Source: an uncultured Gammaproteobacteria bacterium | GTDB lineage: Bacteria > Patescibacteriota > Microgenomatia > UBA8517 | Direction: 5' to 3' | Assembly (NCBI GenBank): GCA_964600575.1 | Contig: CAZRJH010000004.1 | Span: forward strand, 70,711 to 134,710 | Length of the DNA stretch: 64,000 nucleotides | In this document: piece by piece, positions 1 through 64,000 of the stretch | Layout of the letters: every line of letters starts with the position of its first letter | How positions within the stretch are numbered: the stretch's first letter is position 1 | Notes under the pieces: model-generated | Databases searched by the model: none | Told to the model about the DNA's origin: nothing | The model's input: only the letters and a program-made list of their open reading frames with translations | Program-made: the position numbers and the translations under genes

Positions 1-255
1 TATAGCTCAAGTAATTTTTTTGGGAACGACAGCAATGATTATCGAAATTGTAGAAATATTTTAAACAAAGAATATTATTTATCTTGTTTTTCGGGTTATA
101 TTAAAAGGTTTATAGCCGTTAATGTAAGAAAACAGGATGATATTGTCTACAAACAAGAAGTTTGTGGCACAATTGATTTATCAGCCGAAGAGGCTAAGGT
201 TTGCCAACTTTTATTGGCTGACTTTATAAAAAACAATGAGACAGGTTTTAAATAA
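1..255 (+). CDS. 3' end (85 aa) of an upstream gene, probably another member of the Cys-rich paralog family; Cys-rich tail CxN...C...C...C, stop TAA at 253-255 overlapping the next start
   Basis: Frame 1 is open from the window edge to TAA at 253-255. The spaced-Cys tail resembles the C-termini of the downstream paralogs. Truncated, so not in the ORF track. Confidence 0.35.
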   Translation, partial: YSSSNFFGNDSNDYRNCRNILNKEYYLSCFSGYIKRFIAVNVRKQDDIVYKQEVCGTIDLSAEEAKVCQLLLADFIKNNETGFK

Positions 256-1744
256 ATATAAATTTTGGCTAATGTTGGGATCTGCAACCCTGATTGTAAT
301 TTTTTGTTATGCATTTGTGCCCAGGGTCAAGCTAGTCAAAAGCGGTACGGTTGTTATTGCTTACGATACAAAAAAGGGGTTTATCCCCAGAGAAATTGTT
401 GTAGCCAAGGGTACGACTGTACGTTTCGAAAATGTTAGCGGCACTGCTTTTTGGCCCGCCAGCGATTTTTATCCCCAAAATTCTAATTATCCCGACTTTG
501 ACCCAAAAGGTGCGGTAGAGAACGGCAAGGGTTGGGAGTTTCGCTTTGACACCCCTGGCGAGTGGGCATATCACGATCATTTGAGGCCAATAGATAAAGG
601 TTTGGTGACGGTGGTTAACGGCGGAAGAATATATTTTGAAAAGAAAAGTACCTGTGGAGATATGGATAAGCTTAGTTACAGTCAAAAACAGCTTTGTTGG
701 TATAACCAGATTAAGTCATCTGTAAAGTCAGGGGGTGTTTCTAAGGCACTTAGCCTTTTTAAAGATCTATACAATAAAGAATCATCTTTTTCCCAGGGTT
801 GTCACGATGCAATGCATTTGATTGGTGACGAGGCATACAGAGAGCATTTAAAGGGTAATAAATTTGATTTTACAGTTGAAACGACATATTGCGGCTATGG
901 TTTTTATCACGGTTTTATAGAAGCAATGCTTTATACCAAGGGGGATTATGAAGAGGTTACGAAATTCTGTGAAGACACAAAGACTAATCTTAAAACCGAC
1001 ATTGAATCACCAAATGCAATTTATTCGTGCTATCACGGAATAGGTCATTCTACTTTTGATGCTCACGATCCTTCTTCCTGGGGAAGCGAGGAAAAAATGG
1101 TAACCCCTGCCATAAAAACATGCGAAAGAATTACCTCAGGCTTTTCGGAAGAAAAGACCAAGCAATGTATTACCGGGGTGTTTAATGCGTTAGGGATAGC
1201 TTATTCAAGTGGGTTGTATAAGTTTAAATTAAATATGAAAGACCCGGTTTGGTACTGTAGACCCTTAAAAGAAAATTATAAAAAAGCCTGTTTTATCGAA
1301 GTTTCAATGGCATATGTAAACTCTCAGCTAGGGGGATATGACTTCAAATTTTCCGAAGGAGCCAATTTTATAGCAGGTCTTAAAGACCCAGTTGGTGAAG
1401 AGGCGGCAATGTTTGCCTTATCGTCTGAATTTTCTAGACTTCACTTGTCGGATTTTACAAATTCTCGGCTTTTAGGTAATTGTGAAACTGTTAAATCTGG
1501 CTTATTTGACTCCTGCTTGCAAGGTGTAGAACTTGCACTTTTAAATTGGGGCAAGCCGGGTGAGGAGTATAAAAGAGCACTGTTGTTGTGTTCTGATCAA
1601 AAATTGAACAGCAAAAACAAAGAAAAGTGTTTGACTTATATATTTAACAATCTCCCTAGTCTTTACTCGAAAAATAAAAGAACTGAAATTTGTCAAAATG
1701 AAGTGGAGGAGAACTTTAGGGAAAGTTGTATAAATATTAATTAA
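236..1744 (+). CDS. Secreted/anchored Cys-His-rich repeat protein (family A) with N-terminal cupredoxin-like domain
   Basis: 502-aa ORF with an N-terminal hydrophobic anchor. Residues ~35-130 match a cupredoxin fold (VRFENxSG...WPASDFYP...GEWAYHDHLRP). Family motifs CHDAMHLIGDEAY, CGYGFYHGF, CYHGIGHS and CITGVF follow. It is paralogous to 8+ downstream ORFs. Confidence 0.8.
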   Translation: MRQVLNKYKFWLMLGSATLIVIFCYAFVPRVKLVKSGTVVIAYDTKKGFIPREIVVAKGTTVRFENVSGTAFWPASDFYPQNSNYPDFDPKGAVENGKGWEFRFDTPGEWAYHDHLRPIDKGLVTVVNGGRIYFEKKSTCGDMDKLSYSQKQLCWYNQIKSSVKSGGVSKALSLFKDLYNKESSFSQGCHDAMHLIGDEAYREHLKGNKFDFTVETTYCGYGFYHGFIEAMLYTKGDYEEVTKFCEDTKTNLKTDIESPNAIYSCYHGIGHSTFDAHDPSSWGSEEKMVTPAIKTCERITSGFSEEKTKQCITGVFNALGIAYSSGLYKFKLNMKDPVWYCRPLKENYKKACFIEVSMAYVNSQLGGYDFKFSEGANFIAGLKDPVGEEAAMFALSSEFSRLHLSDFTNSRLLGNCETVKSGLFDSCLQGVELALLNWGKPGEEYKRALLLCSDQKLNSKNKEKCLTYIFNNLPSLYSKNKRTEICQNEVEENFRESCININ

Positions 1745-1748
1745 CCAA

Positions 1749-2984
1749 ATGAAAAAAATAATAAATATATTCAAATACTTAGTATTAGCTTCACTACTAA
1801 CCCTTGTTTCTTGGTATTTTATAGTTGTACAAAGCGGAAATATTTTGGTGTCAGGTGGTAAAGGGCTCACATACTTTGCCAGCAAAATAACAAAAATATG
1901 TTCCACCAGTGCTTATAGACCGGCATGCTATGACAAGGAAATACCAAAGCTGGTTGCAAAAAATCTGATTTCCATGGAAGATGCGTTTTCTGTAACTTCT
2001 ATCATTCAAAAAAACGATAGAGAATACTTGTATTGCCATATCTTGGGTCATAATTTGGCGGATGAAGAAACCAAGAAGGACCCGGATAAGTGGTTAGATG
2101 TTATAACACGATGTCCTGCTCTTGCTTGTAATAACGGTTGTGCGCACGGGGCGATAATGAGGAAATTTAAAGGAACGGAGATATTAAGTAATTCTCAGAT
2201 CGCAGAAATAATGCCAGATTTATCTATTGCCTGCGAGCCGAGAGATTCCTGGCTTCCGACCGAACTCGAAAGATCGATGTGTTATCACTCGCTTGGACAT
2301 TTAGGACTTTATATTACCGGCGCAGATATTGATAAGTCCCTTGAAATATGCAAAAAGGTCGGTATTAAAAGTGACGGCAGAAGTTACTATCAGACCTGTG
2401 CGTCAGGTGTTTTTATGCTTATCTTTCAGGCCTTGGATGATGACGATGCTGCCCTTGTAGCCAATGTAAAACCCGCCAAAGACCAGGTTGTTAGATTTTG
2501 TTCTAGGTATCAAGGTTTAGAAAATACCGCATGTCGTACAGAATCTTGGCCTTACTTTTTTGACGAATTTGCAAAACCCGAAGGACTGGTCAAATTTTGT
2601 AGTTTTACTTCAGATAAATATTTTCGCAATTGGTGTTTTGATACCGGTCTCAGAGGCGGATTAACTTTAAAAATACTTCAGACCCAAGGCCCAGATGGTG
2701 TTTCTAGATATTGTGCAGGTTTGCCCGAAGACATTAAAGGTAGGTGTTTTGCCTCAGTGGCAAATAGCTGGGTTCAGGATGAACCAAACTACATTAGTGA
2801 CTCAGTGGCACTATGCAAGGCTGCGGAAAAGTATGGTTTTTCTGAAGAATGCTATAACGGCCTTTTGTATTTTTCAAAATTTAGTTTCAATAAAGGGTCA
2901 GACTTATGGAAAAATTATTGCAACGAATTTCCTGAAAACTATAAAACCAGATGTTTTTCCGGAGACACCCCCGAAGGTTGGTAG
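1749..2984 (+). CDS. Secreted Cys-His-rich paralog (family B subtype)
   Basis: 411 aa with an N-terminal TM. Motifs YCHILGHNLADEE, CNNGCAHGAIM, CYHSLGHLG and CASGVF. Roughly 65-70% identical to the 4487..5710 product. Confidence 0.8.
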   Translation: MKKIINIFKYLVLASLLTLVSWYFIVVQSGNILVSGGKGLTYFASKITKICSTSAYRPACYDKEIPKLVAKNLISMEDAFSVTSIIQKNDREYLYCHILGHNLADEETKKDPDKWLDVITRCPALACNNGCAHGAIMRKFKGTEILSNSQIAEIMPDLSIACEPRDSWLPTELERSMCYHSLGHLGLYITGADIDKSLEICKKVGIKSDGRSYYQTCASGVFMLIFQALDDDDAALVANVKPAKDQVVRFCSRYQGLENTACRTESWPYFFDEFAKPEGLVKFCSFTSDKYFRNWCFDTGLRGGLTLKILQTQGPDGVSRYCAGLPEDIKGRCFASVANSWVQDEPNYISDSVALCKAAEKYGFSEECYNGLLYFSKFSFNKGSDLWKNYCNEFPENYKTRCFSGDTPEGW

Positions 2985-2990
2985 CAACTT

Positions 2991-4484
2991 ATGCCTTTTA
3001 AATTAACCAGACTCCATGTTTTAACTTTTGCAGTTCTGTCAGTTGTTCTTTTTTATTTTTTCACTACTAAAGTAAGTCTTTTTTCTCGGAATGTGGTATA
3101 TCTGACAAACGACGGATTTGTGCCATTTGGTATAAAAATAACTAAAGGTGAACCTGTAAGATTTATAAATAAAACCGATAAACCCTTTTGGCCAGCAAGC
3201 GATCCTCATCCGCAACATACTAATATTGCCGGATTTGATTCCAGTAAGGCGGTTTTGCCCAAAATGTTTTATGAGTATACATTTTCCGAGACGGGAAGTT
3301 TTAGATACCACAATCATTTAAACCCTAGTCAAAGAGGTGTCGTAAAAGTTTTGGAAACAGCAACCATCAGCGATGTTGATTGTAAAAATACAAGGGACCT
3401 ATATGAGCAAAAAGAGTGCTACTCAGGCGAACTTGCAGAAATTCAGACTTTAAAAGGAGAATTGTCTGCCCTAACACTTTTAGACAAGGTGGTTGAAGAA
3501 AATCCGGGCCTGCAAAGGGAATGTCACGATATGGCTCATTATATTGGCGAAGAAAGTTATTGGTCCTATTCTAAATCCAAAAAAATTATCAAGTCGGATA
3601 AAATTTCGATTTGCGGTTTTGGCTATGTTCATGGTTTTATGCAGGAATTTGCCCACCATTCGGTTGATTTTTACTCTAAAAGTAAAGACCTTTGTGATTA
3701 TTTTGCAAAAGACATTACATACAATGGTACGAAATGGGATATTGAGCCGGGTGATACTTGCTACAACGGTGTGGGGCACGGAGTAGTGTTTCTAAATTAC
3801 GATGACTATTCTGATAACTTAGCGCTTCTGGCTAAGGTCTCTGCAAACAAGTGTGCAGACATAAGTAACGACCCAAAAAGTCTGGACCACTGCTACCAAG
3901 GTGTTTTTAGCGGCATTTCCGGTTTATATCTTGGTACACACGGATATTTGATTCCGCTTGATGAGGAGCCGCTTAAACTTTGCACTAGTTTTGAACGAGA
4001 TTTTCGTGAGCGTTGTTTAGGAAACATGATTCCTGTTGTTGGTGTTCTTTATAACAGAGATTTGGAAAAACTTGCAAGAACAGTAAAAGGCTTTGATTTG
4101 AAGGATTCAGAATATGTATACAAGATGATTGGCAATATAGCCTCCAGTTGGTATGAGGCCGGTTATGCTAATTTGCAGTCTATCGAGAGTTTTTGCGCCA
4201 AGTCGGATTACAGTTTAAGAAAATATTGTGCTAAAGGTTTTACCGAAGGCCTGGCTTATTATTCTGAGTTTGCGAATGCCTGGAAGACGGTTAAGCTTTT
4301 TTGTAGCAACCTTGGACTTTCGGATTACGACACGAATGAGTGTAAAATGAGTTTTTTCTTAGAGTTTGAAAACCTAAATAGCGAAATGATTGAAAACAAT
4401 TTAAAAAGTTTGGATAAAAAAGACTTCCAATTTGTTTGCGGAAATAACATAATCAGTAAATATTGTTCGTATTCGAACAATTGA
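2991..4484 (+). CDS. Cys-His-rich repeat protein (family A) with N-terminal cupredoxin-like domain
   Basis: 497 aa. Cupredoxin-like segment FINKTDKPFWPASDPHPQH...GSFRYHNHLNP. Then CHDMAHYIGEESY, CGFGYVHGF, CYNGVGHG, CYQGVFSG. Confidence 0.8.
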   Translation: MPFKLTRLHVLTFAVLSVVLFYFFTTKVSLFSRNVVYLTNDGFVPFGIKITKGEPVRFINKTDKPFWPASDPHPQHTNIAGFDSSKAVLPKMFYEYTFSETGSFRYHNHLNPSQRGVVKVLETATISDVDCKNTRDLYEQKECYSGELAEIQTLKGELSALTLLDKVVEENPGLQRECHDMAHYIGEESYWSYSKSKKIIKSDKISICGFGYVHGFMQEFAHHSVDFYSKSKDLCDYFAKDITYNGTKWDIEPGDTCYNGVGHGVVFLNYDDYSDNLALLAKVSANKCADISNDPKSLDHCYQGVFSGISGLYLGTHGYLIPLDEEPLKLCTSFERDFRERCLGNMIPVVGVLYNRDLEKLARTVKGFDLKDSEYVYKMIGNIASSWYEAGYANLQSIESFCAKSDYSLRKYCAKGFTEGLAYYSEFANAWKTVKLFCSNLGLSDYDTNECKMSFFLEFENLNSEMIENNLKSLDKKDFQFVCGNNIISKYCSYSNN

Positions 4485-4486
4485 AT

Positions 4487-5710
4487 ATGAATCTAAAAAT
4501 CTATAGTCTGGCTGTTTTTATAATTGCGGTTTCCACTTTTAATTTTTTCTTAAAAAAGGACCCACCCCTGGTTTTTAAAGATAATGCGGTTGTTTTTTTT
4601 ACAGAACAGATACTAAAACGATGTTTACAGGAGAATTTTAGAAGAGGTTGTTACGATCGAGAAATTCCTAAGATTTTAGAAAAAGGCTACCTTTCTATGG
4701 AAGACGCTTTTGCAGTGACTAACGAAATCCAAAAAAGAGATACAGCCTACTTATACTGCCATACTCTAGGGCATCAACTTGCCGATATGGAAACAAAAAA
4801 AGATGTCGATAAGTGGTTAGACGTAATCGCCAGGTGTCCCAACTCTGCCTGCAACGGCGGATGCGCGCACGGAGCAGTTGTAAGGCGTTTTAAAGGTAGC
4901 GAAACCTTGACTGATTCTCAGATTGATACTATCCTTCCCGAACTTAAAATCGCTTGCGAACCAAGAAGTAAATGGCAACCCTCCGGACTTGAAATATCGC
5001 TTTGTTACCATTCGATAGGTCATCTTGGAATGTACATAACCGATGCAGACATAGATAGGTCGTTGGAGCTGTGTCGTAAAATAACAAAAAAAGACGATGG
5101 TAGAGATTATTACCGTACCTGTGCACAGGGTGTGTTTATGATAATTTTTCAGGCAAGGGATAACGATGATGTGGCGCTGGTCTCAAAAATAGTTCCCAAA
5201 AAAGAAGATGTGGAAAAATTTTGCTCTAGGTACAACGGCGAAAACCTGGTTGCCTGTAGAATTGAGTCTTGGCCGTTTTTCTCCGACGATTTGAGGTCCG
5301 CTCAAGGTCTTACAAAATTTTGCAGTTTTACGAATGTCCCCGATTTTAGAAAATGGTGTTTTGATGATTCAGGAATGAGGGGTGGTTTATCAATCGAGAT
5401 TTTGCAGTCTAAAGGTGTGGAAGGGGTTGGGGTATATTGCAGCTCATTTCCAAGTGATATAAGCGGTCGTTGTTTTGGGTCTGTGGCAACTGCGTGGGTG
5501 CAAGATGAACCCGGGGCTTTGACAAATGCTGTTTTGTTATGCAACCAGGCTGACAAATATGGATACTATAACGAGTGTTTTTCCTCTCTTGCATCATACG
5601 GGAAATTTCGTTTAAATTTTGGAAGCAGAGATTTGTCTAGTTATTGCAATAGTCTACCAACTGAGTTCTCAGGAATTTGTCAAGATAAAAATTACGAAGG
5701 TAAATGGTAA
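4487..5710 (+). CDS. Secreted Cys-His-rich paralog (family B subtype)
   Basis: The ORF track starts at 4463. ATG at 4487 lies 2 nt after the upstream stop and gives the signal-like N-terminus MNLKIYSLAVFIIAVS. The protein is near-collinear with the 1749..2984 product (LYCHTLGHQLADMETKKDVDKWLDVIARCP...). Confidence 0.78.
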   Translation: MNLKIYSLAVFIIAVSTFNFFLKKDPPLVFKDNAVVFFTEQILKRCLQENFRRGCYDREIPKILEKGYLSMEDAFAVTNEIQKRDTAYLYCHTLGHQLADMETKKDVDKWLDVIARCPNSACNGGCAHGAVVRRFKGSETLTDSQIDTILPELKIACEPRSKWQPSGLEISLCYHSIGHLGMYITDADIDRSLELCRKITKKDDGRDYYRTCAQGVFMIIFQARDNDDVALVSKIVPKKEDVEKFCSRYNGENLVACRIESWPFFSDDLRSAQGLTKFCSFTNVPDFRKWCFDDSGMRGGLSIEILQSKGVEGVGVYCSSFPSDISGRCFGSVATAWVQDEPGALTNAVLLCNQADKYGYYNECFSSLASYGKFRLNFGSRDLSSYCNSLPTEFSGICQDKNYEGKW

Positions 5711-6876
5711 AAATAAAAATAGATTATAAATTTGTTTTTGGAATCTTTTGGTCGGCATTTGTTTTTTGTTTGACAGGAATGCTGATTATTCTATTAACAA
5801 AGGATAGGTTTGGTATTAGTTCTAGATGCAGTTCTTTAAAAGAAGATGCCAAGAAGATCGAATGCTGGAAGAAAATAATTGACACGAACTTGGCAAGAGG
5901 AGATTTGGATGGCAGTATGAGCTTGGTTGCCGAGTTCTATCAAATAGATTCTGTTTTTGCTGCAAACTGCCATGATTTTACGCATTCTGTTGGTAAAAAA
6001 GCATACGAGCTGTTTTCTAAAGGTGTTAAATTCCAGGTCGGAAGTAAAACATCTTACTGTGCTTATGGCATCTATCACGGTTTTATGGAAAATCTTGTCG
6101 CCAAGAGCGGTGATATACAAACTGCTAGGGACTTTTGTAGGCAGGTGGATGCCGAGCTTTCTAAAACATCGCCGGGGGCAAAATTTGCCTGCTATCACGG
6201 AATAGGCCACGGTTGGACTAATGTGCACGATAGTAAATTTTCAGGGGATGAACTCGCTATTATTAAACCGTCCTTGGCACTTTGCGAAAAAGTAACAGAT
6301 GATTCGGAGGAGCTAAAAATATGTGCCACCGGTGTATTCGACTCAATTTCAATCGGTTATTACAACAAGATTAATAATCTAGTAATGAATAAAAAAGATC
6401 CGTATTGGTTGTGTAAACTTCAGAGCGATAAATACAAGCAGTCTTGTTATATGGATATATCACCGGCAGTTTTGTGGTTGGGTGATTACAATTTAGATAA
6501 AGCCTTGGCGTTTGTGGCGACTGTAGAACCAAAGTTTAGAAGTTTAGTAACTAAAACACTTTCAGAAGATTCGGTGAGATTCATATTACGGGATAGTAAA
6601 AATATTGAGACACAAATAGATATTTGTAGAAAAATGGGTGGTGAGATGTCGGGTATGTGTATTAAGGGTATCGCTCAAGGATATCTTCAGTTTGGGCCGC
6701 CAAAAGAAGAGGAGAGGTTGGCTTTGATTTTTTGCGGCAACAACTATTTAACAGAAAACGAGAAACAATTATGTTATGGACAGCTATCACAAAGCGTTAA
6801 AATAATTTTACCCGATGAAAGATATAAAGAAGCTTGTTCTAAGATACCGGAGCAATACCAAGAAGTTTGTATTTAA
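5704..6876 (+). CDS. Cys-His-rich repeat protein (family A, no cupredoxin domain)
   Basis: 390 aa with an N-terminal TM. CHDFTHSVGKKAY, CAYGIYHGF, CYHGIGHGW, CATGVFDS. Start overlaps the upstream stop (ATGGTAA). Confidence 0.8.
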   Translation: MVKIKIDYKFVFGIFWSAFVFCLTGMLIILLTKDRFGISSRCSSLKEDAKKIECWKKIIDTNLARGDLDGSMSLVAEFYQIDSVFAANCHDFTHSVGKKAYELFSKGVKFQVGSKTSYCAYGIYHGFMENLVAKSGDIQTARDFCRQVDAELSKTSPGAKFACYHGIGHGWTNVHDSKFSGDELAIIKPSLALCEKVTDDSEELKICATGVFDSISIGYYNKINNLVMNKKDPYWLCKLQSDKYKQSCYMDISPAVLWLGDYNLDKALAFVATVEPKFRSLVTKTLSEDSVRFILRDSKNIETQIDICRKMGGEMSGMCIKGIAQGYLQFGPPKEEERLALIFCGNNYLTENEKQLCYGQLSQSVKIILPDERYKEACSKIPEQYQEVCI

Positions 6877-7912
6877 AAAAGAAATATTGAAACATGTTTT
6901 GTTGACTCTGGGAATCAGCGCTTCGGTTTTTTTGTATGTAGCTGCAAAACCTTGGGATAAAAGCGATTGCAGAAGAAACATGAGATTGTACGGTTATAAG
7001 TTCTATCTGTCGTTTAATGAAGCTAAAAAACCGATTTTCCAGGTCCAAAACAACAACGACAAGTGCTATTACGAATTTTTTGAAGGAATACACAAAGCCT
7101 CGACCGTTTTTAGCCCAAACTATTCTAAGCTGGAGAAGGTTTGTTCATATATAAATAAGAGTTATCCCGTAAAAAGTTGGGACCAGTGCTATTTCAAAAT
7201 AGGCATAGCTTCAACCTACACCAAACGAGACACTGTTTATGATCTTCTGGATTTAGAAAAATTTATTGACAAACAAATTAAATTCTGTGAGAAATCAGGC
7301 AAACATGCCGGGGATTGTATTGTGGGTGTTTATACTGGGGTCAATTTGGCTTTTCAAAACAACGATAAAGATTCTGGATTCGGATTAATGAATGATCTGT
7401 TTTGGCCGTGCAAGACAGGCATGGGAAAAGCCTACAAGCTTCAGTGTTTCAGGGGCATGGTCTCGCTTTTATATGGATATACAAAAGGTGATTCAGCAAA
7501 AGCAAAGGAATTAATATTCGATAATCTTACAGACAAGTTTGAAAGGTTTGAGGTTACATTGACTTATTTTTCTAGTCTTGCGTATATAGACGAATATGAT
7601 CCCTATAAAGTTGCACGGCTTTGCACATCTATAGATGAAGGTTTTGTGAGATATGCTTGTATATTGGGTTATGCTACAGGGATTGACGAAGTTGCAGGAA
7701 ACGGCAATGAGGGCAAGGCTGTGGTTGATTTTTGTGTCAACGAATTGTTTTCGTTTAACGAAACAGGCGAATGTATAAGGCGAGGTTTTTTTGAACTACC
7801 CACAACTTGGAATATCGACTCTAAAAAGAAAATATGTTTGCAATTATCACCCATTAAATATAAAAACTATTGCGAGCTAAATATGGAAATGCCTAAAGCA
7901 GCTAAATTATGA
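6815..7912 (+). CDS. Secreted Cys-rich paralog, His-poor subtype (family C)
   Basis: The ORF as tracked overlaps the upstream gene by 62 nt. An in-frame TTG near 6884 would give the signal-like start (M)KHVLLTLGISASVFLYVAA, so the true start may be later. Motifs CYFKIGIASTY and CIVGVYTGVN are degenerate versions of the family A repeats. Confidence 0.7.
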   Translation: MKDIKKLVLRYRSNTKKFVFKKEILKHVLLTLGISASVFLYVAAKPWDKSDCRRNMRLYGYKFYLSFNEAKKPIFQVQNNNDKCYYEFFEGIHKASTVFSPNYSKLEKVCSYINKSYPVKSWDQCYFKIGIASTYTKRDTVYDLLDLEKFIDKQIKFCEKSGKHAGDCIVGVYTGVNLAFQNNDKDSGFGLMNDLFWPCKTGMGKAYKLQCFRGMVSLLYGYTKGDSAKAKELIFDNLTDKFERFEVTLTYFSSLAYIDEYDPYKVARLCTSIDEGFVRYACILGYATGIDEVAGNGNEGKAVVDFCVNELFSFNETGECIRRGFFELPTTWNIDSKKKICLQLSPIKYKNYCELNMEMPKAAKL

Positions 7913-8910
7913 GGAAATTATTAACTGCAACTGTTCTTTTAATGTTGAGTTTTATTTTTATTGACTTTTCCGTTGATTCTCATTCTCAGTATTGTACTTA
8001 TTTGAACAAATATTCGGGTTTTAGGTTTTATGTTTTAGATACGTTGGGTATAAAAAGCAATTTTCCCGGTTCCACAAAAGCTGAAAGTTGTAAATTGGCT
8101 TTTTATAGGGGAGTTTATGAAGGAAATAAAATTATACCCGGATACGAAAGATTAGATACGGTATGTAAAAAGATAAACGCCAACTCTGGTTACAGACTTT
8201 GGGATGTTTGTTATTTTAATTTGGGAATCTCGGTTTTGTACTACAGAAACAACGAGAATGTTAATAATCAAAATCTTGTTTTGGACACGGAAAGCGGTAT
8301 TCGTTTTTGTGGCGGTACATCTAACAAGTTGAGTTGTATCGCAGGTGTATTTACGGGAATCAATTGGTTTTTAACTGACAACCCGAAATATAAACCGATT
8401 CAAGAAAACCCCGTGTGGATTTGCCAATCTTTAAAATATCCCGATTATAAGTTGCAATGCATGCGAAACTTAATTTCTTATCTATACAGTTACTCGGGTG
8501 GTAATTTGGAAAAATCGTTACTAATAATTGAACAAAATTCATCGAACATCTTTGAAAAATATGAGGCTTCTCACACGTTGTTTTCTAGCTTAGCTTTTAC
8601 TGACGACTTTACCGAAGAAGCTGTCAAAAAGATTTGTGTCGACTACAAAGAAAGATGGTTAAAAATGGCTTGTGTTTCCGGATATGCAAATGGAATAACC
8701 GAGACTGCCGTAATCGGTACTGAGGCGAAACGTATTTTGAATTATTGCGGATCAAATATTTTTTCCTTTGAGGATAAAGCTGAATGTTACAGAAGAGCCT
8801 TTTCCGAAATTCCAGGTTTTGACAAAAAAGCTAACTGTTTGGTTAATGTGCCTGAAAATTTTAAACATGTCTGTCGTCTGGTAGAAGAAGTTGTCCCAGT
8901 ACCTCAATAA
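7909..8910 (+). CDS. Secreted Cys-rich paralog, His-poor subtype (family C)
   Basis: 333 aa with an N-terminal TM, similar to the 6815..7912 product (CYFNLGISVLYY, CIAGVFTGINW). Start is an ATGA overlap. Confidence 0.75.
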   Translation: MRKLLTATVLLMLSFIFIDFSVDSHSQYCTYLNKYSGFRFYVLDTLGIKSNFPGSTKAESCKLAFYRGVYEGNKIIPGYERLDTVCKKINANSGYRLWDVCYFNLGISVLYYRNNENVNNQNLVLDTESGIRFCGGTSNKLSCIAGVFTGINWFLTDNPKYKPIQENPVWICQSLKYPDYKLQCMRNLISYLYSYSGGNLEKSLLIIEQNSSNIFEKYEASHTLFSSLAFTDDFTEEAVKKICVDYKERWLKMACVSGYANGITETAVIGTEAKRILNYCGSNIFSFEDKAECYRRAFSEIPGFDKKANCLVNVPENFKHVCRLVEEVVPVPQ

Positions 8911-9977
8911 TGAAAAAAATAGTTTCACTTTTGATTTTGATTATCGGCATATTCTTGTATTTTTTTGGAGTTGGCAACAAAGAGTTTCAAAACAGGATTT
9001 TTACAAAGTGCAAAGAGGATAATTTCCCTAGAATTTGTCAAGAAAAAGAAGTGTCGGAAGTTTTACAAAAAAGAGGCACACATTTTGCATTTGTTGCCAC
9101 AGAATATCTTAAAAAGGCTGATCCCGAATTTGGGCCTTCTTGTCACGGCTTTGTTCATGGGTTGGGAGTTTCCGCGTATAAAATGATCCTAGAGGAAAAA
9201 AATGTTTTTGCTAAGCCTGTTTCCGCTTGTGATTATGGCTTTTATCACGGACTAATGATGGAGATTGCTATGCATTCAAGAGACGACAGAAATAAAGGAT
9301 TTGCCTTAGCCGACAAACTCTGTCAGCGGTTTTTCAAATTATCCAATAAAGATAACTCGATTTATTATCAATGTTATCATGGGATAGGGCACGGGCTTCC
9401 GTTGGCGATAACCGACTACAGACCGGAAAGCGTGGCGAGCGTCTTGGATCAAAGTCTCAAATACTGTGATGATTATTTTGACGGGAAAGAGTTTTGTAAG
9501 GTTGGTGTATATGGAGGGTTTGTTTCTTTTTTGACGGGTGAGCACAACTTGAGAATCGAAGGCTTTGAGGTTGATGATATGTTGGATATATGTTCCAGGC
9601 AAGACAGTTCAATGAAGCCATACTGTTACGAGATGGCAGCGCCAGCACTTTTGTTTTCGTTTGACGACAATGTATATAAATCAGTTGATGCTATGAATCG
9701 GGCAATTGCAGAGGACTCAGATAAAATATTGATGGCAAGGCAAATTGGACAGGCGATTCTAACTTATAAATATGACGCAACAGCACAGGACCTTAAATCT
9801 ATTTGTGGGAAAGTAAGCGGCAAAAGCCATTATAGTTGTATCGAGGGCTTTATGAACGCATTCCTAGATTCCAGGCCAGATAAAAATATTAAAAAAACCG
9901 CTGAAGTTTTTTGTAAATCCGCTAACTTTGACATCTTGGAAACAGAGTCTTGTTTAGGACCGCTCAAATATATATGA
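8910..9977 (+). CDS. Cys-His-rich repeat protein (family A)
   Basis: 355 aa with an N-terminal TM. CHGFVHGLGVSAY, CDYGFYHGLM, CYHGIGHGL, CKVGVYGGF. Confidence 0.8.
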   Translation: MKKIVSLLILIIGIFLYFFGVGNKEFQNRIFTKCKEDNFPRICQEKEVSEVLQKRGTHFAFVATEYLKKADPEFGPSCHGFVHGLGVSAYKMILEEKNVFAKPVSACDYGFYHGLMMEIAMHSRDDRNKGFALADKLCQRFFKLSNKDNSIYYQCYHGIGHGLPLAITDYRPESVASVLDQSLKYCDDYFDGKEFCKVGVYGGFVSFLTGEHNLRIEGFEVDDMLDICSRQDSSMKPYCYEMAAPALLFSFDDNVYKSVDAMNRAIAEDSDKILMARQIGQAILTYKYDATAQDLKSICGKVSGKSHYSCIEGFMNAFLDSRPDKNIKKTAEVFCKSANFDILETESCLGPLKYI

Positions 9978-11116
9978 AATTTCGATATATTGTTGCTCTC
10001 GTAGTGTTGTTTGTTTTGGCCCTCTCAGCTCTGATATCTAAAGGAAACGGAAATTTGGACAAACAAGTAGGTGAATGTGTGATTTTGCAAGGGAGTTCAA
10101 AAAATAACTGTGTTTTGGATCTGGTCAAAAATTTTACCGAAAAAGGAAAAATAAGCGAGTCGCTTTCATTTCTTAGAGCATACTCTTTAAGAGATTCTGA
10201 ATACTACGGAACTGATTGTCACGGGGCCGCGCATTTTATAGGTGATGCGGCCTACGGTTTATACAAGACTGGTAAATACACCGATTTCGGCAAAGACAGC
10301 AATGTATGTTCTTATGGCTTTTATCACGCTTTCACAAGCTCTTTTGTTGTTAGTGGAGATTTTACTAAAGTCGGAGATTTTTGCTTGGGTCTTGAGACAA
10401 AGAGCGATCAATCCGCGGTTGGATGTTATCACGGGATAGGGCATGGAGCTATATACGATTTTTTTGAAACTTATAAAATTAGAGACCCGCAAACAATCAT
10501 TAATAAAAGTGTCGCGTTGTGTCAAAAAATAATGCTAAACGAAAACGGGACGAGAGAATGTATTACAGGGGTTTACGACGGCATTGGAGATGAAGTTTTG
10601 GACCCTTCTTACACAAATCTGACTCCTACGATTATTTATTCTTACTGTAAAAATCAACCCGAGAAATACAAACCCAGTTGCTACGAAAACATATCGCATT
10701 TGGTTTTCCGTAAAACTCGGCTTGGATTCGAAAACTTGGTGAATTATGCAACAACAAAGATTGAGCCAGATTACAGAGAAAGTGCGGTTAAGGGTCTTGC
10801 AACGATTTATGTAGTTGATTTAAAGGGTGGGAACATTGAAGAAGGAGTCGGGATTTGTCTAAAGCTCGCCCCAAATATCTTGAGAGCTTGTATTAAAAAC
10901 ATGACTTACAAAATTGCTGCGGATATCGAAGACGGTTCTCAATACGAAGCGGTCAAAAATTTTTGTTACAAGGCGGTGTTTGCAGGGTCAAATAGAGATG
11001 TTTGTATAAATTCGGCTGTTGAAATATTAAGTGATTATTTTGACCCTGAAGAGTTGAAGGTGAGATGCTCAAAAGATACCGGAGAAGTGCCTAATTTGTG
11101 TAAGTTTGTTGAATAA
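9974..11116 (+). CDS. Cys-His-rich repeat protein (family A)
   Basis: The ORF track starts at 9950. ATG at 9974 forms an ATGA overlap with the upstream stop and gives MKFRYIVALVVLFVLALSAL. Motifs CHGAAHFIGDAAY, CSYGFYHAF, CYHGIGHGA, CITGVYDG. Confidence 0.78.
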   Translation: MKFRYIVALVVLFVLALSALISKGNGNLDKQVGECVILQGSSKNNCVLDLVKNFTEKGKISESLSFLRAYSLRDSEYYGTDCHGAAHFIGDAAYGLYKTGKYTDFGKDSNVCSYGFYHAFTSSFVVSGDFTKVGDFCLGLETKSDQSAVGCYHGIGHGAIYDFFETYKIRDPQTIINKSVALCQKIMLNENGTRECITGVYDGIGDEVLDPSYTNLTPTIIYSYCKNQPEKYKPSCYENISHLVFRKTRLGFENLVNYATTKIEPDYRESAVKGLATIYVVDLKGGNIEEGVGICLKLAPNILRACIKNMTYKIAADIEDGSQYEAVKNFCYKAVFAGSNRDVCINSAVEILSDYFDPEELKVRCSKDTGEVPNLCKFVE

Positions 11117-12115
11117 ATGAAATATAAAATGTTGTGGTTATTGATTAGTTTGGTAATTACCGTATTGGTTTTTTTGTTTTTTGGTAAGTTACTTTATAAA
11201 CCAATTCCTATTGGAAGTAATGTTATCGAAAATCAAAAACAACTTAAAAAAATAATTGATTCAAAAGGTATAAACGCCGCCTACAAATTTTTTAAAAACA
11301 ATTTTGTTAGGTATGACTCCGTTTCGAAACACTATGTGGGTCATTTCCTTGGACAGGAGGCATATAGAGTTTTGGGTGATGAAGGGTTGGAAATATGCGA
11401 CTTTGGTTTGGATTATGGTTGTATTCATGGGTTTGTAATCGCCGGAATCTCGGAAAAAGGTAATACATATGTAACTACGGCAATGAATCGGTGTTCGGGT
11501 TTTGAACCTGATGATGTTAGACGCGGAAGTTGTGTTCATGGAGTTAGTCATACTTTACTTTTTCTCAAAGGTTATAAAGATGCTGATTTAATTTGGGCTT
11601 TGTCCAAATGCGACGATATGTTGTCAGGCGATGAATATGTTGGGCCAAGAGGTTGCTACGAGGCTGTGTTTATGGAATACAACTTAAGAAATCTTGATGG
11701 ACGGTACACAGGAAAATGGTTTGAAACAAGACCTTTTGATTATAACAATCCGCTTGCACCGTGTGACCGCCTCGAACCCAAATACAGAGGATCCTGTTAT
11801 TCAGAACTGGGTTCAATGTGGTCTAACAATATCGGTACAGATTTTGACAAAATGGCCACTTTTTGTAGCCTTATAAAAAGCAAAGAAGACGGAAGATCCT
11901 GCTTCTGGGGAATTGGAAGGTCGATGGCGGATGATTACAATTTTGATTACCGTAAGGTTGTAGATACCTGCGAGCGAGTATCCGGGGATTATTACGCTTC
12001 CTGCATTACCGGCGCTGTGGTTGTCTTAAGCAACAACGGGGTAAGCGCTTCGGTTGAAATATGTGAGACTTTAGAAGATGATGAGATTCTGAGTTGTAAA
12101 AGTCTTTTTAAATAA
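11117..12115 (+). CDS. Divergent Cys-His-rich repeat protein (family A-like)
   Basis: 332 aa with an N-terminal TM. VGHFLGQEAY, CDFGLDYGCIHGF, CVHGVSHT, CITGAVV. The same repeat pattern but more diverged. Confidence 0.72.
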   Translation: MKYKMLWLLISLVITVLVFLFFGKLLYKPIPIGSNVIENQKQLKKIIDSKGINAAYKFFKNNFVRYDSVSKHYVGHFLGQEAYRVLGDEGLEICDFGLDYGCIHGFVIAGISEKGNTYVTTAMNRCSGFEPDDVRRGSCVHGVSHTLLFLKGYKDADLIWALSKCDDMLSGDEYVGPRGCYEAVFMEYNLRNLDGRYTGKWFETRPFDYNNPLAPCDRLEPKYRGSCYSELGSMWSNNIGTDFDKMATFCSLIKSKEDGRSCFWGIGRSMADDYNFDYRKVVDTCERVSGDYYASCITGAVVVLSNNGVSASVEICETLEDDEILSCKSLFK

Positions 12116-13842
12116 TGCCACTTCAATCTAAGTTTTCCGCTAGAAACATTCTTATATTTTTAGTACCTGTGTTTTTGTGTTTCCTATTTTTAATACCGAT
12201 ACTATTTTCGTCAGGAAAAACGGGAGTTATAGATTGGGATCAGAATATGGCCTGGAATGAATTTAATAGAGTCTCCTTATTAAAATATAAACAAATACCG
12301 TTTTGGAATCCGTATAGATGCGGAGGTATCCCTCATTTTGCCGATCCCCAAATAGGTTTAATATCAATCCAAACACCGCTGGTGTTAATATTTGGGACCC
12401 AAACAGGTTTAAAAATAAGTATATTTGTTCATTTGATTTTGGGGTTTTGGGGGGCTTACTTGCTGTTTAAAAAACGTGGGATTTCTGATATTTCTTCTTT
12501 TTATATTTCCATGCTTTTTGCGTTTAACGGTATAACCGCCTCCTTTTTGTGGGCGGGTATGTTGGTCTTTTTAAACTTTGCCTATATACCTTTTGTTTTG
12601 TATTTTATCGATAAAAAAGATATTAAAAGCCTAATTAAGGCAGGGGTAATTTTTGCCCTGTCATTTTATTATGACTACCACATCCCTTTACTTTTTTCTC
12701 CATACATAGTTTTCCAGGTGGTGCGACTATTTTATCCCTACGGAATTTTGAACATTGTTAAGAAGTTGGCTCTGTTTGTATTTGTATTTATTTTGTTTTC
12801 GTTCCCTAAACTTATACTTTCCCTGGAGTTGTATTCCAACTTTCGTAGAGTTGTCGAAAATCCTTACGGTTATCGGATTGGCAACTTGATACATAATTTA
12901 ATATCTCCAAGCCAGCCTTTGTATGAATTAAATAACGGCGGCGGGCTGGTTGGGGCAGATGAAAAATCAATATATCTTGGAATAATTCCGCTATTATTTA
13001 TTCTGTTTTTGCCTTTGCTTAAAAGAGGTCCAAAAAAGTATATTGTCCTAATTTTATTAGAACTCATTGTCTTTGTTTGGATTTCTATGGGTTCCAAGAT
13101 AAATCCATCTCTTTATGAAATCTTAAAAATTGTTCCGTTTTACGAATCTTTGAATATGGCAGAAAGATTCCGATTTGTGTTTATGATCCCTCTTTTGATG
13201 TTAATTGGTTTTGGGTTTAGTAGTTTCCTGGGTGGGTTTAAGGGGATTCTAAAGCCGCTTATGGCGGGACTCATTATAGCATCCACGTTCATAGATATTG
13301 TTATTTTTTCAAGAAACAATTTTTTAAACAATTCGCTTGTAATATCTCAAAAAAATGTTGGATATTCGGGAGGGCCTTATCGCCAAATCTTTTCGGAAAA
13401 TGATGATTATAAATACTTTAAATACTCACAAAGTTGGTTAGAACACAATTCCGACGCAGTTCAATTTTTGAAACCATGGTCTTATGAATATGAATATCTC
13501 AAAAGTGAGATTGGGGTAATCGACTGTTACTCTCCTTTTGGTGGCACAGAGTCTGTTAAGGGTGCTAATCAGAACGGGTACAAAGGGGAGTGGTATTTGG
13601 AAAAAAACAAAGGAACGATCAAGTTATTGTTTTGGTCTCCAAATAGGGTATTGATTAAGGTTGATATGCCCAAAAAAGAAAACGATGTATTAATTTTGAA
13701 TCAGAGTTATTTTAAAGGCTGGAAAATATTGGTAAACGGGAATAAGGTGACGCCTGAGAGTACATCAGGACTTATCTCTGTCAAGATCAACGAAAATTCC
13801 CATGTCGTTGATTTTGTTTATAACCCGTTTCTTTTTCGTTAG
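12115..13842 (+). CDS. Polytopic membrane protein, YfhO/GT-C-like putative glycosyltransferase
   Basis: 575 aa with at least 10 hydrophobic helices. The N-terminal loop (WDQNMAWNEF...FWNPYRCGGIPHF) resembles the YfhO-family N-terminus. Family assignment rests on pattern resemblance only. Confidence 0.6.
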   Translation: MPLQSKFSARNILIFLVPVFLCFLFLIPILFSSGKTGVIDWDQNMAWNEFNRVSLLKYKQIPFWNPYRCGGIPHFADPQIGLISIQTPLVLIFGTQTGLKISIFVHLILGFWGAYLLFKKRGISDISSFYISMLFAFNGITASFLWAGMLVFLNFAYIPFVLYFIDKKDIKSLIKAGVIFALSFYYDYHIPLLFSPYIVFQVVRLFYPYGILNIVKKLALFVFVFILFSFPKLILSLELYSNFRRVVENPYGYRIGNLIHNLISPSQPLYELNNGGGLVGADEKSIYLGIIPLLFILFLPLLKRGPKKYIVLILLELIVFVWISMGSKINPSLYEILKIVPFYESLNMAERFRFVFMIPLLMLIGFGFSSFLGGFKGILKPLMAGLIIASTFIDIVIFSRNNFLNNSLVISQKNVGYSGGPYRQIFSENDDYKYFKYSQSWLEHNSDAVQFLKPWSYEYEYLKSEIGVIDCYSPFGGTESVKGANQNGYKGEWYLEKNKGTIKLLFWSPNRVLIKVDMPKKENDVLILNQSYFKGWKILVNGNKVTPESTSGLISVKINENSHVVDFVYNPFLFR

Positions 13843-13885
13843 TTTTTGTTGCTAAGACTACTTAAAATATCTATTATGATAATGT

Positions 13886-14482
13886 ATGGAAAACGGCACA
13901 GGGGGAGTTCCTGTTATTCCCACAGATCAACCCAATCAGACTATACCTGAAGGCAATATTCCTGAAGTAAAAACTATAGAGACAGATACAGGTCAGTTTC
14001 AGGAGGAGCAAACTCCGTTTTATAAAGAGTTTAGTTTTTGGATTTTGATTTTGCTGGTTTTTTTCTTTGTCGGAATAATACTTTTTTGGGCGCTGCCTTT
14101 ATTTAAACCGCCATTTAAGGCAAGCGTAGTCATGGAGGGGGGTCAAGTTAGACTGAAGGTAGAAAACTTGAGTGTAACAAAGATAGGGTATATAGTAGTC
14201 CGTAGAGTCGTTAACGGATTGCCTGATGCCTTGGTAGAAGTAAGTACTCAAATTTTGCCGGATGATTATGAGCTTTTTTTTGTACCGCTCTCCTTTGGTC
14301 CAGATACGACACCCGAAAAATACTACCAGGATCTTGTGGGTTCGGAACTTAGGATAGACTATTTTACGGATTTGAATAGCGATAACATGTATACCAAAGA
14401 GATCGACACAGAAATTCTGAAGGACGCCGGCGGAGGCAAAAGGAGCGTCAACTTGATTAACGGAACATCCGAACAAAAATGA
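13886..14482 (+). CDS. Small single-pass membrane protein, unknown function
   Basis: 198 aa with one TM (FWILILLVFFFVGIILFWALPLF) and a C-terminal soluble domain. Confidence 0.5.
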   Translation: MENGTGGVPVIPTDQPNQTIPEGNIPEVKTIETDTGQFQEEQTPFYKEFSFWILILLVFFFVGIILFWALPLFKPPFKASVVMEGGQVRLKVENLSVTKIGYIVVRRVVNGLPDALVEVSTQILPDDYELFFVPLSFGPDTTPEKYYQDLVGSELRIDYFTDLNSDNMYTKEIDTEILKDAGGGKRSVNLINGTSEQK

Positions 14483-15012
14483 GACACTTATATTTTACCC
14501 TGAGATTGTTAGTCTTTGTTTCAGTTTTCATTTTTTGTTTTTCATCTGCAGATGGTGTGTTTGCTCACGGTACTGCACAGAGCTTTCCAAAAGATATCGG
14601 CCAGTACACGGTGGAGCTTGAGTATGACGCACTTGGCATTTTTGATGACACCACGGAGCCTTTGGTTTTTAGGCTATTAGACCAAAAGTCAAAAGAACCC
14701 GTAAAATTTAGTGCTCTTTTGGTTAGACTTGAAAGAAAGGATGACAAATCTACCACTTTTGTGGTAAGACTTTCCCCGGATGACTTCCTAGACGGTGTAG
14801 GAAGGATGACTGCCATGCTAAATAGAGGTGATTATCTAATTACTTTGATCTTTTACGGTGGGGAGAATCGACTGGTCGAGGCGGAGTACGATTTAACTGT
14901 GCAAAAGGGATCGGCTAGCGACTTTCCAGTAATTCCTGTTGTATCAGGTGTTTTGGGTGCTGTTGCCGGTTTTGTAGTAGGGAGGCTAAAAAAGACCTCT
15001 CATGAAAAATAA
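14479..15012 (+). CDS. Secreted protein with signal peptide and C-terminal TM anchor
   Basis: 177 aa. N-terminal signal peptide (LLVFVSVFIFCFSSADGVFA) and a C-terminal hydrophobic helix followed by a basic tail (GRLKKTSHEK). Start is an ATGA overlap. Confidence 0.5.
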   Translation: MRHLYFTLRLLVFVSVFIFCFSSADGVFAHGTAQSFPKDIGQYTVELEYDALGIFDDTTEPLVFRLLDQKSKEPVKFSALLVRLERKDDKSTTFVVRLSPDDFLDGVGRMTAMLNRGDYLITLIFYGGENRLVEAEYDLTVQKGSASDFPVIPVVSGVLGAVAGFVVGRLKKTSHEK

Positions 15013-16588
15013 AGTTACAATTGCTTCATTGGTTTTTATACTTCTAGTTGGTTTGTTTCTAAGATTATTCAACTTATCTGGGAGGTTTATATTCGGAGTC
15101 GATCAGGCGGAAGATATGTATAAGTTCGAAGAAATAGCAGTAAACATTTTATCCGGTAACTTTAACAGACTTCCGCTTGTGGGTGAGCCGGGGACATATT
15201 TTGGCGATAAAATAGCCTTGAATGACAATTACCCTGTTTACTCGGGTGTGATGTTTTTGTATTTTATAACACCTTTTGCTTTATTATCACAATTTGATCC
15301 GCAAATACTGATATATTCCTTTGCTCTTTTTAATTTATTTGGAGTGATATTAATTTATTTGGTGACAGAAAAAATATTCGGAAGTAGGGCTGGTATTATT
15401 TCTTCAATTCTTTATTCAGTAAATTTCTATATGTTAGTTTATTCAAGGGCAATCTGGACACCGAGCCCGATTCCAATACTTTTCCTTATAACTCTTTATG
15501 TATTAATGCTTGTTTCTATAAACGGAAGATTTAAATTGATTCCTTTGCTTATGTTTTTGGTGGGATTAATTTCACAGTTTCATGATTCGGGTTATATATA
15601 TTCGGCGTTTTTTTTAGTAGTCATTCTGTTTTCTAGAGTTCCCGTCTTTAAAAAAGAATTTTTGTTTAAATCGATATTCTTTGGAACACTACCTTTGGTG
15701 CCAACAATTCTTTATGAGATAAAAACAGGGTTTACTCTAGTTGGTACCATCCTGTCTTCATTGGTTAGTGATCATTCTTCTGTTGGGGGAAACTTTCTTT
15801 ATGAGGGCTTAAAAAAATTCTGGGAGTTTGCTGTTTCTGCAAATTTGCCGTTATATTTCAATAATTATTACAAGCAAATCTTAGGTAACGCATATTTAGC
15901 CTTTATGCTTTTGTTTTCGGCAATAACTTTTGCGTCGTTAATTCTTCCTGTGTTTTTTAATAAAAATAGATTTGTTAAAGTTTTGTTCCTGGTTTTTACA
16001 ATTGTCTTTTTGGGTGTACCGTTGGCGGCAAAAATATATTACAGAGATAACTACTTTGGCCTTTATCCGCTTTTTGGTACAACTTTCTCGGTTCTTGGAG
16101 CAATACCCTTTATGATAATTGCATTTTCGGGTGCGTTGAACTTTTTAGCAGAAAAATTTAAAAAAGTTGGTAGTCTTTTGACTTTGGCAATTCTGGTCTT
16201 CTTGGTAGTTACACAGATCAAGATGTCTTGGGGCAATGTGATAAATAACGGAGACAAAAAATACGATTATGGAGATAAATTTGCTATAGCAAATGCTTTG
16301 GGAACCGAAGTAAAAGGAACAGGATATGCTTTAGAGTATGCGGACGACCAAAGTTATGCCGAAGGTTATGAATTTTTTTATATTTTAGAAAAAGCTAAAG
16401 CACCACCTCCATACAGCTATAACGGAAAGACGAGTAAGGCTACCTTATTCCATAAATATGAATTTGGTAACAAAAACCCTGAAGCTGTTTTTGCAATAGC
16501 GGGTAAGAATAATTGGGGCCAATTTAATGTCCCTGGTTGGAATCAGGTTCATGAGTCGGGCCACTTTAGATTGTACAGGAAGTTGTGA
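15002..16588 (+). CDS. GT-C fold membrane glycosyltransferase (ArnT/PMT-like, GT39/GT83-type)
   Basis: 528 aa with at least 11 TM helices. The first extracytoplasmic loop carries an acidic DxxED motif (GVDQAEDMYKFEEIA), typical of ArnT/PMT-type GT-C enzymes. Confidence 0.6.
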   Translation: MKNKVTIASLVFILLVGLFLRLFNLSGRFIFGVDQAEDMYKFEEIAVNILSGNFNRLPLVGEPGTYFGDKIALNDNYPVYSGVMFLYFITPFALLSQFDPQILIYSFALFNLFGVILIYLVTEKIFGSRAGIISSILYSVNFYMLVYSRAIWTPSPIPILFLITLYVLMLVSINGRFKLIPLLMFLVGLISQFHDSGYIYSAFFLVVILFSRVPVFKKEFLFKSIFFGTLPLVPTILYEIKTGFTLVGTILSSLVSDHSSVGGNFLYEGLKKFWEFAVSANLPLYFNNYYKQILGNAYLAFMLLFSAITFASLILPVFFNKNRFVKVLFLVFTIVFLGVPLAAKIYYRDNYFGLYPLFGTTFSVLGAIPFMIIAFSGALNFLAEKFKKVGSLLTLAILVFLVVTQIKMSWGNVINNGDKKYDYGDKFAIANALGTEVKGTGYALEYADDQSYAEGYEFFYILEKAKAPPPYSYNGKTSKATLFHKYEFGNKNPEAVFAIAGKNNWGQFNVPGWNQVHESGHFRLYRKL

Positions 16589-16633
16589 CTTGACAGTGTT
16601 ATTTAGCTGGTGTTGAATAAACTAGATTAGAGC

Positions 16634-17020
16634 ATGAACAAAAAAACTTTCTTGGTGGCATTGGTAGTAATTGTTTTTTTTGTCGGTTACTTCATTTATA
16701 AAAATTATTTTTCGACACCACAAAGCAGATTTGTAAATCTGAGCGCAGAAAATGTCGTTAAAATGGGTGAAGATTCATACGCACCCGTTGATTTCGAAGT
16801 TAAAAAAGGAACAAAAGTCAGATTTGTTAACGAATCGGGCACCTTAAGGTGGCCCGCAAGTGACTTACATCCTTCTCATTTGATATATCCGGAATTTGAT
16901 TCCAAAGAACCTGTTAAAAACGGTGATTCTTGGGAGTTTGAGTTCGACAAAGCAGGCGAATGGAGTTATCATGATCACCTGGCCCCATATATAACAGGTA
17001 CAATCAAAGTATCGGAATGA
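16634..17020 (+). CDS. Stand-alone cupredoxin-like domain protein (membrane-anchored)
   Basis: 128 aa. N-terminal TM, then VRFVNESGTLRWPASDLHPSH...GEWSYHDHLAPYITGTIKV, the same domain that is fused at the N-termini of the 236 and 2991 ORFs. Confidence 0.8.
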   Translation: MNKKTFLVALVVIVFFVGYFIYKNYFSTPQSRFVNLSAENVVKMGEDSYAPVDFEVKKGTKVRFVNESGTLRWPASDLHPSHLIYPEFDSKEPVKNGDSWEFEFDKAGEWSYHDHLAPYITGTIKVSE

Positions 17021-18195
17021 AATCAAACCCAGCGTTTATTTTGAGATTCTTGGTACTTTCGTTTTTGGCAATATTCATTATTTTTTTTCCTTTGAGAAGT
17101 TTGATTGGGGGAGAGTTTGTAAGAATGCGGTATTCAAAATGTTCTAGTCTCACTCAATCCAAAGATAAAACAATCTGCCAAAGAAAATCAATTAAAAGCG
17201 CTGTCTATATAGGGAATGTTTCTGTTGCGGTGCAACTTTTCCAAAAATCAATTCGCAACAACGATGAGGACTGTCACTCGCTAGGGCATCAAGTTGGCAG
17301 AGACTTCTATGAAATTTTTAGAAGATACGGGTTTGTAAGAATAAACGCTCCATTATCCGAATGCGGATATGGTTTCTGGCATGGTCTAATGACAGGGTTT
17401 GGAGAAGATTCCGTGTCTGGCCTTGTCGATATTGATCTCAAAAAAGTTTGCCCTACCATATTGGGCAAACGATCAAACATTTATGATGTTTGTTACCATG
17501 GTTTTGGTATCGGTTTCGTAGGTGATCCTCCCAAAATTGAGTATTGGGGCAACCCCCAACCCTTAATTCAAAATGCCAGCGAGAAATGTTTTGAAGTTAC
17601 ACAAAATCCGCTATACCTCGAACAATGTTATTCGGGAGTGTTTCATCAAACTATTGGCTATATGCAGAACAATGAATATAAATTTTCTTTTCCTGATCAA
17701 AATGAATTATCTGGTTTTTGCGGTAAGTTTGGTGCAGACAAGATTAAGCCATGCATAGAACAATTGGGGCCCGTGATGACGGTTGTTCTTTCGCAAGATG
17801 TTCCCAAAATTGTGGCTTATATAAAAAGCAAATTTGGATGGTTGGACACAGAGACAAAGCTTCGTCTTTTGCAAACAGTAGTGGGTGGAGCAGTCCATTT
17901 AAATAACGACGACGACACAAAAAAAGCAATGGTTTATTGTTTTGGTTTAGAAGAAAACGAGGTGAAAAGTTGCCTTGTCGGCGTTTTTGGAGGTGTAAAA
18001 ACCAAAACCAGAGACGGTGATGTTGCAGCCTTAGATTATTTAATTGATCTTTGTAATCAAAAAGAAATTTCAGAGGATAATCAAAAAAAATGTACCGATT
18101 TTTTGGTGAGCTCGGTAAAAGACCCGATACTACATGCGGAAGTTTCTAAAGCATGCGGTTCGAAAAAAGCACTAAAAGTTTGTAACTTACTGTGA
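17017..18195 (+). CDS. Cys-His-rich repeat protein (family A)
   Basis: 392 aa with an N-terminal TM. CHSLGHQVGRDFY, CGYGFWHGLM, CYHGFGIGF, CYSGVFHQ. ATGA overlap with the upstream cupredoxin gene. Confidence 0.78.
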   Translation: MKSNPAFILRFLVLSFLAIFIIFFPLRSLIGGEFVRMRYSKCSSLTQSKDKTICQRKSIKSAVYIGNVSVAVQLFQKSIRNNDEDCHSLGHQVGRDFYEIFRRYGFVRINAPLSECGYGFWHGLMTGFGEDSVSGLVDIDLKKVCPTILGKRSNIYDVCYHGFGIGFVGDPPKIEYWGNPQPLIQNASEKCFEVTQNPLYLEQCYSGVFHQTIGYMQNNEYKFSFPDQNELSGFCGKFGADKIKPCIEQLGPVMTVVLSQDVPKIVAYIKSKFGWLDTETKLRLLQTVVGGAVHLNNDDDTKKAMVYCFGLEENEVKSCLVGVFGGVKTKTRDGDVAALDYLIDLCNQKEISEDNQKKCTDFLVSSVKDPILHAEVSKACGSKKALKVCNLL

Positions 18196-19392
18196 GTTTA
18201 CAAAATTCTTAATCTCTAAAGAGACCTTCGCAACATCCTTCTCATTCATGCTTTCATAAACAGGTAATGCAATACTATCTTTAATTGCCTTTGCTACTTG
18301 GGAATTTTTGGACCCTGTAAGGTTGTCTGCGATTTCATCCGCAAGGGCAATGTCGATTCCTTTTTTGGCAAGATATCGCCTTAATAAAAAGATATCAAAT
18401 TTGCAGTGAGCCAATATCATATAAAAAGAAGGGCTGTTTCCTCTTTGGATTTTTTGGAAAGTGACTATATTTTTAAGGTTTTGTACATATAGACCATGGA
18501 TTCTTCGGCGTTTTTCCAGTCTTTTTATAAAAGTAGGAATATTCATCCTGACAACCCGTGCATAAACTGAGGGTAAGCTGTAAAAGATCTTATCGTCTTC
18601 GCCTTGTCGGTAAGCCTTTACAAACATTCTTTGCCACTTTTTGTATCCAAATATATACATCATTAAATACCACATCGGAGTTTGAATTAGAAAATAACCC
18701 ACAAGCGCTTTCGTTATTTCGGAAAGGGTGGAAAGACTTGAGCCGTTGTTTCCTGTTGCCCTTGTCTTGATAAGCTTAATAATTTTTGTATTCCTGCCGA
18801 ATACAACGCCGCCCCTAATTCCTTGTAGCGGTTTAGAAATATCAAAACTGGAAAAGGCAATGTCTCCAAAGGTGCCGATCAACTTTCCGTTTAAAGTTGA
18901 ACCCAGTGCCTGTGCGCAGTCTTCTATTAGTAATATTTTTTTCGAACTGGCCGCCTTCTTAATCTTTTGAATATCGCAGGCAACTCCAAATAAATGTGTT
19001 GCTAGTATTGCTCCCGTGTTTTTATTGATTGCCTTACTAAGACTTTTGATATCGATTTCGTAGGTGTTGTAATCTATATCAACCGGTCGAGGAATATAAC
19101 CGGCAAGTTTTATAATCTTAGTGAGTGTTCCAAATGTATAGGCGGGTATTATCACCTCTTTACCTTTTGCTATTCCTGAGGATTCCAAAATTAGTTTCAA
19201 ACCCGACCTCCCTTGGCCAACCACTACGGGGTTGGGGAGTTTGAGATATAGTCTTAGGTCTCTCGTTAGCCTTTCCAACTCGTCATGTTTGACCGTTAAA
19301 TCAATTATTTTGTCTAAAGTTTTCGGGTGAAAGTAAGGTTTTCTTCTGGGAATCATAGTAAATTTAGTTTCTCGAGTCTTATCCTGATGCAA
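18187..19392 (-). CDS. DegT/DnrJ/EryC1/StrS-family PLP-dependent sugar aminotransferase
   Basis: 401 aa. ...IPAYTFGTLTKIIKLAGYIP...AILATHLFGVACDIQKI...LLIEDCAQALGS...FSSFDISKPL (PLP-lysine motif SxxxxK). Confidence 0.82.
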   Translation of the reverse strand: MHQDKTRETKFTMIPRRKPYFHPKTLDKIIDLTVKHDELERLTRDLRLYLKLPNPVVVGQGRSGLKLILESSGIAKGKEVIIPAYTFGTLTKIIKLAGYIPRPVDIDYNTYEIDIKSLSKAINKNTGAILATHLFGVACDIQKIKKAASSKKILLIEDCAQALGSTLNGKLIGTFGDIAFSSFDISKPLQGIRGGVVFGRNTKIIKLIKTRATGNNGSSLSTLSEITKALVGYFLIQTPMWYLMMYIFGYKKWQRMFVKAYRQGEDDKIFYSLPSVYARVVRMNIPTFIKRLEKRRRIHGLYVQNLKNIVTFQKIQRGNSPSFYMILAHCKFDIFLLRRYLAKKGIDIALADEIADNLTGSKNSQVAKAIKDSIALPVYESMNEKDVAKVSLEIKNFVNSQ

Positions 19393-20114
19393 CTAGTCAT
19401 ATACTCAACCGAGTCTCGGGCAAAATGTTTGATATATTTAGGGTTAAGGGAAATTTTTGATGTACCTTTGGTTCTGGGTTTAAAGTCGGTTTTAAACTCG
19501 TAGATCTTATCTGTCAGCTCTGAAGATGCATATATCAAATAATTAAAAAAACTAAATCCTTTGGGGAACCTTGAGAAGTCTAACTTTTTAACAACATTGT
19601 TAACATTTAGAGCCTTATAGGCGCTGTTGTGATCTTCTACCAGAGTAACACCTGCAACTATTTTTGCAAATAAGTCATTTGCTAAAAAATGAATCAGTAG
19701 TCTGTATTTTGGCCAGGATGATAGATTGGTTATACGTCTACTACCTGCAACCACATCCCATCCTGAGTCCAGTTTTTTAAGTATTTTGGGAATTTCCTTT
19801 GGACTATAAGAAAAGTCTGCTTCGTTTGTAACAACATAGTCTGCACTTAACTTTTTTTGAGCATAGACGAGACCTCTAATCACTGCTGCCCCCAGACCTT
19901 CTTTTTTACCTGAAAGAAGGATTATTTTGCGGTTTTTGGATGATATTTTTTTTACAATATCGCCGGTTCCGTCGGGGGATGTGTCGTCTACAACCAGAAT
20001 TTTATATTCGTATTTGGTTAACTTTTTAAATATTGAGTCTACAAGAGCTAGCATATCCTTAATGTTTTCCGACTCGTTGTAAGTGGGGATTATATATACG
20101 ACTCTTTTTTTCAT
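19353..20114 (-). CDS. Family 2 glycosyltransferase (Dpm1/polyprenyl-phosphate sugar synthase-like)
   Basis: 253 aa. VYIIPTYNESENI...YKILVVDDTSPDGTGDIV...GKKEGLGAAVIRGL, the classic GT2-A DxD architecture. Confidence 0.88.
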   Translation of the reverse strand: MKKRVVYIIPTYNESENIKDMLALVDSIFKKLTKYEYKILVVDDTSPDGTGDIVKKISSKNRKIILLSGKKEGLGAAVIRGLVYAQKKLSADYVVTNEADFSYSPKEIPKILKKLDSGWDVVAGSRRITNLSSWPKYRLLIHFLANDLFAKIVAGVTLVEDHNSAYKALNVNNVVKKLDFSRFPKGFSFFNYLIYASSELTDKIYEFKTDFKPRTKGTSKISLNPKYIKHFARDSVEYMTSCIRIRLEKLNLL

Positions 20115-20497
20115 TGTGGTGTGTATGGGCCTTGTTTTATTTCTAGTATTCTTGTTTGTTTACTGAATGTTACAGAATGAATTACTTCCATAATTAAAAC
20201 CCCGTCATTCTTTTTTAGAATATGTTTAGATATCATCTTTTTATCTTTAGAATAAAAAGTTATTTTAAGGCTTCCTTTAAGGATTATCAAAATTTCGTAC
20301 ACAGGCAATCTATTAAGTGTTTTTATGGCTTTATGAAAATGCGGTTCGTTGCTCTTCGCGGCGGTTGATTTGTGGAACCCTAGTTGTAAAAAAGATTCGA
20401 TTGGTGTTAAAAAATATGAATTTTGTTTATCCGGAAACCCTCTAAATATTAGCGCAATTTTCTTTTTTTTGTGTAAGACAACCTCTTCTTTATACAT
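20111..20497 (-). CDS. Small cupin-fold protein, WxcM/FdtA-like sugar ketoisomerase candidate
   Basis: 128 aa. HFHKAIKTL...EILIILKGS resembles the HAHK...CLNGS core of FdtA/WxcM-type cupins. The match is weak. Confidence 0.45.
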   Translation of the reverse strand: MYKEEVVLHKKKKIALIFRGFPDKQNSYFLTPIESFLQLGFHKSTAAKSNEPHFHKAIKTLNRLPVYEILIILKGSLKITFYSKDKKMISKHILKKNDGVLIMEVIHSVTFSKQTRILEIKQGPYTPQ

Positions 20498-20514
20498 TCA
20501 AGCTGAATTATATA

Positions 20515-21240
20515 TTAATTTTTTTGAGCCAAGACTATTACTGATGTGCCAAATGGAAAGTTGATATATTTAAACAAATAGGCCTCCAAGTTGATAATCC
20601 ACAAGAATATTGTATTTATAATTTTGTTTGTTTCGAATACATCAGAGGTTTCGGATTTAAACAGATTGTCTAATATTCTCCTTTTTAATAGTACTACAGG
20701 GAATAGTGACATAAAGATATAACTGGACCTTACTATCTTAAAGTTTTGAGAAAGAATTATTTTTTCCATATCACTTTTTGTATAGCGTGCTTTTCCTTGA
20801 GTTGCTATGTCGTGGTTTCCTGCAAGAAAGGGGAATGCGGAGTCGGTTATTAAAAGATATCCTTCTCTTTTTAGTACCTTAAATGCATTTTTAATTACCG
20901 TTCGCTCATCACTTATATTTTTATGATAAAGAACATCAAAAATTGTTATTAGGTCAAACTTCGGTTTTTTAAAAGGAATTCTGTCAACCGAACTTATGAG
21001 TACTTTTAATCCTCTTTTTCTTGCTAAATTAGCCGAATATCGGGATTTTTCTATACCTGTAACATTCCCAAACCTTGTAAGATGTTTAGTTAAGCCACCA
21101 GTACCCGAGCCTAAATCTAAAATTTTTGCGTCTTTTTTGACTAAATCGGAAAGTATTTGATTTATAAAAAACCTTTTACCGATGAACCAGAAATGTTTGT
21201 CTTCTACCCTGGCCATCATTTCGTATTCTCTTTTTTTCAT
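20515..21240 (-). CDS. Class I SAM-dependent methyltransferase
   Basis: 241 aa. Motif I ILDLGSGTGGLTKHL, motif II/post-I LITIFDVLYH, motif III REGYLLITD. Confidence 0.85.
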   Translation of the reverse strand: MKKREYEMMARVEDKHFWFIGKRFFINQILSDLVKKDAKILDLGSGTGGLTKHLTRFGNVTGIEKSRYSANLARKRGLKVLISSVDRIPFKKPKFDLITIFDVLYHKNISDERTVIKNAFKVLKREGYLLITDSAFPFLAGNHDIATQGKARYTKSDMEKIILSQNFKIVRSSYIFMSLFPVVLLKRRILDNLFKSETSDVFETNKIINTIFLWIINLEAYLFKYINFPFGTSVIVLAQKN

Positions 21241-21346
21241 AGTTAAAATTATATCATTAGCCTCAGTTTGTGTATTTTTTATATATAATAAGTCCGATAA
21301 TAAGCCTAAATATTTTTATTATGGATAAAATATTTGTTTATTTTTA

Positions 21347-22303
21347 TTATTGACATCCCTGAGGCCCTGTTGAAACTGCAGTGCATCTGTATCGGCTGTC
21401 GGGGCTTTCGCCACAGTCGCCGCAACCTTCCTCGTGCCATGTTTGAGTTATACAGACAGCACCAGTTTGTCCGCAGGAAAATGTAGCTCCCGGGTAATAG
21501 TTGATGTTGTTGGATCTGCATGCCGCGTTATTGTTTTTACAACTTCCTGTACCGTGCTGACCGGTCCATGTTGTTAGGTTGGGAGAGTAGTTATAAATAG
21601 TGCCACACTTTGACGAAGCTGCATTGCAATTATAATCAAAACTTCCGTCGCCTCTATTTGCACCCCCGCAATATGTGGACCCGGGTTTTGCATTAGCATT
21701 ACTGTCGTAGCAGTCGGTATTGTTTGCTACATACCCTGCGGGTTGACCACAGTTTAAAAGGCTGGAGGAGGGATTTCCATATCCGTCGGCATCAACATCT
21801 CTATACCAGATGGATGATACGCAACAAACATTGTTTTCTCTAAAATCGTTTACATCGTTACAATCAGAGGCCGAATATGATTTCATTAAAGATAATCTTC
21901 GTTTGCCTGAACCTGTTGCATCAAAAAGTGTAAAATTTGCCGGCCAACCGTCTGCATCAGAGTCTGCAATAAAAATAGGTGAAGAAGTTTTTACTAATCC
22001 GCCGTTTTGGATTGCCACATTGCCACCCGAAAACAAAATTGAACCTGCTAAAAGTTTTCCGGTTGAGTTGATAGTTATTGAGCCCGGAGAGGTGATCGTT
22101 AATATTCCCGAGTTTGATGTAGATGTTTCGGAGATGTCTGCATCTATTCCGTCAACTGCGGATACGGTACAGGTTGAATTCCAGGTAACATTTTTTGTTT
22201 GAACGGTCATGGAGGAGTAAAAGTTGCATGCAGCCAATGTGCTTTTTGCGGATAGTAAAGTTAGCAAGACAAAAAACAAACCTAAAGCAAGAATTTTTTT
22301 CAT
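21347..22303 (-). CDS. Secreted Cys/Asp-rich protein with Ca-binding-like DxDxDG motifs
   Basis: 318 aa. Signal peptide MKKILALGLFFVLLTLLSAKSTLA. DADGWP and DVDADGYGNP resemble thrombospondin type-3 / dockerin-like loops. The C-terminal ~150 aa contains about 16 Cys. Confidence 0.6.
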   Translation of the reverse strand: MKKILALGLFFVLLTLLSAKSTLAACNFYSSMTVQTKNVTWNSTCTVSAVDGIDADISETSTSNSGILTITSPGSITINSTGKLLAGSILFSGGNVAIQNGGLVKTSSPIFIADSDADGWPANFTLFDATGSGKRRLSLMKSYSASDCNDVNDFRENNVCCVSSIWYRDVDADGYGNPSSSLLNCGQPAGYVANNTDCYDSNANAKPGSTYCGGANRGDGSFDYNCNAASSKCGTIYNYSPNLTTWTGQHGTGSCKNNNAACRSNNINYYPGATFSCGQTGAVCITQTWHEEGCGDCGESPDSRYRCTAVSTGPQGCQ

Positions 22304-22373
22304 TTTAAAAAATTCAATATATCGAATATACGAATATGTTAATATTTCAAGTTAAACCTTGGAGGAAGCCAAG

Positions 22374-23612
22374 TCAATAGTTTTGTGTATTGTAACCGTC
22401 GACTTTGTAAGTTTTGTCTGATGCAATGTTTTTTTGGTTTGAACTGATTTTCGGGCATTGCACATTCAGACAGACCAAAAAGACTTTATCTGGATTTTGG
22501 ACAATTTCGGAAAAAGACTCGGTGCTAAAGTTATCTATTCGAGTAAATTTCCGGCCTGTATGTTTTTCAATCTGGGCCCATAAACCGGCCTCAATAAGAG
22601 TATTTCTTTTGTTATCTTTTAAAACTAGCATTTGAAAACTCGTTGCTTCTGAATTCAACACTATATTTTCGGAAATATCCCAGATTTTTCCTTGTGAAAT
22701 AAAATTGTAATCAAGAAATGCCCCTTTGCTTATCAATAGAATAAAGATAGGTATTATTAATATTTTTCCCAAGGCTGTTAAATTTGATCTTGTGAGTATT
22801 CCGACTGAAATTGTAATAATTAAAAAATTAAAAGCAGTTAAATATCGTAAAAACCCTCCCGTGTCATTTAGACTACCTGAGTTGAACGCGACGAATTCTG
22901 ACTCCGATTTTAAAAAATCCAACATGACGGGGTAATAACAAATCGTTAATAGTAGAGCGGATGCCAGTAAGCATCGGAGAATAGATTTTTCTTTCTTAAT
23001 AAGCAAAAAAAGAAAATATAGGCCAAGATACAAGTATCCTGCATTGTAGATGATGCCCGCAGTCGTCAAAGACAAAGTAGCGACTATATGAAAGTACTGG
23101 TTGGCTTCCTTTTTTGTACCTAAAAGTAAACCAAAAAATATTAATGGCAAATTTAAGTAGGATCCCCAGTAGGCTGAGGCAATGTCAAGAAAAAATCTGG
23201 ATTCGACTAAGGAAAATATTGAAACAAGACTGCCAAAGTAGCCGAATTTATTTTTTAGAATTAAAAAAAGTAAAAACAGTGAGTAAGACAGTATTAAAAT
23301 GTTAGCAACAAAGAATATTCGAATATCGTCCCAAAGCCTAACTAAATATGAGCACAAATAGAAATAAATTGGGCTCGATAATCTGGTATTGGTAAAATTG
23401 GAAGGCGGGCCTCTGGCAATTTTTTCTTCTGAAAAAGCTAGATGACGACCAACCAAGTAGTCGCGCCAAGTATCTTCGCGGATTGTATCAAAATCGTTTA
23501 TATAAGTTGCAAAAATCGAAGATATTCTTGTAACTATTAATAGAGCCAACAAAATAGGCAAAATCCGGAGCAGGATTTTGATTATTTGTTTCATTCCGTT
23601 TGTACTATCCAC
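22374..23612 (-). CDS. Polytopic membrane protein (≥8 TM) with C-terminal soluble domain; function unknown
   Basis: 412 aa, strongly hydrophobic over residues 1-300. Its 5' end overlaps the 3' end of the giant gene by 22 nt. Confidence 0.6.
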   Translation of the reverse strand: MDSTNGMKQIIKILLRILPILLALLIVTRISSIFATYINDFDTIREDTWRDYLVGRHLAFSEEKIARGPPSNFTNTRLSSPIYFYLCSYLVRLWDDIRIFFVANILILSYSLFLLFLILKNKFGYFGSLVSIFSLVESRFFLDIASAYWGSYLNLPLIFFGLLLGTKKEANQYFHIVATLSLTTAGIIYNAGYLYLGLYFLFLLIKKEKSILRCLLASALLLTICYYPVMLDFLKSESEFVAFNSGSLNDTGGFLRYLTAFNFLIITISVGILTRSNLTALGKILIIPIFILLISKGAFLDYNFISQGKIWDISENIVLNSEATSFQMLVLKDNKRNTLIEAGLWAQIEKHTGRKFTRIDNFSTESFSEIVQNPDKVFLVCLNVQCPKISSNQKNIASDKTYKVDGYNTQNY

Positions 23613-26600
23613 CAGTTAAAGTTGGTGTCTTCCTGGATCGGGCTTGTGAATCCTACTTTAAAGTATCCGTTGCTCTTCTCTTTTACATAAAGAACATTGT
23701 TCAAGGTGTTCGAAGTAGGAGTGATATATACAAATGTATAGTCGTTAACTTTGGGATTTCGGATTGTTATGTCTGTGGTCCCGCCCGGAAGAACGCCTTT
23801 GCCTACGGTGGAATTTGTGCTTATCTCACCGTTAACTACGGCTGAGCTTGTTGCATCTTGGGCCCCTGCAACTATTATTTGCGAAACATTAACCGAGTTA
23901 AATGTTGCGCTCCCGGAAGCGTCAATTGTAGAAACCGAGTTTCCGGTTGTGTCTTTGATAGCGAGTGTAGATGTCGAAACTGTTCCGGCTACATCCAAAT
24001 TGCCAGCGATACTTACATTTCCGTTTGTGTCAATGTTAACTAAGCCTCCCATTATTTCCACCGGGGCCAAAGCCAAATCTTGAATCTTAAGAGGCTCGGA
24101 TAGTGTGTCGATTCCTGATGCTGCAATCACCAAATCGTTTCCGATTGTTATTGTTTGCGTAACCGAAAGGGAATTAACCGCTGCTTGATTGGTAACATAT
24201 AGATCCGATACCGCAATCTGTCCGAAAGATGCAGAGGATGTTGCTGTCTGTGTGTTCCAGCTTTGCGATTCAGACAAAAGAACTTGATCTGCCTGAACCT
24301 GGGTTAAAATATCTCTTATCTGGTCGAGGTTGTCGGAATGAATGTTTCTTGCATAAAGTTCACCCGAGAAAGTTGCGTCTCCTGTTGAGGATATGGATGC
24401 AACTTCGGTTCCTTCGATGTTTGTTATGGCCAACTCTCCACTTTCTGTTGCACTGCCCAGCTGAATCGTAATATCTGTTTCCTCTGCAAGCGGGGAAATA
24501 AGTTTGGTTTTAAAATCAGGTGCAACTAGCTTCATAGAAATCAAAGCATTCTCTGCCGCAATTTGTGTCGCCTTCAAACTGTCGGTTGCAATTTCCTGAG
24601 CTTGGAGTGCGCCTGTTTTAATGTTGGCTGCTACAAAATTACCAACAGCTTCTATTCCTGCAACAACTTGTCCGCTTGCATCCTTAACAACATAGGTTGC
24701 AATCTGTGCTCCGTCTGCGACCTTTTCTGTCACAAAGTCGGTTAAGGCTGTTACTTGCAAGTTTTCTGCGAAGTTGGTTACAACATCTGCACTATTAATT
24801 ATAAAACCGACAGCTTCGCTTTCTCTTGTATTCAACCAGTTTTCTGCATCAAACCTTGGGCCTGTTAGTCTGTATGAGATTTGTGCAGGTAGGGCAGAGT
24901 AAATATTTAGTCTTCTGTTTTCTGAATCAACTTGATACCAAACTTTTGTCGGGAAGTTGGGAGTCAAAAGTGCCACAAGTTTATCGATATTTTCGTTTAT
25001 ATTTGTTGTTTTTCCGAATAGCCATAGATCACTTCCTTCGGGTTGAGCATTAAAGTCGATTGATGTTCTGTAACCGATTCCCGGGATATATTCTGAAGTC
25101 GCGAGAGATCCGGTTACTTCTTCTTTTACTCCAACCAAACCTCCCATGTATGTTGCATATTTTTTACCGTTGATTGTGTATGGAGGGTCGACGGTACCGA
25201 CATCAATTTTGCCCGTTCCGCCGCCTACGGTAAGATCCGTACCCGAATTGTCACCCAAGGTGACATCGCCGTTATTGGCAACTCTGAATTTAAGTACGCC
25301 GGATGCCGAAGCGACTATCAAATCTCCGCCTTTGGCATTGTTAACGGCCAATGCTGGTTCACCAACGTTTGCCTGGTTATCAATTATCCAGCTTCCCGCT
25401 GACAAAGTGTTCTCCAGAGCGGAAGTTGTTGCACAGGCGGCGCCGGATTGACCGGTACAAAGTAGTATAGATGCTGTTCCATTGGTATTGGATATGTTTT
25501 TGCCGTCTAGATAAAGTATACCGTCAACTTCCAAGTCTTCATTTATAAGAACGTCACCAGCGCTGGCTAGTGCGTGGTCGCTTGTGATATCGGAAGTTGC
25601 AAATCTTGAGAAGGTTCTGGTTGTTAAGCCGGTAACACTACCCACAAGCAGATTTTTTGTTACACCCAGAACACCTGCAGTTCCCGCATCGTAAAGCTGG
25701 GCTAGGGTGTTGGTTCCGTCGTTGAGTGTCAATGTTCCGCCGTCTCCAATTGTAACCAGGGGAGTAGTATCAACAAATTGGAGGTCTGTATCCCAACCCG
25801 ACCCGATTATGAATGCCGTTTCTGTACCTGCCCCAGCGCCTGAAAGGTTGGCGATATTTACACCGTATTCTGTTATTCCGCTCCCTGCAGATGTGGGGTT
25901 AACTTTGAATCCGGAAACCTGACAGGTGCCCCCAGAACATCCGGTTAGTGTGGGGGCTGCAACATTAAACATATTGAATTCTTTTGTTCCTGTTGCTCCT
26001 GTTGTGTTCAATGTGCCCGTAATATTTATGCCGTTAACGATTGAGTTGCCGGATGTATTGGAGGAAGTGTTGCTTAAGGCGAGGTTCACAAGTGATCCGG
26101 TTGCTGCTGTTGTCTCGGTGTATATTGCCGAGTTGATATCAATTACATTACCGGTAGTTAGTGCGTTACTGGCAACGATATTCATAAAGTCTCCGGTGGT
26201 TAGATTTGCAGAATCGGTATATGTCATGGCGTTGGCAGTTGTTGACGGGCCAAAGTAGTTGTAAGTAAAGTTGCCGTTACTATCAACAGACATTGCTGGT
26301 GTTTGGATTGTTTCACCGGTTGTTGAGTTTGTGGTGTTGTTGTAGGTGTTGTATACCTGGAAGACATTGTTAACTGTCATTGCATTTTTAACCGCAGTCG
26401 GACTGGTGAGTGTGGCCAAGGTGGAGTAGAGAGATGAATTGGAAGTTTCCATCCAATTTTGTGTTACGGCAGAACCGTTTTCTCCTGTTATAGAAAGTGT
26501 AGCTTTTGTTCCACATTCATCTGAGCCCGAGTTGTAGGCGATACAAGCAGATCCGGAAATGGATATAGACGATACATCGTTTGATGAGTATTGAGTATTG

Positions 26601-29600
26601 GTGTCAGTAGTCTTTGTTGTATTAGCCGTGCCGTCGTAGAGATCAATTGCTGAATCGCTATCAACCCCAATCACTGTAACTCCACCGGTATTTGTGGTTG
26701 CGTCGTTTATACCTACGTAAATTGCACGGTTACTATTGTCCAAGGTTACTGCAGTAACCTTGTTAGATGTGGTTGTACCCCCAGATGCGTTACCCATCAA
26801 TCTTTGATAGTTATCAACTCCTGTCACTCCTGCTATGCGGGAGGCCGTGTGGTTAAGTAGTGCTCTGGAACCTACCTGGTACATTCTTTTTACTTGGCTT
26901 ATCGATAATGCTTCTGCTGTTATAGACATATCGTCCAAATCTCCATTCCAGAAATTTGCACCTGTTGCACAGGCGGCTCCTGTTGAACAATCTGCGCCAA
27001 CTCCCATTATTACTCCAGTGCCTGTTAAAGTTCCCGTTGCGGTTAACGATACATCAGAGGCCGCAAGTTGTCCGTCGATATAAAGTGAAATTGAACTTGT
27101 GCCATTTTTTACAGCTACCAAATGGTGCCAGGTGTTATCCAAATAGGTTGTTGTGGTTGTAGCTTGGTCGTCTGTGGGATCGGCATTGGTCCATGTAGCA
27201 TCATCATCGATGCCAAATGAGATTGTACCTGTAGAGTTCATCCAAACTTTCCAACCTAAAACCGCAGCCGGGGTGGTGTTATAAGTGTGATCGATTATTA
27301 CATCGTCGTTGGGTGCTGCCGGGGGAGCAGAAACTGAATGCTTAAACCAGGTTGATACAGAGAAAGAACCTGTTCCAAAGTCGTAATCGCTGTCTGTGTC
27401 GCAGGTGTTGTCGTTGTTGGCATCGGAACAGAAGAAATCATCGGTGTTATCAAGCGTAACACCTGTTCCGCGGACACCCGAACCGTATGTGAATCCTGTT
27501 CCGTTGGCGTTGTCTGCATCTAAAACATTTCCCTTTACGGAAATATCTGTAGCATTGGCGTTGTCTGCAATTGATCCGCTTCCGTTGAAAGGCCACATTG
27601 CTCTAACATCTCCCGTCATGTCATCGCCTATATAATCCTTTGTGTAGTATTTTGCAGAACCGTTGCTTTCGTCTCCTTTTTTGTCGTTAACAACAGACAA
27701 ACTTCCGGTTGTATCGTTGGTTGCTGATGCAACATAGATGGTGTCTGATTTACCGTCAACTGCGGATGTTCCTGTTGCTACAAAAAGTGCATCCGGAGCA
27801 ACATTTATTATTTGTGCTGAAGAGAATAAATAAGGACCGGCGACAGCAGCTGCACCTGCGATTTTTACCCCCGTTTCGTCCCAGGCAACATCGGGGGTTC
27901 CGTTTAATTCGCTTCCGGAGTCCGTTACAACAGAGTTCCATCTTTCCAGCTGTCTTGATGTACCGTTTAATGCGTACAAGTCTCCGCTGGTGCTAAAGAA
28001 TGTGCTTTGGTACACATCGCTTGTTACATCTGAGTAGCTGTAAACAGTATTAGTTGTTTCGTTAATTACAGAGACCCCAGTGTTATTTGCTACTGCGACA
28101 AATGTTTTGCCGTTGAAAGTGATTGCATGGATGTCTTCTACCGTGCCGTTAGATATGGGGGAGGACGGGCCTGTTGTCCAGGCAACGGTTGAATTTCTGT
28201 TTGCAATGTTTTTGTCGCCAAAGTAATCGTCGGTAGCGTTGTATCTTTGAGCTCTATCGTTTTTGAAATCTATAACATAGAGTCCGCCAGAACCGCCGTT
28301 GTTTCCAAGATAAACTTTACCGTTAAGGGCAAAGATTGAAGAACCAGTGGATCCTGTCGAAGGCCCGATCATTTGTTCGGTTGCTCCCGAGCCCTTGGCA
28401 AACTCCATCCACATTGTGTTGTCTTTGGCATCAAAAATATACAAGCGTGAGCCGGAGACGGTTAATATTGCCTTTTGGGGGAATTCTCGTTTTCCGCATC
28501 GGTCGTCGCTGTCTAAAGTACATGCAGTTCCGATAGCTTGATCTATCGTTTCGTTATACCAAGATGATGTTTTGGCGCGTTCATCGTTTGTCCATATACC
28601 GCCATCTGTATCTTTAGTTGTGTCATAAACATATGTGTTAACTGCGGTTGTTGTAATTGCTTTTTCGTCTTTCTGGCCTGCAATGTTCTCGTCTGAGTTT
28701 GTCCAGGCAAATCCTGTCCTGTTTGCATCACTTGCTAAAGCCAAGAAGTTACCGGATGTGAGAGATGTGCCTGAAACATCAATTATGTTTTGCGTAGTTG
28801 CTCCGCTATTTACATTTACAGTTGTTGCAACTGCGGTATTTCCGACATTTACTGTATCCGCAGAAGTTCCGCCTGTGGCTATATTTATTGTGTCGGCTCC
28901 TGTACCTGTTGCAATGTTTAATGCATTCCCGCCGTTACCAGTGCCAAGATTTATCGCTGTATAAGCGGAGTTACCTGTGCCCAAATTAAGGGCGGTTGTC
29001 GCAGCTCCACCCAAAGACAAAGTTGTTGCATTTGTATTGAATATAGTGGCGGGACCCGATCCTGTTGTGGTTATGTCGCTTCCGTTTACTGCAGCATCAC
29101 CGTTGGCTGTTATGTTTCCCGAAGCGTCAACTACAAACATTGTTGCAAGAGAGTTGGTTGCATAGATAAAGTTACCTGTGAACGAACCTCCGCCTGTATT
29201 GTCAAAATCAAAGAATAAACCGTTTCCTGTAAAGTTTTGTGGACCGGATTCTCCCAACTTGATTATATTACCCGAAGTTATGGCGGAAGCTGTTGCCTCG
29301 AATAGATTGCCTGTTGTTATAACGGTTGAGTTGATCTTTGCTATATCACCGATCGCATTCTCAATCCCGAATACTTGGAATGCGGAATTGGTCGCCGTTC
29401 CGCCGATTGCCAAATCATAAGTTGAGTTGGCAGGGGAGAGAATTTTGTTTTGCAATTGCCACCAACCTTGAGTTCCCGTTGTTGCTGTTGTTGTGATAGC
29501 ACCCGAACATGTAAGGTTGCCGTTGGCGCCGTCCATGGTACAACCTGTATCACCACTACCACCCTCGAATAGTATAGAAGCTGTTCCGCTTCCTGTTGGG

Positions 29601-32600
29601 CCAATGTTGAATGTGGTTGCAGCACCACCAAAGTTAATCGTTGTAGCTGTTGCGTTAAGGAGTGAGAAGCTGGTCTCATCAGTTGATATAGATGCTCCAT
29701 TAACAGCCAAGGAATTATTAACTGTTGTTGTACCTGTGGCTCCTCCAATTCCCAAAGTTGTTGCATTTGTAAATATATTTCCTGTAGTTTGAGATGTTGT
29801 TAAGTCACCTCCGTTAACTGCAACATCTCCGGCACAGGTTAGGTTGCCCGTGGCGTTTGCAATGGTACAACCTGTTGCAGCACTTCCACCTGCTATCTCT
29901 ACATCTCCGGCAGAAATGTTATTCAACTGCAAAGCGGAGGAATTTCCGGAATCGAGTCTTAAAATGCTTCCTGATTGAGAGTTGGATATTGAGTGGACAC
30001 CTGTTCCTGTAAAGGATATGCCGGCGGCATTGCCGGAAAATGTTTGACCGGTTGTACCTGCTGTTGAAATGTTCCCGGTTGAATCAACTGTGTAATAAGT
30101 TGCCCCTGCATTATCAAATCTTAAGAAATTTCCGCTAAAGTTACCTCCGCCTGTATTATCAAGATCTGCAAATATTGCATTACCCGAGAAAGCGTGTCCG
30201 TCTCCGCCACTTCCCAGTTTAACTAAATTACCCGTGGTTATTGCACTTGCTGTTGCCTCGAAAACATTACCTGTTGTTATTGTATTTGAGTTGAGTTTAA
30301 CAACACCGCCGTTTGTATTTTCTATACCAAAAGCTAGGAATTTGGCGGAGGATGTAGAGTTGCCTCCAACTACAACATCGTAGGTTTGGTTGGAAGGATA
30401 AAGTGTCTGATTCAAAAGTGCCCAATGACTTGCACCTGCAGGACAGTTGGCGCCACTGCTATCACAAACTGCAAATCCGTTTTGTGTAAATGCGTCTGCA
30501 TATATATTATCCCAGGGAAGTGAGCCGCTACCCAAATCGTTTGTTCCTGTTGTTCCTATCGGAATCAAATCGCTATCCTGCGCAACTCTGGCTGTAAATG
30601 TAATATTGTCCGTTATCGCGTCTCCAAGAGCAGTGTTACCGTTAACACTCAAGTCTCCGATTCCTGTTACATTTTGTCCGTTTCCTGTAACTGCTCCAAG
30701 AAGTGTAAATGCACCCAATCTTAATGTGCCCGCAGATGCCGTTATGTCATGACTGCCTGCCCCTGTTGCAAATGTTATATCTGAGTCGACTCCCGTGAGT
30801 GTTACACCTGTTGTTCCTGTTGTTGATATATTTCCGTTGGCATCAATTTGGAACGCGTCGCCGGTTCCGCCTGTCAGAGTTCCCGAAACATCCAAGTTTC
30901 CTGTTACATTTGTATTGTCTTGTAATTCAATTGTTCCTCCTGCATTCAAAATTACTTGGTCTGCAGATGTAAGAGTTATATCGTTACCTGCACCATTTGA
31001 TGTTAAGGAAGCTGTTGAGCCTTGTAATGTGATTGTTTGCCCTGTGACACCAACTGTAAGAGCGCCGCCCGGAGTTATGTTTAGCGCACCAGATGATGTA
31101 ATGTCACCGCCGTTTACTGCCAGGTCTCCCGAAGTAACAATGTTACCGGCCGAATTTACTGTCAAAACTGTTGCACCCGCATTATCAAATCTTAAGAAAT
31201 TACCCGTAAACGAACTTCCTCCTGTGTTGTCAAAATCCATGTAGATTCCATTACCTGTGAAGTTTCCGTTATCTCCACCTGTGCCCAATTTAACCAAGTT
31301 ACCCGAGGTTATAGCCGAAGCGGTTGCTTCAAAAACATTGCCTGTTGTTATTACAGTTGAATTTAGTTTGGCAATGTCACCGCCTGCAGTTTCTACACCA
31401 AATACCTGGAAAGCAGATCCTGTTGCAGTTCCTCCGATTGTTAGATCGTAAGTTGAATTGGCAGGGGAGATTATTTTGTTGTTTAACTGCCAGTAAAGCG
31501 AACCTGCAGGACAATTTGTTCCACTACTGTCACAAACTCCAAACCCGTTTTGAGTAAACGCATTTGCATATACATTGTCCCAAGGCAGGGAAGCACTACC
31601 CAAATCATTTGTTCCCGTTGTTGTTATGGGGAGTAAATCAACATCTTGAGCTACTCTTCCGGTGAATGTGATGCTGTCGGTTATCGCGTCTCCAAGAGTA
31701 GTATTACCGTTAACACTCAAGTCTCCGATTCCTGTCACATTTTGTCCGTTTCCTGTAACCGCTCCCAAAAGTGTGAACGCTCCCAGTCTGAGTGTTCCAG
31801 AAGATGCTGTTATGTCATGGTTTGATGTACCTGAGAATGTAAAATCAGCGTCGTTGCCACTTAAGGATATTCCGGTTGTTCCTGTTGAGCTGATATTGCC
31901 TGTTGAATCAACTTGGAATGCATTTGAGCCTCCGCTTGTCAGAGTTCCCGAAACATCCAAGTTCCCTGTGATGTTTGTGTTGTCTACTATTTCTACAGTT
32001 GTCCCTGCATCGAGAATTATTTGGTCGGCTGAAGTTAGCGATATGTCATTTCCTGCGCTGTTGGAAGTTATAGATATTGTCGAACCTTGCAGTGTTGCAG
32101 GTTGGGTTGTAACACCAGCTACCAAAGCTCCCGTTGGGGTAATATTCAAAGCACCTGTTGATGTAATATCGCCACCGTTTACTGCAACATCGCTTGCTAC
32201 TATGTTTCCGCTTGAATCAAAGTGGAAAGTTGTTCCACCCCCAACAGAAAAACCGTTTGAGTTTTGTAAGTATCCCGAAACTCCCGTAAGTGTATTGGAG
32301 TTGGGAAGTGTAAAGGTTCCTGTTGCGGTTAAGTTTGCTCCGTTTGCAGTTAATGCTGCCGACCCCCTGGAATTGATAACAACATTACCTGTAGAAGATC
32401 CTCCCAAGGTTAGGTCAGCCATATTTGTTGTTGCCAAATTTCCATTACCTGTTAAATAGGTTGCAACGTTGGCAACGGAACCTGATACGGATGCTGTTGG
32501 GGTTCCAGAGGCAACATTAATAAAGGCAAACTTTGCGGATGTTGTTGCGTTGGAACCTACTAAAAGGTCAACGGTATTGTTTACATTGTATAAAGCTCCA

Positions 32601-35600
32601 AGAGCTTGAGCCCAGTATCCTGCACCGGCGGGACAATTGTTTCCGCTTGCATCACAGACCGCGTTTCCGTTTTGGAACAAGTTGACTCCGTAAATGTTAT
32701 CCCAGGGGAGTGAACCACTTCCTAAATCATTTGTACCGGTTGTTGTTATGGGCAAAAGATCTGAATCCTGTGCAACTCTTCCTGTGAATGTAATGTTGTC
32801 AGTTATTGCGTTACCGATTGTTGAATCTCCATTAAGTGTAGTATTGCCATCTACACTCAAATCTCCGATACCTGTTACATTCTGATTGTTGCCTGTGATT
32901 GCCCCAATCAATGTAGTTGCACCCAGTCTCAATGTTCCAGAAGATGCTGTTATGTCATGGTTTGATGTACCGGAGAATGTAAAATCAGCGTCATTGCCAC
33001 TTAAGCTAATTCCTGTGGTTCCGGTTGAAGATATATTTCCTGTTGAGTCGATCTGGAATGCATTTGAACCTCCGCTTGTCAGAGTTCCCGAAACATCCAA
33101 GTTTCCTGTGATATTTGTATTGTCCTGAAGCTCAATTGTTGTTCCGGCATCAAATATTATCTGGTCGGCAGAAGTTAAGGTTATGTCGTTTCCGCCACCA
33201 TTTGAGGTAAGTGACAAAGTTGATCCCTGAAGTGTTGATGTTTGTCCTGTCGCTCCCACAACCAATGCACCACCCGGTGTGATATTTAGTGCCCCCGTTG
33301 ATGTAATATCGCCTCCGTTTACTGCAACATCACTTGCTACTATGTTTCCGCTTGAATCAAAGTGGAAAGTAGTTCCGCCGCCAACAGAATAACCGCCAGA
33401 AGTTTGGACATATCCGGAAACACCTGTCAAAGTATTGGAGTTGGGGAGTGTTAATGTTCCGCTTGCAGTTAGGTTGGCTGCGTTTGCAGTTAGCGCGGTT
33501 GACCCTCTTGAATTTATGACTACATTTCCCGTAGTGGCGCCACCCAATGTTAAATCAGCCATGTTTGTTGTGGCCAAGTTTCCGTTGCCTGTTAAGTAAG
33601 TGGCGACATTGGCAACAGACCCTGCTATTGTCGCGGTTGGTATACCTGCCGCAACATTTGTAAAGGCAAACTTTGCAGAGGCTGTTGCATTTCCACCGAT
33701 AAGCAAATCTGTTGAATTGTTTGTCGGATATAAAGCACCAAGGCTTTGATTCCAATAACCCGCTCCTGCAGGACAGTTGGCACCGCTTGCGTCACAGACT
33801 GCGTTGCCATTTTGTACAAACGCATTTGCATATACATTATCCCAAGGTAGGGAGGAACTTCCCAAATCATTTGTTCCCGTTGTCGTTATCGGGATTAAGT
33901 CACTATCCTGGGCAACTCTACCCGTAAATGTAATATTGTCCGTTATTGCGTTTCCGAATATCGAATCTCCGTTTAGGTTTGTGTTTCCTGTAACACCGAG
34001 AGCGTTATTGACGGTTGTTGTTCCGCTCCCTGCACCCAATCCCAAAGTTGTTGCATTCAAAAAGACATTGGCAGTTGTCTGATTTGTTGTTAGATCGCCT
34101 CCGTTAACCGCAACATCTCCTGCGGTTACAACATCACCTGTAGAATTAACTGTGAATAGGGTTGCCCCCGAATTATCAAATCTCAAAAAGTTTCCTGTGA
34201 AGTTACCTCCGCCTGTGTTATCAAGATCTGCAAAGATTGCGTTACCCGAGAAAGCATGTCCGTCTCCACCTGTTCCTAGCTTAACCAAATTACCCGAAGT
34301 GATAGCACTGGCTGTCGCCTCAAAAACATTACCCGTTGTTATTACTGTTGAGTTTAACTTTGCTATATCTCCGCCTGCGTTTTCTATACCAAACACCTGG
34401 AATGCGGAACCGGTTGCATTTCCTCCAACTGTCAAATCATAAGTTGAATTGGCAGGGGAGAGAATTTTGTTGGCAAGTTGCCACCAACCTTGGGTTCCGC
34501 TGGTTGCGGTAGAGGTTATGTTTCCACTACAAGTAAAGTTGCCTGTAGTTCCGTCGAGTGTACAACCTGTGTCTCCTGATCCGCCTGAAATAGCAACGCT
34601 TCCTGATGCTCCCGTGGGCCCAACATTCAAAGTTGTTGCGGCACTTGCAAAGTTAATTGTTGTAGCCGTTGAATTAACTAGATTAAAAGTTGTTTGATTT
34701 GTGGTTAAAGTTCCGCCGTTAACCGAAAGGGAGTTGTTAACTGTAGTTGTTCCGCTTCCTGCACCCAATCCCAAAGTTGTTGCATTTGTGAATAGGTTTG
34801 CAGTAGTTTGAGTGGTTGTTAGGTCACCTCCGTTAACTGCAACATCTCCGGCACAGGTTAAGTTACCAGTAGCGTTTGCGATTGTACAACCTGTTGCTGC
34901 ACTTCCGCCTGCGATTTCCACATCACCTGTAGAGGAGTTGTTAAGTTGCAAATTAGCAGAGTTTCCTGAATCAATTGTTAGAGCACTTGTTGAGTTTGAG
35001 TTGCTTATCGAGTGGGTGCCTGTGCCGCTGAATGTTAAGTCTGCACCTGCTCCGCTTTCTGTTATTCCTGTTGTTCCTTGGACTGTAAGGTTTCCCGCAA
35101 CAACAGTTGATGCATTGTTGATAGTTGTTGTCCCGCTTGCGTTCCCGATAGAAATTGTTGTTGCCGCACCTCCGACATTTAGAGTGGTTGCATTGGAGTT
35201 AAACAGATTCCCTGTAGATGCTGTGGTTGTTAGGTTGCCGCTATTGGCTGCAACATCTCCAGCTGCCACTACATTGCCGGATGCATCAACTGTAAATCTT
35301 GTAGTTGTTGCATTATCAAATCTTAAGAAATTACCCGTAAACGAACTTCCTCCTGTGTTGTCAAAATCCATGTAGATTCCATTACCTGTGAAGTTTCCGT
35401 TATCTCCGCCTGTTCCAAGTTTTACCAAGTTGCCTGAAGTTATGGCTGAGGCAGTTGCCTCAAAAACATTACCCGTTGTTATTACTGTTGAGTTTAACTT
35501 TGCTATGTCTCCGCCCGCGTTTTCTATTCCAAACACCTGGAAAGCAGAACCTGTTGCAGTCCCACCGATTGCTAAATCGTAAGAAGAAATCGAAGGGGAA

Positions 35601-38600
35601 ATTATTTTGTTATTTAACTGCCAATATGTTGCATTAACAGGGCAGTTAGCCCCGCTACTATCACAGACATTAAACCCATTTTGTACAAACGCATTTGCAT
35701 ATACATTATCCCAAGGTAGGGAGGAACTTCCCAAATCATTTGTTCCTGTTGTTGTTATCGGGATCAAGTCACTATCCTGGGCAACTCTGGCTGTAAAAGT
35801 TATAGCGTCTGTTATTGCATTACCAAGTGTTGTATCTGCGTTAACCTGGAGCGAATTTGCAACTGTTGTTGTTCCTGTTGCTGCCCCCAAAGATACTGTT
35901 GTTGCTGCACCTCCTATATTCAAAGTTGTGGCGTTGGAATTAAATAGTGTTGCAGTTCCTGTTGAAGTTGTTGTTAAGTCGGCCCCGTTTACCGCAACAT
36001 CACCTGCAAATGTGCCCGCGTTTGCATTTATGTTTCCGCTCCCGTCAAAGTAATATGTAGTGCCTCCACCCACAGAATATCCTGCAGATGATTGTAGGTA
36101 GTTGGCAACACCTGTAAGTGTTATGGAGTTGGGGAGATTGATTACTCCTGTTGTTGTAACATCGCCGTTTGAGCCAACAGTAAACCTGGTGCTACCGGCA
36201 TTGTCAAACTTTACAAAGTTACCCGTAAAGCTTCCTCCGCCTGTATTGTCAAAATCTGCATAAATTCCATTGCCTGTGAAGTTTTGATTTCCGCCTTCAC
36301 CAAGTTTTACTAAATTACCCGAGGTTATTGCACTTGCTGTTGCACTCAAAACATTGCCTGTTGTGATTTCGCTAGAAGTTAAACTGGCCACACTTCCGGA
36401 CGGTGTTTCTAATGCAAATGCCTGGAATTTTGCCGATGAGGTAGCGGTTCCTCCTACTGCCAGATCGTGGGTAATGTTGGCAGGGGAGAGAACTTTGTTT
36501 TGTAATTGCCAATAGTTCACTGATGAGCTTGCAGGACATCCTGTTCCTGTTATGTCACATACAGCATTTCCATTCTGGTAAAGATTTGTTCCATAAATAT
36601 TGGCCCATTGCAGGGAAGCGCTGCCCAAGTCGTAATTGTTGTTGGTTATCGGCAGCACGTTTGTATTAACTCTTCCGTTGAACGAGACTCCGTCGGTGGT
36701 TGCATCACCCAGAGTTGTATCACCTTTAATAAGAAGTGAATTATTTAGTGTTGTGGTGCCGCTTGTTGCACCAATATTTATCGTAGTTGCAGCACCCGCA
36801 AAGTTAAGTGTGGTTGTGGTTGCATTCAAGAGTGCAAAAGATGTTTCATCTGTTGTTATCGAAGCGCCGTTAACAGCCAAAGCATTGTTGACGGTTGTTG
36901 TTCCGCTCCCTGCACCCAACCCCAAAGTTGTTGCATTTGTGAATAGGTTTGCAGTAGTTTGAGTGGTTGTTAGGTCACCTCCGTTAACTGCAACATCTCC
37001 TGCGGCTATTACATTGCCAGAAGCGTCAACGCTGAACTGAGTTGCCCCCGCATTATCAAACTTTACAAAGTTACCTGTAAAGCTTCCTCCACCAGTGTTA
37101 TCAAAATCTGCATAAATTCCATTACCTGTGAAATTTTGATTTCCACCTTCTCCAAGTTTTATTAAATTACCCGAGGTTATAGCAGAAGCAGTTGCTTCAA
37201 AAACATTTCCCGAGGTTATAACGCTCGAAGTAATCTTGGCTAAATCTCCGGTTGCTTTTTCTACTCCAAATACTTGGAATGCCGAGCCTGTTGCGCTGCC
37301 TCCTATTGTCAAATCATAAGTTGTATTAGCAGGGGATAGAACTTTGTTTTGTAATTGCCACCAGCCTTGTGTACCCGAGGTTGCTAGCGAAACTATACTG
37401 CCGGAACAAGTAAAATTACCGTTACTGCCGTCTAATGTACAACCCGTGTCTCCCGATCCTCCCGAAAGTGTAACAACTCCTGCAGCACCGTTCGGCCCTA
37501 TGTTAAGTGTATTGGCTGCCCCCGCAAAATTAATTGTGGTTGCGTTTGTGTTAAAAAGTGTTGCGCTTGAAGCCGAAGTTGTTAAGTCGCCTCCGTTAAC
37601 TGCAACATCTCCGTTAAAAGTGCCGATATTTGCATTTAGATCACCGCTTGATGAAAAGTTGAATGTGTCGCTTCCGCCTACGGAAACTCCTTGGGAAAGT
37701 CTAAGAAAATTACTTACTCCTGTTACTGTGTTGGTGTTGGGAAAAGTGAGTGTACCCACAGTTGAAAGGTTTGCACCGTTTGCGGTGAGGGCTGCAAGTC
37801 CTCTTGAATTTATTGCTACATTACCTGCAGTTGAGCCGCCAAGGATAAGATCTGCCGCATTTGTGGTTGTTAAGTTTCCGTTACCGGTTAAGTAAGTTGC
37901 AACATTAGCAACCGAACCGGATATTGATGCCGTTGGAGTTCCGCCGTTTACTCCTGTAAATGCAAATTTGGCAGAGTCAGTTGCGTTTGATCCGATTAAT
38001 ACATCCACGGAATTGTTTTTGGGGAAGAGTGCGCCGTTACTTTGGGTCCAGAAAATAGAAGCAGCAGCTGCTGCTGAAGGGTCAACCCAACTTAATGTTC
38101 CGCTGCCGTCTGTTTGTAAAATATATCCAGAACTTTGTGATCCGGGCCAGGTGTATGGGATTCCGCCAAAAGTTGTCGTTCCACTTACCACTAAATTGTT
38201 ATTAACGGTTGTCGATCCTGTACCGGCACCTAGGCTTATTGTTGTTGCGCCGCCGCCGACGTTTAATGAAGTTACGCCGCTATTTACCAAGTTAAATGTT
38301 CCGCTTGTGGAAGTTATGTCACCACCATTAACCGCCAGATCACCGGCAGTTGTTGTATTACCGTTTGCAACATTAACGCTGAAGTTTGCACCACCTACGG
38401 TAAGATTTGCACCTGTTACATCGACCCCGTTTGTAGCATCTACATTTCCTGCGATAGTAACTTGGCCTGTTGAATTCAAACTTACGGCCCCTGTTCCGCT
38501 TGTGGAGAGGGTTAATCCTCCTGTTGCGATATCTGTATTTGCGTCGAGTGTCATATTGTCTTTGAACTGGGCAAAATCAAATGAGTCGTTGGCAACCGAA

Positions 38601-40564
38601 ACATTACCCGAGCTAACTGTAAAGAAGTTGGGATCAAAAGATGCTACACCGACAGTTGATGTGGTAGCATTTGCACCCGTTACTGTAAGAGTGCTGCCTG
38701 ATTGAGATGTTGTGATACCGTTTGAACCAACTATCGTTTGAGTTCCGCCGAGTGCAATTGCAGAGCTTCCCGAATCTCCTGCAAATGTGATCGAGTTATT
38801 TGCAAGTTCTGTGTTAGATACACAACCTGTACAAGTTATTTCGGAAGCAGTGATAGTTCCTGTTCCCGAGAAGGTAAGGGAAGAGCCTGTTCCTACAACC
38901 ATGGCAGCTGTAGTATTTGTTCCACTTGTTAAATCAGCAAAAGATCCGGAAAAAGAACTTGTCCCTGTTGCAACTAAAACCCAAGTTGTTCCGTCCCAGT
39001 AATAAATTTTATCGTCGGTTGAGTTGTAAACAATCGATCCTTCTCCTATGGCCGAAGGATTGCTTGTGAATCTTCCGATTTGTACTTGGCCGTTAAATAT
39101 GGCGTTACCCGTATTTACCTTAAGTGCGGCGGCATCGTTCCAGCCGTCGTATCTATTAAGTACCAAAGTAGAATAGCTGGAGTTTGCGGTTGTCGGTTTT
39201 CCTCGTTCATCCAAAGTTAAAGTGAGTAGATCGTTAAGTGCTCCTCCCGTTGCCGGCTTTTTGATTATAGAAGCGTAATCTCCGGCACCTTGGTTAATTG
39301 TAAAATTACCCGAGGTTTGTGAATAACCTGTGATGTTTTCTAGCGCACCTCCGGAAGTCAGTCTTTGTGTACCTCCTGTTGATATATCGTTTTTAACGAA
39401 TAAGTCGTCACCGATTGTTATGTCACCAGCGCTAAACGTGTTGCCTACAGCATCTATTGTGAATTTAGATGTCATTTTTGGTGCACCTGATTGCAAATTA
39501 ACTAAGTAATAACCAGTTGAGTTATTTGGCACCATTCCGTAGTAGAGTGATCCACTTGTAAGATTTGGTCCTTGAACGTTTAACAAATTACCCTTGTTAG
39601 CTTCAAACAAAAAATGAACATAACCTTTGCCGTCCGGGTTAACTTCTATTATGCCGTCGCTACCCTCGGCGGTTTTTAGTGTGAGTGCCTGGCCTTCCAT
39701 TAAGAAGTTACCGTTTTTGGCTTTTATAGCAGGGGATTGCCCGGCCAGCAATAAAGTTCCGTTCTCGTCTAATATGGGAACTGTTAAAGGCCCTGCACCT
39801 GTATAAGGATCTGCTGCAAGGTATCCGTTAAGATTCGTAGAAGTATTAGCTGTGTTAACAGGAATTCTCATTACTCCCGAGGCAGACCCGATAGAAGGCT
39901 CCAGGAATAGCTGATCGTTTTGGAAGAAGAGATCTGTTGGAACTTGGTCTAATGATATCAAAGCAGAACCATTTGCATCAGTTTTGACTTCTTTAGCGGG
40001 GGAAGAGTAGAGAACTTCGCCGCCTGCAGATTTGTTAAAGAGTTTAAAAGATAAAGTTTCGCTACCAACTCTAGGGCTCCCATTGCTGTCTGTTAATGTC
40101 AGCTTGGCAAAAAGATTCCAGTAAGAATTTACCGCAATCTGTGCGGGGATTGCACTTGGGCTAGCCGTCTTTGTGGGGGCTGCAGGATTGTCTGTTCTTG
40201 TTTGTAAATTGGCAACAGGAGAAGTCTCTGCTGCAGGTGTAATTGTGAACGGAATTGCAAATTGTAATTTCCAAGTTAGGAGGAATAAAACAACGATTAA
40301 GGCTCCCGTTAGAGTTAAGGTTAAAAATATTTTAGGGTTCTTTTTCTTGACCGGGGTAACAACTGTGTAGGGATTGGAATTTTCTACAACAGGCCTTGGT
40401 TGGCTTAAAGGATTTTTGTCCAAATGACCTTGTCCTTCGGCCCAGTCAAAAAATCTGTTCAATGAAATTTGTTTTCTTTTGAGAGTTGCAGGGGAGGATG
40501 TTGTAGCAATCTGTTCTTGGTATGCCTTAACTAATTCGGGTGATACGTTGGATAATTTTGCCAT
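23591..40564 (-). CDS. Giant (5657 aa) membrane-anchored surface protein
   Basis: A 16974-nt ORF with no stops. Cytoplasmic N-terminus (aa 1-55) has an integrase-SAM-like motif (ATLKRKQISLNRFFDWAEGQGHL). TM near aa 79-98 (IFLTLTLTGALIVVLFLLTW). Then 5500+ aa of Thr/Gly/Asn/Ser-rich repeats, for example DVAVNGGDLTTTQTTANLF...GSGTTTVNN repeated more than 10 times and NAITDNITFTGRVAQDSDLIPITTTGTNDLGSSSLPWDNVY six times. Also Cys-pair motifs GCT...TC, a LamG-like segment, a β-propeller-like segment, and a C-terminal domain shared with the 50397..63632 product. Confidence 0.85.
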   Translation of the reverse strand: MAKLSNVSPELVKAYQEQIATTSSPATLKRKQISLNRFFDWAEGQGHLDKNPLSQPRPVVENSNPYTVVTPVKKKNPKIFLTLTLTGALIVVLFLLTWKLQFAIPFTITPAAETSPVANLQTRTDNPAAPTKTASPSAIPAQIAVNSYWNLFAKLTLTDSNGSPRVGSETLSFKLFNKSAGGEVLYSSPAKEVKTDANGSALISLDQVPTDLFFQNDQLFLEPSIGSASGVMRIPVNTANTSTNLNGYLAADPYTGAGPLTVPILDENGTLLLAGQSPAIKAKNGNFLMEGQALTLKTAEGSDGIIEVNPDGKGYVHFLFEANKGNLLNVQGPNLTSGSLYYGMVPNNSTGYYLVNLQSGAPKMTSKFTIDAVGNTFSAGDITIGDDLFVKNDISTGGTQRLTSGGALENITGYSQTSGNFTINQGAGDYASIIKKPATGGALNDLLTLTLDERGKPTTANSSYSTLVLNRYDGWNDAAALKVNTGNAIFNGQVQIGRFTSNPSAIGEGSIVYNSTDDKIYYWDGTTWVLVATGTSSFSGSFADLTSGTNTTAAMVVGTGSSLTFSGTGTITASEITCTGCVSNTELANNSITFAGDSGSSAIALGGTQTIVGSNGITTSQSGSTLTVTGANATTSTVGVASFDPNFFTVSSGNVSVANDSFDFAQFKDNMTLDANTDIATGGLTLSTSGTGAVSLNSTGQVTIAGNVDATNGVDVTGANLTVGGANFSVNVANGNTTTAGDLAVNGGDITSTSGTFNLVNSGVTSLNVGGGATTISLGAGTGSTTVNNNLVVSGTTTFGGIPYTWPGSQSSGYILQTDGSGTLSWVDPSAAAAASIFWTQSNGALFPKNNSVDVLIGSNATDSAKFAFTGVNGGTPTASISGSVANVATYLTGNGNLTTTNAADLILGGSTAGNVAINSRGLAALTANGANLSTVGTLTFPNTNTVTGVSNFLRLSQGVSVGGSDTFNFSSSGDLNANIGTFNGDVAVNGGDLTTSASSATLFNTNATTINFAGAANTLNIGPNGAAGVVTLSGGSGDTGCTLDGSNGNFTCSGSIVSLATSGTQGWWQLQNKVLSPANTTYDLTIGGSATGSAFQVFGVEKATGDLAKITSSVITSGNVFEATASAITSGNLIKLGEGGNQNFTGNGIYADFDNTGGGSFTGNFVKFDNAGATQFSVDASGNVIAAGDVAVNGGDLTTTQTTANLFTNATTLGLGAGSGTTTVNNALAVNGASITTDETSFALLNATTTTLNFAGAATTINIGATSGTTTLNNSLLIKGDTTLGDATTDGVSFNGRVNTNVLPITNNNYDLGSASLQWANIYGTNLYQNGNAVCDITGTGCPASSSVNYWQLQNKVLSPANITHDLAVGGTATSSAKFQAFALETPSGSVASLTSSEITTGNVLSATASAITSGNLVKLGEGGNQNFTGNGIYADFDNTGGGSFTGNFVKFDNAGSTRFTVGSNGDVTTTGVINLPNSITLTGVANYLQSSAGYSVGGGTTYYFDGSGNINANAGTFAGDVAVNGADLTTTSTGTATLFNSNATTLNIGGAATTVSLGAATGTTTVANSLQVNADTTLGNAITDAITFTARVAQDSDLIPITTTGTNDLGSSSLPWDNVYANAFVQNGFNVCDSSGANCPVNATYWQLNNKIISPSISSYDLAIGGTATGSAFQVFGIENAGGDIAKLNSTVITTGNVFEATASAITSGNLVKLGTGGDNGNFTGNGIYMDFDNTGGSSFTGNFLRFDNATTTRFTVDASGNVVAAGDVAANSGNLTTTASTGNLFNSNATTLNVGGAATTISIGNASGTTTINNASTVVAGNLTVQGTTGITESGAGADLTFSGTGTHSISNSNSTSALTIDSGNSANLQLNNSSTGDVEIAGGSAATGCTIANATGNLTCAGDVAVNGGDLTTTQTTANLFTNATTLGLGAGSGTTTVNNSLSVNGGTLTTNQTTFNLVNSTATTINFASAATTLNVGPTGASGSVAISGGSGDTGCTLDGTTGNFTCSGNITSTATSGTQGWWQLANKILSPANSTYDLTVGGNATGSAFQVFGIENAGGDIAKLNSTVITTGNVFEATASAITSGNLVKLGTGGDGHAFSGNAIFADLDNTGGGNFTGNFLRFDNSGATLFTVNSTGDVVTAGDVAVNGGDLTTNQTTANVFLNATTLGLGAGSGTTTVNNALGVTGNTNLNGDSIFGNAITDNITFTGRVAQDSDLIPITTTGTNDLGSSSLPWDNVYANAFVQNGNAVCDASGANCPAGAGYWNQSLGALYPTNNSTDLLIGGNATASAKFAFTNVAAGIPTATIAGSVANVATYLTGNGNLATTNMADLTLGGATTGNVVINSRGSTALTANAANLTASGTLTLPNSNTLTGVSGYVQTSGGYSVGGGTTFHFDSSGNIVASDVAVNGGDITSTGALNITPGGALVVGATGQTSTLQGSTLSLTSNGGGNDITLTSADQIIFDAGTTIELQDNTNITGNLDVSGTLTSGGSNAFQIDSTGNISSTGTTGISLSGNDADFTFSGTSNHDITASSGTLRLGATTLIGAITGNNQNVTGIGDLSVDGNTTLNGDSTIGNAITDNITFTGRVAQDSDLLPITTTGTNDLGSGSLPWDNIYGVNLFQNGNAVCDASGNNCPAGAGYWAQALGALYNVNNTVDLLVGSNATTSAKFAFINVASGTPTASVSGSVANVATYLTGNGNLATTNMADLTLGGSSTGNVVINSRGSAALTANGANLTATGTFTLPNSNTLTGVSGYLQNSNGFSVGGGTTFHFDSSGNIVASDVAVNGGDITSTGALNITPTGALVAGVTTQPATLQGSTISITSNSAGNDISLTSADQIILDAGTTVEIVDNTNITGNLDVSGTLTSGGSNAFQVDSTGNISSTGTTGISLSGNDADFTFSGTSNHDITASSGTLRLGAFTLLGAVTGNGQNVTGIGDLSVNGNTTLGDAITDSITFTGRVAQDVDLLPITTTGTNDLGSASLPWDNVYANAFTQNGFGVCDSSGTNCPAGSLYWQLNNKIISPANSTYDLTIGGTATGSAFQVFGVETAGGDIAKLNSTVITTGNVFEATASAITSGNLVKLGTGGDNGNFTGNGIYMDFDNTGGSSFTGNFLRFDNAGATVLTVNSAGNIVTSGDLAVNGGDITSSGALNITPGGALTVGVTGQTITLQGSTASLTSNGAGNDITLTSADQVILNAGGTIELQDNTNVTGNLDVSGTLTGGTGDAFQIDANGNISTTGTTGVTLTGVDSDITFATGAGSHDITASAGTLRLGAFTLLGAVTGNGQNVTGIGDLSVNGNTALGDAITDNITFTARVAQDSDLIPIGTTGTNDLGSGSLPWDNIYADAFTQNGFAVCDSSGANCPAGASHWALLNQTLYPSNQTYDVVVGGNSTSSAKFLAFGIENTNGGVVKLNSNTITTGNVFEATASAITTGNLVKLGSGGDGHAFSGNAIFADLDNTGGGNFSGNFLRFDNAGATYYTVDSTGNISTAGTTGQTFSGNAAGISFTGTGVHSISNSQSGSILRLDSGNSSALQLNNISAGDVEIAGGSAATGCTIANATGNLTCAGDVAVNGGDLTTSQTTGNIFTNATTLGIGGATGTTTVNNSLAVNGASISTDETSFSLLNATATTINFGGAATTFNIGPTGSGTASILFEGGSGDTGCTMDGANGNLTCSGAITTTATTGTQGWWQLQNKILSPANSTYDLAIGGTATNSAFQVFGIENAIGDIAKINSTVITTGNLFEATASAITSGNIIKLGESGPQNFTGNGLFFDFDNTGGGSFTGNFIYATNSLATMFVVDASGNITANGDAAVNGSDITTTGSGPATIFNTNATTLSLGGAATTALNLGTGNSAYTAINLGTGNGGNALNIATGTGADTINIATGGTSADTVNVGNTAVATTVNVNSGATTQNIIDVSGTSLTSGNFLALASDANRTGFAWTNSDENIAGQKDEKAITTTAVNTYVYDTTKDTDGGIWTNDERAKTSSWYNETIDQAIGTACTLDSDDRCGKREFPQKAILTVSGSRLYIFDAKDNTMWMEFAKGSGATEQMIGPSTGSTGSSIFALNGKVYLGNNGGSGGLYVIDFKNDRAQRYNATDDYFGDKNIANRNSTVAWTTGPSSPISNGTVEDIHAITFNGKTFVAVANNTGVSVINETTNTVYSYSDVTSDVYQSTFFSTSGDLYALNGTSRQLERWNSVVTDSGSELNGTPDVAWDETGVKIAGAAAVAGPYLFSSAQIINVAPDALFVATGTSAVDGKSDTIYVASATNDTTGSLSVVNDKKGDESNGSAKYYTKDYIGDDMTGDVRAMWPFNGSGSIADNANATDISVKGNVLDADNANGTGFTYGSGVRGTGVTLDNTDDFFCSDANNDNTCDTDSDYDFGTGSFSVSTWFKHSVSAPPAAPNDDVIIDHTYNTTPAAVLGWKVWMNSTGTISFGIDDDATWTNADPTDDQATTTTTYLDNTWHHLVAVKNGTSSISLYIDGQLAASDVSLTATGTLTGTGVIMGVGADCSTGAACATGANFWNGDLDDMSITAEALSISQVKRMYQVGSRALLNHTASRIAGVTGVDNYQRLMGNASGGTTTSNKVTAVTLDNSNRAIYVGINDATTNTGGVTVIGVDSDSAIDLYDGTANTTKTTDTNTQYSSNDVSSISISGSACIAYNSGSDECGTKATLSITGENGSAVTQNWMETSNSSLYSTLATLTSPTAVKNAMTVNNVFQVYNTYNNTTNSTTGETIQTPAMSVDSNGNFTYNYFGPSTTANAMTYTDSANLTTGDFMNIVASNALTTGNVIDINSAIYTETTAATGSLVNLALSNTSSNTSGNSIVNGINITGTLNTTGATGTKEFNMFNVAAPTLTGCSGGTCQVSGFKVNPTSAGSGITEYGVNIANLSGAGAGTETAFIIGSGWDTDLQFVDTTPLVTIGDGGTLTLNDGTNTLAQLYDAGTAGVLGVTKNLLVGSVTGLTTRTFSRFATSDITSDHALASAGDVLINEDLEVDGILYLDGKNISNTNGTASILLCTGQSGAACATTSALENTLSAGSWIIDNQANVGEPALAVNNAKGGDLIVASASGVLKFRVANNGDVTLGDNSGTDLTVGGGTGKIDVGTVDPPYTINGKKYATYMGGLVGVKEEVTGSLATSEYIPGIGYRTSIDFNAQPEGSDLWLFGKTTNINENIDKLVALLTPNFPTKVWYQVDSENRRLNIYSALPAQISYRLTGPRFDAENWLNTRESEAVGFIINSADVVTNFAENLQVTALTDFVTEKVADGAQIATYVVKDASGQVVAGIEAVGNFVAANIKTGALQAQEIATDSLKATQIAAENALISMKLVAPDFKTKLISPLAEETDITIQLGSATESGELAITNIEGTEVASISSTGDATFSGELYARNIHSDNLDQIRDILTQVQADQVLLSESQSWNTQTATSSASFGQIAVSDLYVTNQAAVNSLSVTQTITIGNDLVIAASGIDTLSEPLKIQDLALAPVEIMGGLVNIDTNGNVSIAGNLDVAGTVSTSTLAIKDTTGNSVSTIDASGSATFNSVNVSQIIVAGAQDATSSAVVNGEISTNSTVGKGVLPGGTTDITIRNPKVNDYTFVYITPTSNTLNNVLYVKEKSNGYFKVGFTSPIQEDTNFNWWIVQTE
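30400..36750 (-). repeat. In-frame tandem super-repeat (~1.1 kb units, at least 6 copies) inside the minus-strand giant gene
   Basis: The module DAITDNITFT(G/A)RVAQDSDL(I/L)PITTTGTNDLGS.SLPWDN(V/I)Y...NG..VCD.SG.NCP recurs at about 30.45-30.64, 31.56-31.70, 32.64-32.83, 33.79-33.96, 35.64-35.82 and 36.52-36.70 kb. Between copies, WQLQNK(I/V)LSPAN.TYDL..GG.ATGSAFQVFG(I/V)E and FEATASAITSGNLVKLG...FTGNGIY.DFDNTGG..FTGNF recur. Confidence 0.8.
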
Positions 40565-40570
40565 AGGTGA

Positions 40571-41098
40571 TTAGTGATTAATTTCGAAGTTTCCTTTGTT
40601 TTCATCGAGCCAGCTTAAAAACTGTCTTACATCTGAGACATAGTTTTTGAGAGTGCTTGAGCTTACCTTTTCAGCCTCCAAAAACACTTTAAAGTCGTCG
40701 ACTATATCAAAAGACATCTTTGGAGCTGGGCGGTTCTGTGCAATGTTTTCTATCCCGGTTGTGAAATCAGAATTTACGATTTGGGTTGCAACCATAAACC
40801 TGCTTAAGTGTCTAAGTGTCGAGAGTCTTCTATTCACCGACCCTATTGGCTGGCTGTTTTCGATCATGTAGTTTTTGTACTCCGTGGCAATGTTTTTGTT
40901 GAGAAAGGGAACTGCTTCTGTAAGTGTTTCGACATACGACCCGTAAGACCTAAGACGGAGGATTAACCAACCCAGAAAATGAGACAAATCGCTTCTGTAG
41001 TTTTTGTGCGATTTTGGAGTAACGCCCAAAGTATCAAGATATTTAGAAAACTCTTTGCGGATGATATCGTTATCGATTTTGGGCATTTTTGTAATCAA
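40571..41098 (-). CDS. Stand-alone protein with two tandem phage-integrase N-terminal SAM-like domains and no catalytic domain
   Basis: 175 aa. Repeat 1: PKSHKNYRSDLSHFLGWL. Repeat 2: SSSTLKNYVSDVRQFLSWLDENKG. Compare the XerC/XerD N-terminus (NTLxAYRRDLxxFxxWL). No R..HxxR..Y tyrosine-recombinase catalytic region follows. Confidence 0.72.
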   Translation of the reverse strand: MITKMPKIDNDIIRKEFSKYLDTLGVTPKSHKNYRSDLSHFLGWLILRLRSYGSYVETLTEAVPFLNKNIATEYKNYMIENSQPIGSVNRRLSTLRHLSRFMVATQIVNSDFTTGIENIAQNRPAPKMSFDIVDDFKVFLEAEKVSSSTLKNYVSDVRQFLSWLDENKGNFEINH

Positions 41099-41599
41099 AG
41101 CTAAATTAGACGAATTAGACTGATTAGACTATTATTAAAAAGCTGGAGGAGCCTGTCAAGAGGCTATTAGCAACATAAAATATTCATTACTTTACGATTA
41201 TTTTCACAGTGTATGTAGTATAATTACCGCATTCAATACACGCACAATTTTTGTTAAATGATATATTTAAGAATACCCGTATAACAGCAAAATATACCTA
41301 AAAAATGATACAAATCTAGGCACGAAGCTTGTTTTGCGGAAAACGGCGGTAATTATTTACTTTCAAAAATACTTGCGGAAATGGAACCTAAAAAGAGGAG
41401 TGTAACCGGTTTTTAACACACAATTCCTTAATAAATTACAGGATATACACTTAAGTTCAATTAATCTCAATAAAAGAGATAATTAGCACTCGAGTTTTAT
41501 TTTTGCTAATAAAAAATAGTGTCGTTTCGTTCCAATCTTTTGGGAATTATTTTAAAAATGAAGCTATTTATATTTGAGCTTGAAATTTTTTATTAAAGG

Positions 41600-41627
41600 T
41601 TGCTTTTTTTGCGTGTAATATTACAAT
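41600..41627 (+). promoter_or_regulatory. Candidate sigma70-like promoter for leuS (-35 TTGCTT 41600-41605, 16-bp spacer, -10 TACAAT 41622-41627), implying a near-leaderless transcript
   Basis: Hexamers read from the sequence. No Shine-Dalgarno between them and the ATG at 41635. Weak. Confidence 0.2.
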
Positions 41628-41634
41628 TTCAACT

Positions 41635-44229
41635 ATGGCAGATAAATATAAGCATACACCGGTAGAGAAAAAGTGGCAAGAAAGGTGGCAAGACGCAAAA
41701 TTATACGAGGCAAATATTAACGCAAAGGACGTTTTCTACAATTTATGGATGTTTCCTTATCCAAGTGCCGAAGGACTTCATGCAGGCCACGCATTTGCCT
41801 CTACAGGAAGCGACATATACGGAAGATTTATGAGAATGTCCGGGAGCAATGTCTTGCAGCCCATAGGTTATGATTCTTTTGGAATTCATTCGGAAAACTA
41901 CGCTATTAAGATAGGCGAAACCCCGCAGATAATGCTTGAAAGAACAACCAAGCATTACGAGGCACAACTTAAAAGCTTGGGACATGGTTACGACTGGACG
42001 CGTACGGTGACAACTTCTGATCCGGTTTATTATAAATGGACACAGTGGTTATTTGCTGAAATGTTTAAAGCCGGGCTTGCTTACAAAAAGAAGGCCTCGG
42101 TAAACTTTTGTCCTTCCTGTAAAACTGTACTGGCCGACGAACAGGTAATGAGCCCGAAAGAAGCAGGTAAAGATCCTAAAGACAAAGACGGCAATCCTGT
42201 AGAGGTTGGTCCGGATACAAAAGTCTGTGAGAGATGTGGCACGGTAGTAGACAAAAAAGAGTTGGATCAATGGTTCATGAGGATCACAGACTATGCAGAC
42301 AGGCTTTTAGAAGGACTTACAAAAATAGATTGGAGCGAGAGGGTTGTAATTGCACAGCGCGAATGGATCGGAAAAAAAGCAGGTGTAACAGTAAGACATA
42401 AAGTGAAAGATTCCGATATAGTTCTTGAAGCCTTTAGTGCATACCCTGCATGGCTTTATGCCGACACTTTCTTGGTTATAGCACCGACCCATCCAAAAGT
42501 GGTCGAACTAGTCAAAGGCACCGACAAAGAATCCGAAGTAATGGCTTTTGTAAAAGATTCGCAAATTCCATTATCCAACGAGGAAAAGGCAAAGAAAGAG
42601 AAGAACGGAATTTTTACAGGAAGGTATGCAGTTGATCCTTTGACCGGTAGAGTGTTTCCTATATGGCTGGCAAACTTTGCTTTGATGGACTTTGGTACAG
42701 GCATTATACGTTGTTCGTCCCACGACCCCCGTGACTACGAATTTGCTAAAAAATACGATATCCAAATAGAAGAAATAGTAGAAAGAATAGATTCCGATGT
42801 TCCCGTTAATGCCCACACCAATATAGGTAGGTTAAAAAATTCCGGGCCGTTTACGGGTCGCGATATCGATGAAAGTCTAATTAAAGATGTAACTAGCTTC
42901 ATAGTTCAAAAAAGATTTGGTGAAACTCGTACTACATACCATCTTCGTGATTGGCTGGTAAGCAGGCAAAGATATTGGGGTGCACCTATTCCTATGGTTT
43001 ATTGTGAAGACTGCAGACAAAAGGGCATAAGCTGGCTCACAGAGAACAAAGCGGCTCAGCATGCTGATCATTCGAACTGGGACCACTTTGGCTGGTGGGT
43101 AGAGGAAAGTTTACCTGTGGAGTTGCCGGAAATGAAAGATTATCAACCTGAAGGAACAGGACACGGGCCACTAAGTCATCACCCTGAATTTTATAAAGTT
43201 AAATGTCCGCACTGCGGAGGCGAAGCATTGCGCGAAACAGATGTAATGGACACATTCGTTGATTCTTCTTGGTATTTTCTTAGATATCCTTCGACTCGCT
43301 CCGCTCACTCAGGACAAGTCCCTTTTGACCCCGAAGTTACCATGAAGTGGCTGCCTGTTAACCTTTATTTTGGAGGGGCAGAACATTCCGTTCTCCATCT
43401 TATGTACGCACGTTTTGTAACTATGGTTATGCACGATAGGGGTTATATTAGTTTTGACGAGCCTTTTCCAAAATTCTTTGCACACGGGTTAATGATTAAA
43501 GATGGGGCTAAGATGAGTAAGAGTAGGGGCAATGTAGTTAACCCGGACGAATATGTAACCAAGTTTGGAGCGGACACTCTAAGACTTTATGTAATGTTTA
43601 TGGGCCCCATGGACGGTTACCCTGACTTTAGGGATACAGGAATAGAAGGCATGGCCCGTTTTGTGGGTAGAGTCTGGAAACTCTTTGCACAACATAAAGA
43701 TTTTGCCGTTTCGGCATCTGACGGCAGGGAAATAACCAGTAATTTGCATAAGACCATTGCCGACGTAACAGAAGATTTGTCTAATTTTAAATATAATACA
43801 GCCATAGCTAGCCTCATGGAGTTTGTTAATCTGCTGTATTCCAAGATACCCGAGGGGGCAGAAAAAACATCTGAAGCTACTTTTGAACCATGGGATAATG
43901 CTCTAACAAACTTATGCCTAATGTTTGCCCCGTTTGCACCGCATTTGGCAGAAGAAGTTTGGGTTGAGATATTGGGTAGGGAGTTTAGTGTTCATACCTC
44001 GTCTTGGCCAACTTTTGATTCAAGCTTAGTCAAGACTGATGTTGTAACCTTTGTTATCCAAGTTAACGGTAAACTGCGTGCTTCACTAAAAGTAACACCC
44101 GACCATGCGATGGACGAGTTAAAAATGAAAGAAATAGCAGAAACTGATACTAATGTATCAAAATGGATTGGAGAAGGTGTTAAAAAGGCTATATTTATTC
44201 CGGGAAAGCTTTTGAATCTTGTTGTTTAA
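41635..44229 (+). CDS. leuS: Leucyl-tRNA synthetase
   Basis: 864 aa. HIGH-type motif PYPSAEGLHAGHA, CP1 editing domain, KMSKS motif GAKMSKSRGN, length and order typical of bacterial LeuRS. Confidence 0.95.
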   Translation: MADKYKHTPVEKKWQERWQDAKLYEANINAKDVFYNLWMFPYPSAEGLHAGHAFASTGSDIYGRFMRMSGSNVLQPIGYDSFGIHSENYAIKIGETPQIMLERTTKHYEAQLKSLGHGYDWTRTVTTSDPVYYKWTQWLFAEMFKAGLAYKKKASVNFCPSCKTVLADEQVMSPKEAGKDPKDKDGNPVEVGPDTKVCERCGTVVDKKELDQWFMRITDYADRLLEGLTKIDWSERVVIAQREWIGKKAGVTVRHKVKDSDIVLEAFSAYPAWLYADTFLVIAPTHPKVVELVKGTDKESEVMAFVKDSQIPLSNEEKAKKEKNGIFTGRYAVDPLTGRVFPIWLANFALMDFGTGIIRCSSHDPRDYEFAKKYDIQIEEIVERIDSDVPVNAHTNIGRLKNSGPFTGRDIDESLIKDVTSFIVQKRFGETRTTYHLRDWLVSRQRYWGAPIPMVYCEDCRQKGISWLTENKAAQHADHSNWDHFGWWVEESLPVELPEMKDYQPEGTGHGPLSHHPEFYKVKCPHCGGEALRETDVMDTFVDSSWYFLRYPSTRSAHSGQVPFDPEVTMKWLPVNLYFGGAEHSVLHLMYARFVTMVMHDRGYISFDEPFPKFFAHGLMIKDGAKMSKSRGNVVNPDEYVTKFGADTLRLYVMFMGPMDGYPDFRDTGIEGMARFVGRVWKLFAQHKDFAVSASDGREITSNLHKTIADVTEDLSNFKYNTAIASLMEFVNLLYSKIPEGAEKTSEATFEPWDNALTNLCLMFAPFAPHLAEEVWVEILGREFSVHTSSWPTFDSSLVKTDVVTFVIQVNGKLRASLKVTPDHAMDELKMKEIAETDTNVSKWIGEGVKKAIFIPGKLLNLVV

Positions 44230-44285
44230 GGCTAAACGCCGATAGTTTTATTGACAGGAGTCCTATAACAATACTAGAATAAACA

Positions 44286-45200
44286 ATGACGGAAAAAAGA
44301 CAATTAAGTAATCCCGAGAGCGCTGCATTAGAAGCAATTTCCAGAGTTTGGGGCCAATCAGGTACGGCTTCAGGGATAAAAGAAAAAGGTTTGGAAATAT
44401 TAGATAATTTAAAAATAAAATCAGGTGTATTTGAGCGGGAAGCCTATGACATTAATAAGGTTGATGTATGGTACTTGGGACAAATTTACAAAGCTCTTGA
44501 ATCCGAAAACAACAGAGACCTCGAAAATTTACTTCTTTATCAGGATAGGTATTTTAGCCGAGAATTTTTTGGTAAAAGTATGCATGATGTTTTTGGTGTT
44601 GCCGAGGCCGGCCATGGCTTTGATCAAAGAAAATTTGATCGTGAACACCCTGGAAAATACGACTGGTTGAGTACGAGAGATAAGGTGCAGTCCAAATTAT
44701 TAGGGGAATACCCCGACCAACAAACCTTTCAAGGTAGAGAGGTCGCTATTTTGGTTAAAGATAAGTACCCGGACATGCCCCATAAAGTTGTTGAAGGCAT
44801 CCTCGTAAGATACCAAGACGATAAGAATCGAAGCTCGATTTATCATATAAAAACGGGAAGCGGCGAAGTCGTCGATGTTGATTTGTACAAAGGCGACTTT
44901 AGGGTTAAGGACGTTTCTAAGCCCACATATAGAGAAATAGTTGGGCGGGCACAAGACGACGGCTATGTCGAGGGTGGATACGGCCATGAATTTAATAAGG
45001 GTGAATCATTTAGATGGGTGATTCCAGACAAAGAAAACGGTAAATGGAGGATGGTTCTTGCTACTGTGGTCAAGCCAAGGAGTTTTTCGTCCTCTTTGTT
45101 TACGGTTCGGGTTGGAGAAATGCAAGTTGAGTTAAATACAAATACTTTTTTTAGTGACGGCAATCAAATGTTTGTTAGGGAACGCCACATCTTTAAATAG
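44286..45200 (+). CDS. Hypothetical soluble protein (304 aa)
   Basis: An intact ORF between leuS and comEA with no recognisable motifs. Confidence 0.55.
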   Translation: MTEKRQLSNPESAALEAISRVWGQSGTASGIKEKGLEILDNLKIKSGVFEREAYDINKVDVWYLGQIYKALESENNRDLENLLLYQDRYFSREFFGKSMHDVFGVAEAGHGFDQRKFDREHPGKYDWLSTRDKVQSKLLGEYPDQQTFQGREVAILVKDKYPDMPHKVVEGILVRYQDDKNRSSIYHIKTGSGEVVDVDLYKGDFRVKDVSKPTYREIVGRAQDDGYVEGGYGHEFNKGESFRWVIPDKENGKWRMVLATVVKPRSFSSSLFTVRVGEMQVELNTNTFFSDGNQMFVRERHIFK

Positions 45201-45235
45201 TTGCAAATTAAACTTCAAGGGAATTAAATAAATGA

Positions 45236-45865
45236 ATGGATTCGTCTAAATTCGACGAGTTTTTATATAAATTCCGCCAACCGTTGATTCTTGTTGTTCT
45301 TGGGCTCATTGTAATTGGTATAGGTTTTATTTTTGTTAAAGGCGGCATAGATACTACTCAAACAAAAGTCGAGGTGTTACAGGGTTCTACATTAACGCAA
45401 ACATCTAACGAGATTACCGCGGAAATTGCGGGACAAGTTATAACCCCGGGCGTTTACAAACTTAAATCCGATAGTAGAGTGGATGATCTCCTAATTGCGG
45501 CAGGTGGTTTTTCGGTAGACGCAGACAGAGTTTGGACAGACAAAAATCTTAATAGGGCAGCCAAACTTTTGGACGGGCAAAAGATATATATCCCTAAAAT
45601 AAACGAGCAATCGAAAGTTCTGAGTGCTAAAGATACTAGTGGAGATCAAACTATATCAACGGCATTTTTAACCGATAGTGTTGAGTTGGTTAACATCAAC
45701 AATGCCAGCCTTGAAGAATTAGATAAACTTCCGGGAATAGGCCCTGTTTACGGGAAAAACATCATTGATCACAGACCTTACTCAAATATCGAAGAGTTGT
45801 TGTCTAAGGGTGTTTTAAAGAAAAATATCTACGAAAAGATTAAAAATGTGATTTCGGTTTACTAA
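45236..45865 (+). CDS. comEA: Competence protein ComEA (membrane-anchored DNA-binding helix-hairpin-helix protein)
   Basis: 209 aa. N-terminal TM, SLBB-like middle (GQVITPGVYKL...RVDDLLIAAGG) and C-terminal HhH motif NINNASLEELDKLPGIGPVYGKNIIDHR. Confidence 0.85.
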   Translation: MDSSKFDEFLYKFRQPLILVVLGLIVIGIGFIFVKGGIDTTQTKVEVLQGSTLTQTSNEITAEIAGQVITPGVYKLKSDSRVDDLLIAAGGFSVDADRVWTDKNLNRAAKLLDGQKIYIPKINEQSKVLSAKDTSGDQTISTAFLTDSVELVNINNASLEELDKLPGIGPVYGKNIIDHRPYSNIEELLSKGVLKKNIYEKIKNVISVY

Positions 45866-45875
45866 ACATAACTCT

Positions 45876-46958
45876 TTGAAAATCTTCATTAAACTGCTCC
45901 AAAATAACCCGTTGATATTCATACTTTTATTTTTGGTTGGTATAAGGTTTTCGACTGCAAAAGATAAAACTCCGGACGGGGTAAAAGTTAGAATTACGAC
46001 AACAGTTCTGACAGATCCTATAAAGTATGACAACTCTCAGTATATTAACGCTGCCGGGTTAAAGATTTACCTACCACTTTTCCCCGAAATTTATTACGGA
46101 GATAAAATTATTTTGGAAGGTGATACTCAAAACGGATTCTTGAAAAACGCAAAACTTGTAGGTAATCATTCCCAAGATAAATTACTTTTTGACATACGGA
46201 AAAGACTTCTAAGTTTTTATCAGTCAAATTTACCGGAACCGTTTTCGGGGCTTTTGAGTGGGGTGGTTATTGGAGATAAAGGTGCCCTAACTGCAGGTTT
46301 TTGGAAAGATGTTAAAAAAGTCGGAGTTGCCCATGTTGTTGTGGCCTCGGGGACAAACATAACTTTTGTAACATCGTTTTTAATAGCTTTTTTGTCTATA
46401 TTCACAAAAAGAAAAATTTTGATACCTTTTGTAATACTAGGAATACTTTTGTATATGTTTATTTCCGGATTTCAGGCTCCGATTGTAAGGGCTGCCTTAA
46501 TGTCTTCGGCTCTTCTTTTGACACAAGCTTTAGGCAGACCTTCCTCCGGAGGGAAAGTACTTGTATCAACGGCGCTAGTCATGTTGGCAATAAACCCGGC
46601 CTGGTTGGGGGATATCGGATTTATATTGTCTTTTGTGTCTACCGCTTCCTTAATGCTCTTTCAAAAAAGAATCGATTCGTATTTTAGATTTATGCCGGGG
46701 TTAATTAGGGAAGGATTTTCCACCAGCCTTGCGGCCCAAATAGGCGTAGCACCGATACTCTTTGTTACATTTGGAGAGTTTTATATATTGTCTCCCGTTG
46801 TTAACGCTTTGGTTCTTTGGACGATACCTTTTATTATGATTTTTGGGAGTATTGCGGGTGTTGTTTCTTTAATATTTGAACCACTAGCAAAGCTGGTACT
46901 GATTGCGGCTTATCCGTTTTTGTTTTGGTTTGTTAAGATTGTAGAACTTTTTGCCTAA
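45876..46958 (+). CDS. comEC: ComEC/Rec2 N-terminal part: DNA uptake channel (competence) membrane domain
   Basis: 360 aa. Polytopic, with the ComEC signature VGVAHVVVASGTNITFV (compare GLxHLLAISGLH). Confidence 0.8.
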   Translation: MKIFIKLLQNNPLIFILLFLVGIRFSTAKDKTPDGVKVRITTTVLTDPIKYDNSQYINAAGLKIYLPLFPEIYYGDKIILEGDTQNGFLKNAKLVGNHSQDKLLFDIRKRLLSFYQSNLPEPFSGLLSGVVIGDKGALTAGFWKDVKKVGVAHVVVASGTNITFVTSFLIAFLSIFTKRKILIPFVILGILLYMFISGFQAPIVRAALMSSALLLTQALGRPSSGGKVLVSTALVMLAINPAWLGDIGFILSFVSTASLMLFQKRIDSYFRFMPGLIREGFSTSLAAQIGVAPILFVTFGEFYILSPVVNALVLWTIPFIMIFGSIAGVVSLIFEPLAKLVLIAAYPFLFWFVKIVELFA

Positions 46959-47863
46959 TGAAACAAACAAAGTACCTAATTTTATTTTTATCTTTCATTT
47001 TAATGATTACTTGGGCAGTTGCTTTGTCTATTCCTGAATTAAAACTGCGCATTATTGTTTGTAGTGTAGGACAGGGGGACGCAATACTTACTATATATAA
47101 AAATACACAAATATTAACTGACGGCGGCCCGGGAAATTCTGTTATTGAATGTTTAGGACGTCATATGCCTCCTTGGGACAGAAAAATTGAACTAGTTATT
47201 TCTACTCATCCTGATGCCGATCATTTGACAGGGTTGGTGGAAGTAGCCAAAAGATATACTGTGGCTAATATATTAATAAACCCTATCAATTCTGGCACTC
47301 AAACTATCAAAGCGCTAGAAAATCAGGTAGGGAGTAAGGGTATAGAGGTAATAAAACCCGAAGATGGTCAAAACATTGGCTTGGGTTTGATACATTTAGA
47401 TGTGGTGAACCCTTCCAAGTCTCAAGTGCTGGGTTTGGCCACAAAAGTGGATGGTGATGTCTTGGGTTTTTATAAACCGGAGGACCCGACAAACGACTAC
47501 TCGGTTACATACAAGCTTAGCTTTGGAGAGTTTAGAGGACTTTTTACAGGTGACATCGGTCCGGAAGTTTCTGAAAGGCTGGCGATAGAAAATAAAATCG
47601 GAAAGGTTGACTATATCAAAATACCTCATCATGGTTCCAAGAACGGATTAACGGAAAATCTCCTCAAACAAGTTATGCCTAAAGTTGCGGTTATTAGTGT
47701 AGGCAAAAATAGCTACGGGCATCCAAATTTCGAAGTGATTAACTTACTAAAAGATTATAAGGTGGATACTTATAGAACAGATGAAGTTGGTGATGTTGTA
47801 TTGGTTACGGATGGTAAACAGGTGTGGATGAAAAAAATGAACTGGAGGTTTCCGCAGCAATAA
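46958..47863 (+). CDS. comEC: ComEC C-terminal part: metallo-β-lactamase domain as a separate membrane-anchored ORF
   Basis: 301 aa. Own N-terminal TM. MBL motifs VCSVGQGDAILT, THPDADHLTGL, IPHHGSKNG. TAATG coupling to the upstream ComEC channel ORF. Confidence 0.82.
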   Translation: MKQTKYLILFLSFILMITWAVALSIPELKLRIIVCSVGQGDAILTIYKNTQILTDGGPGNSVIECLGRHMPPWDRKIELVISTHPDADHLTGLVEVAKRYTVANILINPINSGTQTIKALENQVGSKGIEVIKPEDGQNIGLGLIHLDVVNPSKSQVLGLATKVDGDVLGFYKPEDPTNDYSVTYKLSFGEFRGLFTGDIGPEVSERLAIENKIGKVDYIKIPHHGSKNGLTENLLKQVMPKVAVISVGKNSYGHPNFEVINLLKDYKVDTYRTDEVGDVVLVTDGKQVWMKKMNWRFPQQ

Positions 47864-47886
47864 AAAGTGAAACCTCCAGTTTTGGA
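47840..47886. terminator. Rho-independent terminator hairpin (13-bp perfect stem AACTGGAGGTTTC / GAAACCTCCAGTT, 16-nt loop containing the comEC stop, then TTTTGG); possibly bidirectional for the convergent 47888..48094 ORF
   Basis: Inverted repeat read from the sequence at 47840-47852 and 47869-47881, with a T-run after it. Confidence 0.55.
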
Positions 47887-47887
47887 T

Positions 47888-48094
47888 TTATCCTCTGAAC
47901 ATCGGTTTGGCCAGAAGCCATACCAAGTACAAAAGAAAGATTCCAGCCAGGCATAAAAGTGTCGGGACGGGCCAGACCAAATATACAAACGTCTGAACGT
48001 CTGCTGCAAACGCAGGGTCAGAGGCCATCCGAGCTTCAATATAGAAGCCAAGCAGGGACAAAACCGGGAATACAACTAAAAGAACTTTTTTCAA
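47888..48094 (-). CDS. Small (68 aa) two-TM membrane protein, hypothetical
   Basis: Hydrophobic ORF convergent with comEC. Could be spurious. Confidence 0.35.
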   Translation of the reverse strand: MKKVLLVVFPVLSLLGFYIEARMASDPAFAADVQTFVYLVWPVPTLLCLAGIFLLYLVWLLAKPMFRG

Positions 48095-48450
48095 ATTAAA
48101 TTCCTTTCTTCCATCTGTGTCACTTATCCAGATTTCATCTGGTAAACCAAAAGACTATGTCCAGATAGAAAATTACACACAATATTAGGAAAAAAGCCCC
48201 AACTACAACACCAAGGATCTTAGGCTTCTTCATTATTCCTCGTTCCTCAAAGTGCAAAAAAAGTATAATTCAGGTTTGTAATAAACCTATAGTCATTATA
48301 TCACGCACGATAATAAAAATCAAGGTTGATATAGTTATTACCAAACATTTTCATTTTTGTGCCTGGGTTTAGCCCCTAAACTACATTAATTAGGGTAACT
48401 TTGTGCCTGCAGTACACCAGTACAAACCGATATCTTTTTAGTGATAAAAT

Positions 48451-50115
48451 ATGGCCATGATCGAGACACTGGAAAGCAAAATCGCTAAAGTATTGGGCGC
48501 GGAGGCTAAGTTGGTTATGACTGACGATCCGAATTTTGGTGATTATTCAACAAATTTGGCAATGGTTAAAGCCAAAGCCGAAGGGCTAAATCCACGAGAG
48601 CTAGCCGATAAGTATAAAAATACCCTGGAATCAGACAAGGAAATATCTTCTGTTTTTGAAAAGATAGAAGTGGCCGGGCCTGGATTTATTAACTTCTACC
48701 TTAAAAAAGAAGTTTATTTTTCTGAAATCTCAAAGATCACAGACCTAAAAGACAAATACGGAAACTCGGATAGGCTCAAAGGTAAAAAGATAGTTTACGA
48801 ATATGCCCATCCAAACACTCATAAAGCTTTCCATATCGGTCATCTGCGCAATATTACAACAGGTGAAGCTCTAAGCAGGCTCACAGAAAGCCAAGGAGCT
48901 ACTGTTGTAAGAGTTAACTATCAGGGTGATGTTGGCCTGCATATAGCAAAAGCACTTTACGGAATAGAACTTATCGGGTTTGACGATCCTAAAGATATTC
49001 AAAAGCGTGCCGAATATCTTGGCAAGGCTTATGCGGCAGGGGCAACGGCGTACGAAGCAGACGAAAGAGCCAAAGAAAAAGTACATCTGATAAACGGAAA
49101 AATATATGACAAAAGTGATTCAAAAATTAACAAACTATATCAGGAAACTCGCATTTGGAGCTTGGACTATTTTGAAAGTATATATAAAAGAGTTTATACA
49201 ACCTTTGATAGGTTTTATTTTGAAAGTGAAGTTGCCGAAAGCGGAAAAGAGATCGCATTAAAAGCGTTAAAAGACGGCATTTTAAAAGAAAGCGAGGGTG
49301 CAGTTATTTTTCCGGGCTCGGAGATCGGCTTGCACGATAGGGTTTTTATAACAGGTAAAGGTGTCCCTACATACGAAGGAAAAGACTTGGGTCTTGCCGA
49401 GGTTCAGTTTGAGGAGCAGAATCCTGATCTTTTGATTCATACTGTAGGACCGGAGCAAACAGAATATTTCAAAGTTATATTTGCAGCTTTAGAACGCATT
49501 ATCCCGGAGACAAAAGGTAAAGAAAAACACATTCCATACGGTTGGGTGCGGCTCAAGGAAGGAAAGATGAGTTCCAGAACAGGCAATGTGGTTTTAGGTG
49601 AATGGCTTTTGGATGAGGCAAAAAGTAATATTAAGAATTCTTTTGATACAGAAGATGAAAAGGCAGAAAAAATCGCAGTGGCTGCAGTAAAATACTCTTT
49701 TTTGAAAAACAGTTTGGCCCAAGATATTGCTTTCGATCTTAAAGAATCGATATCAATAGAAGGTAACTCCGGCCCTTACATTCAATATACCTATGCCAGG
49801 TGTAAAAGTGTGCTTACCAGGGCAGGAAAACAAATTGAAGTAAGTATAGACGAGGTTGGTGCCTCCGAAATGCCTTTAGTTAAGTCTCTTTTTAATTTTC
49901 CGGATATAGTGGCTTCCGCGAACGATAGTTATTCACCAAACACTGTTACAAATTATCTTTTAGATCTTTCCCAGAAGTACAACGCCTTTTACAACTCCAA
50001 TAAAATATTAGGCTCAGAGCACGAAGAAACAAGATTGTTCCTTACTGAAAGTGTTTCGCAGGTGTTAAAAAACGGACTTAATCTTCTTGGGATTGAGACT
50101 GTAGAGAAGATGTAG
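48451..50115 (+). CDS. argS: Arginyl-tRNA synthetase
   Basis: 554 aa. HIGH motif HPNTHKAFHIGHLRN, KMSKS-equivalent GKMSSRTGN, C-terminal DALR anticodon-binding region. Confidence 0.93.
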   Translation: MAMIETLESKIAKVLGAEAKLVMTDDPNFGDYSTNLAMVKAKAEGLNPRELADKYKNTLESDKEISSVFEKIEVAGPGFINFYLKKEVYFSEISKITDLKDKYGNSDRLKGKKIVYEYAHPNTHKAFHIGHLRNITTGEALSRLTESQGATVVRVNYQGDVGLHIAKALYGIELIGFDDPKDIQKRAEYLGKAYAAGATAYEADERAKEKVHLINGKIYDKSDSKINKLYQETRIWSLDYFESIYKRVYTTFDRFYFESEVAESGKEIALKALKDGILKESEGAVIFPGSEIGLHDRVFITGKGVPTYEGKDLGLAEVQFEEQNPDLLIHTVGPEQTEYFKVIFAALERIIPETKGKEKHIPYGWVRLKEGKMSSRTGNVVLGEWLLDEAKSNIKNSFDTEDEKAEKIAVAAVKYSFLKNSLAQDIAFDLKESISIEGNSGPYIQYTYARCKSVLTRAGKQIEVSIDEVGASEMPLVKSLFNFPDIVASANDSYSPNTVTNYLLDLSQKYNAFYNSNKILGSEHEETRLFLTESVSQVLKNGLNLLGIETVEKM

Positions 50116-50396
50116 CTTCTACCGGTTTATCTTCCGGTGCGCTTTTAAGCCAAACAACTTGACCTTGTTCTGTTACCTCTTTAATTACTTCTTGGGGAAA
50201 AGACTGTTTTAACTCGCTGCCCTTAATATTTTCCAATGTCATATTTCAAAATTTACTACTTTGTGTTTTTGCTGTCAAATTTTGGTTATAAAACACTAAA
50301 AGGGGCTTGCAATTTTCACGAAATAATAAGTAAATTAGTGTATTACAAAGTTGGACATTTGAATATAAATGTCCAAGTTTTTAAAGACACTGCCCA

Positions 50397-53300
50397 ATGA
50401 GATATTTAAAAATTGCCCAAGCTGCCGAAAAACTAGGAGTTTCTACAAAAACTCTTAGGCGATGGGAGGCATCGGGAATACTTACTCCAAGAAGGACTCC
50501 GGGAGGCCAAAGAGTTTATCTGGCTACACAGGTCGAGAGCTTTGTTAGACCCCAAAAACAAACAGGTAAAACAAGAGAAAGAGTATACGCACGAGTTCAT
50601 GAGGTTCATAAGAGTATTAGTTATAAAAGTTTTGCCTACGGCGGTGTGATGACGGCTTTTTTGGTTTTAACTTTCTTAAGCTTATTCAAAGTAGATTTTA
50701 GATTTAGAGCTGTCTCGCAGGAATCAAATGTACTTGGTGCTGCCTCAACCAGAAACCCTGTTATAGCTTTCATAGAAGACTTTACAAGACCTGTTTACAG
50801 CCTGTTCCAAAGCACCTCAAAAGGTATCCAGATAGCCTTGGCACATTTTGATATAAGCCAAACATTTGAAGGTGCAAACATTAGCGTTACCAACAACCAA
50901 GCAGGCGGAAGCACAGGAATTGCAGATAGATCTATAACAGGCAACAAAATTGCAATCCAGACAATACTTAACGAAAACATAGCCCGGGGCCAAATAAGCG
51001 TAGACAGACTTGTAGCCACAATGTCATTTCCTTCCACTTATTTAGTTGACTTATCTGCAATCAAACACACAACAACATCAAATCAAGGCTTAGTACTTCC
51101 AAATACATCAAACTCAAATCCAAGTAAGCCAACAAGCGGCGAAGGATATTTGGCATACGATACTTCTGGGAATCAGCTTATTCTTTATAACGGCAGTAAT
51201 TGGCAAACAGTTAGCGGCGGGGGCGGGGGTAGCGGCGATATAACAACGGTAACTGCCGGGGAGGGGTTAACCGGAGGAGGAGACTCGGGAGATATAACTC
51301 TCAACATTGTCGGCGGGAACGGTTTTTTGGTTTCGGGGGACCAAATTGATTTAGATACGACAACAACCGGAACAACTTCTACAACATCTGCAAATTCCGG
51401 CCTAGAAGTTACAACCGCCGGATTGTCTTTAATTAGAGGTTGTTCCAACTCGCAAATTCTAAAATGGAACGCATCTTCATCTATTTGGTACTGTGCTTCG
51501 GATAACAGTGGTAGCGGCGGCTCTCTTGATATAGAAGAAGGTGGTTCCGTTGTAGTATCTACACCAACCGCAATTAACTTTACCGCAAGTGAATTTGCCG
51601 TAACAGAATCACCAAGTGGAGTTGGTTTGATAGCTATTGATTATGTTAATTCTAAAATCAGCAGGTACGACGCAACAGAAACTTTAACCAATAAAACAAT
51701 CGCCGCAGGAAGCAATACAATCAGCGGCTTAACAAACGCAAATCTTACGGGATCTGCGGGAATTACAAACGCCAATTTGGCAAACTCATCTGTCACAATT
51801 AATTCCTCGGGAATATTAACGGGTGGTGGGTCCGTTTCACTTGGTGGCAATTTGACATTAACGGCAACAGAGGCTGATACATTGGCAGCAGTTACAGGTC
51901 GTGGCGCAACAACTTCTACTGCTTTAACGCTATCAAATGCATCAAACGCCATCACGGCGGGTACACTAACCGTTGGAAGCGACGCGGTTACCGATTTAAC
52001 GGGTAGCGGACTAACACTTAGTACGGGAGCATTGACTGTGTCGGGACTCACTACATCAAATTTTGCCAGTCCTAACATTTCCCAGTTTACAAACAATTCG
52101 GGTTATATCACTTCTTCTTCGAGTGACACGCTTACTAATAAAACAATTTCCGGTTCTAGCAATACTATTACAAGCATTGGAAATTCCTCACTTACAAATT
52201 CATCGGTTACTATTAACTCTTCGGGAATTCTTACAGGCGGCGGATCAGTTTCCTTGGGTGGAAATTTAACACTTACAGCTACCGAAGCAGATACTTTAGC
52301 GGCAGTAGTTACAAGAGGTTCCACAACAACAGCTTTGGTTAATCTTAATGGCGGAATAATTTCCCAAGGTGCAGTTACCGGTAAAGCATTAGTTAGAATT
52401 GATGAAACAGGCGACCAGAATCTGTTTGTTGCATCCGCATCAGGCGTTACTAAATTTACAATTGATAGGTCCGGTAACGTTGCCGCATCAGGAAATGTAA
52501 CGGGATCTAATCTTAGCGGTACAAACACAGGTGACCAAACAATTACTTTAACAGGGGACGTAACAGGAACAGGAACAGGCTCTTTTGCAACAACAATTGC
52601 CGCAAACTCAGTTGCGCTTACAACGGATACAACAGGTAACTATGTTGCCGACTTAAGTGCTGGCAATAATGCGATTACCATTGCAGGCTCGGCAGGGGAA
52701 GGTTGGACCCCTTCTGTTTCTTTGGCTTTGCAGTCTGCTGCGAACGGTCTTTCTTCTACAACATCCAACGGATCGGGTTTGGAAATAACCACCGGAGGAT
52801 TAACATTGCTTCAGGGTTGTGATGACGGGCAAATAATTAAGTGGAACGAAACAACGGATACTTGGGCATGTTCCAATGATTCTACAGGCGGAAGTTCTAT
52901 TACTGCAAAAGAAGGCGGATCGACAATTATATCTGCACTTTCTGCAATAAATTTTACGAGCAATGATTTTGTTATTACAGACGAAGGATCAAATCAGGCT
53001 GGAATTGCGGTTGATTATACAAACTCCAAGATTAGTAGGTACGATGCAAGCGAAACTTTAACAAATAAAACCATTTCGGGAGCAAGTAACACAATTAGTA
53101 ACATAGGGAACTCTTCCCTTACAAATTCTTCGGTCACTATTAATTCCTCGGGAATATTAACAGGCGGCGGATCTGTTGCACTGGGGGGAACCCTCAATTT
53201 AACTGCAACAGAGGCTGATACATTGGCCGCGGTAACAGGCAGAGGTGCAACAACTTCTACTTTGGTTAATCTTAACGGTGGAATAATTTCCCAGGGAGCC

Positions 53301-56300
53301 GTTACAGGAAAAGCTTTAGTTAGGATTGACGAAACAGGTGATCAAAATCTTTTTGTAGCTTCGGCCTCGGGGGTTACTAAATTTACAATAGATAGGTCGG
53401 GCAATGTAGTTGCTTCCGGGACAATTGCGGCATCAAATTTTTCGGGATCCAGTAGCGGCACAAACACAGGCGACCAAACAATTACTCTTACGGGCGATGT
53501 AACAGGAACAGGAACGGGCTCTTTTGCAACAACAATTGCTGCTAACTCGGTGGCACTAACAACTGACACAACAGGAAATTATGTTGCAACCGGAGCGTCC
53601 GGAAACGGAGTTTCGTTAACCGGCGGCGGGTCCGAAGGTGCAACTTTAACAGCCAACTTAGGTTCTTTAACCGGAGATTGGGATCAGACTGGGGCATTTG
53701 ATATAGCACTCAATAACTCTTCTTCTGAATTAAAAATTCTGGAATCCGGGTCAACTCCCACTCTTTATGGTATTTTTGACATCGGAGATTTGAGTTCGAC
53801 AGATTCTACTTATACTTTCTCCGGAGGATCCGGGAATGTTCTTACGACAGCTAACTACACAGGCACTCTTGACTCGGTGTATGTAAACGTTGCCGAATCT
53901 CCTGCAGCTGGAGATGTTGCTGGCAGCTTCTCGGGAGGACTTACTTTAAATTCAAACACAGTTGATGACTCCGAACTTGTGGACTCGCTTACATATACAG
54001 GTGCTTTTTCTGTAGGCAACCTTACGATTTCGGACACAAACATCCCCTTAACCGGATCTTCTTTAACTTTTGATTTTAACAATGCAAGCGATAGGACTTT
54101 GACAATTGCCAATGCAGGCGCAGGAACGGCAAATTTGTCTGTTGACGGCACAATTGCAGCCAGTAATTTCTCCGGCTCCAGTAGCGGAACAAACACAGGA
54201 GATCAAACTATTACTTTAACTGGAGATGTCACCGGGTCGGGAACAGGATCTTTTGCAACAACAATTGCCGCTAATTCAGTTGCGCTAACTACCGATACGA
54301 CGGGTAACTATGTACAAAGTCTAGCAAATGGTAATGGAATAACCGGTGCGGACGGCGGAGGAGAAGGTTCTGCTTTAACTTTGGCAGTGGATCAAACTTT
54401 CGGATTTACATTAACAGGAAATAACACTTTCTCACCAAGCTCAACCAATGATCTTACAATTAATACCGATGCAGACTCAACTTTGGCTCAAGTATTTTCT
54501 AGCTCAACAAACAATACAAGTTCAAATACTGTTTCTTTGACCAACTCTGCCTCAAGCGGAACGATTGCAGTTAAAGGCTTAGATTTTACATTTACGGGAA
54601 CAGACAATGCGGGCGGTGCAAACACAATCACAGGCATTAATTTCGCAAACGCAACTGCCCATACAAATAATACTTATAACGGGCTCACATTCGGTACTGG
54701 TTACACAAACTTTTTAACAAGTGGAACTATTGATATTTCTGCAGATGGAACAATAACTGGTTCAACAATTGCAGCAGGAAGTAACACAATAACAGGACTT
54801 ACAAATTCAAATCTTTCTGGAAGCGCAGGAATCACAAACGCCAACTTGGCGAATAGTTCAGTAACGATAAACTCAAGCGGAATATTAACAGGCGGCGGAT
54901 CAGTTTCTTTGGGAGGAAATATAACATTAACTGCAACAGAAGCAGACACATTAGCCAGCGTAACAGGAAGAGGAGCAACAACTTCTACTGCATTAACACT
55001 ATCTAACGCATCAAACAGTATCACTGCAGGAACTTTGACGGCAACAGGTGGAACTATAAACGGAACAGTGATTGGCGGTTCAACACCTGCTGCTGCAACA
55101 TTTACAACTCTAAATTCTAACGGGGATACAACTTTGGGAGACGCAATAACAGACAACATTACATTTACAGGCCGTGTTGCACAGGATTCTGACCTTTTGC
55201 CTATAACAACAACAGGAACAAACGATTTGGGAAGCGGGTCTCTGCCCTGGGACAACATTTATGCAAATGCCATAACTCAAAATGGAAATCTGGTCTGTGA
55301 TGCAAGCGGCGCCAACTGCCCTGCGGGTGCAGGTTATTGGGCGCAGGCAAACGGGGCAATCAACCCAACAAACAATTCAGTTGATTTGTTGATTGGTGGA
55401 AATGCGACAACTTCTGCCAAGTTCGCTTTCCAAAATGTTCTTACAGGCACTCCCACTGCAAGTATTTCCGGCACAACTGCAAATGTTTCAACATTTTTAA
55501 CAGGTGAAGGAAATCTGGCAACTACAAACATGCAACCTTTAACAATTGGTGGATCTACAACAGGTTCGGTTCAAATTAACCCCAAGGGATCCGTAGGACT
55601 ATTTGTAAATGGTGGCGGGTCGGTAGGGGTAGGATCAACATCTGTCACCTCGGGTTACCTTTTGGATGTTGCAGGGAATATTAGATCTTCTAATCAAGTC
55701 TTTGGAGATGGTGGTTCGTTTGTGTCATTTAATGCGGCAGGCGCATATTTGGGAGACACCAACTACGCAGCAGGCGGAGGGATTGGTTATGGTGCAAGCA
55801 AAACTCAAATTTGGGCAGGGAGCGGGTTCCCACTCACATTTGGAACCGCCGGAACTGAATACATGAGGTTGAGTTCAAATGGTGGTTTGTCGTTGGGGGC
55901 TTCGTATTTAACCACCGACGCTGGTGCTGGGAATATGATAGTTACAGGTACGGCTGGTTTTGGAACATCGGGACCTGATGCAAAAGTTGATTCTCTGTCA
56001 ACCTCAGGTGAACAATTAAGGCTAACCTATACAGATGGGTCGGTTTATGCAGGCTTTACAGTTGGTAGTGGGGGTGACTTAACGATTGCACCATCTGGTG
56101 GTGACACAAATGTTACAGGTAATTTGGCAGCAACAGGCACAGTAACCGGATCCAACTTAAGCGGTACCAACACAGGTGACCAGACAATTACCCTTACTGG
56201 TGATGTGACAGGAACAGGAACAGGCTCTTTTGCAACAACGATTGCCGCTAATTCAGTTGCATTAACAACAGATACAACGGGTAATTATGTACAAACGTTA

Positions 56301-59300
56301 ACCAACGGCGCGGGTATTTCCGGTGCGGACGGCGGAGGAGAGGGATCTGCCTTAACTTTGGCGGTAGATCAAGGATTTTCACCCACTTGGACAGGTAGCC
56401 AAACATTTAGCCCGGGTTTAACGAATGCAATTGATATTAACTTGGACTCCGATTCGTTACTAACAATAGATCAGAGTTTTACAGGAACAACAACCGCCAA
56501 TAGCTCCACTCTAACGCTGACAAATACAAGTTCCAGCGGAACACAAAACGGTTTGTACGTAGACAATGCCGCTTCAAGCGGAGTAACAGAATCACTCTTG
56601 GTTCTTGATAATTCTGATACCGATACAGCTGTAACAAACGGAATACAATTTGTTGACGCAGGTGGCACGTTTACCAACCTCTTTAATGTCGCAGGTACAC
56701 TTATAAGCTCTTCCGAATTTACGATCTTGGACGGTGGAATTGCACTATCCGAACTTACAGATAGCGGAACTCTAACTGCAGGAACGGTTGATATCAACGG
56801 CGGTGCAATTGACGGTACAACAATCGGGGGCACCTCTGCAGCCGCCGGAACGTTCACAAACCTTACTGCAACAGGAGACGTGACAATGAATGATTCATCT
56901 GCTGACACGATTCTTATTGGACAAAGCGGAGCCACAGATGACACTGTAACAATTGCGGGTAATATTTCTTTGACAGATGACCAATGGTCTATTTCTGCAA
57001 CTGGGGTGGCAACTGGAATAACCGGTATTACCGCCGATAGCGTTTCCTTTGCTAATGTAACTGGCGCAACTAATACTAATACTTTGGTAATTGGTTCGGG
57101 AGGGTCTTTGGCTACAAGCGGAACAGGAACAATTACGGCAACCGACCTAAGTTGTGCCGATTGTATTGGAGGGACAGAAATTGCAGATCTTACACTTGGA
57201 ACGGATACGGCAGGTAATTATGTGGCTTCCGTTGCAACCTCAACCGGGTTAACAGGTGGTGCAGGAGGGTCGGAAGGTGCCGGTTTAACACTTTCTATCG
57301 ATCAAAGCTCATCTTTGACATGGACGGGTAATACTGCATTTAGTCCTTCTTCTACAAACGATCTAACTGTTAATACTGATGCTGATTCAACATTGGCTCA
57401 GGTGTTTTCCAGCGGTACCAACAATACGAGTTCGGAGACGATTTCTTTAACCAACTCTGCATCAAGCGGAACAATTGCAGTTAAAGGTTTGGACTTTACA
57501 TTTACAGGCACAGACAATGCGGGTGGTGCAAATACAATCACAGGCATTAACTTTGGTAATGCAACAGCCCACACAAATAATACTTATAACGGACTTACAT
57601 TTGGAACAGGATATACAAACTTTTTGACTAGCGGAACAATTAATATAGCAGCAGGCGGCACTATAACAGGTGCAACATTGGCCGCGGGAAGTAACACGAT
57701 TTCTGGACTTACAAACTCCAACTTATCAGGATCTGCGGGAATCACAAATGCCAACTTGGCAAATAGTTCAGTAACGATAAACTCAAGCGGAATATTAACA
57801 GGTGGCGGATCGGTGTCTTTGGGTGGAACCCTCAATTTAACTGCAACAGAGGCCGATACTTTGGCAAGCGTTACAGGCCGGGGGGCAACAACATCAACAG
57901 GAATTACACTGTCTTCCGCAAGTCCGCTCACACTAAGTAATTCCGCTCCGGTTATTACTTTGGGTGCGGGGGATGCAAACGGAACTCTTACCATCAAAGA
58001 TAGCGCAGGTTCCCCTAATACCTTATTAACACTCACCGATACAGGAACTGTGGGCAACTTAGCGGCAACAGGAACGGTAACCGGATCCAACCTAAGCGGC
58101 ACCAATACAGGCGACCAAACAATTACCCTTACTGGTGATGTGACAGGAACAGGAACAGGCTCTTTTACAACAACAATTGCTGCCAACTCGGTAGCATTAA
58201 CAACAGATACAACAGGTAACTATGTACAATCGTTAACCAATGGCGCGGGTATTTCCGGTGCAGACGGCGGCGGGGAAGGTTCAACTCTTACGCTCGCGGT
58301 TGATCAAGCCTTTAGTCCAACATGGACAGGTGGCCAGACATTCACCCCGGGTAGCACGAATGGTATAGATATTAATTTAGATAACGATAGCTTGCTTACA
58401 ATCGATCAATCATTTTCCGGCACGACAACTGCAAATAGTTTAGCCTTAACTCTTACAAATACCAGCTCTTCTGGAACCCAGAACGGATTATATTTGGATA
58501 ATGCTGCAAGTAGCGGTGTCACAGAATCACTTTTAGTTTTAGATAACTCTGATACAGATACCGCAGTGACAAATGCCATCCAATTTGTGGACGCGGGTGG
58601 GACATTTACAAACCTATTTAATGTCGCGGGCACTCTAATAAGCTCATCTGAATTCACGATCTTGGATGGCGGGATAATACTTTCCGAACTCACAGACAGC
58701 GGAACATTGACGGCAGGTACGGTTGATATAAACGGTGGAGCTATCGATGGAACTACAATTGGTGGTACTTCAGCAGCGTCCGGTACATTTACAACATTAA
58801 CCTCGACAGGAACGGTTGACATTTCAAGTGACTCGGGTGCTGACACAATCACAATAGGACAAAGCGGAACAACCGATGACACTGTTACGATAGCGGGAAA
58901 CATTTCTTTAACGGATGATCAATGGAGCATTGGTGCTACCGGAGTTGGTGCTTTTGTAAGCGGAACAACAATCGGTTCTCAGACATTTACAACCAACAAC
59001 ATAGCTGATTCCGGAGCGTTAACAATTAAATCTGCCTCGGGTGCAAATGCATTAACTTTGGACTCCGGCACAACAGGAAATGTTAACTTGGGTACAAGTA
59101 ACAATGCAAAGACAATCGCAATTGGAACGGGTAATGCCGGAAATACTATAAATGTAGGAACTGACAATACAGTTTCTGACACAATTAATATTGGAAGTGC
59201 CTTGGATAATGTTTCCATTACAGGTGATCAATGGAGCATAACCGATGCCGGAGTTTTGACTGTTGCCAGTTGTACAGGCTGTGGAGGCGGGGGTGGAACA

Positions 59301-62300
59301 CTGCAACAGGCTTACGATGCCAGTAGCGGCAACACAATTCTTACAACAACAGGGCGAAACATTGCATTTACTTTAGGTGAAGTTGCATCACCTACATCAT
59401 TAACTTTAACGAACCAGGATACTGCCGGTGTAACTGCCTTAGCCTTAACAAATTCAATAACCTCAGGAACCCTTACAAATGGTATTTTAATAGATCAAAC
59501 AGGTGCAGGAACGCTTACATCCGCGCTTAAAATAGTTGAGTCTGCAGGAACTATAACCGACGGAATTGTTATTTCCGGCACACTTTCTAATATACTTAAT
59601 TCGGATTCGATCGATATAACGGGCGCGGGTGCCATAACAGGTGCAACGGGCATTTCTACAACTACACTAACCTCGACCGGAACATCAAATATCGGCAGCA
59701 ACTCAGGTGCGGTTACTTTGGATTCTACGGGCACAATAACTCTTAACGATGCTATCGTTTCGGTTGCCAATCAAGCCACCGATTTTGACATAATCGACAA
59801 TACGACCAATGCCTTTACTGTTTCCGAGGGTTCAAACAATTATATTTCCTTGTCTACAAACAACGGTGCACCCGTTGTAACCATAGACACTTTGGAAAAT
59901 GGCGGAACAATGAATTTTGGTTCGAGCAACTTCTCAAGGACTGTGAATATTGGTACAGGCACTGCCGCCGACACCGTAAACATCGCAACAGGTGGAACTA
60001 CGGCAGACGCAGTTACAGTTGGTAACACGGGAGTTGCAACTACATTTACATTTAACTCGGGTGCAACAACTCAATCTCCGGTTGTGTTTAATCTTGATGC
60101 ATTAACTCAAGGAACAGGAGTCGATCTATCTTTGGACGGACTAACAACAGGCTTGGGTCTAAAAGTGGACGACAATACGGGAGCAGGTCTTTCTACGGGA
60201 AGCTTGGTATATGTAAATTCCGTATCAACCGCTCTAACATCCCCAACAAACGGCGGAAGTTTAGCTTACTTTAACTGGAATCCTGCAAGCACAACAAATG
60301 CAACGGGTGATTTGGTAAGAATAAACATAGGATCAAACGGAAATGTTGCAAACTTATTTAATGTTACCGACAATGGCACATCTTTGTTTAGAGTTTCCGA
60401 AAGTCAAATAGAATCAGCCGTGCCACATTCATTTAGTGCGGTGGGAGATGTTTCCATTGCATACGACTTGATATTGTCCAATCAAACCTCATCTAACATA
60501 AAAGCCAAAGGACCTCTGACAATCGACGGCGGAGAACTTTTTGAATCGAACGATTTAACTCTTAAAACATACAACGCCGGAGATACGATAATTACGAATG
60601 GTACAAGCGGAAATATCGCAGCCTTTGGTTTTGATGCTATTGCGGGTGCATCCGGCAATTTCTTTAGCGTCAACCCGACACTTACAGCAATGGACGGATC
60701 CGATACAGTTAGGGGTGTTTATGTAAACTTGACGAATGCTAATCACACAGGTGCCAGCAACACCCTTAATTTAGTTGATATCGGCGCTATAACGGGTGAT
60801 GCCGAGTCCACTCTTAACGCTATCAATATCGGTGCCCTCACAGGAACTGCGGCCACAGAAACTGCAATAAACGTAGGATCTGGATGGGACACAATTCTTA
60901 GCGGAACAACTGCTGGTACAAATATATTCTCATTTACAAACGCAACCCTTACCTCAGGCGGCGCACTTACTGTCACATCTTGTTCGGGTTGTGGAGGCGG
61001 GGGTGGTGCGCTTGATACATTAACAGCAGCAACGGGTGACGATGCGGCATTGTTGTCTGCGGATAACACAATCGAATGGAATTGGGCACTCACATCCGCC
61101 ACTTCTAAAGGCATAACACTTGGCGAGAGCGCCGCTTCTACCGGAGGATCGGGAGATCAACATATTCTTAGACTTGATACAGCATCGGGTTCAACGGCCG
61201 GTCCTCTGGAGATAGTTTCCAACAGTGCAGACAGTGGTGATGTAGAAATTAATCTTAATTCTTCAGGTGATTTCGAAGTTCAGGATGCAGGTACAGCCTT
61301 TGCAACTTTTGCCGACGACGGAACAATTACTCTTGGCAAATCGGCCGCTGCCTCTACTGTAAATATCGGAACAGGAACGGGAATAGACACTATAAACATT
61401 GGAACAGGTGCAACGGCGGCAGACGCTTTAACATTTGGCAATACAGGAGTTGCAACTACATTTACATTTAACTCGGGAGCAACAACTCAATCTCCGGTTG
61501 TGTTTAATCTTGATGCATTAACTCAAGGAACAGGAGTCGATCTATCTTTGGACGGACTAACAACAGGCTTGGGTCTAAAAGTGGACGACAATACGGGAGC
61601 AGGTCTTTCTACGGGAAGCTTGGTATATGTAAATTCCGTATCAACCGCTCTAACATCCCCAACAAACGGCGGAAGTTTAGCCTACTTTAACTGGAATCCT
61701 GCAAGCACCACAAACGCTACGGGTGATTTATTCAGAATAAACATTGGCTCCAGCGGAAATACTTCGGGATATTTGTTTAATATTACCGATAACGGATCGT
61801 CACTCTTTGCAGTATCGGAAAATCAAATCGTATCTGCCTTGCCTCATAACTTTACCGCGGCTGGAGATGTTTCGGTTGCTTATGACTTAGTTTTCAGCAA
61901 TCAAACATCCTCCTTGATTGATAGTTACGGACCTTTAACAATTAGGGCGGGTGAGAGCTTTGAAAACAACAACCTAACGCTTACAACATTTGGCACGGGG
62001 GCAATAATTGCAGATACCAAGTTTTCTTTTGACTCGCAGTTGACCCTGCCGGATAATACAACACCTTCCGTAACCTCGGGAAATCACTATATCGAAGCCA
62101 ATTCGACAAACAGACTTATCACAAACTTCACAAACGGCACTTCGGGTCAGGTTATATTTATCGAAATTGGTACTGCCAACTTTGACCTTGACTGTACAAC
62201 ATCGAACATTAATTGTGGAACTACGGATATGACCGGTTTTGCGGCTGGTGACCAGGTAATGCTTATTTACGACGGAACAAATTGGAACCTCCTGGGTTGG

Positions 62301-63632
62301 ATGGACGCATCGGCAAACAATAACGATAATACAGATGGTGTTGACATCGCAGAGTTTTTCCCAAGCCTTCAGGTTTTAACTGCCGGGGATGTAGTTAAGC
62401 TTGACTCGGAAAATGCTGAGCATGTTATTAAATCAGCATCCGCTTATGAAAACAAGGTTGTTGGTATAGTCTCAACAAACCCCGGTATCACATTGGGGCA
62501 AAATAACGGTTCAGCATATGCAATAGCCTTGGCAGGACGTGTTCCGGTAAAAATATCCAATAGTTCCGAAGCGATTATTCCTGGAGATTATGTTACAACT
62601 TCTACAGAAGCGGGTAAGGCTATGAAAGCTTCGGGGAACGGTCGTGTAATCGGTCAAGCGCTGGAAAGCTGGAATCCAAATTCTGGTAAATCCGAAATAG
62701 TAGTATTTATAAACAACAGCTGGTTCGAAAATGCCCCGAGCATTGCGTCGGACGGAACATTGAGTGTGGATTTGAGTGTCGAAAATATAAAAACCAACTC
62801 TATCTCTGCCAAGGACGGTTCTAGTGTTTCTTTGAATTTGGGATCTGCAGCTACAACTTCTGCTGAATTCAAGGTTAGTGATGCATCCGGATCTGCGGTT
62901 TTTGCAATAGACTCAACGGGTAATGCTACAGCCTCGGGGGACTTGTATGCGACAAATCTGCATGCACAAAATATTGAACAAATCGAGGCATTATTGGCGG
63001 ACGTTATGATTGGTCAGGACGCACTAAGTAGTGTTATAGCCGAAAAGATTGCAACGACTTCCGCCAGTTTGGTCGACCTATCAACAGAAAACCTATTTGT
63101 TACAAATCAGGCGGCTGTGTATTCGTTATCCGCAACTACAGCCGTTGCTGTGGGGAGCGATTTTATAATCCAAGGCTTAGACTCGTCCATAAATAGTCTT
63201 GTTGCTCCTCTAAAAATCCAATCACTTGCTTTAGCACCTGTCGAAATAATGGGCGGCCTTGTAAACATAGATACAAGCGGCAATATCGAGATTGCAGGAG
63301 ATTTGGATGTACAAGGTTCGGTTAGTACTGCAGAAATAATAATTACGGGCGATACAGCAGGAAAATCTAAAGTGCCTGCTGGGGCGACCGAAGTTATAAT
63401 CCAAAACCAGAATATAAAACAGGGGACATTGGTATTTATCACTCCAACATCACCAACAAGTAACGGGCTATATATAAAAGAACAAACCGACGGAGAAGTA
63501 AGGGTCGGTTTTGTACTTGCGGAAGACTTCGATGTCACATTTAATTGGTGGATAATCGGCACTGGAGTATTGGGAGAATCAACGCCTTCGGCCTCTCCCA
63601 ATGCAACCGGGTCGGGACAGCTAAATCAATAA
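50397..63632 (+). CDS. Giant (4411 aa) membrane-anchored surface protein, paralog of the 23591..40564 product
   Basis: A 13236-nt open ORF. Cytoplasmic N-terminus with MerR/excisionase-type HTH (LKIAQAAEKLGVSTKTLRRWEASGILTPRRTPGGQRVY). TM near aa 83-103. Then Thr/Gly/Ser/Asn-rich repeats: SSVTINSSGILTGGGSVSLGG...TATEADTLAAVTGRGATTST five times, GTNTGDQTITLTGDVTGTGTGSFATTIAANSVALTTDTTGNYV five times, and large duplicated blocks. Poly-Gly Cys motifs CTGCGGGGG and CSGCGGGGG. The C-terminal ~260 aa are homologous to the minus-strand giant. Confidence 0.85.
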   Translation: MRYLKIAQAAEKLGVSTKTLRRWEASGILTPRRTPGGQRVYLATQVESFVRPQKQTGKTRERVYARVHEVHKSISYKSFAYGGVMTAFLVLTFLSLFKVDFRFRAVSQESNVLGAASTRNPVIAFIEDFTRPVYSLFQSTSKGIQIALAHFDISQTFEGANISVTNNQAGGSTGIADRSITGNKIAIQTILNENIARGQISVDRLVATMSFPSTYLVDLSAIKHTTTSNQGLVLPNTSNSNPSKPTSGEGYLAYDTSGNQLILYNGSNWQTVSGGGGGSGDITTVTAGEGLTGGGDSGDITLNIVGGNGFLVSGDQIDLDTTTTGTTSTTSANSGLEVTTAGLSLIRGCSNSQILKWNASSSIWYCASDNSGSGGSLDIEEGGSVVVSTPTAINFTASEFAVTESPSGVGLIAIDYVNSKISRYDATETLTNKTIAAGSNTISGLTNANLTGSAGITNANLANSSVTINSSGILTGGGSVSLGGNLTLTATEADTLAAVTGRGATTSTALTLSNASNAITAGTLTVGSDAVTDLTGSGLTLSTGALTVSGLTTSNFASPNISQFTNNSGYITSSSSDTLTNKTISGSSNTITSIGNSSLTNSSVTINSSGILTGGGSVSLGGNLTLTATEADTLAAVVTRGSTTTALVNLNGGIISQGAVTGKALVRIDETGDQNLFVASASGVTKFTIDRSGNVAASGNVTGSNLSGTNTGDQTITLTGDVTGTGTGSFATTIAANSVALTTDTTGNYVADLSAGNNAITIAGSAGEGWTPSVSLALQSAANGLSSTTSNGSGLEITTGGLTLLQGCDDGQIIKWNETTDTWACSNDSTGGSSITAKEGGSTIISALSAINFTSNDFVITDEGSNQAGIAVDYTNSKISRYDASETLTNKTISGASNTISNIGNSSLTNSSVTINSSGILTGGGSVALGGTLNLTATEADTLAAVTGRGATTSTLVNLNGGIISQGAVTGKALVRIDETGDQNLFVASASGVTKFTIDRSGNVVASGTIAASNFSGSSSGTNTGDQTITLTGDVTGTGTGSFATTIAANSVALTTDTTGNYVATGASGNGVSLTGGGSEGATLTANLGSLTGDWDQTGAFDIALNNSSSELKILESGSTPTLYGIFDIGDLSSTDSTYTFSGGSGNVLTTANYTGTLDSVYVNVAESPAAGDVAGSFSGGLTLNSNTVDDSELVDSLTYTGAFSVGNLTISDTNIPLTGSSLTFDFNNASDRTLTIANAGAGTANLSVDGTIAASNFSGSSSGTNTGDQTITLTGDVTGSGTGSFATTIAANSVALTTDTTGNYVQSLANGNGITGADGGGEGSALTLAVDQTFGFTLTGNNTFSPSSTNDLTINTDADSTLAQVFSSSTNNTSSNTVSLTNSASSGTIAVKGLDFTFTGTDNAGGANTITGINFANATAHTNNTYNGLTFGTGYTNFLTSGTIDISADGTITGSTIAAGSNTITGLTNSNLSGSAGITNANLANSSVTINSSGILTGGGSVSLGGNITLTATEADTLASVTGRGATTSTALTLSNASNSITAGTLTATGGTINGTVIGGSTPAAATFTTLNSNGDTTLGDAITDNITFTGRVAQDSDLLPITTTGTNDLGSGSLPWDNIYANAITQNGNLVCDASGANCPAGAGYWAQANGAINPTNNSVDLLIGGNATTSAKFAFQNVLTGTPTASISGTTANVSTFLTGEGNLATTNMQPLTIGGSTTGSVQINPKGSVGLFVNGGGSVGVGSTSVTSGYLLDVAGNIRSSNQVFGDGGSFVSFNAAGAYLGDTNYAAGGGIGYGASKTQIWAGSGFPLTFGTAGTEYMRLSSNGGLSLGASYLTTDAGAGNMIVTGTAGFGTSGPDAKVDSLSTSGEQLRLTYTDGSVYAGFTVGSGGDLTIAPSGGDTNVTGNLAATGTVTGSNLSGTNTGDQTITLTGDVTGTGTGSFATTIAANSVALTTDTTGNYVQTLTNGAGISGADGGGEGSALTLAVDQGFSPTWTGSQTFSPGLTNAIDINLDSDSLLTIDQSFTGTTTANSSTLTLTNTSSSGTQNGLYVDNAASSGVTESLLVLDNSDTDTAVTNGIQFVDAGGTFTNLFNVAGTLISSSEFTILDGGIALSELTDSGTLTAGTVDINGGAIDGTTIGGTSAAAGTFTNLTATGDVTMNDSSADTILIGQSGATDDTVTIAGNISLTDDQWSISATGVATGITGITADSVSFANVTGATNTNTLVIGSGGSLATSGTGTITATDLSCADCIGGTEIADLTLGTDTAGNYVASVATSTGLTGGAGGSEGAGLTLSIDQSSSLTWTGNTAFSPSSTNDLTVNTDADSTLAQVFSSGTNNTSSETISLTNSASSGTIAVKGLDFTFTGTDNAGGANTITGINFGNATAHTNNTYNGLTFGTGYTNFLTSGTINIAAGGTITGATLAAGSNTISGLTNSNLSGSAGITNANLANSSVTINSSGILTGGGSVSLGGTLNLTATEADTLASVTGRGATTSTGITLSSASPLTLSNSAPVITLGAGDANGTLTIKDSAGSPNTLLTLTDTGTVGNLAATGTVTGSNLSGTNTGDQTITLTGDVTGTGTGSFTTTIAANSVALTTDTTGNYVQSLTNGAGISGADGGGEGSTLTLAVDQAFSPTWTGGQTFTPGSTNGIDINLDNDSLLTIDQSFSGTTTANSLALTLTNTSSSGTQNGLYLDNAASSGVTESLLVLDNSDTDTAVTNAIQFVDAGGTFTNLFNVAGTLISSSEFTILDGGIILSELTDSGTLTAGTVDINGGAIDGTTIGGTSAASGTFTTLTSTGTVDISSDSGADTITIGQSGTTDDTVTIAGNISLTDDQWSIGATGVGAFVSGTTIGSQTFTTNNIADSGALTIKSASGANALTLDSGTTGNVNLGTSNNAKTIAIGTGNAGNTINVGTDNTVSDTINIGSALDNVSITGDQWSITDAGVLTVASCTGCGGGGGTLQQAYDASSGNTILTTTGRNIAFTLGEVASPTSLTLTNQDTAGVTALALTNSITSGTLTNGILIDQTGAGTLTSALKIVESAGTITDGIVISGTLSNILNSDSIDITGAGAITGATGISTTTLTSTGTSNIGSNSGAVTLDSTGTITLNDAIVSVANQATDFDIIDNTTNAFTVSEGSNNYISLSTNNGAPVVTIDTLENGGTMNFGSSNFSRTVNIGTGTAADTVNIATGGTTADAVTVGNTGVATTFTFNSGATTQSPVVFNLDALTQGTGVDLSLDGLTTGLGLKVDDNTGAGLSTGSLVYVNSVSTALTSPTNGGSLAYFNWNPASTTNATGDLVRINIGSNGNVANLFNVTDNGTSLFRVSESQIESAVPHSFSAVGDVSIAYDLILSNQTSSNIKAKGPLTIDGGELFESNDLTLKTYNAGDTIITNGTSGNIAAFGFDAIAGASGNFFSVNPTLTAMDGSDTVRGVYVNLTNANHTGASNTLNLVDIGAITGDAESTLNAINIGALTGTAATETAINVGSGWDTILSGTTAGTNIFSFTNATLTSGGALTVTSCSGCGGGGGALDTLTAATGDDAALLSADNTIEWNWALTSATSKGITLGESAASTGGSGDQHILRLDTASGSTAGPLEIVSNSADSGDVEINLNSSGDFEVQDAGTAFATFADDGTITLGKSAAASTVNIGTGTGIDTINIGTGATAADALTFGNTGVATTFTFNSGATTQSPVVFNLDALTQGTGVDLSLDGLTTGLGLKVDDNTGAGLSTGSLVYVNSVSTALTSPTNGGSLAYFNWNPASTTNATGDLFRINIGSSGNTSGYLFNITDNGSSLFAVSENQIVSALPHNFTAAGDVSVAYDLVFSNQTSSLIDSYGPLTIRAGESFENNNLTLTTFGTGAIIADTKFSFDSQLTLPDNTTPSVTSGNHYIEANSTNRLITNFTNGTSGQVIFIEIGTANFDLDCTTSNINCGTTDMTGFAAGDQVMLIYDGTNWNLLGWMDASANNNDNTDGVDIAEFFPSLQVLTAGDVVKLDSENAEHVIKSASAYENKVVGIVSTNPGITLGQNNGSAYAIALAGRVPVKISNSSEAIIPGDYVTTSTEAGKAMKASGNGRVIGQALESWNPNSGKSEIVVFINNSWFENAPSIASDGTLSVDLSVENIKTNSISAKDGSSVSLNLGSAATTSAEFKVSDASGSAVFAIDSTGNATASGDLYATNLHAQNIEQIEALLADVMIGQDALSSVIAEKIATTSASLVDLSTENLFVTNQAAVYSLSATTAVAVGSDFIIQGLDSSINSLVAPLKIQSLALAPVEIMGGLVNIDTSGNIEIAGDLDVQGSVSTAEIIITGDTAGKSKVPAGATEVIIQNQNIKQGTLVFITPTSPTSNGLYIKEQTDGEVRVGFVLAEDFDVTFNWWIIGTGVLGESTPSASPNATGSGQLNQ
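54180..58830 (+). repeat. Mosaic segmental duplications inside the plus-strand giant gene (units of ~0.3-0.75 kb repeated at ~1.9-2.9 kb spacing)
   Basis: ADSTLAQVFSS.TNNTSS.T.SLTNSASSGTIAVKGLDFTFTGTDNAGGANTITGINF.NATAHTNNTYNGLTFGTGYTNFLTSGTI occurs at ~54470-54740 and ~57380-57650. TIDQSF.GTTTANS..LTLTNTSSSGTQNGLY.DNAASSGVTESLLVLDNSDTDTAVTN.IQFVDAGGTFTNLFNVAGTLISSSEFTILDGGI.LSELTDSGTLTAGTVDINGGAIDGTTIGGTSAA occurs at ~56460-56880 and ~58400-58810. Confidence 0.8.
60030..60330 (+). repeat. Copy 1 of a near-identical ~300-bp direct repeat within the plus-strand giant gene
   Basis: ggagttgcaactacatttacatttaactcgggtgcaacaactcaatctccggttgtgtttaatcttgatgcattaactcaaggaacaggagtcgatctatc... is virtually identical to 61446-61746. 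Encodes GVATTFTFNSGATTQSPVVFNLDALTQGTGVDLSLDGLTTGLGLKVDDNTGAGLSTGSLVYVNSVSTALTSPTNGGSLAYFNWNPASTTNATGDL. Confidence 0.85.
61446..61746 (+). repeat. Copy 2 of the ~300-bp near-identical direct repeat (1416 bp downstream of copy 1)
   Basis: Same as above, with only a few synonymous or near-synonymous differences over ~270 bp. Confidence 0.85.
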
Positions 63633-63633
63633 T

Positions 63634-64000
63634 ATGCTAAAGATATTCAATATATTTAAGTTCAAAAATACGGCTAGGAGTAACAAACTTATAACTAGTT
63701 TAATTTCTATTGTTTTAATAATCATCATTGTTAGCTTTACCTTTCTTAAACCCAGACTTGCTTTGGCGGATAGTACATTGGGGTTTGATGAAGGTTATGG
63801 CACTACAGTTTCGGACGGAAACGGTAATATTAGTGGAACGATAACTAATGCACTTTGGAGAACAGATGAACTTTGTTTCGACGGCAAATGCTTGTACTTT
63901 GATGGCTCGGGTGATTATGTAAGTTTTGGAGATGACTCGGATTTGGATAAAGCAGCCTCTGATAACTTTACCTTGGAAGGTTGGTTTAGAACACCGGATA
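63634..64000 (+). CDS. 5' part of a LamG (concanavalin-A-like lectin/Laminin_G_3) domain secreted protein, truncated by the window end
   Basis: ATG 63634 lies 1 nt after the giant-gene stop. An N-terminal TM/signal (LITSLISIVLIIIIVSFTFL) is followed by LWRTDELCFDGKCLYFDGSGDYVSFGDDSDLDKAASDNFTLEGWFRTPD, a typical start of a Laminin_G_3 domain. Frame is open to the window end. Confidence 0.6.
   Translation, partial: MLKIFNIFKFKNTARSNKLITSLISIVLIIIIVSFTFLKPRLALADSTLGFDEGYGTTVSDGNGNISGTITNALWRTDELCFDGKCLYFDGSGDYVSFGDDSDLDKAASDNFTLEGWFRTPD

Follow-up and report, generated by a model that had tools for sequence, protein, structure and literature searches.

A cupredoxin-fold subfamily, almost confined to Patescibacteria, with a conserved four-histidine motif and a putative non-blue metal site

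The window analysed here, a stretch of DNA of 64,000 nucleotides, contains three copies of a cupredoxin-like domain, all encoded on the plus strand. In two of them the domain forms the N-terminal part of a larger protein and is followed by an all-alpha, Cys-rich domain, which we refer to as family A, while the third makes up a whole protein of its own (Table 1). The three segments, each of about 90 aa, are 36–44% identical in the alignment, and the domains of genes 236 and 2991 matched the stand-alone gene 16634 in BLASTP with E-values of 6e-27 and 4e-20. A family HMM run against the six-frame translation of the window returned exactly these three copies (E 1e-49, 3e-36 and 8e-34) and no fourth one. 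ORFs, homology and HMM therefore agree with a preliminary description of this DNA, which had counted two fused copies and one stand-alone copy, and the motifs it had listed (V-x-F-x-N, the WPASD loop and YHDH or YHNH) were all recovered where it had placed them. Stand-alone and fused forms alike have a membrane anchor of their own, and this N-terminal helix exposes the domain at the outside of the cytoplasmic membrane. The remaining features of the locus are further family-A genes, most of them in one tandem array, a protein of 177 aa (p177) and a membrane glycosyltransferase of the PMT_2 family.

Table 1. Genes, domains and motifs around the three cupredoxin-like domains, with positions in the window.
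Feature	Position	Strand	Description
Gene 236	236..1744	+	502 aa; membrane helix aa 2-27, cupredoxin-like aa ~31-134, family-A all-alpha Cys-rich aa 148-499
Gene 236, cupredoxin-like domain	347..616	+	aa 38-127; degenerate variant, Y79 and N82 replace His
Gene 236, VRFEN	419-433
Gene 236, WPASDFYPQN	452-481
Gene 236, YHDH	569-580
Gene 236, family-A His cluster	800..1048	+	CHDAMH aa 189-194, CGYGFYHGF aa 219-227, CYHGIGH aa 265-271
Family-A tandem array	1749..12115	+	without cupredoxin domain; broken only by fusion gene 2991
Array member	1749..2984	+	family A
Gene 2991	2991..4484	+	497 aa; second cupredoxin-like/family-A fusion (ORF, BLASTP, HMM)
Gene 2991, cupredoxin-like domain	~3084-3353	+	aa 32-121
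Gene 2991, WPASDPHPQH	3189-3218
Gene 2991, YHNH	3306-3317		Asn in Cys column
Array member	4463..5710	+	family A
Array member	5704..6876	+	family A
Array member	6815..7912	+	family A
Array member	7909..8910	+	family A
Array member	8910..9977	+	family A
Array member	9950..11116	+	family A
Array member	11117..12115	+	family A
p177	14479..15012	+	177 aa; signal peptide, Ig/filamin-like body, C-terminal membrane anchor
PMT_2 (GT-C type) membrane glycosyltransferase	15002..16588	+	between p177 and gene 16634
Gene 16634	16634..17020	+	128 aa; stand-alone, membrane-anchored cupredoxin-like protein
Gene 16634, WPASDLHPSH	16850-16879
Gene 16634, YHDH	16967-16978
Family-A gene	17017..18195	+	4-nt overlap with gene 16634; CHSLGH, WHG, CYHG; fifth His absent

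The AF2 model of gene 16634 (pLDDT 89.7) was matched by Foldseek to plastocyanin, amicyanin and cupredoxin domains of multicopper oxidases (MCO) with a probability of 1.0 and E-values of about 6e-8. Likewise, the family profile retrieved cupredoxins from the PDB at E 4.7e-9, with amicyanin at E 3e-8. The Pfam model PF13473 (Cupredoxin_1) came close to its gathering threshold of 27 for the stand-alone copy (26.5 bits, E 6.8e-6); at E ≤1 it matched neither fused copy, and many homologues carry a precomputed PF13473 match. The structure model and the family profile both lead to a cupredoxin fold, and the initial assignment is borne out: the segment is a genuine cupredoxin domain and belongs to a large subfamily. 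With amicyanin and plastocyanin it has in common the Greek-key beta-sandwich, detectable sequence homology, the V-x-F-x-N and G-x-[WYF]-x-[YF] strands and the length of the short, amicyanin-like C-terminal loop. It differs from them by the absence of His1, Cys, His2 and Met, by four new conserved His and by a 7-residue insertion (WPAS[DN]x) after strand 4. In addition it is membrane-anchored and usually joined to a helical domain.

We mapped the type-1 copper ligands by profile alignment to amicyanin, in which positions 72, 114, 117 and 120 of the subfamily correspond to His53, Cys92, His95 and Met98. One common HMM alignment has C in the ligand-Cys column of canonical type-1 domains (n = 62) and D or N in that of subfamily domains (n = 159), and the canonical domains show H/C/H/M at the four ligand columns. 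The three copies in the window have F/F/R at position 72, R/N/A at position 117 and D/Q/I at position 120. Conservation was counted in 408 non-identical WPAS-type domains. Cys never occurs at position 114 in these domains, where D (375), N (27) and E (2) account for all 404 non-gap residues. Position 72 is F in 216/408 and His in 54/408, with R and Y among the other residues; position 117 is mostly A, N, S, R and others, with His in 11/408; position 120 is variable and is Met in 17/408. An Asp or Asn at the ligand-Cys position had already been noted, and the HMM alignment and the alignment with Cys92 of amicyanin agree on it. The region had been read as an aromatic-H-C-x-x-H-x-x-M loop in which only the Cys is exchanged: the exchange of the Cys stands, but both His and the Met are missing as well. 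Judged by these alignments all four type-1 ligands have been lost, and for this reason the domain is not a blue-copper electron carrier.

Several homologues are nevertheless annotated by JGI as ordinary electron carriers of the plastocyanin type (the source annotation “plastocyanin” was found on 7 and a further 5 homologues), and TIGR02656 and PF00127 give weak matches. These matches reach 17.8 bits against a cut-off of 87.9 and 12.5 bits against a cut-off of 21.2, respectively. With Cys in 0/408 domains and the other three ligands unconserved, the chance that this annotation is correct is practically negligible. The former type-1 pocket may instead be filled by aromatic residues (F72 and F/Y120), and the Asp or Asn at the Cys position would act as a hydrogen-bonding residue. 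D and N also share position 77 (252 and 141 of the 408 domains), and their interchange at 114 and 77 fits second-shell hydrogen bonding better than a role as primary ligand.

The preliminary description had suggested, as one option, that the type-1 pocket is remodelled to a His/Asp(Asn)/His site with Asp114 as a direct ligand of Zn, Fe or a non-redox Cu. Asp is indeed found in the Cys column, directly flanked by H113 and H115, and a precedent for Asp/His binding of copper exists: FtrB (PDB 8VUK), a Cys-less cupredoxin encoded together with an Ftr1-type permease, binds Cu2+ via Asp118 and His121 in a D118-x-x-H121 site and has in addition an acidic Fe patch (E84/E86/E93) (PMC11966278). FtrB/Cup-II resembles the present domain in being a periplasmic single-domain cupredoxin without the His-His-Cys site and with an Asp where copper is bound. 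The D-x-x-H spacing of FtrB is however absent here, since the motif is H-D-H and Asp+3 (position 117) is His in only the 11 domains mentioned above. Furthermore, the invariant columns include no FtrB-like Glu triad, and no Pfam family of Ftr1/EfeU-type permeases was found in the scanned genes of the window or in the homologue neighbourhoods examined. The His1 position is F in 216 domains, 27 domains, among them that of gene 2991, have Asn instead of Asp, and on a beta-strand residue 114 faces away from 113 and 115, as in the H-C-H of MCOs. With unconserved residues at the other ligand positions, interchange of D and N, and H113 and H115 pointing away, the remodelled site is not supported, and we regard it as improbable.

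What the 408 related domains have in common is the pattern WPAS[DN]xHPxH...[YF]H[DN]H. The complete set of His (79, 82, 113 and 115) is retained by 378 of them (93%), H113 is not substituted in a single domain and D89 is kept in 400. H79 and H82 sit in the insertion after strand 4 (WPAS[DN]xH79PxH82), and H113 and H115 flank the vestigial Cys position on strand 7 (H113-[DN]-H115). The losses of these His are nested: Y79 is always accompanied by loss of H82 (16/16 domains), and H115 is lost solely where H82 is lost, too (9/9 domains), which suggests that the four His belong to one functional unit. In the clade of gene 236 (n = 13) H79 is replaced by Tyr and H82 by Asn or Asp, and in 7 of the 13 domains H115 is replaced as well; the quartet is thus dispensable in some paralogues.

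The reading we prefer, with a probability of about 0.5, is that the domain carries a non-blue His3–4 metal site on its side face and belongs to an uncharacterised extracytoplasmic metalloprotein system. Such a site would be mononuclear and of the type-2-copper or zinc kind, with D/N77, D89 and D/N114 as second-shell residues. According to strand alternation and to the homology with MCO domain 1 and with the His-Cys of nitrite reductase (NiR), H113 and H115 would face the side (“east”) of the sandwich, and the loop 77–89 would cover this same face. The topology therefore places H79, H82, H113 and H115 in probable proximity to one another. Metal binding by the domain and the identity of the metal are predictions made from the sequence. 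Against this reading, genes for metal transport or metal regulation are absent from the window.

In MCOs and NiR the side face holds type-2/3 copper, and the His of the MCO L2 motif bind type-3 copper at the domain interface. The profile search placed the HxH of the subfamily in register with this L2 motif of MCO domain 1 (WYHSH), aligning residues 79–116 of laccase and 82–111 of ascorbate oxidase: H109-S-H111 of laccase and H104-x-H106 of ascorbate oxidase fall on H113-D-H115, although the individual matches are insignificant (E 0.2–1). The same HxH register was obtained with a laccase sequence, a result that we treat as a lead only. MCO domain 1 is also a cupredoxin without a type-1 site, and in it two His likewise surround a non-ligand residue in the Cys column; this residue is Ser or Pro in the comparison with MCO domain 1 and NiR, and Asp or Asn here. 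The first His pair differs. In MCOs the L1 motif HWHG lies at p+3/p+5 from the His1 position, whereas the subfamily has A75 and D/N77 at p+3/p+5 and its first His pair at p+7 and p+10. Moreover, the partner cupredoxin domains of MCOs carry HxxHxH and HCH, while here a second cupredoxin is absent and the partner is all-alpha. Should metal be bound by the four His, the motif would represent a new kind of cupredoxin site, namely the side-face His pair of MCOs without a type-1 centre. If true, this would bear on the evolution of the interface sites of MCOs and NiR from single cupredoxin domains.

The conserved surface of the cupredoxin scaffold (WPAS...HPxH...FD...HDH) could also bind a glycan or a protein without any metal, the candidates being the family-A domain itself or a glycopolymer of the cell envelope or host surface made by the glycosyltransferases encoded nearby. 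The gene context is in line with this idea, as the operon neighbours are glycosylation enzymes: PMT_2/GT-C lies in the operon, with DegT, GT2 and methyltransferase genes adjoining. The other neighbours scanned gave no match to Pfam or NCBIfam. Furthermore the domain is modular and occupies either end of a variety of unrelated extracytoplasmic proteins, FN3-like repeat proteins and coiled-coil proteins among them. The D/N exchange seen at 77 and 114 is what hydrogen-bonding residues typically show, the pTM of the fusion protein (see below) points to a fixed interface with family A, and the clade of gene 236 keeps the domain despite having lost two or three of the His. On the other hand, four near-invariant His are unusual for a lectin or an interface and typical of a metal site, and Tyr, Asn and Asp, by which they are replaced in the degenerate clade, can still serve as metal ligands. 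Coupling to p177 with its invariant predicted N-terminal His also speaks against a metal-free module, as does the fact that stand-alone and fused forms are each already anchored in the membrane. We consider a metal-free function rather unlikely.

A functional partnership between the cupredoxin-like domain and family A had been suspected from the arrangement at this locus and proved to be very strong: 74 fusions exist besides 58 stand-alone cupredoxin-like genes, and family A is found within 8 kb in 64/78 loci. The AF2 model of the gene 236 fusion protein has a pLDDT of 93.8 and a pTM of 0.89, the latter indicating that the two domains are packed against each other in a fixed way. In family A, 8 Cys pairs are conserved, and its paralogues form tandem arrays with 4–12 members. 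Those in the array of the window contain 14–20 Cys each, and two of them (genes 6815 and 7909) do not have the His cluster. This cluster is located in the first three helical repeats, beside the linker; H190, H194, H225 and H271 never vary, and 103/104 fusion proteins also have H267. Searches with Pfam and NCBIfam gave no match for family A. An assignment to M75/imelysin was rejected, as there was no sequence signal (in the PDB the profile found only cupredoxins).

EfeO is built in a comparable way from an extracytoplasmic N-terminal cupredoxin-like domain and a following all-alpha domain with His-based motifs, and it exists next to a Cup-less form, so that EfeO (Cup-I and M75/imelysin) and EfeM (M75 only) represent fused and reduced versions (PMC9174327). 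E. coli EfeO (7wgu) was the top Foldseek match in the PDB for the model of gene 236 (E 1.8e-5), with a TM-score of only 0.15–0.20. In contrast to the M75 domain of EfeO, to which no sequence similarity was found, family A shows different His motifs, the conserved Cys pairs and an organisation in tandem arrays, and neither efeU nor efeB is present here.

A composite interdomain cluster could arise if the His quartet of the cupredoxin-like domain faced the 4–5 His that are invariant in family A (H190, H194, H225, H267 and H271). This would be a di- or trinuclear copper centre, and the protein an oxidase made of one cupredoxin and one helical domain. Such an arrangement would agree with the register of HxH with the T3 ligands of MCOs, with the family-A cluster beside the linker, with the pTM of 0.89, with the existence of fused and split forms as for EfeO and EfeM (PMC9174327) and with EfeO as top structural match. 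However, family-A paralogues are 3–10 times as numerous as the cupredoxin-like domains and retain their His cluster where such a domain is missing. In the clade without H79 and H82, family A was examined for compensating changes; only two unremarkable columns differ, and the His cluster itself is unchanged. Taking into account also the low TM-score of the EfeO match, we find a composite cluster very doubtful.

The preferred reading of a His3–4 site within a larger system involves p177 as well. The signal peptide of this protein ends in VFA followed by HG, which predicts His30 (nt 14566–14568) as the mature N-terminus. H30 is invariant, stands directly after the predicted AxA-type cleavage site and is the only invariant side chain of p177; no further His, Glu or Trp of the protein was identified as conserved. 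p177 is encoded directly upstream of the cupredoxin-like gene in 20/23 loci, the arrangement of p177, PMT_2 and stand-alone cupredoxin-like gene recurs in 5 loci, and four representatives are p177-TM-TM-cupredoxin-like fusions. A conserved N-terminal His after the signal peptide predicts metalloproteins (PMC12537917), and the invariant predicted N-terminal His makes p177 a candidate histidine-brace metal chaperone. It may work together with the cupredoxin-like domain and family A in an extracytoplasmic metal-handling or metal-dependent system. CopC and YcnI/DUF1775 resemble p177 in having a signal peptide followed by an invariant His and a beta-sandwich body, and YcnI has a C-terminal membrane anchor, as has p177 (10.1101/2021.06.11.448128). 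No Pfam or NCBIfam model matched p177, including those of CopC and DUF1775, and we therefore rejected an assignment to CopC or YcnI, to which the architecture alone is analogous. An assignment as LPMO was rejected because a second invariant His is absent.

Taken furthest, the domain, family A and p177 would constitute an unrecognised extracytoplasmic metalloenzyme or metal-acquisition system that is specific to Patescibacteria, possibly also found in DPANN archaea, and that contains a composite multinuclear (copper) centre, built from the MCO-like HxH/HxxH His of the domain and the five invariant His of family A and loaded by p177. We regard this as quite unlikely; if true, it would be an oxidase composed of one cupredoxin and one alpha-solenoid and loaded by a histidine-brace chaperone.

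The subfamily comprises 359 cluster representatives (50% identity, E ≤1e-30), with 74 loci in species-representative genomes, and is almost confined to Patescibacteria. Many loci with this gene set bear the title uncultured Gammaproteobacteria or Saccharibacteria; the set also stands in loci titled Patescibacteria, and the former titles were not relied on for taxonomy. In the literature on CPR/Patescibacteria we found nothing specific on this domain or gene set. Single-domain “plastocyanin” genes have been used to draw electron-transport chains of Patescibacteria, and at least this large subfamily cannot act as a blue-copper carrier. The pcy of Patescibacteria has been proposed as electron donor to NirK (PMC12931201); the pcy genes concerned may lie outside this subfamily. 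The bacteria concerned are ultra-small episymbionts, and little is known of their surface biology. In them the domain is a marker of an uncharacterised surface gene set that is conserved and strongly amplified; a locus can hold as many as a dozen Cys-rich paralogues with the His cluster, besides an N-terminal-His protein. Besides the His, the domain has several conserved aromatic residues (W73, Y85, F88, W100 and W110), and a surface made of these and its Asp, Asn and His would lend itself to binding a glycan or a protein as well.

The WPAS-type cupredoxin-like domain (Cup) is present in exactly three copies when a family HMM is run against the six-frame translation of the window. The preliminary description had listed two fused copies and one stand-alone copy, and the ORFs, their mutual alignment and the HMM scan agree with it; each motif quoted there is found at its place. 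Over the N-terminal ~130 residues of both long proteins and the full length of the short one, identity is 36–44%, and in BLASTP the product of gene 16634 matches the two long proteins with E-values of 6e-27 and 4e-20. All three Cup proteins open with a hydrophobic helix (aa 2–27 in the models), from which we infer that the domain is tethered to the outer side of the cytoplasmic membrane.

Coordinates of the features in the window
Feature	Position	Strand	Description
Gene 236	236..1744		502-aa ORF, Cup in the first ~130 residues
Gene 2991	2991..4484		497-aa ORF, Cup in the first ~130 residues
Family-A tandem paralogues	1..12115 and 17017..18195	+
Genes lacking the family-A His cluster	6815..7912 and 7909..8910
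Gene 12115	12115..13842	+	large polytopic membrane protein, no Pfam match
p177	14479..15012	+	177 aa, signal peptide, Ig/filamin-like body, C-terminal membrane anchor
Gene 15002	15002..16588	+	large polytopic membrane protein, PMT_2 (GT-C glycosyltransferase)
Gene 16634	16634..17020		128 aa, whole protein is Cup
Secreted protein	21347..22303	-	318 aa, 18 Cys, Gly/Asn/Ser-rich
Gene 22374	22374..23612	-	large polytopic membrane protein, no Pfam match
Giant ORF	23591..40564	-	5657 aa
Integrase-like ORF	40571..41098	-	175 aa
ComEA and ComEC	45236..47863	+	ComEA (SLBB + HHH), then ComEC split into two ORFs
ComEC Competence domain	45876..46958	+
ComEC metallo-beta-lactamase domain	46958..47863	+
Giant ORF	50397..63632	+	4411 aa

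The assignment of Cup to the cupredoxin fold is secure. Against Pfam PF13473 (Cupredoxin_1) the stand-alone protein reaches 26.5 bits, just short of the cut-off of 27. Its AF2 model, computed from an alignment of 38 homologues and the three window copies, has a pLDDT of 89.7, and its top Foldseek matches in the PDB are all cupredoxins (E about 6e-8, probability 1.0), including the C-terminal cupredoxin of a Nitrosopumilus multicopper oxidase (MCO), the purple cupredoxin 5fc9, plastocyanins and amicyanins. Searched against the PDB, a sequence-only family profile matched 9cck (E 4.7e-9) and amicyanins (3e-8 to 4e-7).

In the profile-amicyanin alignment the type-1 (blue-copper) ligands of amicyanin, His53 (His1), Cys92, His95 (His2) and the axial Met98, correspond to position 72, D114, position 117 and position 120 (numbering of genes 236 and 16634). 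A full-library HMM search also retrieved canonical multi-repeat cupredoxin proteins alongside the Cup subfamily; in a single hmmalign alignment column 114 holds Cys in 62 canonical domains (H...C..H..M) and Asp or Asn in 159 Cup-subfamily domains, so that the earlier placement of Asp/Asn at the ligand-Cys column is borne out. For conservation we pooled 408 non-identical WPAS-motif domains from representatives, fusion proteins and genome loci. Position 72 is mostly F (216), R (66) or H (54), position 114 is D in 375, N in 27, E in 2 and never C, and His at 117 and Met at 120 are found in only 11 and 17 domains. Judged from these alignments the subfamily has lost all four type-1 ligands and differs in this from type-1 proteins. 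With these ligands gone Cup cannot be a blue-copper electron carrier, a candidate raised by the JGI label 'plastocyanin' on several homologues and ruled out here; the finding corrects this misleading annotation. Nor could the proposal of a remodelled type-1 His/Asp/His site be upheld: the His1, His2 and Met positions are lost too, and Asp and Asn replace each other readily at position 77 (252/141), less so at 114. Such interchange is expected of hydrogen-bonding second-shell residues rather than of primary ligands, and from the sequences we would expect both positions to belong to the second shell. A remodelled pocket in which Asp itself serves as ligand is for this reason quite improbable.

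Cys-less cupredoxins were already known before the Cup subfamily. FtrB ('Cup-II'), which oxidises Fe2+, binds Cu2+ via Asp118 and His121 (PMC11966278); unlike FtrB, Cup has neither the D-x-x-H motif nor a permease. The signature of the subfamily is WPAS[DN]xHP[TS]HxxYPxFD ... GxWx[YF]H[DN]H[LI]xP. W73, P74, A75, S76 and P80 are invariant in 104 aligned fusion proteins, and in the pooled domains D89 is present in 400 of 408, H113 shows no substitution at all, and His 79, 82, 113 and 115 occur together in 378 (93%). Tyr79 always coincides with loss of His82 (16/16), as does loss of His115 (9/9), and the replacing Tyr, Asn and Asp are still polar and ligand-capable. Domains with these losses fall largely within the clade of gene 236, the site of the preliminary description. 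Because the losses are nested, the pattern suggests that H113 is indispensable and that positions 79, 82 and 115 form a single functional unit.

By the alternation of strand 7, position 114 would face the old type-1 pocket, now presumably lined by F72 and F/Y120, and positions 113 and 115 would face the opposite, lateral side. The 77–89 loop (H79, H82, Y85, F88, D89) should cover the same lateral face, since it would stand in place of the plastocyanin 'acidic patch' loops, which flank Tyr83, the Cys-1 position. Carbonic anhydrase, PmoB (CuB site) and SOD (copper site) show how an HxH strand and one or two His from a neighbouring element build a mononuclear 3/4-His site of the classical type. 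Flanking His on the lateral face are also known from MCOs (H-C-H) and nitrite reductase (NiR; H-C), where they coordinate type-2/3 copper at roughly 12 Å from the type-1 site, and MCO domain 1 is a cupredoxin without type-1 site whose Cys column holds a residue that is not a ligand. MCO domain 1 resembles Cup in that HxH flanks a vestigial Cys; Cup lacks the HWHG motif and a partner cupredoxin. The fusion-protein profile matches NiR domain 1 at E ~5e-3; its matches to the first domain of laccases and of ascorbate oxidase are weak (E 0.2–1), and in them laccase H109-S-H111 and ascorbate oxidase H104-x-H106 align on H113-D-H115. A further laccase sequence gives this register too, which we take as a lead only. 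Our main reading is a putative lateral metal site of three to four His within an extracytoplasmic system of Cup, family A and p177, to which we assign a probability of about one half.

Family A, a Cys-rich protein family fused to or beside Cup, has a ~350-aa all-alpha domain of 16 helices (gene 236 model, pLDDT 93.8). Its eight invariant Cys pairs are probably disulfides joining helix hairpins, and an invariant His cluster (C-H190-x3-H194, H225, H267-x3-H271; E229 and D275 nearly invariant) appears in the window as the motifs CHxxxH, YHG and CYHGxGH. No match was found in Pfam or NCBIfam and no convincing relative in the PDB. The window holds 11 complete copies and a fragment at nt 1–252. The suggested functional partnership with Cup is strongly backed: 74 Cup-A fusions and 58 stand-alone Cups were counted, and in 64 of the 78 loci family A lies within 8 kb, usually in arrays of 4–12 paralogues. 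The pTM of 0.89 for the gene 236 fusion model argues for a fixed packing of both domains. There are far more family-A copies than Cup domains, and they retain the His cluster where Cup is absent, so that the family-A site is autonomous; a composite multinuclear centre shared by Cup and family A, a special case of the lateral site, has little probability. EfeO likewise fuses a 'Cup-I' domain to a helical metal-binding domain, M75, and an M75-only EfeM exists (PMC9174327), but Cup-A proteins lack M75. Foldseek ranks E. coli EfeO first for the gene 236 model, with a TM-score of only 0.15–0.20; the likeness is one of architecture rather than of demonstrated homology in the helical part.

The body of p177 is Ig/filamin-like (PDB profile, 2j3s E 8e-5), and no Pfam family matched. 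It lies directly upstream of a Cup gene in 20 of 23 p177-containing loci, in five of these with the PMT_2 glycosyltransferase in between, as in the window. Four cluster representatives are p177-TM-TM-Cup fusions, in which the pair of membrane segments puts p177 and Cup alike on the outer side. The signal peptide of p177 ends with A-x-A followed by His (VFA|HG, predicted cleavage site); His30 and Gly117 are the sole invariant residues in 18 aligned members, which leaves His30 as the one invariant side chain. Histidine-brace copper proteins such as CopC, YcnI and LPMOs are marked by a conserved His at the N-terminus that follows the signal peptide, a feature that has served to predict metalloproteins (10.1101/2021.06.11.448128; PMC12537917). 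p177 is thus a candidate histidine-brace metalloprotein, and this His is the main indirect argument that the Cup/p177 system handles metal. DegT aminotransferase, GT2 and methyltransferase genes adjoin the three polytopic membrane proteins, of which gene 22374 has phmmer relatives in 4 related loci and gene 12115 in 1, suggesting that a cluster for surface glycosylation is interspersed with the cupredoxin and family-A genes. The glycosyltransferase neighbourhood favours Cup as a metal-free module binding glycan or protein, a reading we consider rather unlikely beside the lateral metal site.

A profile search of 1.84 billion representatives yielded 359 proteins at E<=1e-30, and 4762 with the limit relaxed to E<=1e-10. 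The best 150 matches comprise Cup alone (~130 aa, 86), Cup-A fusions (~490–500 aa, 37), Cup-A-Cup-A (2), p177-Cup (4) and multi-Cup arrays or one-off Cup/A combinations (21). When a single genome per GTDB species was scanned, 74 loci emerged; these locus scans started from the motif itself, which biases their focal matches towards it. Informative record titles are nearly all Patescibacteria (Paceibacterota, Daviesbacteria, Nomurabacteria, Yanofskybacteria, Adlerbacteria, Taylorbacteria, Andersenbacteria, Doudnabacteria), with archaeal labels (Aenigmatarchaeota, Woesearchaeota, others) on a handful; generic 'uncultured Gammaproteobacteria/Saccharibacteria' titles on many records were not relied on as taxonomy. 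A literature search found no description of the WPAS...HDH subfamily, family A or p177, and the analysis brings to light a surface gene set of Patescibacteria that is large, conserved and uncharacterised.

TPA_asm MAG loci (L005, L019, L021, L022, L024–L026, L028, others) titled 'uncultured Gammaproteobacteria' or 'Candidatus Saccharibacteria' carry the family-A/Cup/p177 set as in the window, L005 with the window's gene order at 60% identity; their labels look automatic and unreliable. WPAS-type Cup is also appended to unrelated extracytoplasmic proteins (P0057, P0121, P0142, P0055), among them a long repeat-rich surface protein, a ~350-aa domain helical-looking by sequence, a coiled-coil protein and Pro-rich surface proteins, and therefore behaves as a portable module.

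The window is a contig of Patescibacteria type: its G+C content is 36–45%, and it has giant ORFs and the competence genes ComEA and ComEC. Both giant ORFs (0.44–0.45) lie clearly above the surrounding genes (0.36–0.38), and the 4411-aa ORF starts with a MerR-type HTH match (E 4e-12), an unusual start for a protein of this size. The 175-aa ORF lies immediately upstream of the 5657-aa gene; of phage integrases it matches the SAM-like N-terminal domain alone, and it may be a truncated integrase remnant. No Pfam family matches the 318-aa secreted protein, which is not related to family A.

Follow-up and report, generated by a model that had tools for sequence, protein, structure and literature searches.

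The 64,000-nucleotide stretch of DNA analysed here (the window), which belongs to a genome of the Patescibacteria (CPR), carries on its plus strand two membrane proteins of 11 transmembrane helices each, A (12115..13842, 575 aa) and B (15002..16588, 528 aa), both embedded among genes for exported proteins, and we consider it very probable that both are GT-C glycosyltransferases. A is a short, distant YfhO-like enzyme and B a PMT_2 (ArnT-like) enzyme. Our overall reading, put forward tentatively, is that they are two polyprenyl-phosphate-sugar-dependent GT-Cs with outward-facing acidic motifs which most likely glycosylate surface proteins of the surrounding gene cassette. Extracytoplasmic, lipid-carrier-dependent glycosylation is well supported by the GT-C folds, the class of a neighbouring GT2 enzyme and conserved synteny, and A, B and the GT2 probably cooperate in such a system; that its acceptor is a cassette protein is slightly more doubtful than the overall reading.

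Both open reading frames were found exactly where the earlier note had placed them, and full-length homologues from independent metagenomes (33-50% identity) mark A and B as real genes. The AlphaFold model of A (pLDDT 82, pTM 0.87) comprises 11 transmembrane helices and a soluble C-terminal beta-sandwich domain, and every match at E ≤0.02 in a Foldseek search against the PDB was a GT-C enzyme, with AftD first (2.9e-5) and then STT3/AglB/PglB, ALG12, AftA and Pmt4. Similarly, the model of B (pLDDT 75, pTM 0.80), which has a small C-terminal alpha/beta domain, matched exclusively GT-C enzymes at E ≤0.05, among them STT3A (5e-6), PglB (2.2e-5), AglB, ArnT (5ezm, 3.7e-4) and ALG12/9. About 9-10 segments were detected in each protein by hydropathy, compared with the 11 helices of the models. 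A and B are homologous at a distance (hhalign probability 95%, E 2.9e-8). The GT-C assignment made in the earlier note was thus supported for both proteins, as were the families it had proposed: A retrieved bona fide YfhO proteins of 780 aa by phmmer (1.6e-11) and PF09586 was matched by 8 of the 22 members of its family, while B passed the threshold of Pfam PMT_2 (PF13231; 29.2 bits, threshold 26.1). A and B were rejected as GT39 Pmt enzymes, so the parallel with actinobacterial Ppm1/Pmt (GT39), which had also been drawn, holds as an analogy only and not as family membership.

Acidic motifs follow the first transmembrane helix in both proteins. The motif of A is D40-W-D42 (DXD), in which D40 and W41 are invariant and D42 is at least 90% conserved. 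In B, the DxxED motif anticipated for an ArnT/PMT-like first loop was found as GVD34QAE37D38MYK (D34-x-x-E37-D38); position D34 is occupied by D or E in 39 of 40 members of the B family and position D38 in 36 of 40, and the conserved residues on the outer face of B are D34, D38, R149, W152, Q192, H194, E239 and Y347. According to the predicted topologies, both motifs would lie in the first extracytoplasmic loop. Lys and Arg make up 24% of the inner loops of A and 8% of its outer loops, which fits the positive-inside rule for 11 helices with the N-terminus inside; the corresponding values for B are 40% and 8.5%, with the N-terminus predicted inside and the C-terminus outside. The earlier note had named the absence of GT-C matches combined with a cytoplasmic motif as refuting its hypothesis; since the motifs of both proteins are predicted to be extracytoplasmic, this is not what was found.

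The genes around A and B encode a set of exported proteins. Upstream lies a tandem array of ten paralogs (236..12115, plus strand), N-terminally anchored Cys-rich exoproteins that share 12 invariant Cys residues as well as CH..H..G-, CxYGFxHG- and CYHGIGHG-type motifs (alignment A3); two of the paralogs (p1 and p3) have an additional cupredoxin-like domain at the N-terminus. The paralogs gave no matches in Pfam or the PDB, and those of their homologues that carry a name or title come from Patescibacteria/Paceibacterota, with one MAG labelled Gammaproteobacteria. As described previously, two small anchored proteins are encoded between A and B. The first, s1 (13886..14482, plus strand, 198 aa), is a single-pass membrane protein (helix at 49-67) with an acidic, Pro/Thr/Gln-rich N-terminal tail devoid of Lys and Arg before an FYK motif; a weak precomputed DUF2141 match to its orthologue in locus L005 concerns the C-terminal domain. 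The second, s2 (14479..15012, plus strand, 177 aa), is exported by means of a signal peptide and has a C-terminal transmembrane anchor. Its signal peptide ends in Ala-His (A29 and H30, invariant in 9/9 sequences, alignment A6), so the predicted mature N-terminus is His, and a weak filamin/Ig-like match in the PDB suggests that s2 may contain a domain of this type. B is followed by a membrane-anchored cupredoxin-like protein (16634..17020, plus strand, 128 aa) and by the eleventh paralog (17017..18195, plus strand), the last gene of the operon. The cupredoxin-like protein scores just under the threshold of Pfam Cupredoxin_1 (26.5 bits, threshold 27) and its family profile matches amicyanin (8.2e-7); of the type-1 copper ligands, both Cys and Met are missing (Asp in place of Cys92, Ile in place of Met98), and His79, 82, 113 and 115 are each kept in nine or more of ten sequences. 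Some neighbouring genes overlap, with 4 nt shared between the s1 stop and the s2 start, 11 nt between s2 and the start of B, and 4 nt between the cupredoxin-like gene and the eleventh paralog.

The order Cys-rich array, s1, s2, B, cupredoxin-like gene, paralog is kept in all seven loci that contain B, and the close B subfamily was found solely inside this cassette (7/7 loci). The cupredoxin-like gene directly follows B wherever the locus sequence continues past B, and s1 goes strictly with B, being present in 7/7 B-containing loci and missing from both B-less arrays (L012 and L014). As s2 is also present in these two distant arrays, the core module is, judging from gene content, formed by the paralogs, s2 and the cupredoxin-like gene. 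A has no counterpart in the cassettes of L005-L008, L013 and L015 and is present in the cassette of this genome only; by the same comparison it is a lineage-specific insertion there. A and B had been taken for one module, which does not hold because synteny gives them different histories.

The Dpm1-like GT2 reported downstream on the other strand was also confirmed. It is a polyprenyl-phosphate sugar synthase of the Dpm1/ArnC/GtrB type (19353..20114, minus strand, 253 aa), encoded 2.8 kb from B, with a PF00535 match at 2.2e-24 and the P. furiosus DPMS (5mlz, 2.5e-24) as the best PDB match, followed by ArnC and GtrB; its NCBIfam matches to PgfS, ArnC, AglJ and PpgS are all under the cut-offs. 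This enzyme presumably makes the lipid-linked sugar that B and A use as donor. It belongs to a minus-strand operon of which the last gene encodes a DegT/ArnB-family PLP-dependent nucleotide-sugar aminotransferase (18187..19392; PF01041, 5.3e-47; NCBIfam sugar-aminotransferase models matched under their cut-offs). Both the GT2 and the aminotransferase are retained in L007, L008 and L013, where the GT2 likewise adjoins the cassette. Between the GT2 and a SAM-dependent methyltransferase whose C-terminus is extended by a hydrophobic stretch (20515..21240, minus strand; Methyltransf_11, 9.5e-15) lies u128 (20111..20497, minus strand), a small protein conserved in L007 and L008 (36-60% identity) which gave nothing significant in Pfam or the PDB. 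The methyltransferase accompanies a GT2 and a GT-C in several unrelated loci: in L003 a full-length homologue (36.5% identity) adjoins a GT2 and an A-type GT-C, and in L018 another (29% identity, E 1e-33) adjoins a GT2 and B-type GT-Cs. Further upstream in the operon are u318 (21347..22303, minus strand), a secreted Cys/Ser/Thr-rich protein whose gene has a conserved place between those for the sugar enzymes and the giant protein (signal peptide; S+T 21.7%, Cys 5.7%; homologues in L005, L007 and L008 at 45-53% identity), and u412 (22374..23612, minus strand), a membrane protein with six transmembrane segments by hydropathy which was found in this window alone and overlaps the stop of the giant gene by 22 nt. 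A colinear hhalign match to the B family (B 56-236, u412 60-230; E 4e-4, probability 35%) raises the possibility that u412 adds a third GT-C-like protein, albeit a degenerate one.

Giant surface protein 1 (23591..40564, minus strand, 5657 aa), a candidate acceptor, is the product of the operon's first large gene. In four loci an operon that comprises a giant gene and the methyltransferase, GT2 and aminotransferase genes is convergent on the cassette; in L007, L008 and L013 a giant gene precedes those for the methyltransferase and the GT2. These comparisons support linkage by conserved synteny, between B and the exoprotein array on the one hand and between the GT2 operon and the giant gene on the other. 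Giant protein 1 has a transmembrane helix at 79-97 and no Pfam domains, and contains 14.6% Thr (S+T 24.3%). The giant proteins, which the earlier note had called extremely Thr/Ser-rich, are indeed Thr-rich (14.6-16.1%), but "extremely" was an overstatement with S+T at 24-28%: 40-aa windows with S+T ≥50% are absent from giant protein 1 and only two occur in giant protein 2. The sole Pro/Thr/Ser/Ala-rich linker of giant protein 1 is juxtamembrane (residues 104-143, just past the helix).

In the mechanism we propose, the aminotransferase, the methyltransferase and u128 of the minus-strand operon would produce a modified nucleotide sugar, which probably carries an amino group and perhaps a methyl group. 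The GT2, whose enzyme class is established by the matches above, would attach this presumed substrate to polyprenyl phosphate at the inner membrane face, the lipid-linked sugar would be flipped across the membrane, and B would move the sugar to an extracytoplasmic acceptor; the YfhO-like A, an extra insertion in this genome, may perform the same transfer. Candidate acceptors would be the juxtamembrane Pro/Thr-rich linker of the giant protein, u318, s1 and the paralogs. In view of the translational coupling of B to s1 and s2, its fixed place in an operon of exported proteins, and the operon that the donor genes share with the giant gene, the acceptor is most likely one or more cassette surface proteins. 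Several observations count against a protein acceptor. Ser+Thr in the paralogs is ordinary (10-14%), a scan of these Cys/His proteins for Pro/Ser/Thr-rich linkers found none, and the giants have few or no long Ser/Thr tracts. The core occurs without B or s1 in L012 and L014, a methyltransferase, a GT2 and a GT-C are also encoded together amid ordinary envelope-glycan contexts without an exoprotein array or giant gene, and the relatives of A are scattered outside the cassette. Near the cluster, no small dedicated flippase of the GtrA or ArnEF type was found, hydropathy detected no transmembrane segment in the GT2, and no GT2 operon lies alongside the L005 cassette. Of the O-glycosylation module proposed earlier, the GT-C folds and the GT2 stand, and the synteny is in its favour; the composition of the paralogs and the recurrence of the methyltransferase, GT2 and GT-C trio without the array count against it.

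A near-equal rival, to be held with similar reserve, is that the system modifies an envelope glycan or lipid and not a protein, in an Arn-like (ArnB/ArnC/ArnT) or CsbB/YfhO-like manner, by placing a possibly cationic amino sugar on a cell-wall glycopolymer, a teichoic-acid-like polymer or a membrane lipid; the site among surface-protein genes would then reflect co-expressed envelope functions rather than enzyme-substrate pairing. The ArnT-like nature of B is in agreement with this, and the ArnB and ArnC models are matched by the aminotransferase and the GT2, although equivalog matches for ArnT, ArnB and ArnC are missing or far under the cut-offs. Characterised bacterial YfhO and ArnT proteins mostly modify teichoic acid or lipid A (PMC5836110), and glycosylation of lipoteichoic and wall teichoic acids is among the roles of YfhO proteins that rest on experiments (PMC5836110, PMC8035078). 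Two of four relatives of A that were examined lie in polysaccharide loci, the homologues P0004 and P0016 being near Wzy, GT4 and flippase genes, and the distant B-family genes of L018 are accompanied by GT2, methyltransferase, UppP, GH130 and Glf without an exoprotein array. The paralog core, moreover, occurs without any GT-C. Against this explanation stand the cassette-bound, translationally coupled close B subfamily, the co-operonic giant and sugar genes in four loci, and the absence of glycopolymer synthesis genes from the 64-kb window.

It is unlikely that B is an Agl23-like factor for flipping or handing over the polyprenyl-phosphate sugar of the GT2, with transfer performed by A here and by an unlinked GT-C elsewhere. 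Such a role would be in line with the missing small flippase and with Haloarcula Agl23, which has the Dpm1-like Agl22 as its partner and translocates lipid-linked glycans when purified (PMC11182771), and TIGR03663 ("flippase activity-associated protein Agl23") is weakly matched by 9 of 40 members of the wider B family. However, the scores of these relatives (18-29 bits) stay below the cut-off of 126 and B itself has no match, B retains D34, D38, R149, H194 and E239 on the outer face as is typical of catalytic GT-Cs, and most cassettes lack a second GT-C. Less probable still is a mainly structural or assembly role of B, with vestigial glycosyltransferase chemistry, in a putative metal-handling (copper?) exoprotein complex of the Cys/His paralogs, the cupredoxin-like protein and s2, whose mature form is predicted to begin with His. 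The invariant Ala-His of s2, the four conserved His residues of the cupredoxin-like protein and the CxHGxGH motifs of the paralogs are hallmarks of metal proteins in the core module, and the insertion of B and s1 between s2 and the cupredoxin-like gene also speaks for it, but the catalytic-type residues are strongly kept in 40 diverse B-family members and the GT2 operon beside the cassette is conserved as well. We know of no non-catalytic PMT_2 protein.

Glycosylation of cassette surface proteins, the reading we favour, is alike in logic to the protein O-glycosylation by the streptococcal Pgf and GtrB/PgtC2 systems. There, as is known from experiments, YfhO-type GT-Cs (PgtC2, PgfM1) work with GT2s (GtrB, PgfS) in the O-glycosylation of surface proteins at Ser/Thr-rich regions, and the pgf cluster also carries the genes for its own adhesin substrates (PMC12041528). 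With Pgf/PgtC2 as a precedent, O-glycosylation of the giant or the Cys-rich proteins is plausible by analogy.

The two polytopic membrane proteins described in the earlier note were found where it had placed them: the plus strand carries A (12115..13842, 575 aa) and B (15002..16588, 528 aa). Full-length homologues of each, with 33-50% identity, are present in independent assemblies, so A and B are real genes. They form part of an operon of 16 closely spaced plus-strand genes (236..18195), in which most junctions overlap or are only a few bases apart. The start of A and the stop of the tenth member of a tandem array of exported paralogs overlap by 1 nt. The small genes s1 (13886..14482) and s2 (14479..15012) are located between A and B and overlap by 4 nt, s2 and B overlap by 11 nt, and a cupredoxin-like gene (16634..17020) shares 4 nt with the last paralog. 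The operon converges, with an overlap of 9 nt, on a minus-strand operon comprising in this order giant1 (23591..40564), u412 (22374..23612), u318 (21347..22303), a SAM methyltransferase gene (20515..21240), u128 (20111..20497), a GT2 glycosyltransferase gene (19353..20114) and a DegT-family aminotransferase gene (18187..19392), several of which overlap. A scan for promoters and terminators gave signals at or near the chance level. The window also encodes LeuRS, ArgRS, ComEA/ComEC and giant proteins, and its GC content is 35-45%. The titles of the homologous records read 'Patescibacteria group bacterium' or 'Candidatus Paceibacterota'. Gene content and record titles together assign the window to the CPR/Patescibacteria.

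At the level of sequence, B is assigned to the PMT_2 family (ArnT/TMTC-type GT-C). Its residues 83-237 matched positions 4-159 of the 160 in the Pfam profile PF13231 with 29.2 bits (threshold 26.1; E 1.2e-6), and homologues of B carry a precomputed PF13231 annotation. No Pfam or NCBIfam model matched A itself at E <= 1. A did not reach the gathering threshold of the YfhO profile PF09586 (28.5 bits); its closest relatives scored 26.3-27.3 bits, colinearly over profile positions 98-390, and 8 of the 22 A-family members matched the profile at E <= 0.01. A phmmer search of 5.8 billion sequences with A as query retrieved bona fide YfhO proteins of 780 aa at E 1.6e-11 to 3e-7, which score 81-100 bits on PF09586. 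A is classified here as YfhO-like by this homology and stands outside strict PF09586 membership. The A and B families are themselves distantly homologous (hhalign probability 95%, E 2.9e-8), and both proteins are new members of known GT-C families.

When the PDB was searched by sequence only, neither A and B nor the profiles of their families found meaningful matches, and fold comparison alone was informative. The AlphaFold models of A (pLDDT 82, pTM 0.87) and B (pLDDT 75, pTM 0.80) each comprise 11 TM helices and a C-terminal soluble domain. In Foldseek comparisons with the PDB, 16 matches of A and 18 of B were obtained at E <= 1e-3, with TM-scores of 0.36-0.49, and all of them were GT-C enzymes. 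The same held throughout for A at E <= 0.02 (AftD at 2.9e-5, STT3/AglB/PglB, ALG12, AftA and Pmt4) and for B at E <= 0.05 (STT3A at 5e-6, PglB at 2.2e-5, AglB, ArnT 5ezm at 3.7e-4 and ALG12/ALG9).

Both families possess conserved acidic motifs. In A this is the DXD motif D40-W41-D42, with no variation at D40 or W41 in the family alignment and at least 90% conservation at D42. In the motif D34-Q-A-E37-D38 of B, position 34 is D/E in 39 and position 38 in 36 of 40 diverse family members; R149, W152, Q192, H194, E239 and Y347 are also conserved. The N-terminus is placed inside and the C-terminus outside in both 11-TM topologies. Lysine and arginine make up 24% of inner-loop residues in A versus 8% of outer-loop residues, and 40% versus 8.5% in B. 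Applied to the model helices, the positive-inside rule predicts that the acidic motifs, at the beginning of the first extracytoplasmic loop, and all conserved polar residues of both proteins are on the outer face. The cytoplasmic motif and missing GT-C relationship that would have spoken against the earlier proposal of a glycosylation module were thus not encountered.

Oligosaccharyltransferases (STT3/PglB/AglB) were the top fold matches, yet neither A nor B matched PF02516. Directly behind the last TM helix, residues 419-426 of B form the motif K-[YF]-D-Y-G-[DN]-K, whose position recalls the WWDYG of oligosaccharyltransferases. It does not vary among the six closest homologues (set A2) and is largely retained in the 11 sequences of set A5; KYDYG (420-424) is confined to the close subfamily, with D422 conserved in 10 of 40 members. 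A divergent oligosaccharyltransferase was rejected as an identity of B, as YDYG after the last TM helix is not family-wide and the Trp residues are absent. A, which likewise has no conserved WWDYG, is no oligosaccharyltransferase either. Neither A nor B is an equivalog of ArnT (GT83), and the resemblance of B to ArnT 5ezm is at fold level only: no NCBIfam model matched B at E <= 1, and the hhalign comparison of its family with E. coli ArnT (E 0.085 over 35 columns) was not significant. The earlier note had drawn a comparison with actinobacterial Ppm1/Pmt. As a family relationship this comparison does not hold, since PF02366 (PMT), MIR and PMT_4TMC gave no match to A or B at E <= 1, and it is kept only as an analogy of logic. 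Pmt structures ranked low among the fold matches of A (E 0.011 or worse) and were not among the best 50 of B.

Judged by its sequence, the GT2 protein is a Dpm1/ArnC/GtrB-type polyprenyl-phosphate glycosyltransferase. It matched PF00535 with 86.7 bits, and its closest PDB match was the dolichol-phosphate mannose synthase of P. furiosus (5mlz, 2.5e-24 over residues 4-231), with ArnC and GtrB next in rank. Together with the Foldseek matches of A and B, this bears out the GT-C and GT2 assignments made previously. The best NCBIfam models (PgfS, ArnC, AglJ and PpgS) all scored under their cut-offs, which leaves the assignment of GT2 at the level of the enzyme class. GT2 has no TM helix, unlike CsbB and GtrB, which carry such helices. 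Among the ORFs scanned at 11117-23612, no Pfam match to a GtrA-, GtcA- or ArnEF-type flippase was found, and the flippase may be encoded elsewhere. The u128 protein likewise has no TM helix, and no Pfam domain or PDB match was detected in it. A dimethylamino-sugar pathway of the FdtA/TylB/TylM1 type, formed by u128, the aminotransferase and the methyltransferase, was considered and dismissed because u128 shows no detectable similarity to a known isomerase and the matches of the methyltransferase are generic.

An HMM was built for each component and run over the ORFs of all loci collected. The close B subfamily was always found in the same order, i.e. paralog array, s1, s2, B, cupredoxin-like gene and paralog, in 7/7 loci (the window, L005, L006, L007, L008, L013 and the partial L015). 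The convergent operon with the giant, methyltransferase, (u128), GT2 and aminotransferase genes is kept in the window, L007, L008 and L013; L005 retains u318 and a giant gene and lacks the sugar genes. A is missing from every cassette but that of the window and is a local insertion there. Its homologues were found in L003, directly 3' of a methyltransferase and a GT2 gene in a polysaccharide locus, in another polysaccharide locus (L011) and in unrelated contexts (L009 and L010). Synteny therefore rejects the co-evolving pair implied when A and B were first presented as one module. In the distant arrays L012 and L014, three paralogs are accompanied by an s2-like and a cupredoxin-like gene, and s1 and B are both absent, which indicates that the paralogs, s2 and the cupredoxin-like gene form the core, whereas s1 and B are an accessory pair. 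The metagenome scan yielded only one short additional B locus, and the genome scan yielded two. The record of L007 (CAZRGC010000002.1) is titled 'uncultured Gammaproteobacteria bacterium' and contains a complete Patescibacteria-type cassette with B at 48% identity; this bin is probably mislabelled or chimeric.

In L018, a tandem pair of distant B-family genes (26% identity) is divergent from a GT2 and a methyltransferase gene, with no exoprotein array nearby, and the methyltransferase is homologous to that of the window over its full length (29% identity, E 1e-33). Taken together, the loci depict methyltransferase, GT2 and GT-C as a recurrent functional unit, whose B-type GT-C was incorporated into a surface-protein cassette in a single lineage of Patescibacteria.

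The three genes are neighbours in unrelated Patescibacteria-like loci (L003 8468..11728, L018 5753..10523 and the window 19353..21240). They encode a TM-less Dpm1-like GT2, a GT-C of either the A or the B type and a methyltransferase whose C-terminus is extended by a hydrophobic segment. This recurrence suggests an undescribed conserved trio; the substrate of its methyltransferase may be the sugar or the lipid intermediate. A GT2 gene is also located in L012 (6544..7215, minus strand), divergently upstream of the paralog/s2/cupredoxin block of a mini-array without B, and a DsbA-like thioredoxin gene lies downstream. This layout hints that the paralog family is tied to glycosylation and disulfide formation at a level deeper than B.

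The exported proteins of the cassette are unusual in themselves. The eleven tandem paralogs (236..12115 and 17017..18195, plus strand) are 332-502 aa long, with 15-21% identity to the reference p10 (the tenth copy). They are anchored N-terminally and have 12 invariant Cys along with CH..H..G-, CxYGFxHG- and CYHGIGHG-type motifs in common. No Pfam domain was detected in them, and their profile found no match in the PDB. Arrays of 3-11 copies are conserved across genomes, the named or titled records being Patescibacteria/Paceibacterota. The signal peptide of s2 ends in an invariant Ala-His in 9/9 sequences (including the homologues in L005-L008 and L012-L015), so the mature protein is predicted to start with His. 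A domain with weak Ig/filamin-like sequence matches and a C-terminal TM anchor follow, and no Pfam match was found. This architecture recalls that of the mono-histidine-brace copper proteins YcnI and CopC. The cupredoxin-like domain matched amicyanin at 8e-7, with the type-1 copper ligands Cys92 and Met98 replaced by Asp and Ile, respectively. It has four His (79, 82, 113 and 115), each retained in at least 9 of 10 sequences (WPASDLHPSH...YHDHL), and may represent a new kind of metal site. The domain is also fused N-terminally to the paralogs p1 (236..1744) and p3 (2991..4484).

On the minus strand, u318 (21347..22303) encodes a secreted Cys/Ser/Thr/Asn/Gly-rich protein with DADGWP and DVDADGYG motifs. 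Its homologues (L005 13153..14160, L008 17567..18499 and L007 16168..16689) show its conservation, with the giant gene on one side and the sugar genes on the other, and u318 is a candidate for a further glycosylation acceptor. The u412 gene (22374..23612), found in the window only, encodes a protein with six TM segments according to hydropathy and an acidic stretch, 'DFDTIREDTWRDY', after TM1. Its hhalign match to the B family was weak and colinear (E 4e-4, probability 35%), and u412, which shares an operon with the giant protein, may represent a third GT-C-like gene in degenerate form. The giant protein encoded by giant1 (23591..40564), in which no Pfam domains were found, and a second giant (50397..63632, plus strand) begin with about 78 residues without a signal peptide, followed by a single TM helix (79-97). 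By eye, these N-termini may resemble an integrase SAM-like domain (giant1) and a MerR-type HTH (the second giant). A 175-aa ORF just upstream of giant1 (40571..41098, minus strand) matched Phage_int_SAM_1 at 1.3e-10. The GC content of the giant genes is about 44-45% versus about 37% in the rest of the window.

A pathway can be proposed from what is directly supported: the fold, the conservation of the acidic motifs and of the linkage between the components, and the class to which GT2 belongs. A sugar would be modified by the aminotransferase, the methyltransferase and u128, GT2 would charge polyprenyl phosphate with it, the lipid-linked sugar would be flipped across the membrane, and B, together with A in this genome, would pass it to an extracytoplasmic acceptor. 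That a polyprenyl-phosphate-linked sugar would serve as the donor for A and B is deduced from the adjacent Dpm1/ArnC-type GT2 and from the recurrent trio.

A protein acceptor is a real possibility, though short of probable. A protein of the cassette is favoured by the position of B inside an operon of exported proteins with translational coupling to its neighbours, by the strict co-occurrence of s1 and B and by the donor genes being co-operonic with the giant protein. The juxtamembrane Pro/Thr/Ser/Ala-rich linker of giant1 (residues 104-143), the sole such segment among the scanned exported proteins of the locus, counts in the same direction, as does the streptococcal precedent. There, the YfhO-type GT-Cs PgtC2 and PgfM1, which have a DXD motif in an extramembrane loop, O-glycosylate with the GT2s GtrB and PgfS the Ser/Thr-rich regions of surface proteins, and the pgf cluster itself encodes adhesin substrates (PMC12041528). 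Against a protein acceptor, the paralogs are neither rich in Ser/Thr nor equipped with a Pro/Ser/Thr-rich linker, and the composition of the giant proteins (Thr/Gly/Ala/Asn-rich) suggests repetitive structural rather than mucin-like sequence. The core module occurs without a GT-C, the donor trio is also present in ordinary envelope-glycan loci, and the characterised bacterial ArnT and YfhO enzymes mostly target lipid A or teichoic acids. Transfer to an envelope glycan or lipid is a reading almost as likely as a protein acceptor. The N-terminal tail of s1 was also considered as the acceptor and set aside, as its charge distribution does not settle its topology.

B could also be a flippase or utilisation factor like Agl23, given that haloarchaeal Agl22/Agl23 pair a Dpm1-like GT2 with a PMT_2-like polytopic protein using or flipping hexose-phosphate-dolichol (PMC11182771). 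B itself did not match the Agl23 model TIGR03663 (cut-off 126.25 bits), the weak matches of distant members of the wider B family (18-29 bits) were far under this cut-off, and the known system is archaeal; we regard such a role as very unlikely. The remaining probability falls to other explanations. The fuller version of protein glycosylation, in which the close B subfamily with s1 would be a dedicated protein glycosyltransferase of a Patescibacteria-specific cassette, putting a methylated amino sugar made by the co-operonic aminotransferase, methyltransferase and GT2 on the giant protein and/or u318 and the Cys-rich exoproteins, appears rather unlikely as a whole. Protein O-glycosylation as such is a coherent but unproven reading.

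The overall mechanism resembles those of the three-component systems GtrA/B/C, CsbB/GtcA/YfhO, ArnC/EF/T and Pgf. The streptococcal Pgf (PgfS/PgfM1/PgfM2) and GtrB/PgtC2 systems share with this locus a GT2 synthase and a YfhO-type GT-C with an extracytoplasmic DXD, as well as the clustering with large surface-protein genes and two GT-Cs per locus (PMC12041528). In contrast to them, A is distant (575 aa versus about 800 aa for YfhO) and its family is under the Pfam threshold, B is of the PMT_2 and not the YfhO type, and an aminotransferase and a methyltransferase take the place of the epimerase. The candidate acceptors here are devoid of long Ser/Thr-rich disordered regions, save the one 40-aa linker of giant1, and the organism is a Patescibacterium, not a Firmicute. 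CsbB/GtcA/YfhO, which glycosylate teichoic acids in B. subtilis and Listeria, follow the same logic, with a GT2, the flipping of a C55-phosphate sugar and a YfhO-family GT-C acting outside the cell (PMC5836110, PMC8035078), whereas no GtrA/GtcA flippase or teichoic-acid genes were seen in the window and the context is one of exported proteins. With the Arn pathway (ArnB/ArnC/ArnT) the locus shares a DegT aminotransferase, an ArnC-like GT2 and a PMT_2/ArnT-like GT-C within 5 kb, with 5ezm among the fold matches of B. It differs in lacking homologues of ArnA, ArnD and ArnEF, in reaching no Arn equivalog cut-off and in the different, small C-terminal domain of B compared with ArnT. A monoderm CPR bacterium would not be expected to possess lipid A. 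As in actinobacterial Ppm1/Pmt (GT39), a TM-less Dpm1-like GT2 accompanies a GT-C with an acidic loop-1 motif that would act on exported proteins, but the kinship is at the level of the GT-C clan only, and plain mannose is made less likely by the aminotransferase and methyltransferase genes.

Most Patescibacteria (CPR) are uncultured episymbionts, and their giant surface proteins presumably serve to attach them to the host. To our knowledge, almost nothing is known about how their cell surface is built and modified, and we know of no description of a protein-glycosylation system in the Candidate Phyla Radiation; neither this cassette nor protein glycosylation in the CPR came up in our literature searches. 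The novelty lies in the context: a distinct PMT_2 subfamily is, together with its partner s1, a permanent member of a Patescibacteria-specific cassette of Cys-rich exoproteins, an N-terminal-His protein and a cupredoxin-like protein, which converges on a giant-protein operon with donor-synthesis genes. This uncharacterised conserved cassette, with its Cys-rich array, N-terminal-His protein and cupredoxin-like protein without the Cys ligand, may merit interest by itself. The locus is a testable candidate: its small gene set (GT2, B and, as an option, A) is open to expression in a heterologous host, and both the catalytic residues and the candidate acceptors are defined. With an envelope polymer or lipid as the acceptor, this would be an ordinary three-component glycosylation system. 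A demonstrated protein acceptor would substantially raise the significance of the finding: B would be a bacterial PMT_2-type enzyme with proteins, instead of lipid A, as its substrates, and lipid-carrier-dependent O-glycosylation by PMT_2/YfhO-type GT-Cs would be extended to the CPR.

Follow-up and report, generated by a model that had tools for sequence, protein, structure and literature searches.

Much of bacterial diversity belongs to the Patescibacteria, and a host-attached life is presumed for the majority of them. To our knowledge, few of the molecules behind this attachment have been identified apart from type IV pili. Giant surface proteins are attachment candidates of a kind already described in this group: the Absconditabacteria epibionts Vampirococcus lugosii (PMC8080830) and Strigamonas methylophilicida (PMC13059738) encode membrane- or signal-anchored proteins of 1.4 to 4.2 kaa with WD40, concanavalin A, and other domains, which were proposed in these studies to be host recognition and attachment fibers. 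The Nanohaloarchaeota likewise include an obligate episymbiont with giant surface proteins, which were named SPEARE proteins (PMC6642349), and laminin-G-type domains were reported in related work.

Here we analyzed a 64,000-nucleotide stretch of DNA (the window) that encodes two paralogous giant proteins, giant 1 and giant 2 (Table 1), with an emphasis on the longer one. SPEARE proteins are reportedly defined by serine protease, adhesion, and restriction endonuclease domains; they are archaeal, unlike giant 1, in which Pfam and NCBIfam scans found no serine protease or restriction endonuclease domain of the SPEARE type. The Absconditabacteria giants resemble giant 1 in that they too come from Patescibacteria with reduced genomes and are very long, anchored proteins with interaction domains. 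Giant 1 differs from them in being longer and in belonging to a family defined by a propeller-LamG core and found across the Microgenomates and Parcubacteria, and its cytoplasmic SAM-like module goes unmentioned for the Absconditabacteria giants in PMC8080830 and PMC13059738. With moderate confidence, we favor the explanation that giant 1 is a single-pass surface fiber of a Microgenomates-type member of the Patescibacteria, belonging to this propeller-LamG family and serving as an adhesin or spacer with a split DNA-binding-type module.

Table 1. Features of the giant 1 locus and position of giant 2 (window coordinates; aa, residues of the protein concerned)
Feature	Coordinates	Strand	Remarks
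Promoter-like TTGACA-N17-TAATAAT and leader with three GTCTAAT repeats	41099..41170	-	precedes small ORF
Small upstream ORF, 175 aa from TTG	40571..41098	-	likely Met start 4 codons in
Lone in-frame TAA between small ORF and giant 1	40571..40573	-	sequence reading
Giant 1 ORF	23591..40564	-	ATG start, stop codon included, 5657 aa
Cytoplasmic tail, aa 1-55, second half of split SAM-like (integrase core-binding type) domain	40400..40564	-	
Sole TM-like segment, aa ~78-100	40265..40333	-	hydropathy scan; KKKNPK on N side
Membrane-proximal nonrepeated ectodomain, aa 110-600	38765..40237	-	weak head-like matches only
Repeat zone, aa 601-3935	28760..38764	-	chunked BLAST and HMM mapping
Collar module, aa 2200-2268, ITFTGRVAQDSDLIPITTTGTNDLGSSSLPWDNVYA..VCDASGANCP	33761..33967	-	one of six
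Other five collars	36524-36721, 35630-35836, 32621-32827, 31499-31705, 30431-30637	-	
Paired-Cys motif, aa 1986-2016, GGSGDTGCTLDG..GNFTCSG	34517..34609	-	one of five
Other four paired-Cys motifs	37394-37486, 34841-34933, 29822-29914, 29495-29587	-	
Beta-propeller block, aa ~3976-4324	27593..28639	-	predicted core structure
LamG/concanavalin-A-like jelly roll, aa ~4339-4558	26891..27550	-	Pfam and core model
Thr/Ser/Asn-rich region, aa 4570-5099	25268..26857	-	
C-terminal distal region, aa 5100-5657	23594..25267	-	
Giant 2, paralogous ORF, 4411 aa	50397..63632	+	10 kb from giant 1

As giant 1 is rich in repeats, and as related repeat modules occur in public data mainly as fragments on contigs of ~1 kb, its integrity deserves scrutiny. 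A sequence-only reading of this DNA had described a single 17-kb gene for a 5,657-aa protein and had worried that it might be an assembly chimera. The ATG-started ORF is intact, with no internal stop in its translation, and the identical protein is present in public clusters as an unnamed singleton. Its internal DNA repeats are only 65 to 85% identical, with a longest exact repeat of ~95 nt, and paralogous repeat copies are separated by a dS of 0.9 to 1.6 with a dN/dS of 0.09 to 0.18. Further, an independent MAG (L002) carries a collinear orthologue that is 82% identical over ~4,930 codons, its sequence stopping short of the N-terminus, with few indels, a dS of ~2, and a dN/dS of 0.06; individual repeat copies are ~90% identical to their orthologous counterparts there. 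We therefore regard the chimera concern as largely removed. That giant 1 is an artifact of repeats that collapsed or expanded in assembly, or a pseudogene cut short at the TAA that precedes its start and falls within a SAM-like domain, is exceedingly improbable and already largely refuted, given the limited repeat identity, the collinear orthologue under constraint, and the same domain split, with differing junctions, in three other genomes (see below). Although GC content climbs from 37% to 44% at giant 1, the rise sits in GC2 (0.52), whereas GC3 (0.35) is the same as that of the neighboring genes; we therefore rejected a horizontal origin and consider giant 1 a native gene.

The translation bears out the Thr/Gly/Asn-rich character noted earlier (T, 14.6%; G, 12.9%; A, 10.3%; N, 9.8%; S, 9.6%), and all sequence motifs quoted by that reading are found in it. 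The transmembrane (TM) segment is predicted from a hydropathy scan, which gave a single TM-level stretch in the entire protein, with TM-level windows starting at aa 76 to 91. Residues 1 to 75 have a pI of 9.8 and no cysteine, whereas the remaining 5,548 residues have a pI of 4.05. Together with the basic residues flanking the TM segment, this asymmetry in charge and pI implies an N-in/C-out orientation, consistent with the proposal of one TM segment followed by a huge extracellular part. The N-terminal TM anchor also sets giant 1 apart from adhesins of the RTX, LapA, and Bap types, which are type I secretion substrates with RTX repeats and a secretion signal at the C-terminus and with tandem Ig-like (BIg/Cadherin) repeats, and no HemolysinCabind, Big, or Cadherin match was obtained in giant 1 with Pfam.

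Repeats in giant 1 are restricted to aa ~600 to 3935. HMM mapping recovered 17 units of ~38 aa (GDVAVNGGDLTT...), in agreement with the units of about 40 aa reported earlier, along with 10 “head” modules, six “collars” (VCDxSGxNCP), and five paired-Cys motifs of the GDTGCTLDGSNGNFTCSG or ATGCTIANATGNLTCAG type; three full E blocks of ~150 aa also lie in this zone. At a higher level, ten head-stalk-collar segments start at aa 838, 1068, 1351, 1647, 2027, 2270, 2650, 3024, 3380, and 3701. These are the super-repeats that had been put at about 370 aa, but they span 230 to 380 aa, and just four of the ten measure 356 to 380 aa. Likewise, the paired-Cys motifs exist, but pairing extends well beyond those quoted: all 36 cysteines are on the extracellular side, in 18 pairs spaced 3 to 11 residues apart. 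PDB sequence searches with one super-repeat and with a collar-plus-head profile found no relative.

Beyond the repeats, the structure predicted for the core (pLDDT of 84) shows both a toroidal, multi-blade beta-sheet propeller and a beta-sandwich jelly roll, so that the propeller-like block and the lectin-like LamG domain proposed earlier are both recovered. The latter matches Pfam Laminin_G_3 (PF13385) at aa ~4386 to 4558 with 58.7 bits (cutoff, 27.6; E = 9.4e-16), and the former has no match to WD40, Kelch, or other propeller families in Pfam at an E value of ≤0.01. Resemblance to the clostridial neurotoxin Hc-N lectin-like domain and to CBM40 or LamG modules is at the fold and domain level only, and giant 1, unlike these toxins, has no toxin translocation or catalytic domain. 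In the Thr/Ser/Asn-rich region that follows, the initial ~200 aa are common to 16 homologues, and the remainder is found only in the lineage of giant 1 itself. The distal region contains a conserved GTVDPPYTINGKKYATY domain (aa ~5149 to 5234), predicted helices, and a terminal beta domain (aa ~5579 to 5655) with the last residues FNWWIV. A conserved C-terminal domain, as the sequence-only reading had anticipated, is common to giant 2 (40% identity) and to 22 of 83 homologues. A PDB sequence search with the C-terminal region found nothing; its structure was poorly predicted (pLDDT of 61), with weak fold matches and a faint resemblance to tailspike C termini.

That resemblance raises the question of whether giant 1 derives from a phage tail fiber or prophage gene. 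Like tail fibers and tailspikes, it is modular, beta-rich, and rich in Gly, Thr, Asn, and Ser, with putative distal binding domains; some homologues are annotated as “tail fiber domain-containing protein,” and Peptidase_S74, a chaperone domain at the end of some family members, was found in homologues P0015 and P0072. However, giant 1 itself has neither an S74 domain nor a match to any PHROG tail fiber or other structural family (PHROGs and NCBIfam gave no match on its body); it is ten times longer than phage fibers, anchored in the cell membrane by its N-terminal TM segment, and native in GC3, and it sits in a chromosomal context flanked by housekeeping genes (LeuRS, ArgRS, and comEA/comEC) with conserved synteny to LeuRS. 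We thus consider a phage derivation highly improbable. Giant genes of other small-celled bacteria have also been linked to cell wall degradation, including a proposal for Omnitrophota (bioRxiv 10.1101/2023.11.21.568195). A role of giant 1 in lysis or predation, as the carrier of such an activity, appears only marginally less improbable; Pfam and NCBIfam scans found no enzyme domain in giant 1.

The propeller-LamG core (aa ~3960 to 4570) defines an unnamed Patescibacteria family and was covered by 78 of 84 relatives; at an E value of ≤1e-30, the family comprises 249 representatives of 50%-identity clusters, with members of 1.8 to >5 kaa. Like the rest of the family, giant 1 has an N-terminal signal anchor or TM segment, which may or may not be preceded by a cytoplasmic head. 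All 64 related genome loci are of the Patescibacteria type, and the relatives of the LeuRS are from Woesebacteria, Microgenomates, and other Patescibacteria, which upholds the earlier assignment to a small-genome bacterium.

If giant 1 is a fiber of this family, as we favor, its stalk of ~3,300 residues would have arisen by ancient duplication of a head-stalk-disulfide-collar segment into ten copies, each of which is now individually under purifying selection. The stalk would hold the propeller-LamG core and the conserved C-terminal domain away from the membrane, with the local Cys pairs serving as disulfide staples, and the protein may be glycosylated. On a partner or host cell, or on a substrate, the distal domains could then bind glycans or further structures exposed at the surface. 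Host attachment is plausible in view of this architecture and of the giant surface proteins published for other Patescibacteria. The analyses establish the integrity of giant 1, indicators of its topology, its module map, the core folds, its family membership, selection, and the conserved domain split; we infer adhesion, disulfide formation, reassociation of the split domain described below, and any DNA binding by giant 1.

The locus can also be read as encoding a structural envelope or coat protein that forms a layer for protection or spacing, comparable to an S-layer or glycocalyx, instead of a specific attachment device. The ectodomain is acidic and very rich in Thr, Ser, Asn, and Gly; genes of the glycosylation type (a PMT_2 GT-C, a GT2, a DegT aminotransferase, and a methyltransferase) are nearby; one locus holds two paralogous giants; and between orthologues the stalk repeats (~90%) are more conserved than the putative binding core. 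Against this, the LamG and propeller folds that define the family are typical of ligand binding, and the propeller, although within the family-defining core, is the fastest-evolving part between close orthologues (55 to 70% identity), which fits changing specificity. In addition, S-layer proteins tend to be abundant and much shorter than giant 1, and no SLH or S-layer domain was found with Pfam. A coat function is, in our judgment, unlikely. Among the other neighbors of giant 1, relaxed Pfam scans of the 412-, 318-, 128-, 392-, and 304-aa ORFs found nothing, and a scan of the window detected no tRNA. The possibility that giant 1 is the target of a diversity-generating retroelement was rejected, as no reverse transcriptase was present among the scanned window ORFs.

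The N-terminus of giant 1 had been described simply as a short cytoplasmic one; the tail is indeed predicted to face inward, but it proves to be the latter half of a SAM-like domain of the integrase type. The small upstream ORF consists of one full SAM-like domain and the first half of a second, the latter matching Pfam Phage_int_SAM_1 at residues 134 to 168 (E = 1.3e-10; profile positions 2 to 37), and it also matches XerC/XerD N-terminal families. After the TAA, two codons (TCA CCT) precede the giant 1 ATG at 40564. When the TAA is read through, the Phage_int_SAM_1 match becomes continuous over residues 134 to 222 (positions 2 to 81 of 83; 47.7 bits; E = 1.9e-12). The giant 1 N-terminus alone does not reach significance against Pfam SAM-like profiles, although its tail matches a phrog_1 integrase (E = 1.5e-4) and the N-terminus of homologue P0019 matches SAM-like profile positions 44 to 83. 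Such SAM-like domains form the N-terminal core-binding domain of tyrosine recombinases (XerC/XerD and phage integrases), a likeness that is found only when the small ORF and giant 1 are read together. The recombinase catalytic domain (PF00589, R-H-R-Y) is absent from the small ORF, the fused sequence, and giant 1, which therefore do not constitute a recombinase.

The order of LeuRS, small ORF, and giant recurs in three other genomes (L001, L066, and L067), where the domain is split at the same point by three different junctions, and we therefore rejected a sequencing error as the source of the TAA. Fused, two-domain SAM-like versions are found in homologues P0002, P0045, P0072, and P0082 and at six genome loci. 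No Shine-Dalgarno sequence was seen before the giant 1 ATG, so translation of giant 1 would depend on coupling or reinitiation. The leader of the small ORF is nearly the same in L067, and L001 and L066 share its TCTAAT repeats. In the fiber model, the basic 75-aa tail would supply the second half of the core-binding domain and the adjoining 175-aa ORF the missing first half plus one full domain; judging from these sequences, the two polypeptides probably reassociate, which would yield a fiber with one DNA-binding-type cytoplasmic module.

Giant 2 carries a different head. It consists of a MerR-type HTH at aa 1 to 50 (PF00376; 46.2 bits; cutoff, 28.2), a TM segment at ~aa 78 to 100, and a repeat-rich ectodomain, and it has in common with giant 1 one collar-plus-head module (collar copy at aa 1577 to 1645), an “INIATGGT...” block, and the C-terminal domain. 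The MerR_1 match covers just profile positions 2 to 45 of 69, ~25 residues separate the HTH from the TM segment, and neither a MerR C-terminal dimerization helix nor an effector-binding domain was found in giant 2. A dyad, TTGGACAT-N10-ATGTCCAA, which is unique in the window, lies in the stretch 50343-50384, 21 nt upstream of the giant 2 ATG, and recurs before a MerR-headed giant in L069, the sole match among 69 loci. Homologous giants bear SAM-like, MerR, or HTH_17-like repeat heads at the equivalent position, and 9 of the 20 members of at least 3,500 aa have such DNA-binding-type heads.

ToxR and CadC are membrane-tethered one-component regulators with sensor domains of ~100 to 250 aa and OmpR-type winged-helix heads. 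Giant 1 resembles them in having a cytoplasmic, N-terminal DNA-binding-type domain, a single TM segment, and an extracytoplasmic C-terminal part, but its ectodomain is 5,500 aa long, the heads are integrase SAM-like or MerR, and DNA binding is putative. A contact-sensing system resembling ToxR/CadC or Notch could accordingly be imagined, with the fiber as its sensor arm. Distal binding or pulling would change the state of, or proteolytically release, the SAM-like module (MerR or HTH in paralogues), and this module would then act as a DNA-bound regulator of genes, perhaps those of its own operon. Three types of DNA-binding-type heads at one position, their frequency in the longest members, the basic cytoplasmic parts, the recurrence of the giant 2 dyad before a second MerR-headed giant, and the conserved GTCTAAT repeats in the small-ORF leader all point in this direction. 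However, SAM-like domains are not known to act as regulators when they stand without a catalytic domain, the half-site spacing of the dyad differs between its two occurrences (10 nt versus 23 nt), and the leaders of both head types contain a TTAGAC-like core, which means that the heads need not read these sites. Moreover, the surroundings of giant 1 yielded neither a site-2 protease nor any other machinery for release, and most family members have no cytoplasmic head: a plain signal anchor is present in 46 of the 56 members with an intact N-terminus, which suggests that the cytoplasmic module is unnecessary for the basic role of the family. We therefore rate contact sensing as doubtful.

A still bolder and slightly less likely idea is that giant 1, the small protein, and the MerR and HTH heads of the paralogues represent an undescribed class of bacterial contact receptor, in which a fiber of several thousand residues, coupled via one TM segment to a DNA-binding module, would relay host contact directly to DNA; in giant 1 this module would be a tyrosine recombinase core-binding domain put together from two polypeptides. 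Our literature search, which included PMC11880426, found no membrane-tethered MerR or integrase-SAM giants in CPR bacteria. Were this idea true, genes might be regulated via leader elements such as the GTCTAAT repeats or the TTGGACAT dyad, or the nucleoid or incoming DNA might be tethered at the attachment site, beside comEA/comEC.

For the biology of the Patescibacteria, the locus provides a complete, independently corroborated example of the propeller-LamG fibers of this family, whose mapped modules lend themselves to separate expression. If the heads are inert, giant 1 would still be a well-documented, ordinary giant adhesin candidate. The recurrent DNA-binding-type heads and the conserved split domain, in turn, lead us to hypothesize that these minimal cells may link contact at their surface to the cytoplasm.

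The 17-kb gene picked out in the sequence-only reading is real: giant 1 is one intact minus-strand ORF (ORF listing), its translation contains no internal stops, and an orthologue is present at a related locus, L002. Thr (14.6%), Gly (12.9%), Ala (10.3%), Asn (9.8%), and Ser (9.6%) dominate its composition. Its GC3 (0.35) equals that of the neighboring genes; its overall GC is above theirs, and the excess sits in GC2, i.e., in amino acid composition. A 19-residue Kyte-Doolittle scan of the full length exceeded 1.6 at one stretch alone, in windows starting at aa 76 to 91, with KKKNPK on the N side of this stretch. Residues 1 to 75 are basic (pI 9.8) and lack Cys; the remaining 5548 residues are acidic (pI 4.05) and contain 36/36 Cys, every one of which belongs to one of 18 pairs with a spacing of 3 to 11 residues. 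Together with the single hydrophobic stretch, this pattern fits a type II membrane protein (N-in/C-out) whose predicted disulfides are local and extracellular. At 11 nt past the stop codon is a terminator-like hairpin with a T-run after it, located inside the sequence annotated as the start of the following ORF. Public data contain an identical 5657-aa protein, a singleton without a name, encoded on an NCBI contig of 145,915 bp.

Chunked self-BLAST limited the repeats of giant 1 to aa ~600 to 3935, and stalk modules were mapped with HMMs seeded from single copies. Based on this map, ten head-stalk-collar segments, each 230 to 380 aa long, follow one another along the protein ("head" here being a repeat module); the "about 370-aa super-repeats" described earlier hold for four of the ten segments and not for the overall range. 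The repeat copies have 65 to 85% DNA identity, the longest exact DNA repeat is about 95 nt, and dS between copies is 0.9 to 1.6 with a dN/dS of 0.09 to 0.18; these values mark the copies as old duplications under purifying selection and not as assembly artefacts. Sequence searches found no PDB relative of the stalk, whose ~40-aa units had been described earlier as β-helix-like. Its modules are rare in public data, mostly as fragments on ~1-kb contigs, which shows that assembly of such genes usually fails.

Searching one genome per GTDB species for related loci, we found 64, of which the best was L002, from a separate MAG. It aligns with aa 743 to 5657 of giant 1 in one HSP (5006 columns, 82% identity) with few indels, the biggest being a ~100-aa difference within one block, and a codon alignment of 4928 positions gave a dN of 0.12, a dS of ~2, and a dN/dS of 0.06. 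A collinear, constrained orthologue in a different MAG largely dispels the possibility, raised earlier, of an assembly chimera. As repeat copies are ~90% identical to their orthologous copies in L002 versus 50 to 85% to paralogous copies, the repeat order is older than the split between the two lineages, and the copies are not undergoing homogenization. The fastest-evolving part between the two proteins is the propeller (55 to 70% identity versus ~90% for the stalk); aa 4329 to 4478 beside it, including the first part of LamG, are 93% identical. The propeller block is the most conserved part family-wide and yet the most diverged between these close orthologues. Its fast evolution is compatible with shifting specificity.

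At the cytoplasmic end, the sequence-only reading had described a short N-terminus. A cytoplasmic-side tail is indeed present, but its part in a split domain had been overlooked. The final 35 residues of the small ORF ahead of giant 1 match only positions 2 to 37 of the profile for the SAM-like, integrase-type core-binding domain (Phage_int_SAM_1). This ORF shares the reading frame of giant 1, and one TAA separates the two (coding strand, ..AAT CAC TAA TCA CCT ATG GCA..). When the TAA was replaced by X, one unbroken match was obtained (residues 134 to 222, profile positions 2 to 81 of 83, E = 1.9e-12), and therefore the stop sits inside a domain. A sequencing error is rejected, since the same split recurs in three other genomes (L001, which is the P0019 locus, L066, and L067), with a junction of its own in each and always in the order divergent LeuRS, small ORF ending in the first half-domain, and giant starting with the second half. 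A recombinase catalytic domain is absent from both the small ORF and giant 1. In L001, a gene of the 23S_rRNA_IVP family (four-helix bundle) lies exactly between the small ORF and the giant.

Other family members carry further cytoplasmic heads. Two SAM-like domains are fused to the giant in P0002, P0045, P0072, P0082, and six genome loci, with the TM then at aa 200 to 360; a MerR-type HTH heads giant 2, P0015, P0073, P0107, and P0183; and others have two or three HTH_17-like repeats, which are weak matches (19 to 26 bits versus a cutoff of 27). Such heads occur in 10/56 members with intact N-termini in the first protein set and in 9/20 members of at least 3500 aa; among complete genome loci, SAM-like heads occur in 11/35 and HTH_17-like repeats in 2 further loci. 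A plain signal anchor is found in the majority of the family. Giant 2, in which 14/14 Cys are paired, has in common with giant 1 one collar-plus-head module and the C-terminal domain.

Upstream of giant 2, the dyad TTGGACAT-N10-ATGTCCAA lies 21 nt ahead of the ATG and occurs once in the window, with 0 occurrences expected by chance. Its sole other match in 69 loci is 24 nt before the ATG of a MerR-headed giant (L069), and a third MerR-headed giant (L068) has related half-sites. The half-site spacing differs, at 10 nt versus 23 nt (TTGGACAT-N10/23-ATGTCCAA), and the dyad is followed by GTTTT(T)AAA...TGCCCAAT. In different organisms, the element lies a short distance ahead of the ATG of giants with a MerR-type head. 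A conserved G.G mismatch speaks against the dyad forming a simple RNA stem. Ahead of the small SAM-like ORF is a promoter-like TTGACA-N17-TAATAAT with a leader containing three GTCTAAT repeats. L067 has almost the same sequence, and L001 and L066 also contain TCTAAT repeats. Both the dyad and the GTCTAAT leader elements are conserved candidate sites.

The propeller and LamG assignments made earlier are supported. The only Pfam matches in giant 1 were Laminin_G_3 (E = 9.4e-16) and Toxin_R_bind_N, which covered part of that LamG region, and PHROGs and NCBIfam gave no match to its body. The unique C-terminal third retrieved 83 proteins, with named homologues from Parcubacteria and Gottesman-, Moran-, Pace-, Doudna-, Woese-, and Torokbacteria; the propeller-LamG core is the common part (78/84 proteins), and the C-terminal domain is present in a subset. 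An exhaustive phmmer search with the core against 1.84 billion cluster representatives gave 2679 matches with an E value of at most 1e-3, 249 of them with one of at most 1e-30, including further giants of 5468, 4997, 4655, 4612, and 4604 aa. Complete members in genomes are mostly 1808 to 4629 aa, and two edge-cut genes exceed 5000 aa. Based on the named relatives of the LeuRS in the window (Woesebacteria, Microgenomates, and Patescibacteria, 53 to 56% identity), the source is a Microgenomates-type member of Patescibacteria. Many MAG records with this gene of Patescibacteria type, among them those of L002 and L004 to L010, bear the titles "uncultured Gammaproteobacteria," "Bdellovibrionales," or "Pseudomonadales"; the taxonomy in such titles is probably wrong or a placeholder, and the "Gammaproteobacteria" of L002 is evidently a placeholder.

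Among the neighboring genes, eleven ORFs without a Pfam match are mutual paralogues (about 20 to 53% identity) and form a tandem array of an uncharacterized anchored or secreted family. The region from 12115 to 23612 is possibly a surface glycosylation cluster adjoining the Thr/Ser/Asn-rich giant 1. Two genes downstream of giant 1 is a secreted protein without a family match, and DNA uptake genes lie between the two giants.

Features of the window and of related loci (window nucleotide positions unless a locus or aa is named)
Feature	Position	Strand	Description
Eleven-ORF array	236-12115, 17017-18195	+	330-500 aa, single N-terminal TM in each
8-TM protein	12115-13842		Further member of possible glycosylation cluster
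PMT_2-type GT-C	15002-16588
DegT aminotransferase	18187-19392
GT2	19353-20114
Methyltransferase	20515-21240
Secreted protein	21347-22303	-	318 aa, C-terminal half very Cys-rich
6-TM ORF	22374-23612		22-nt overlap with giant 1 3' end
Terminator-like hairpin	23559-23580	-
Giant 1	23591-40564	-	5657 aa, ATG start
Propeller, giant 1	27593-28639	-
Head modules, giant 1	aa 838, 1068, 1351, 1647, 2027, 2270, 2650, 3024, 3380, 3701 (starts)		n=10, two related types
Collars, giant 1			n=6, ..LGSxSLPWDNxYA..VCDxSGxNCP, each directly ahead of a head module
Paired-Cys motifs, giant 1			n=5, HMM mapping
~38-aa units, giant 1			n=17, HMM mapping
~150-aa blocks, giant 1			n=3 full copies, HMM mapping
Small ORF	40571-41098 (TAA 40571-40573)	-	175 aa, immediately upstream of giant 1, Phage_int_SAM_1 match
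Promoter-like sequence and leader	41099-41170	-	Counterpart in L067, ~2960-3022
comEA, comEC (+ MBL domain)	45236-47863	+	DNA uptake
Dyad	50343-50384		Match in L069, 1434-1482; related half-sites in L068, ~1440-1490
Giant 2	50397-63632	+	4411 aa; MerR-type HTH, single TM, repeat-rich ectodomain with own repeat families
L001 junction	L001 3575-3946 (23S_rRNA_IVP gene)		600 bp containing this gene
L066 junction			8-nt overlap, ATGTCTAA
L067 junction			17-nt overlap, ahead of 4655-aa giant

The idea of an attachment fibre is already established for Patescibacteria: this role has been proposed for the giant membrane proteins of Vampirococcus (1392 to 4163 aa; PMC8080830) and Strigamonas (PMC13059738) and, among archaea, for the SPEARE proteins. 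A candidate attachment or surface-binding fibre is likewise the best-supported reading of giant 1, reasonable but generic. It would be a membrane-anchored, disulfide-stapled modular fibre that keeps a lectin-type propeller-LamG core and the conserved C-terminal domain at a distance from the cell, and these distal domains would bind the surfaces of other cells. New here are the delimitation of the propeller-LamG family, the stable ten-segment stalk proven by the orthologue, and the all-paired Cys pattern; the most important new element is the set of DNA-binding-type cytoplasmic heads, split or alternative, of the giants. The cytoplasmic module suggests a role beyond passive anchoring. The product of the small ORF and the tail of giant 1 probably rebuild a SAM-like domain from two polypeptides. 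The repeated recruitment of DNA-binding-type heads to the same position suggests that the fibre may be coupled to DNA, by regulation or tethering, a reading that we consider unlikely.
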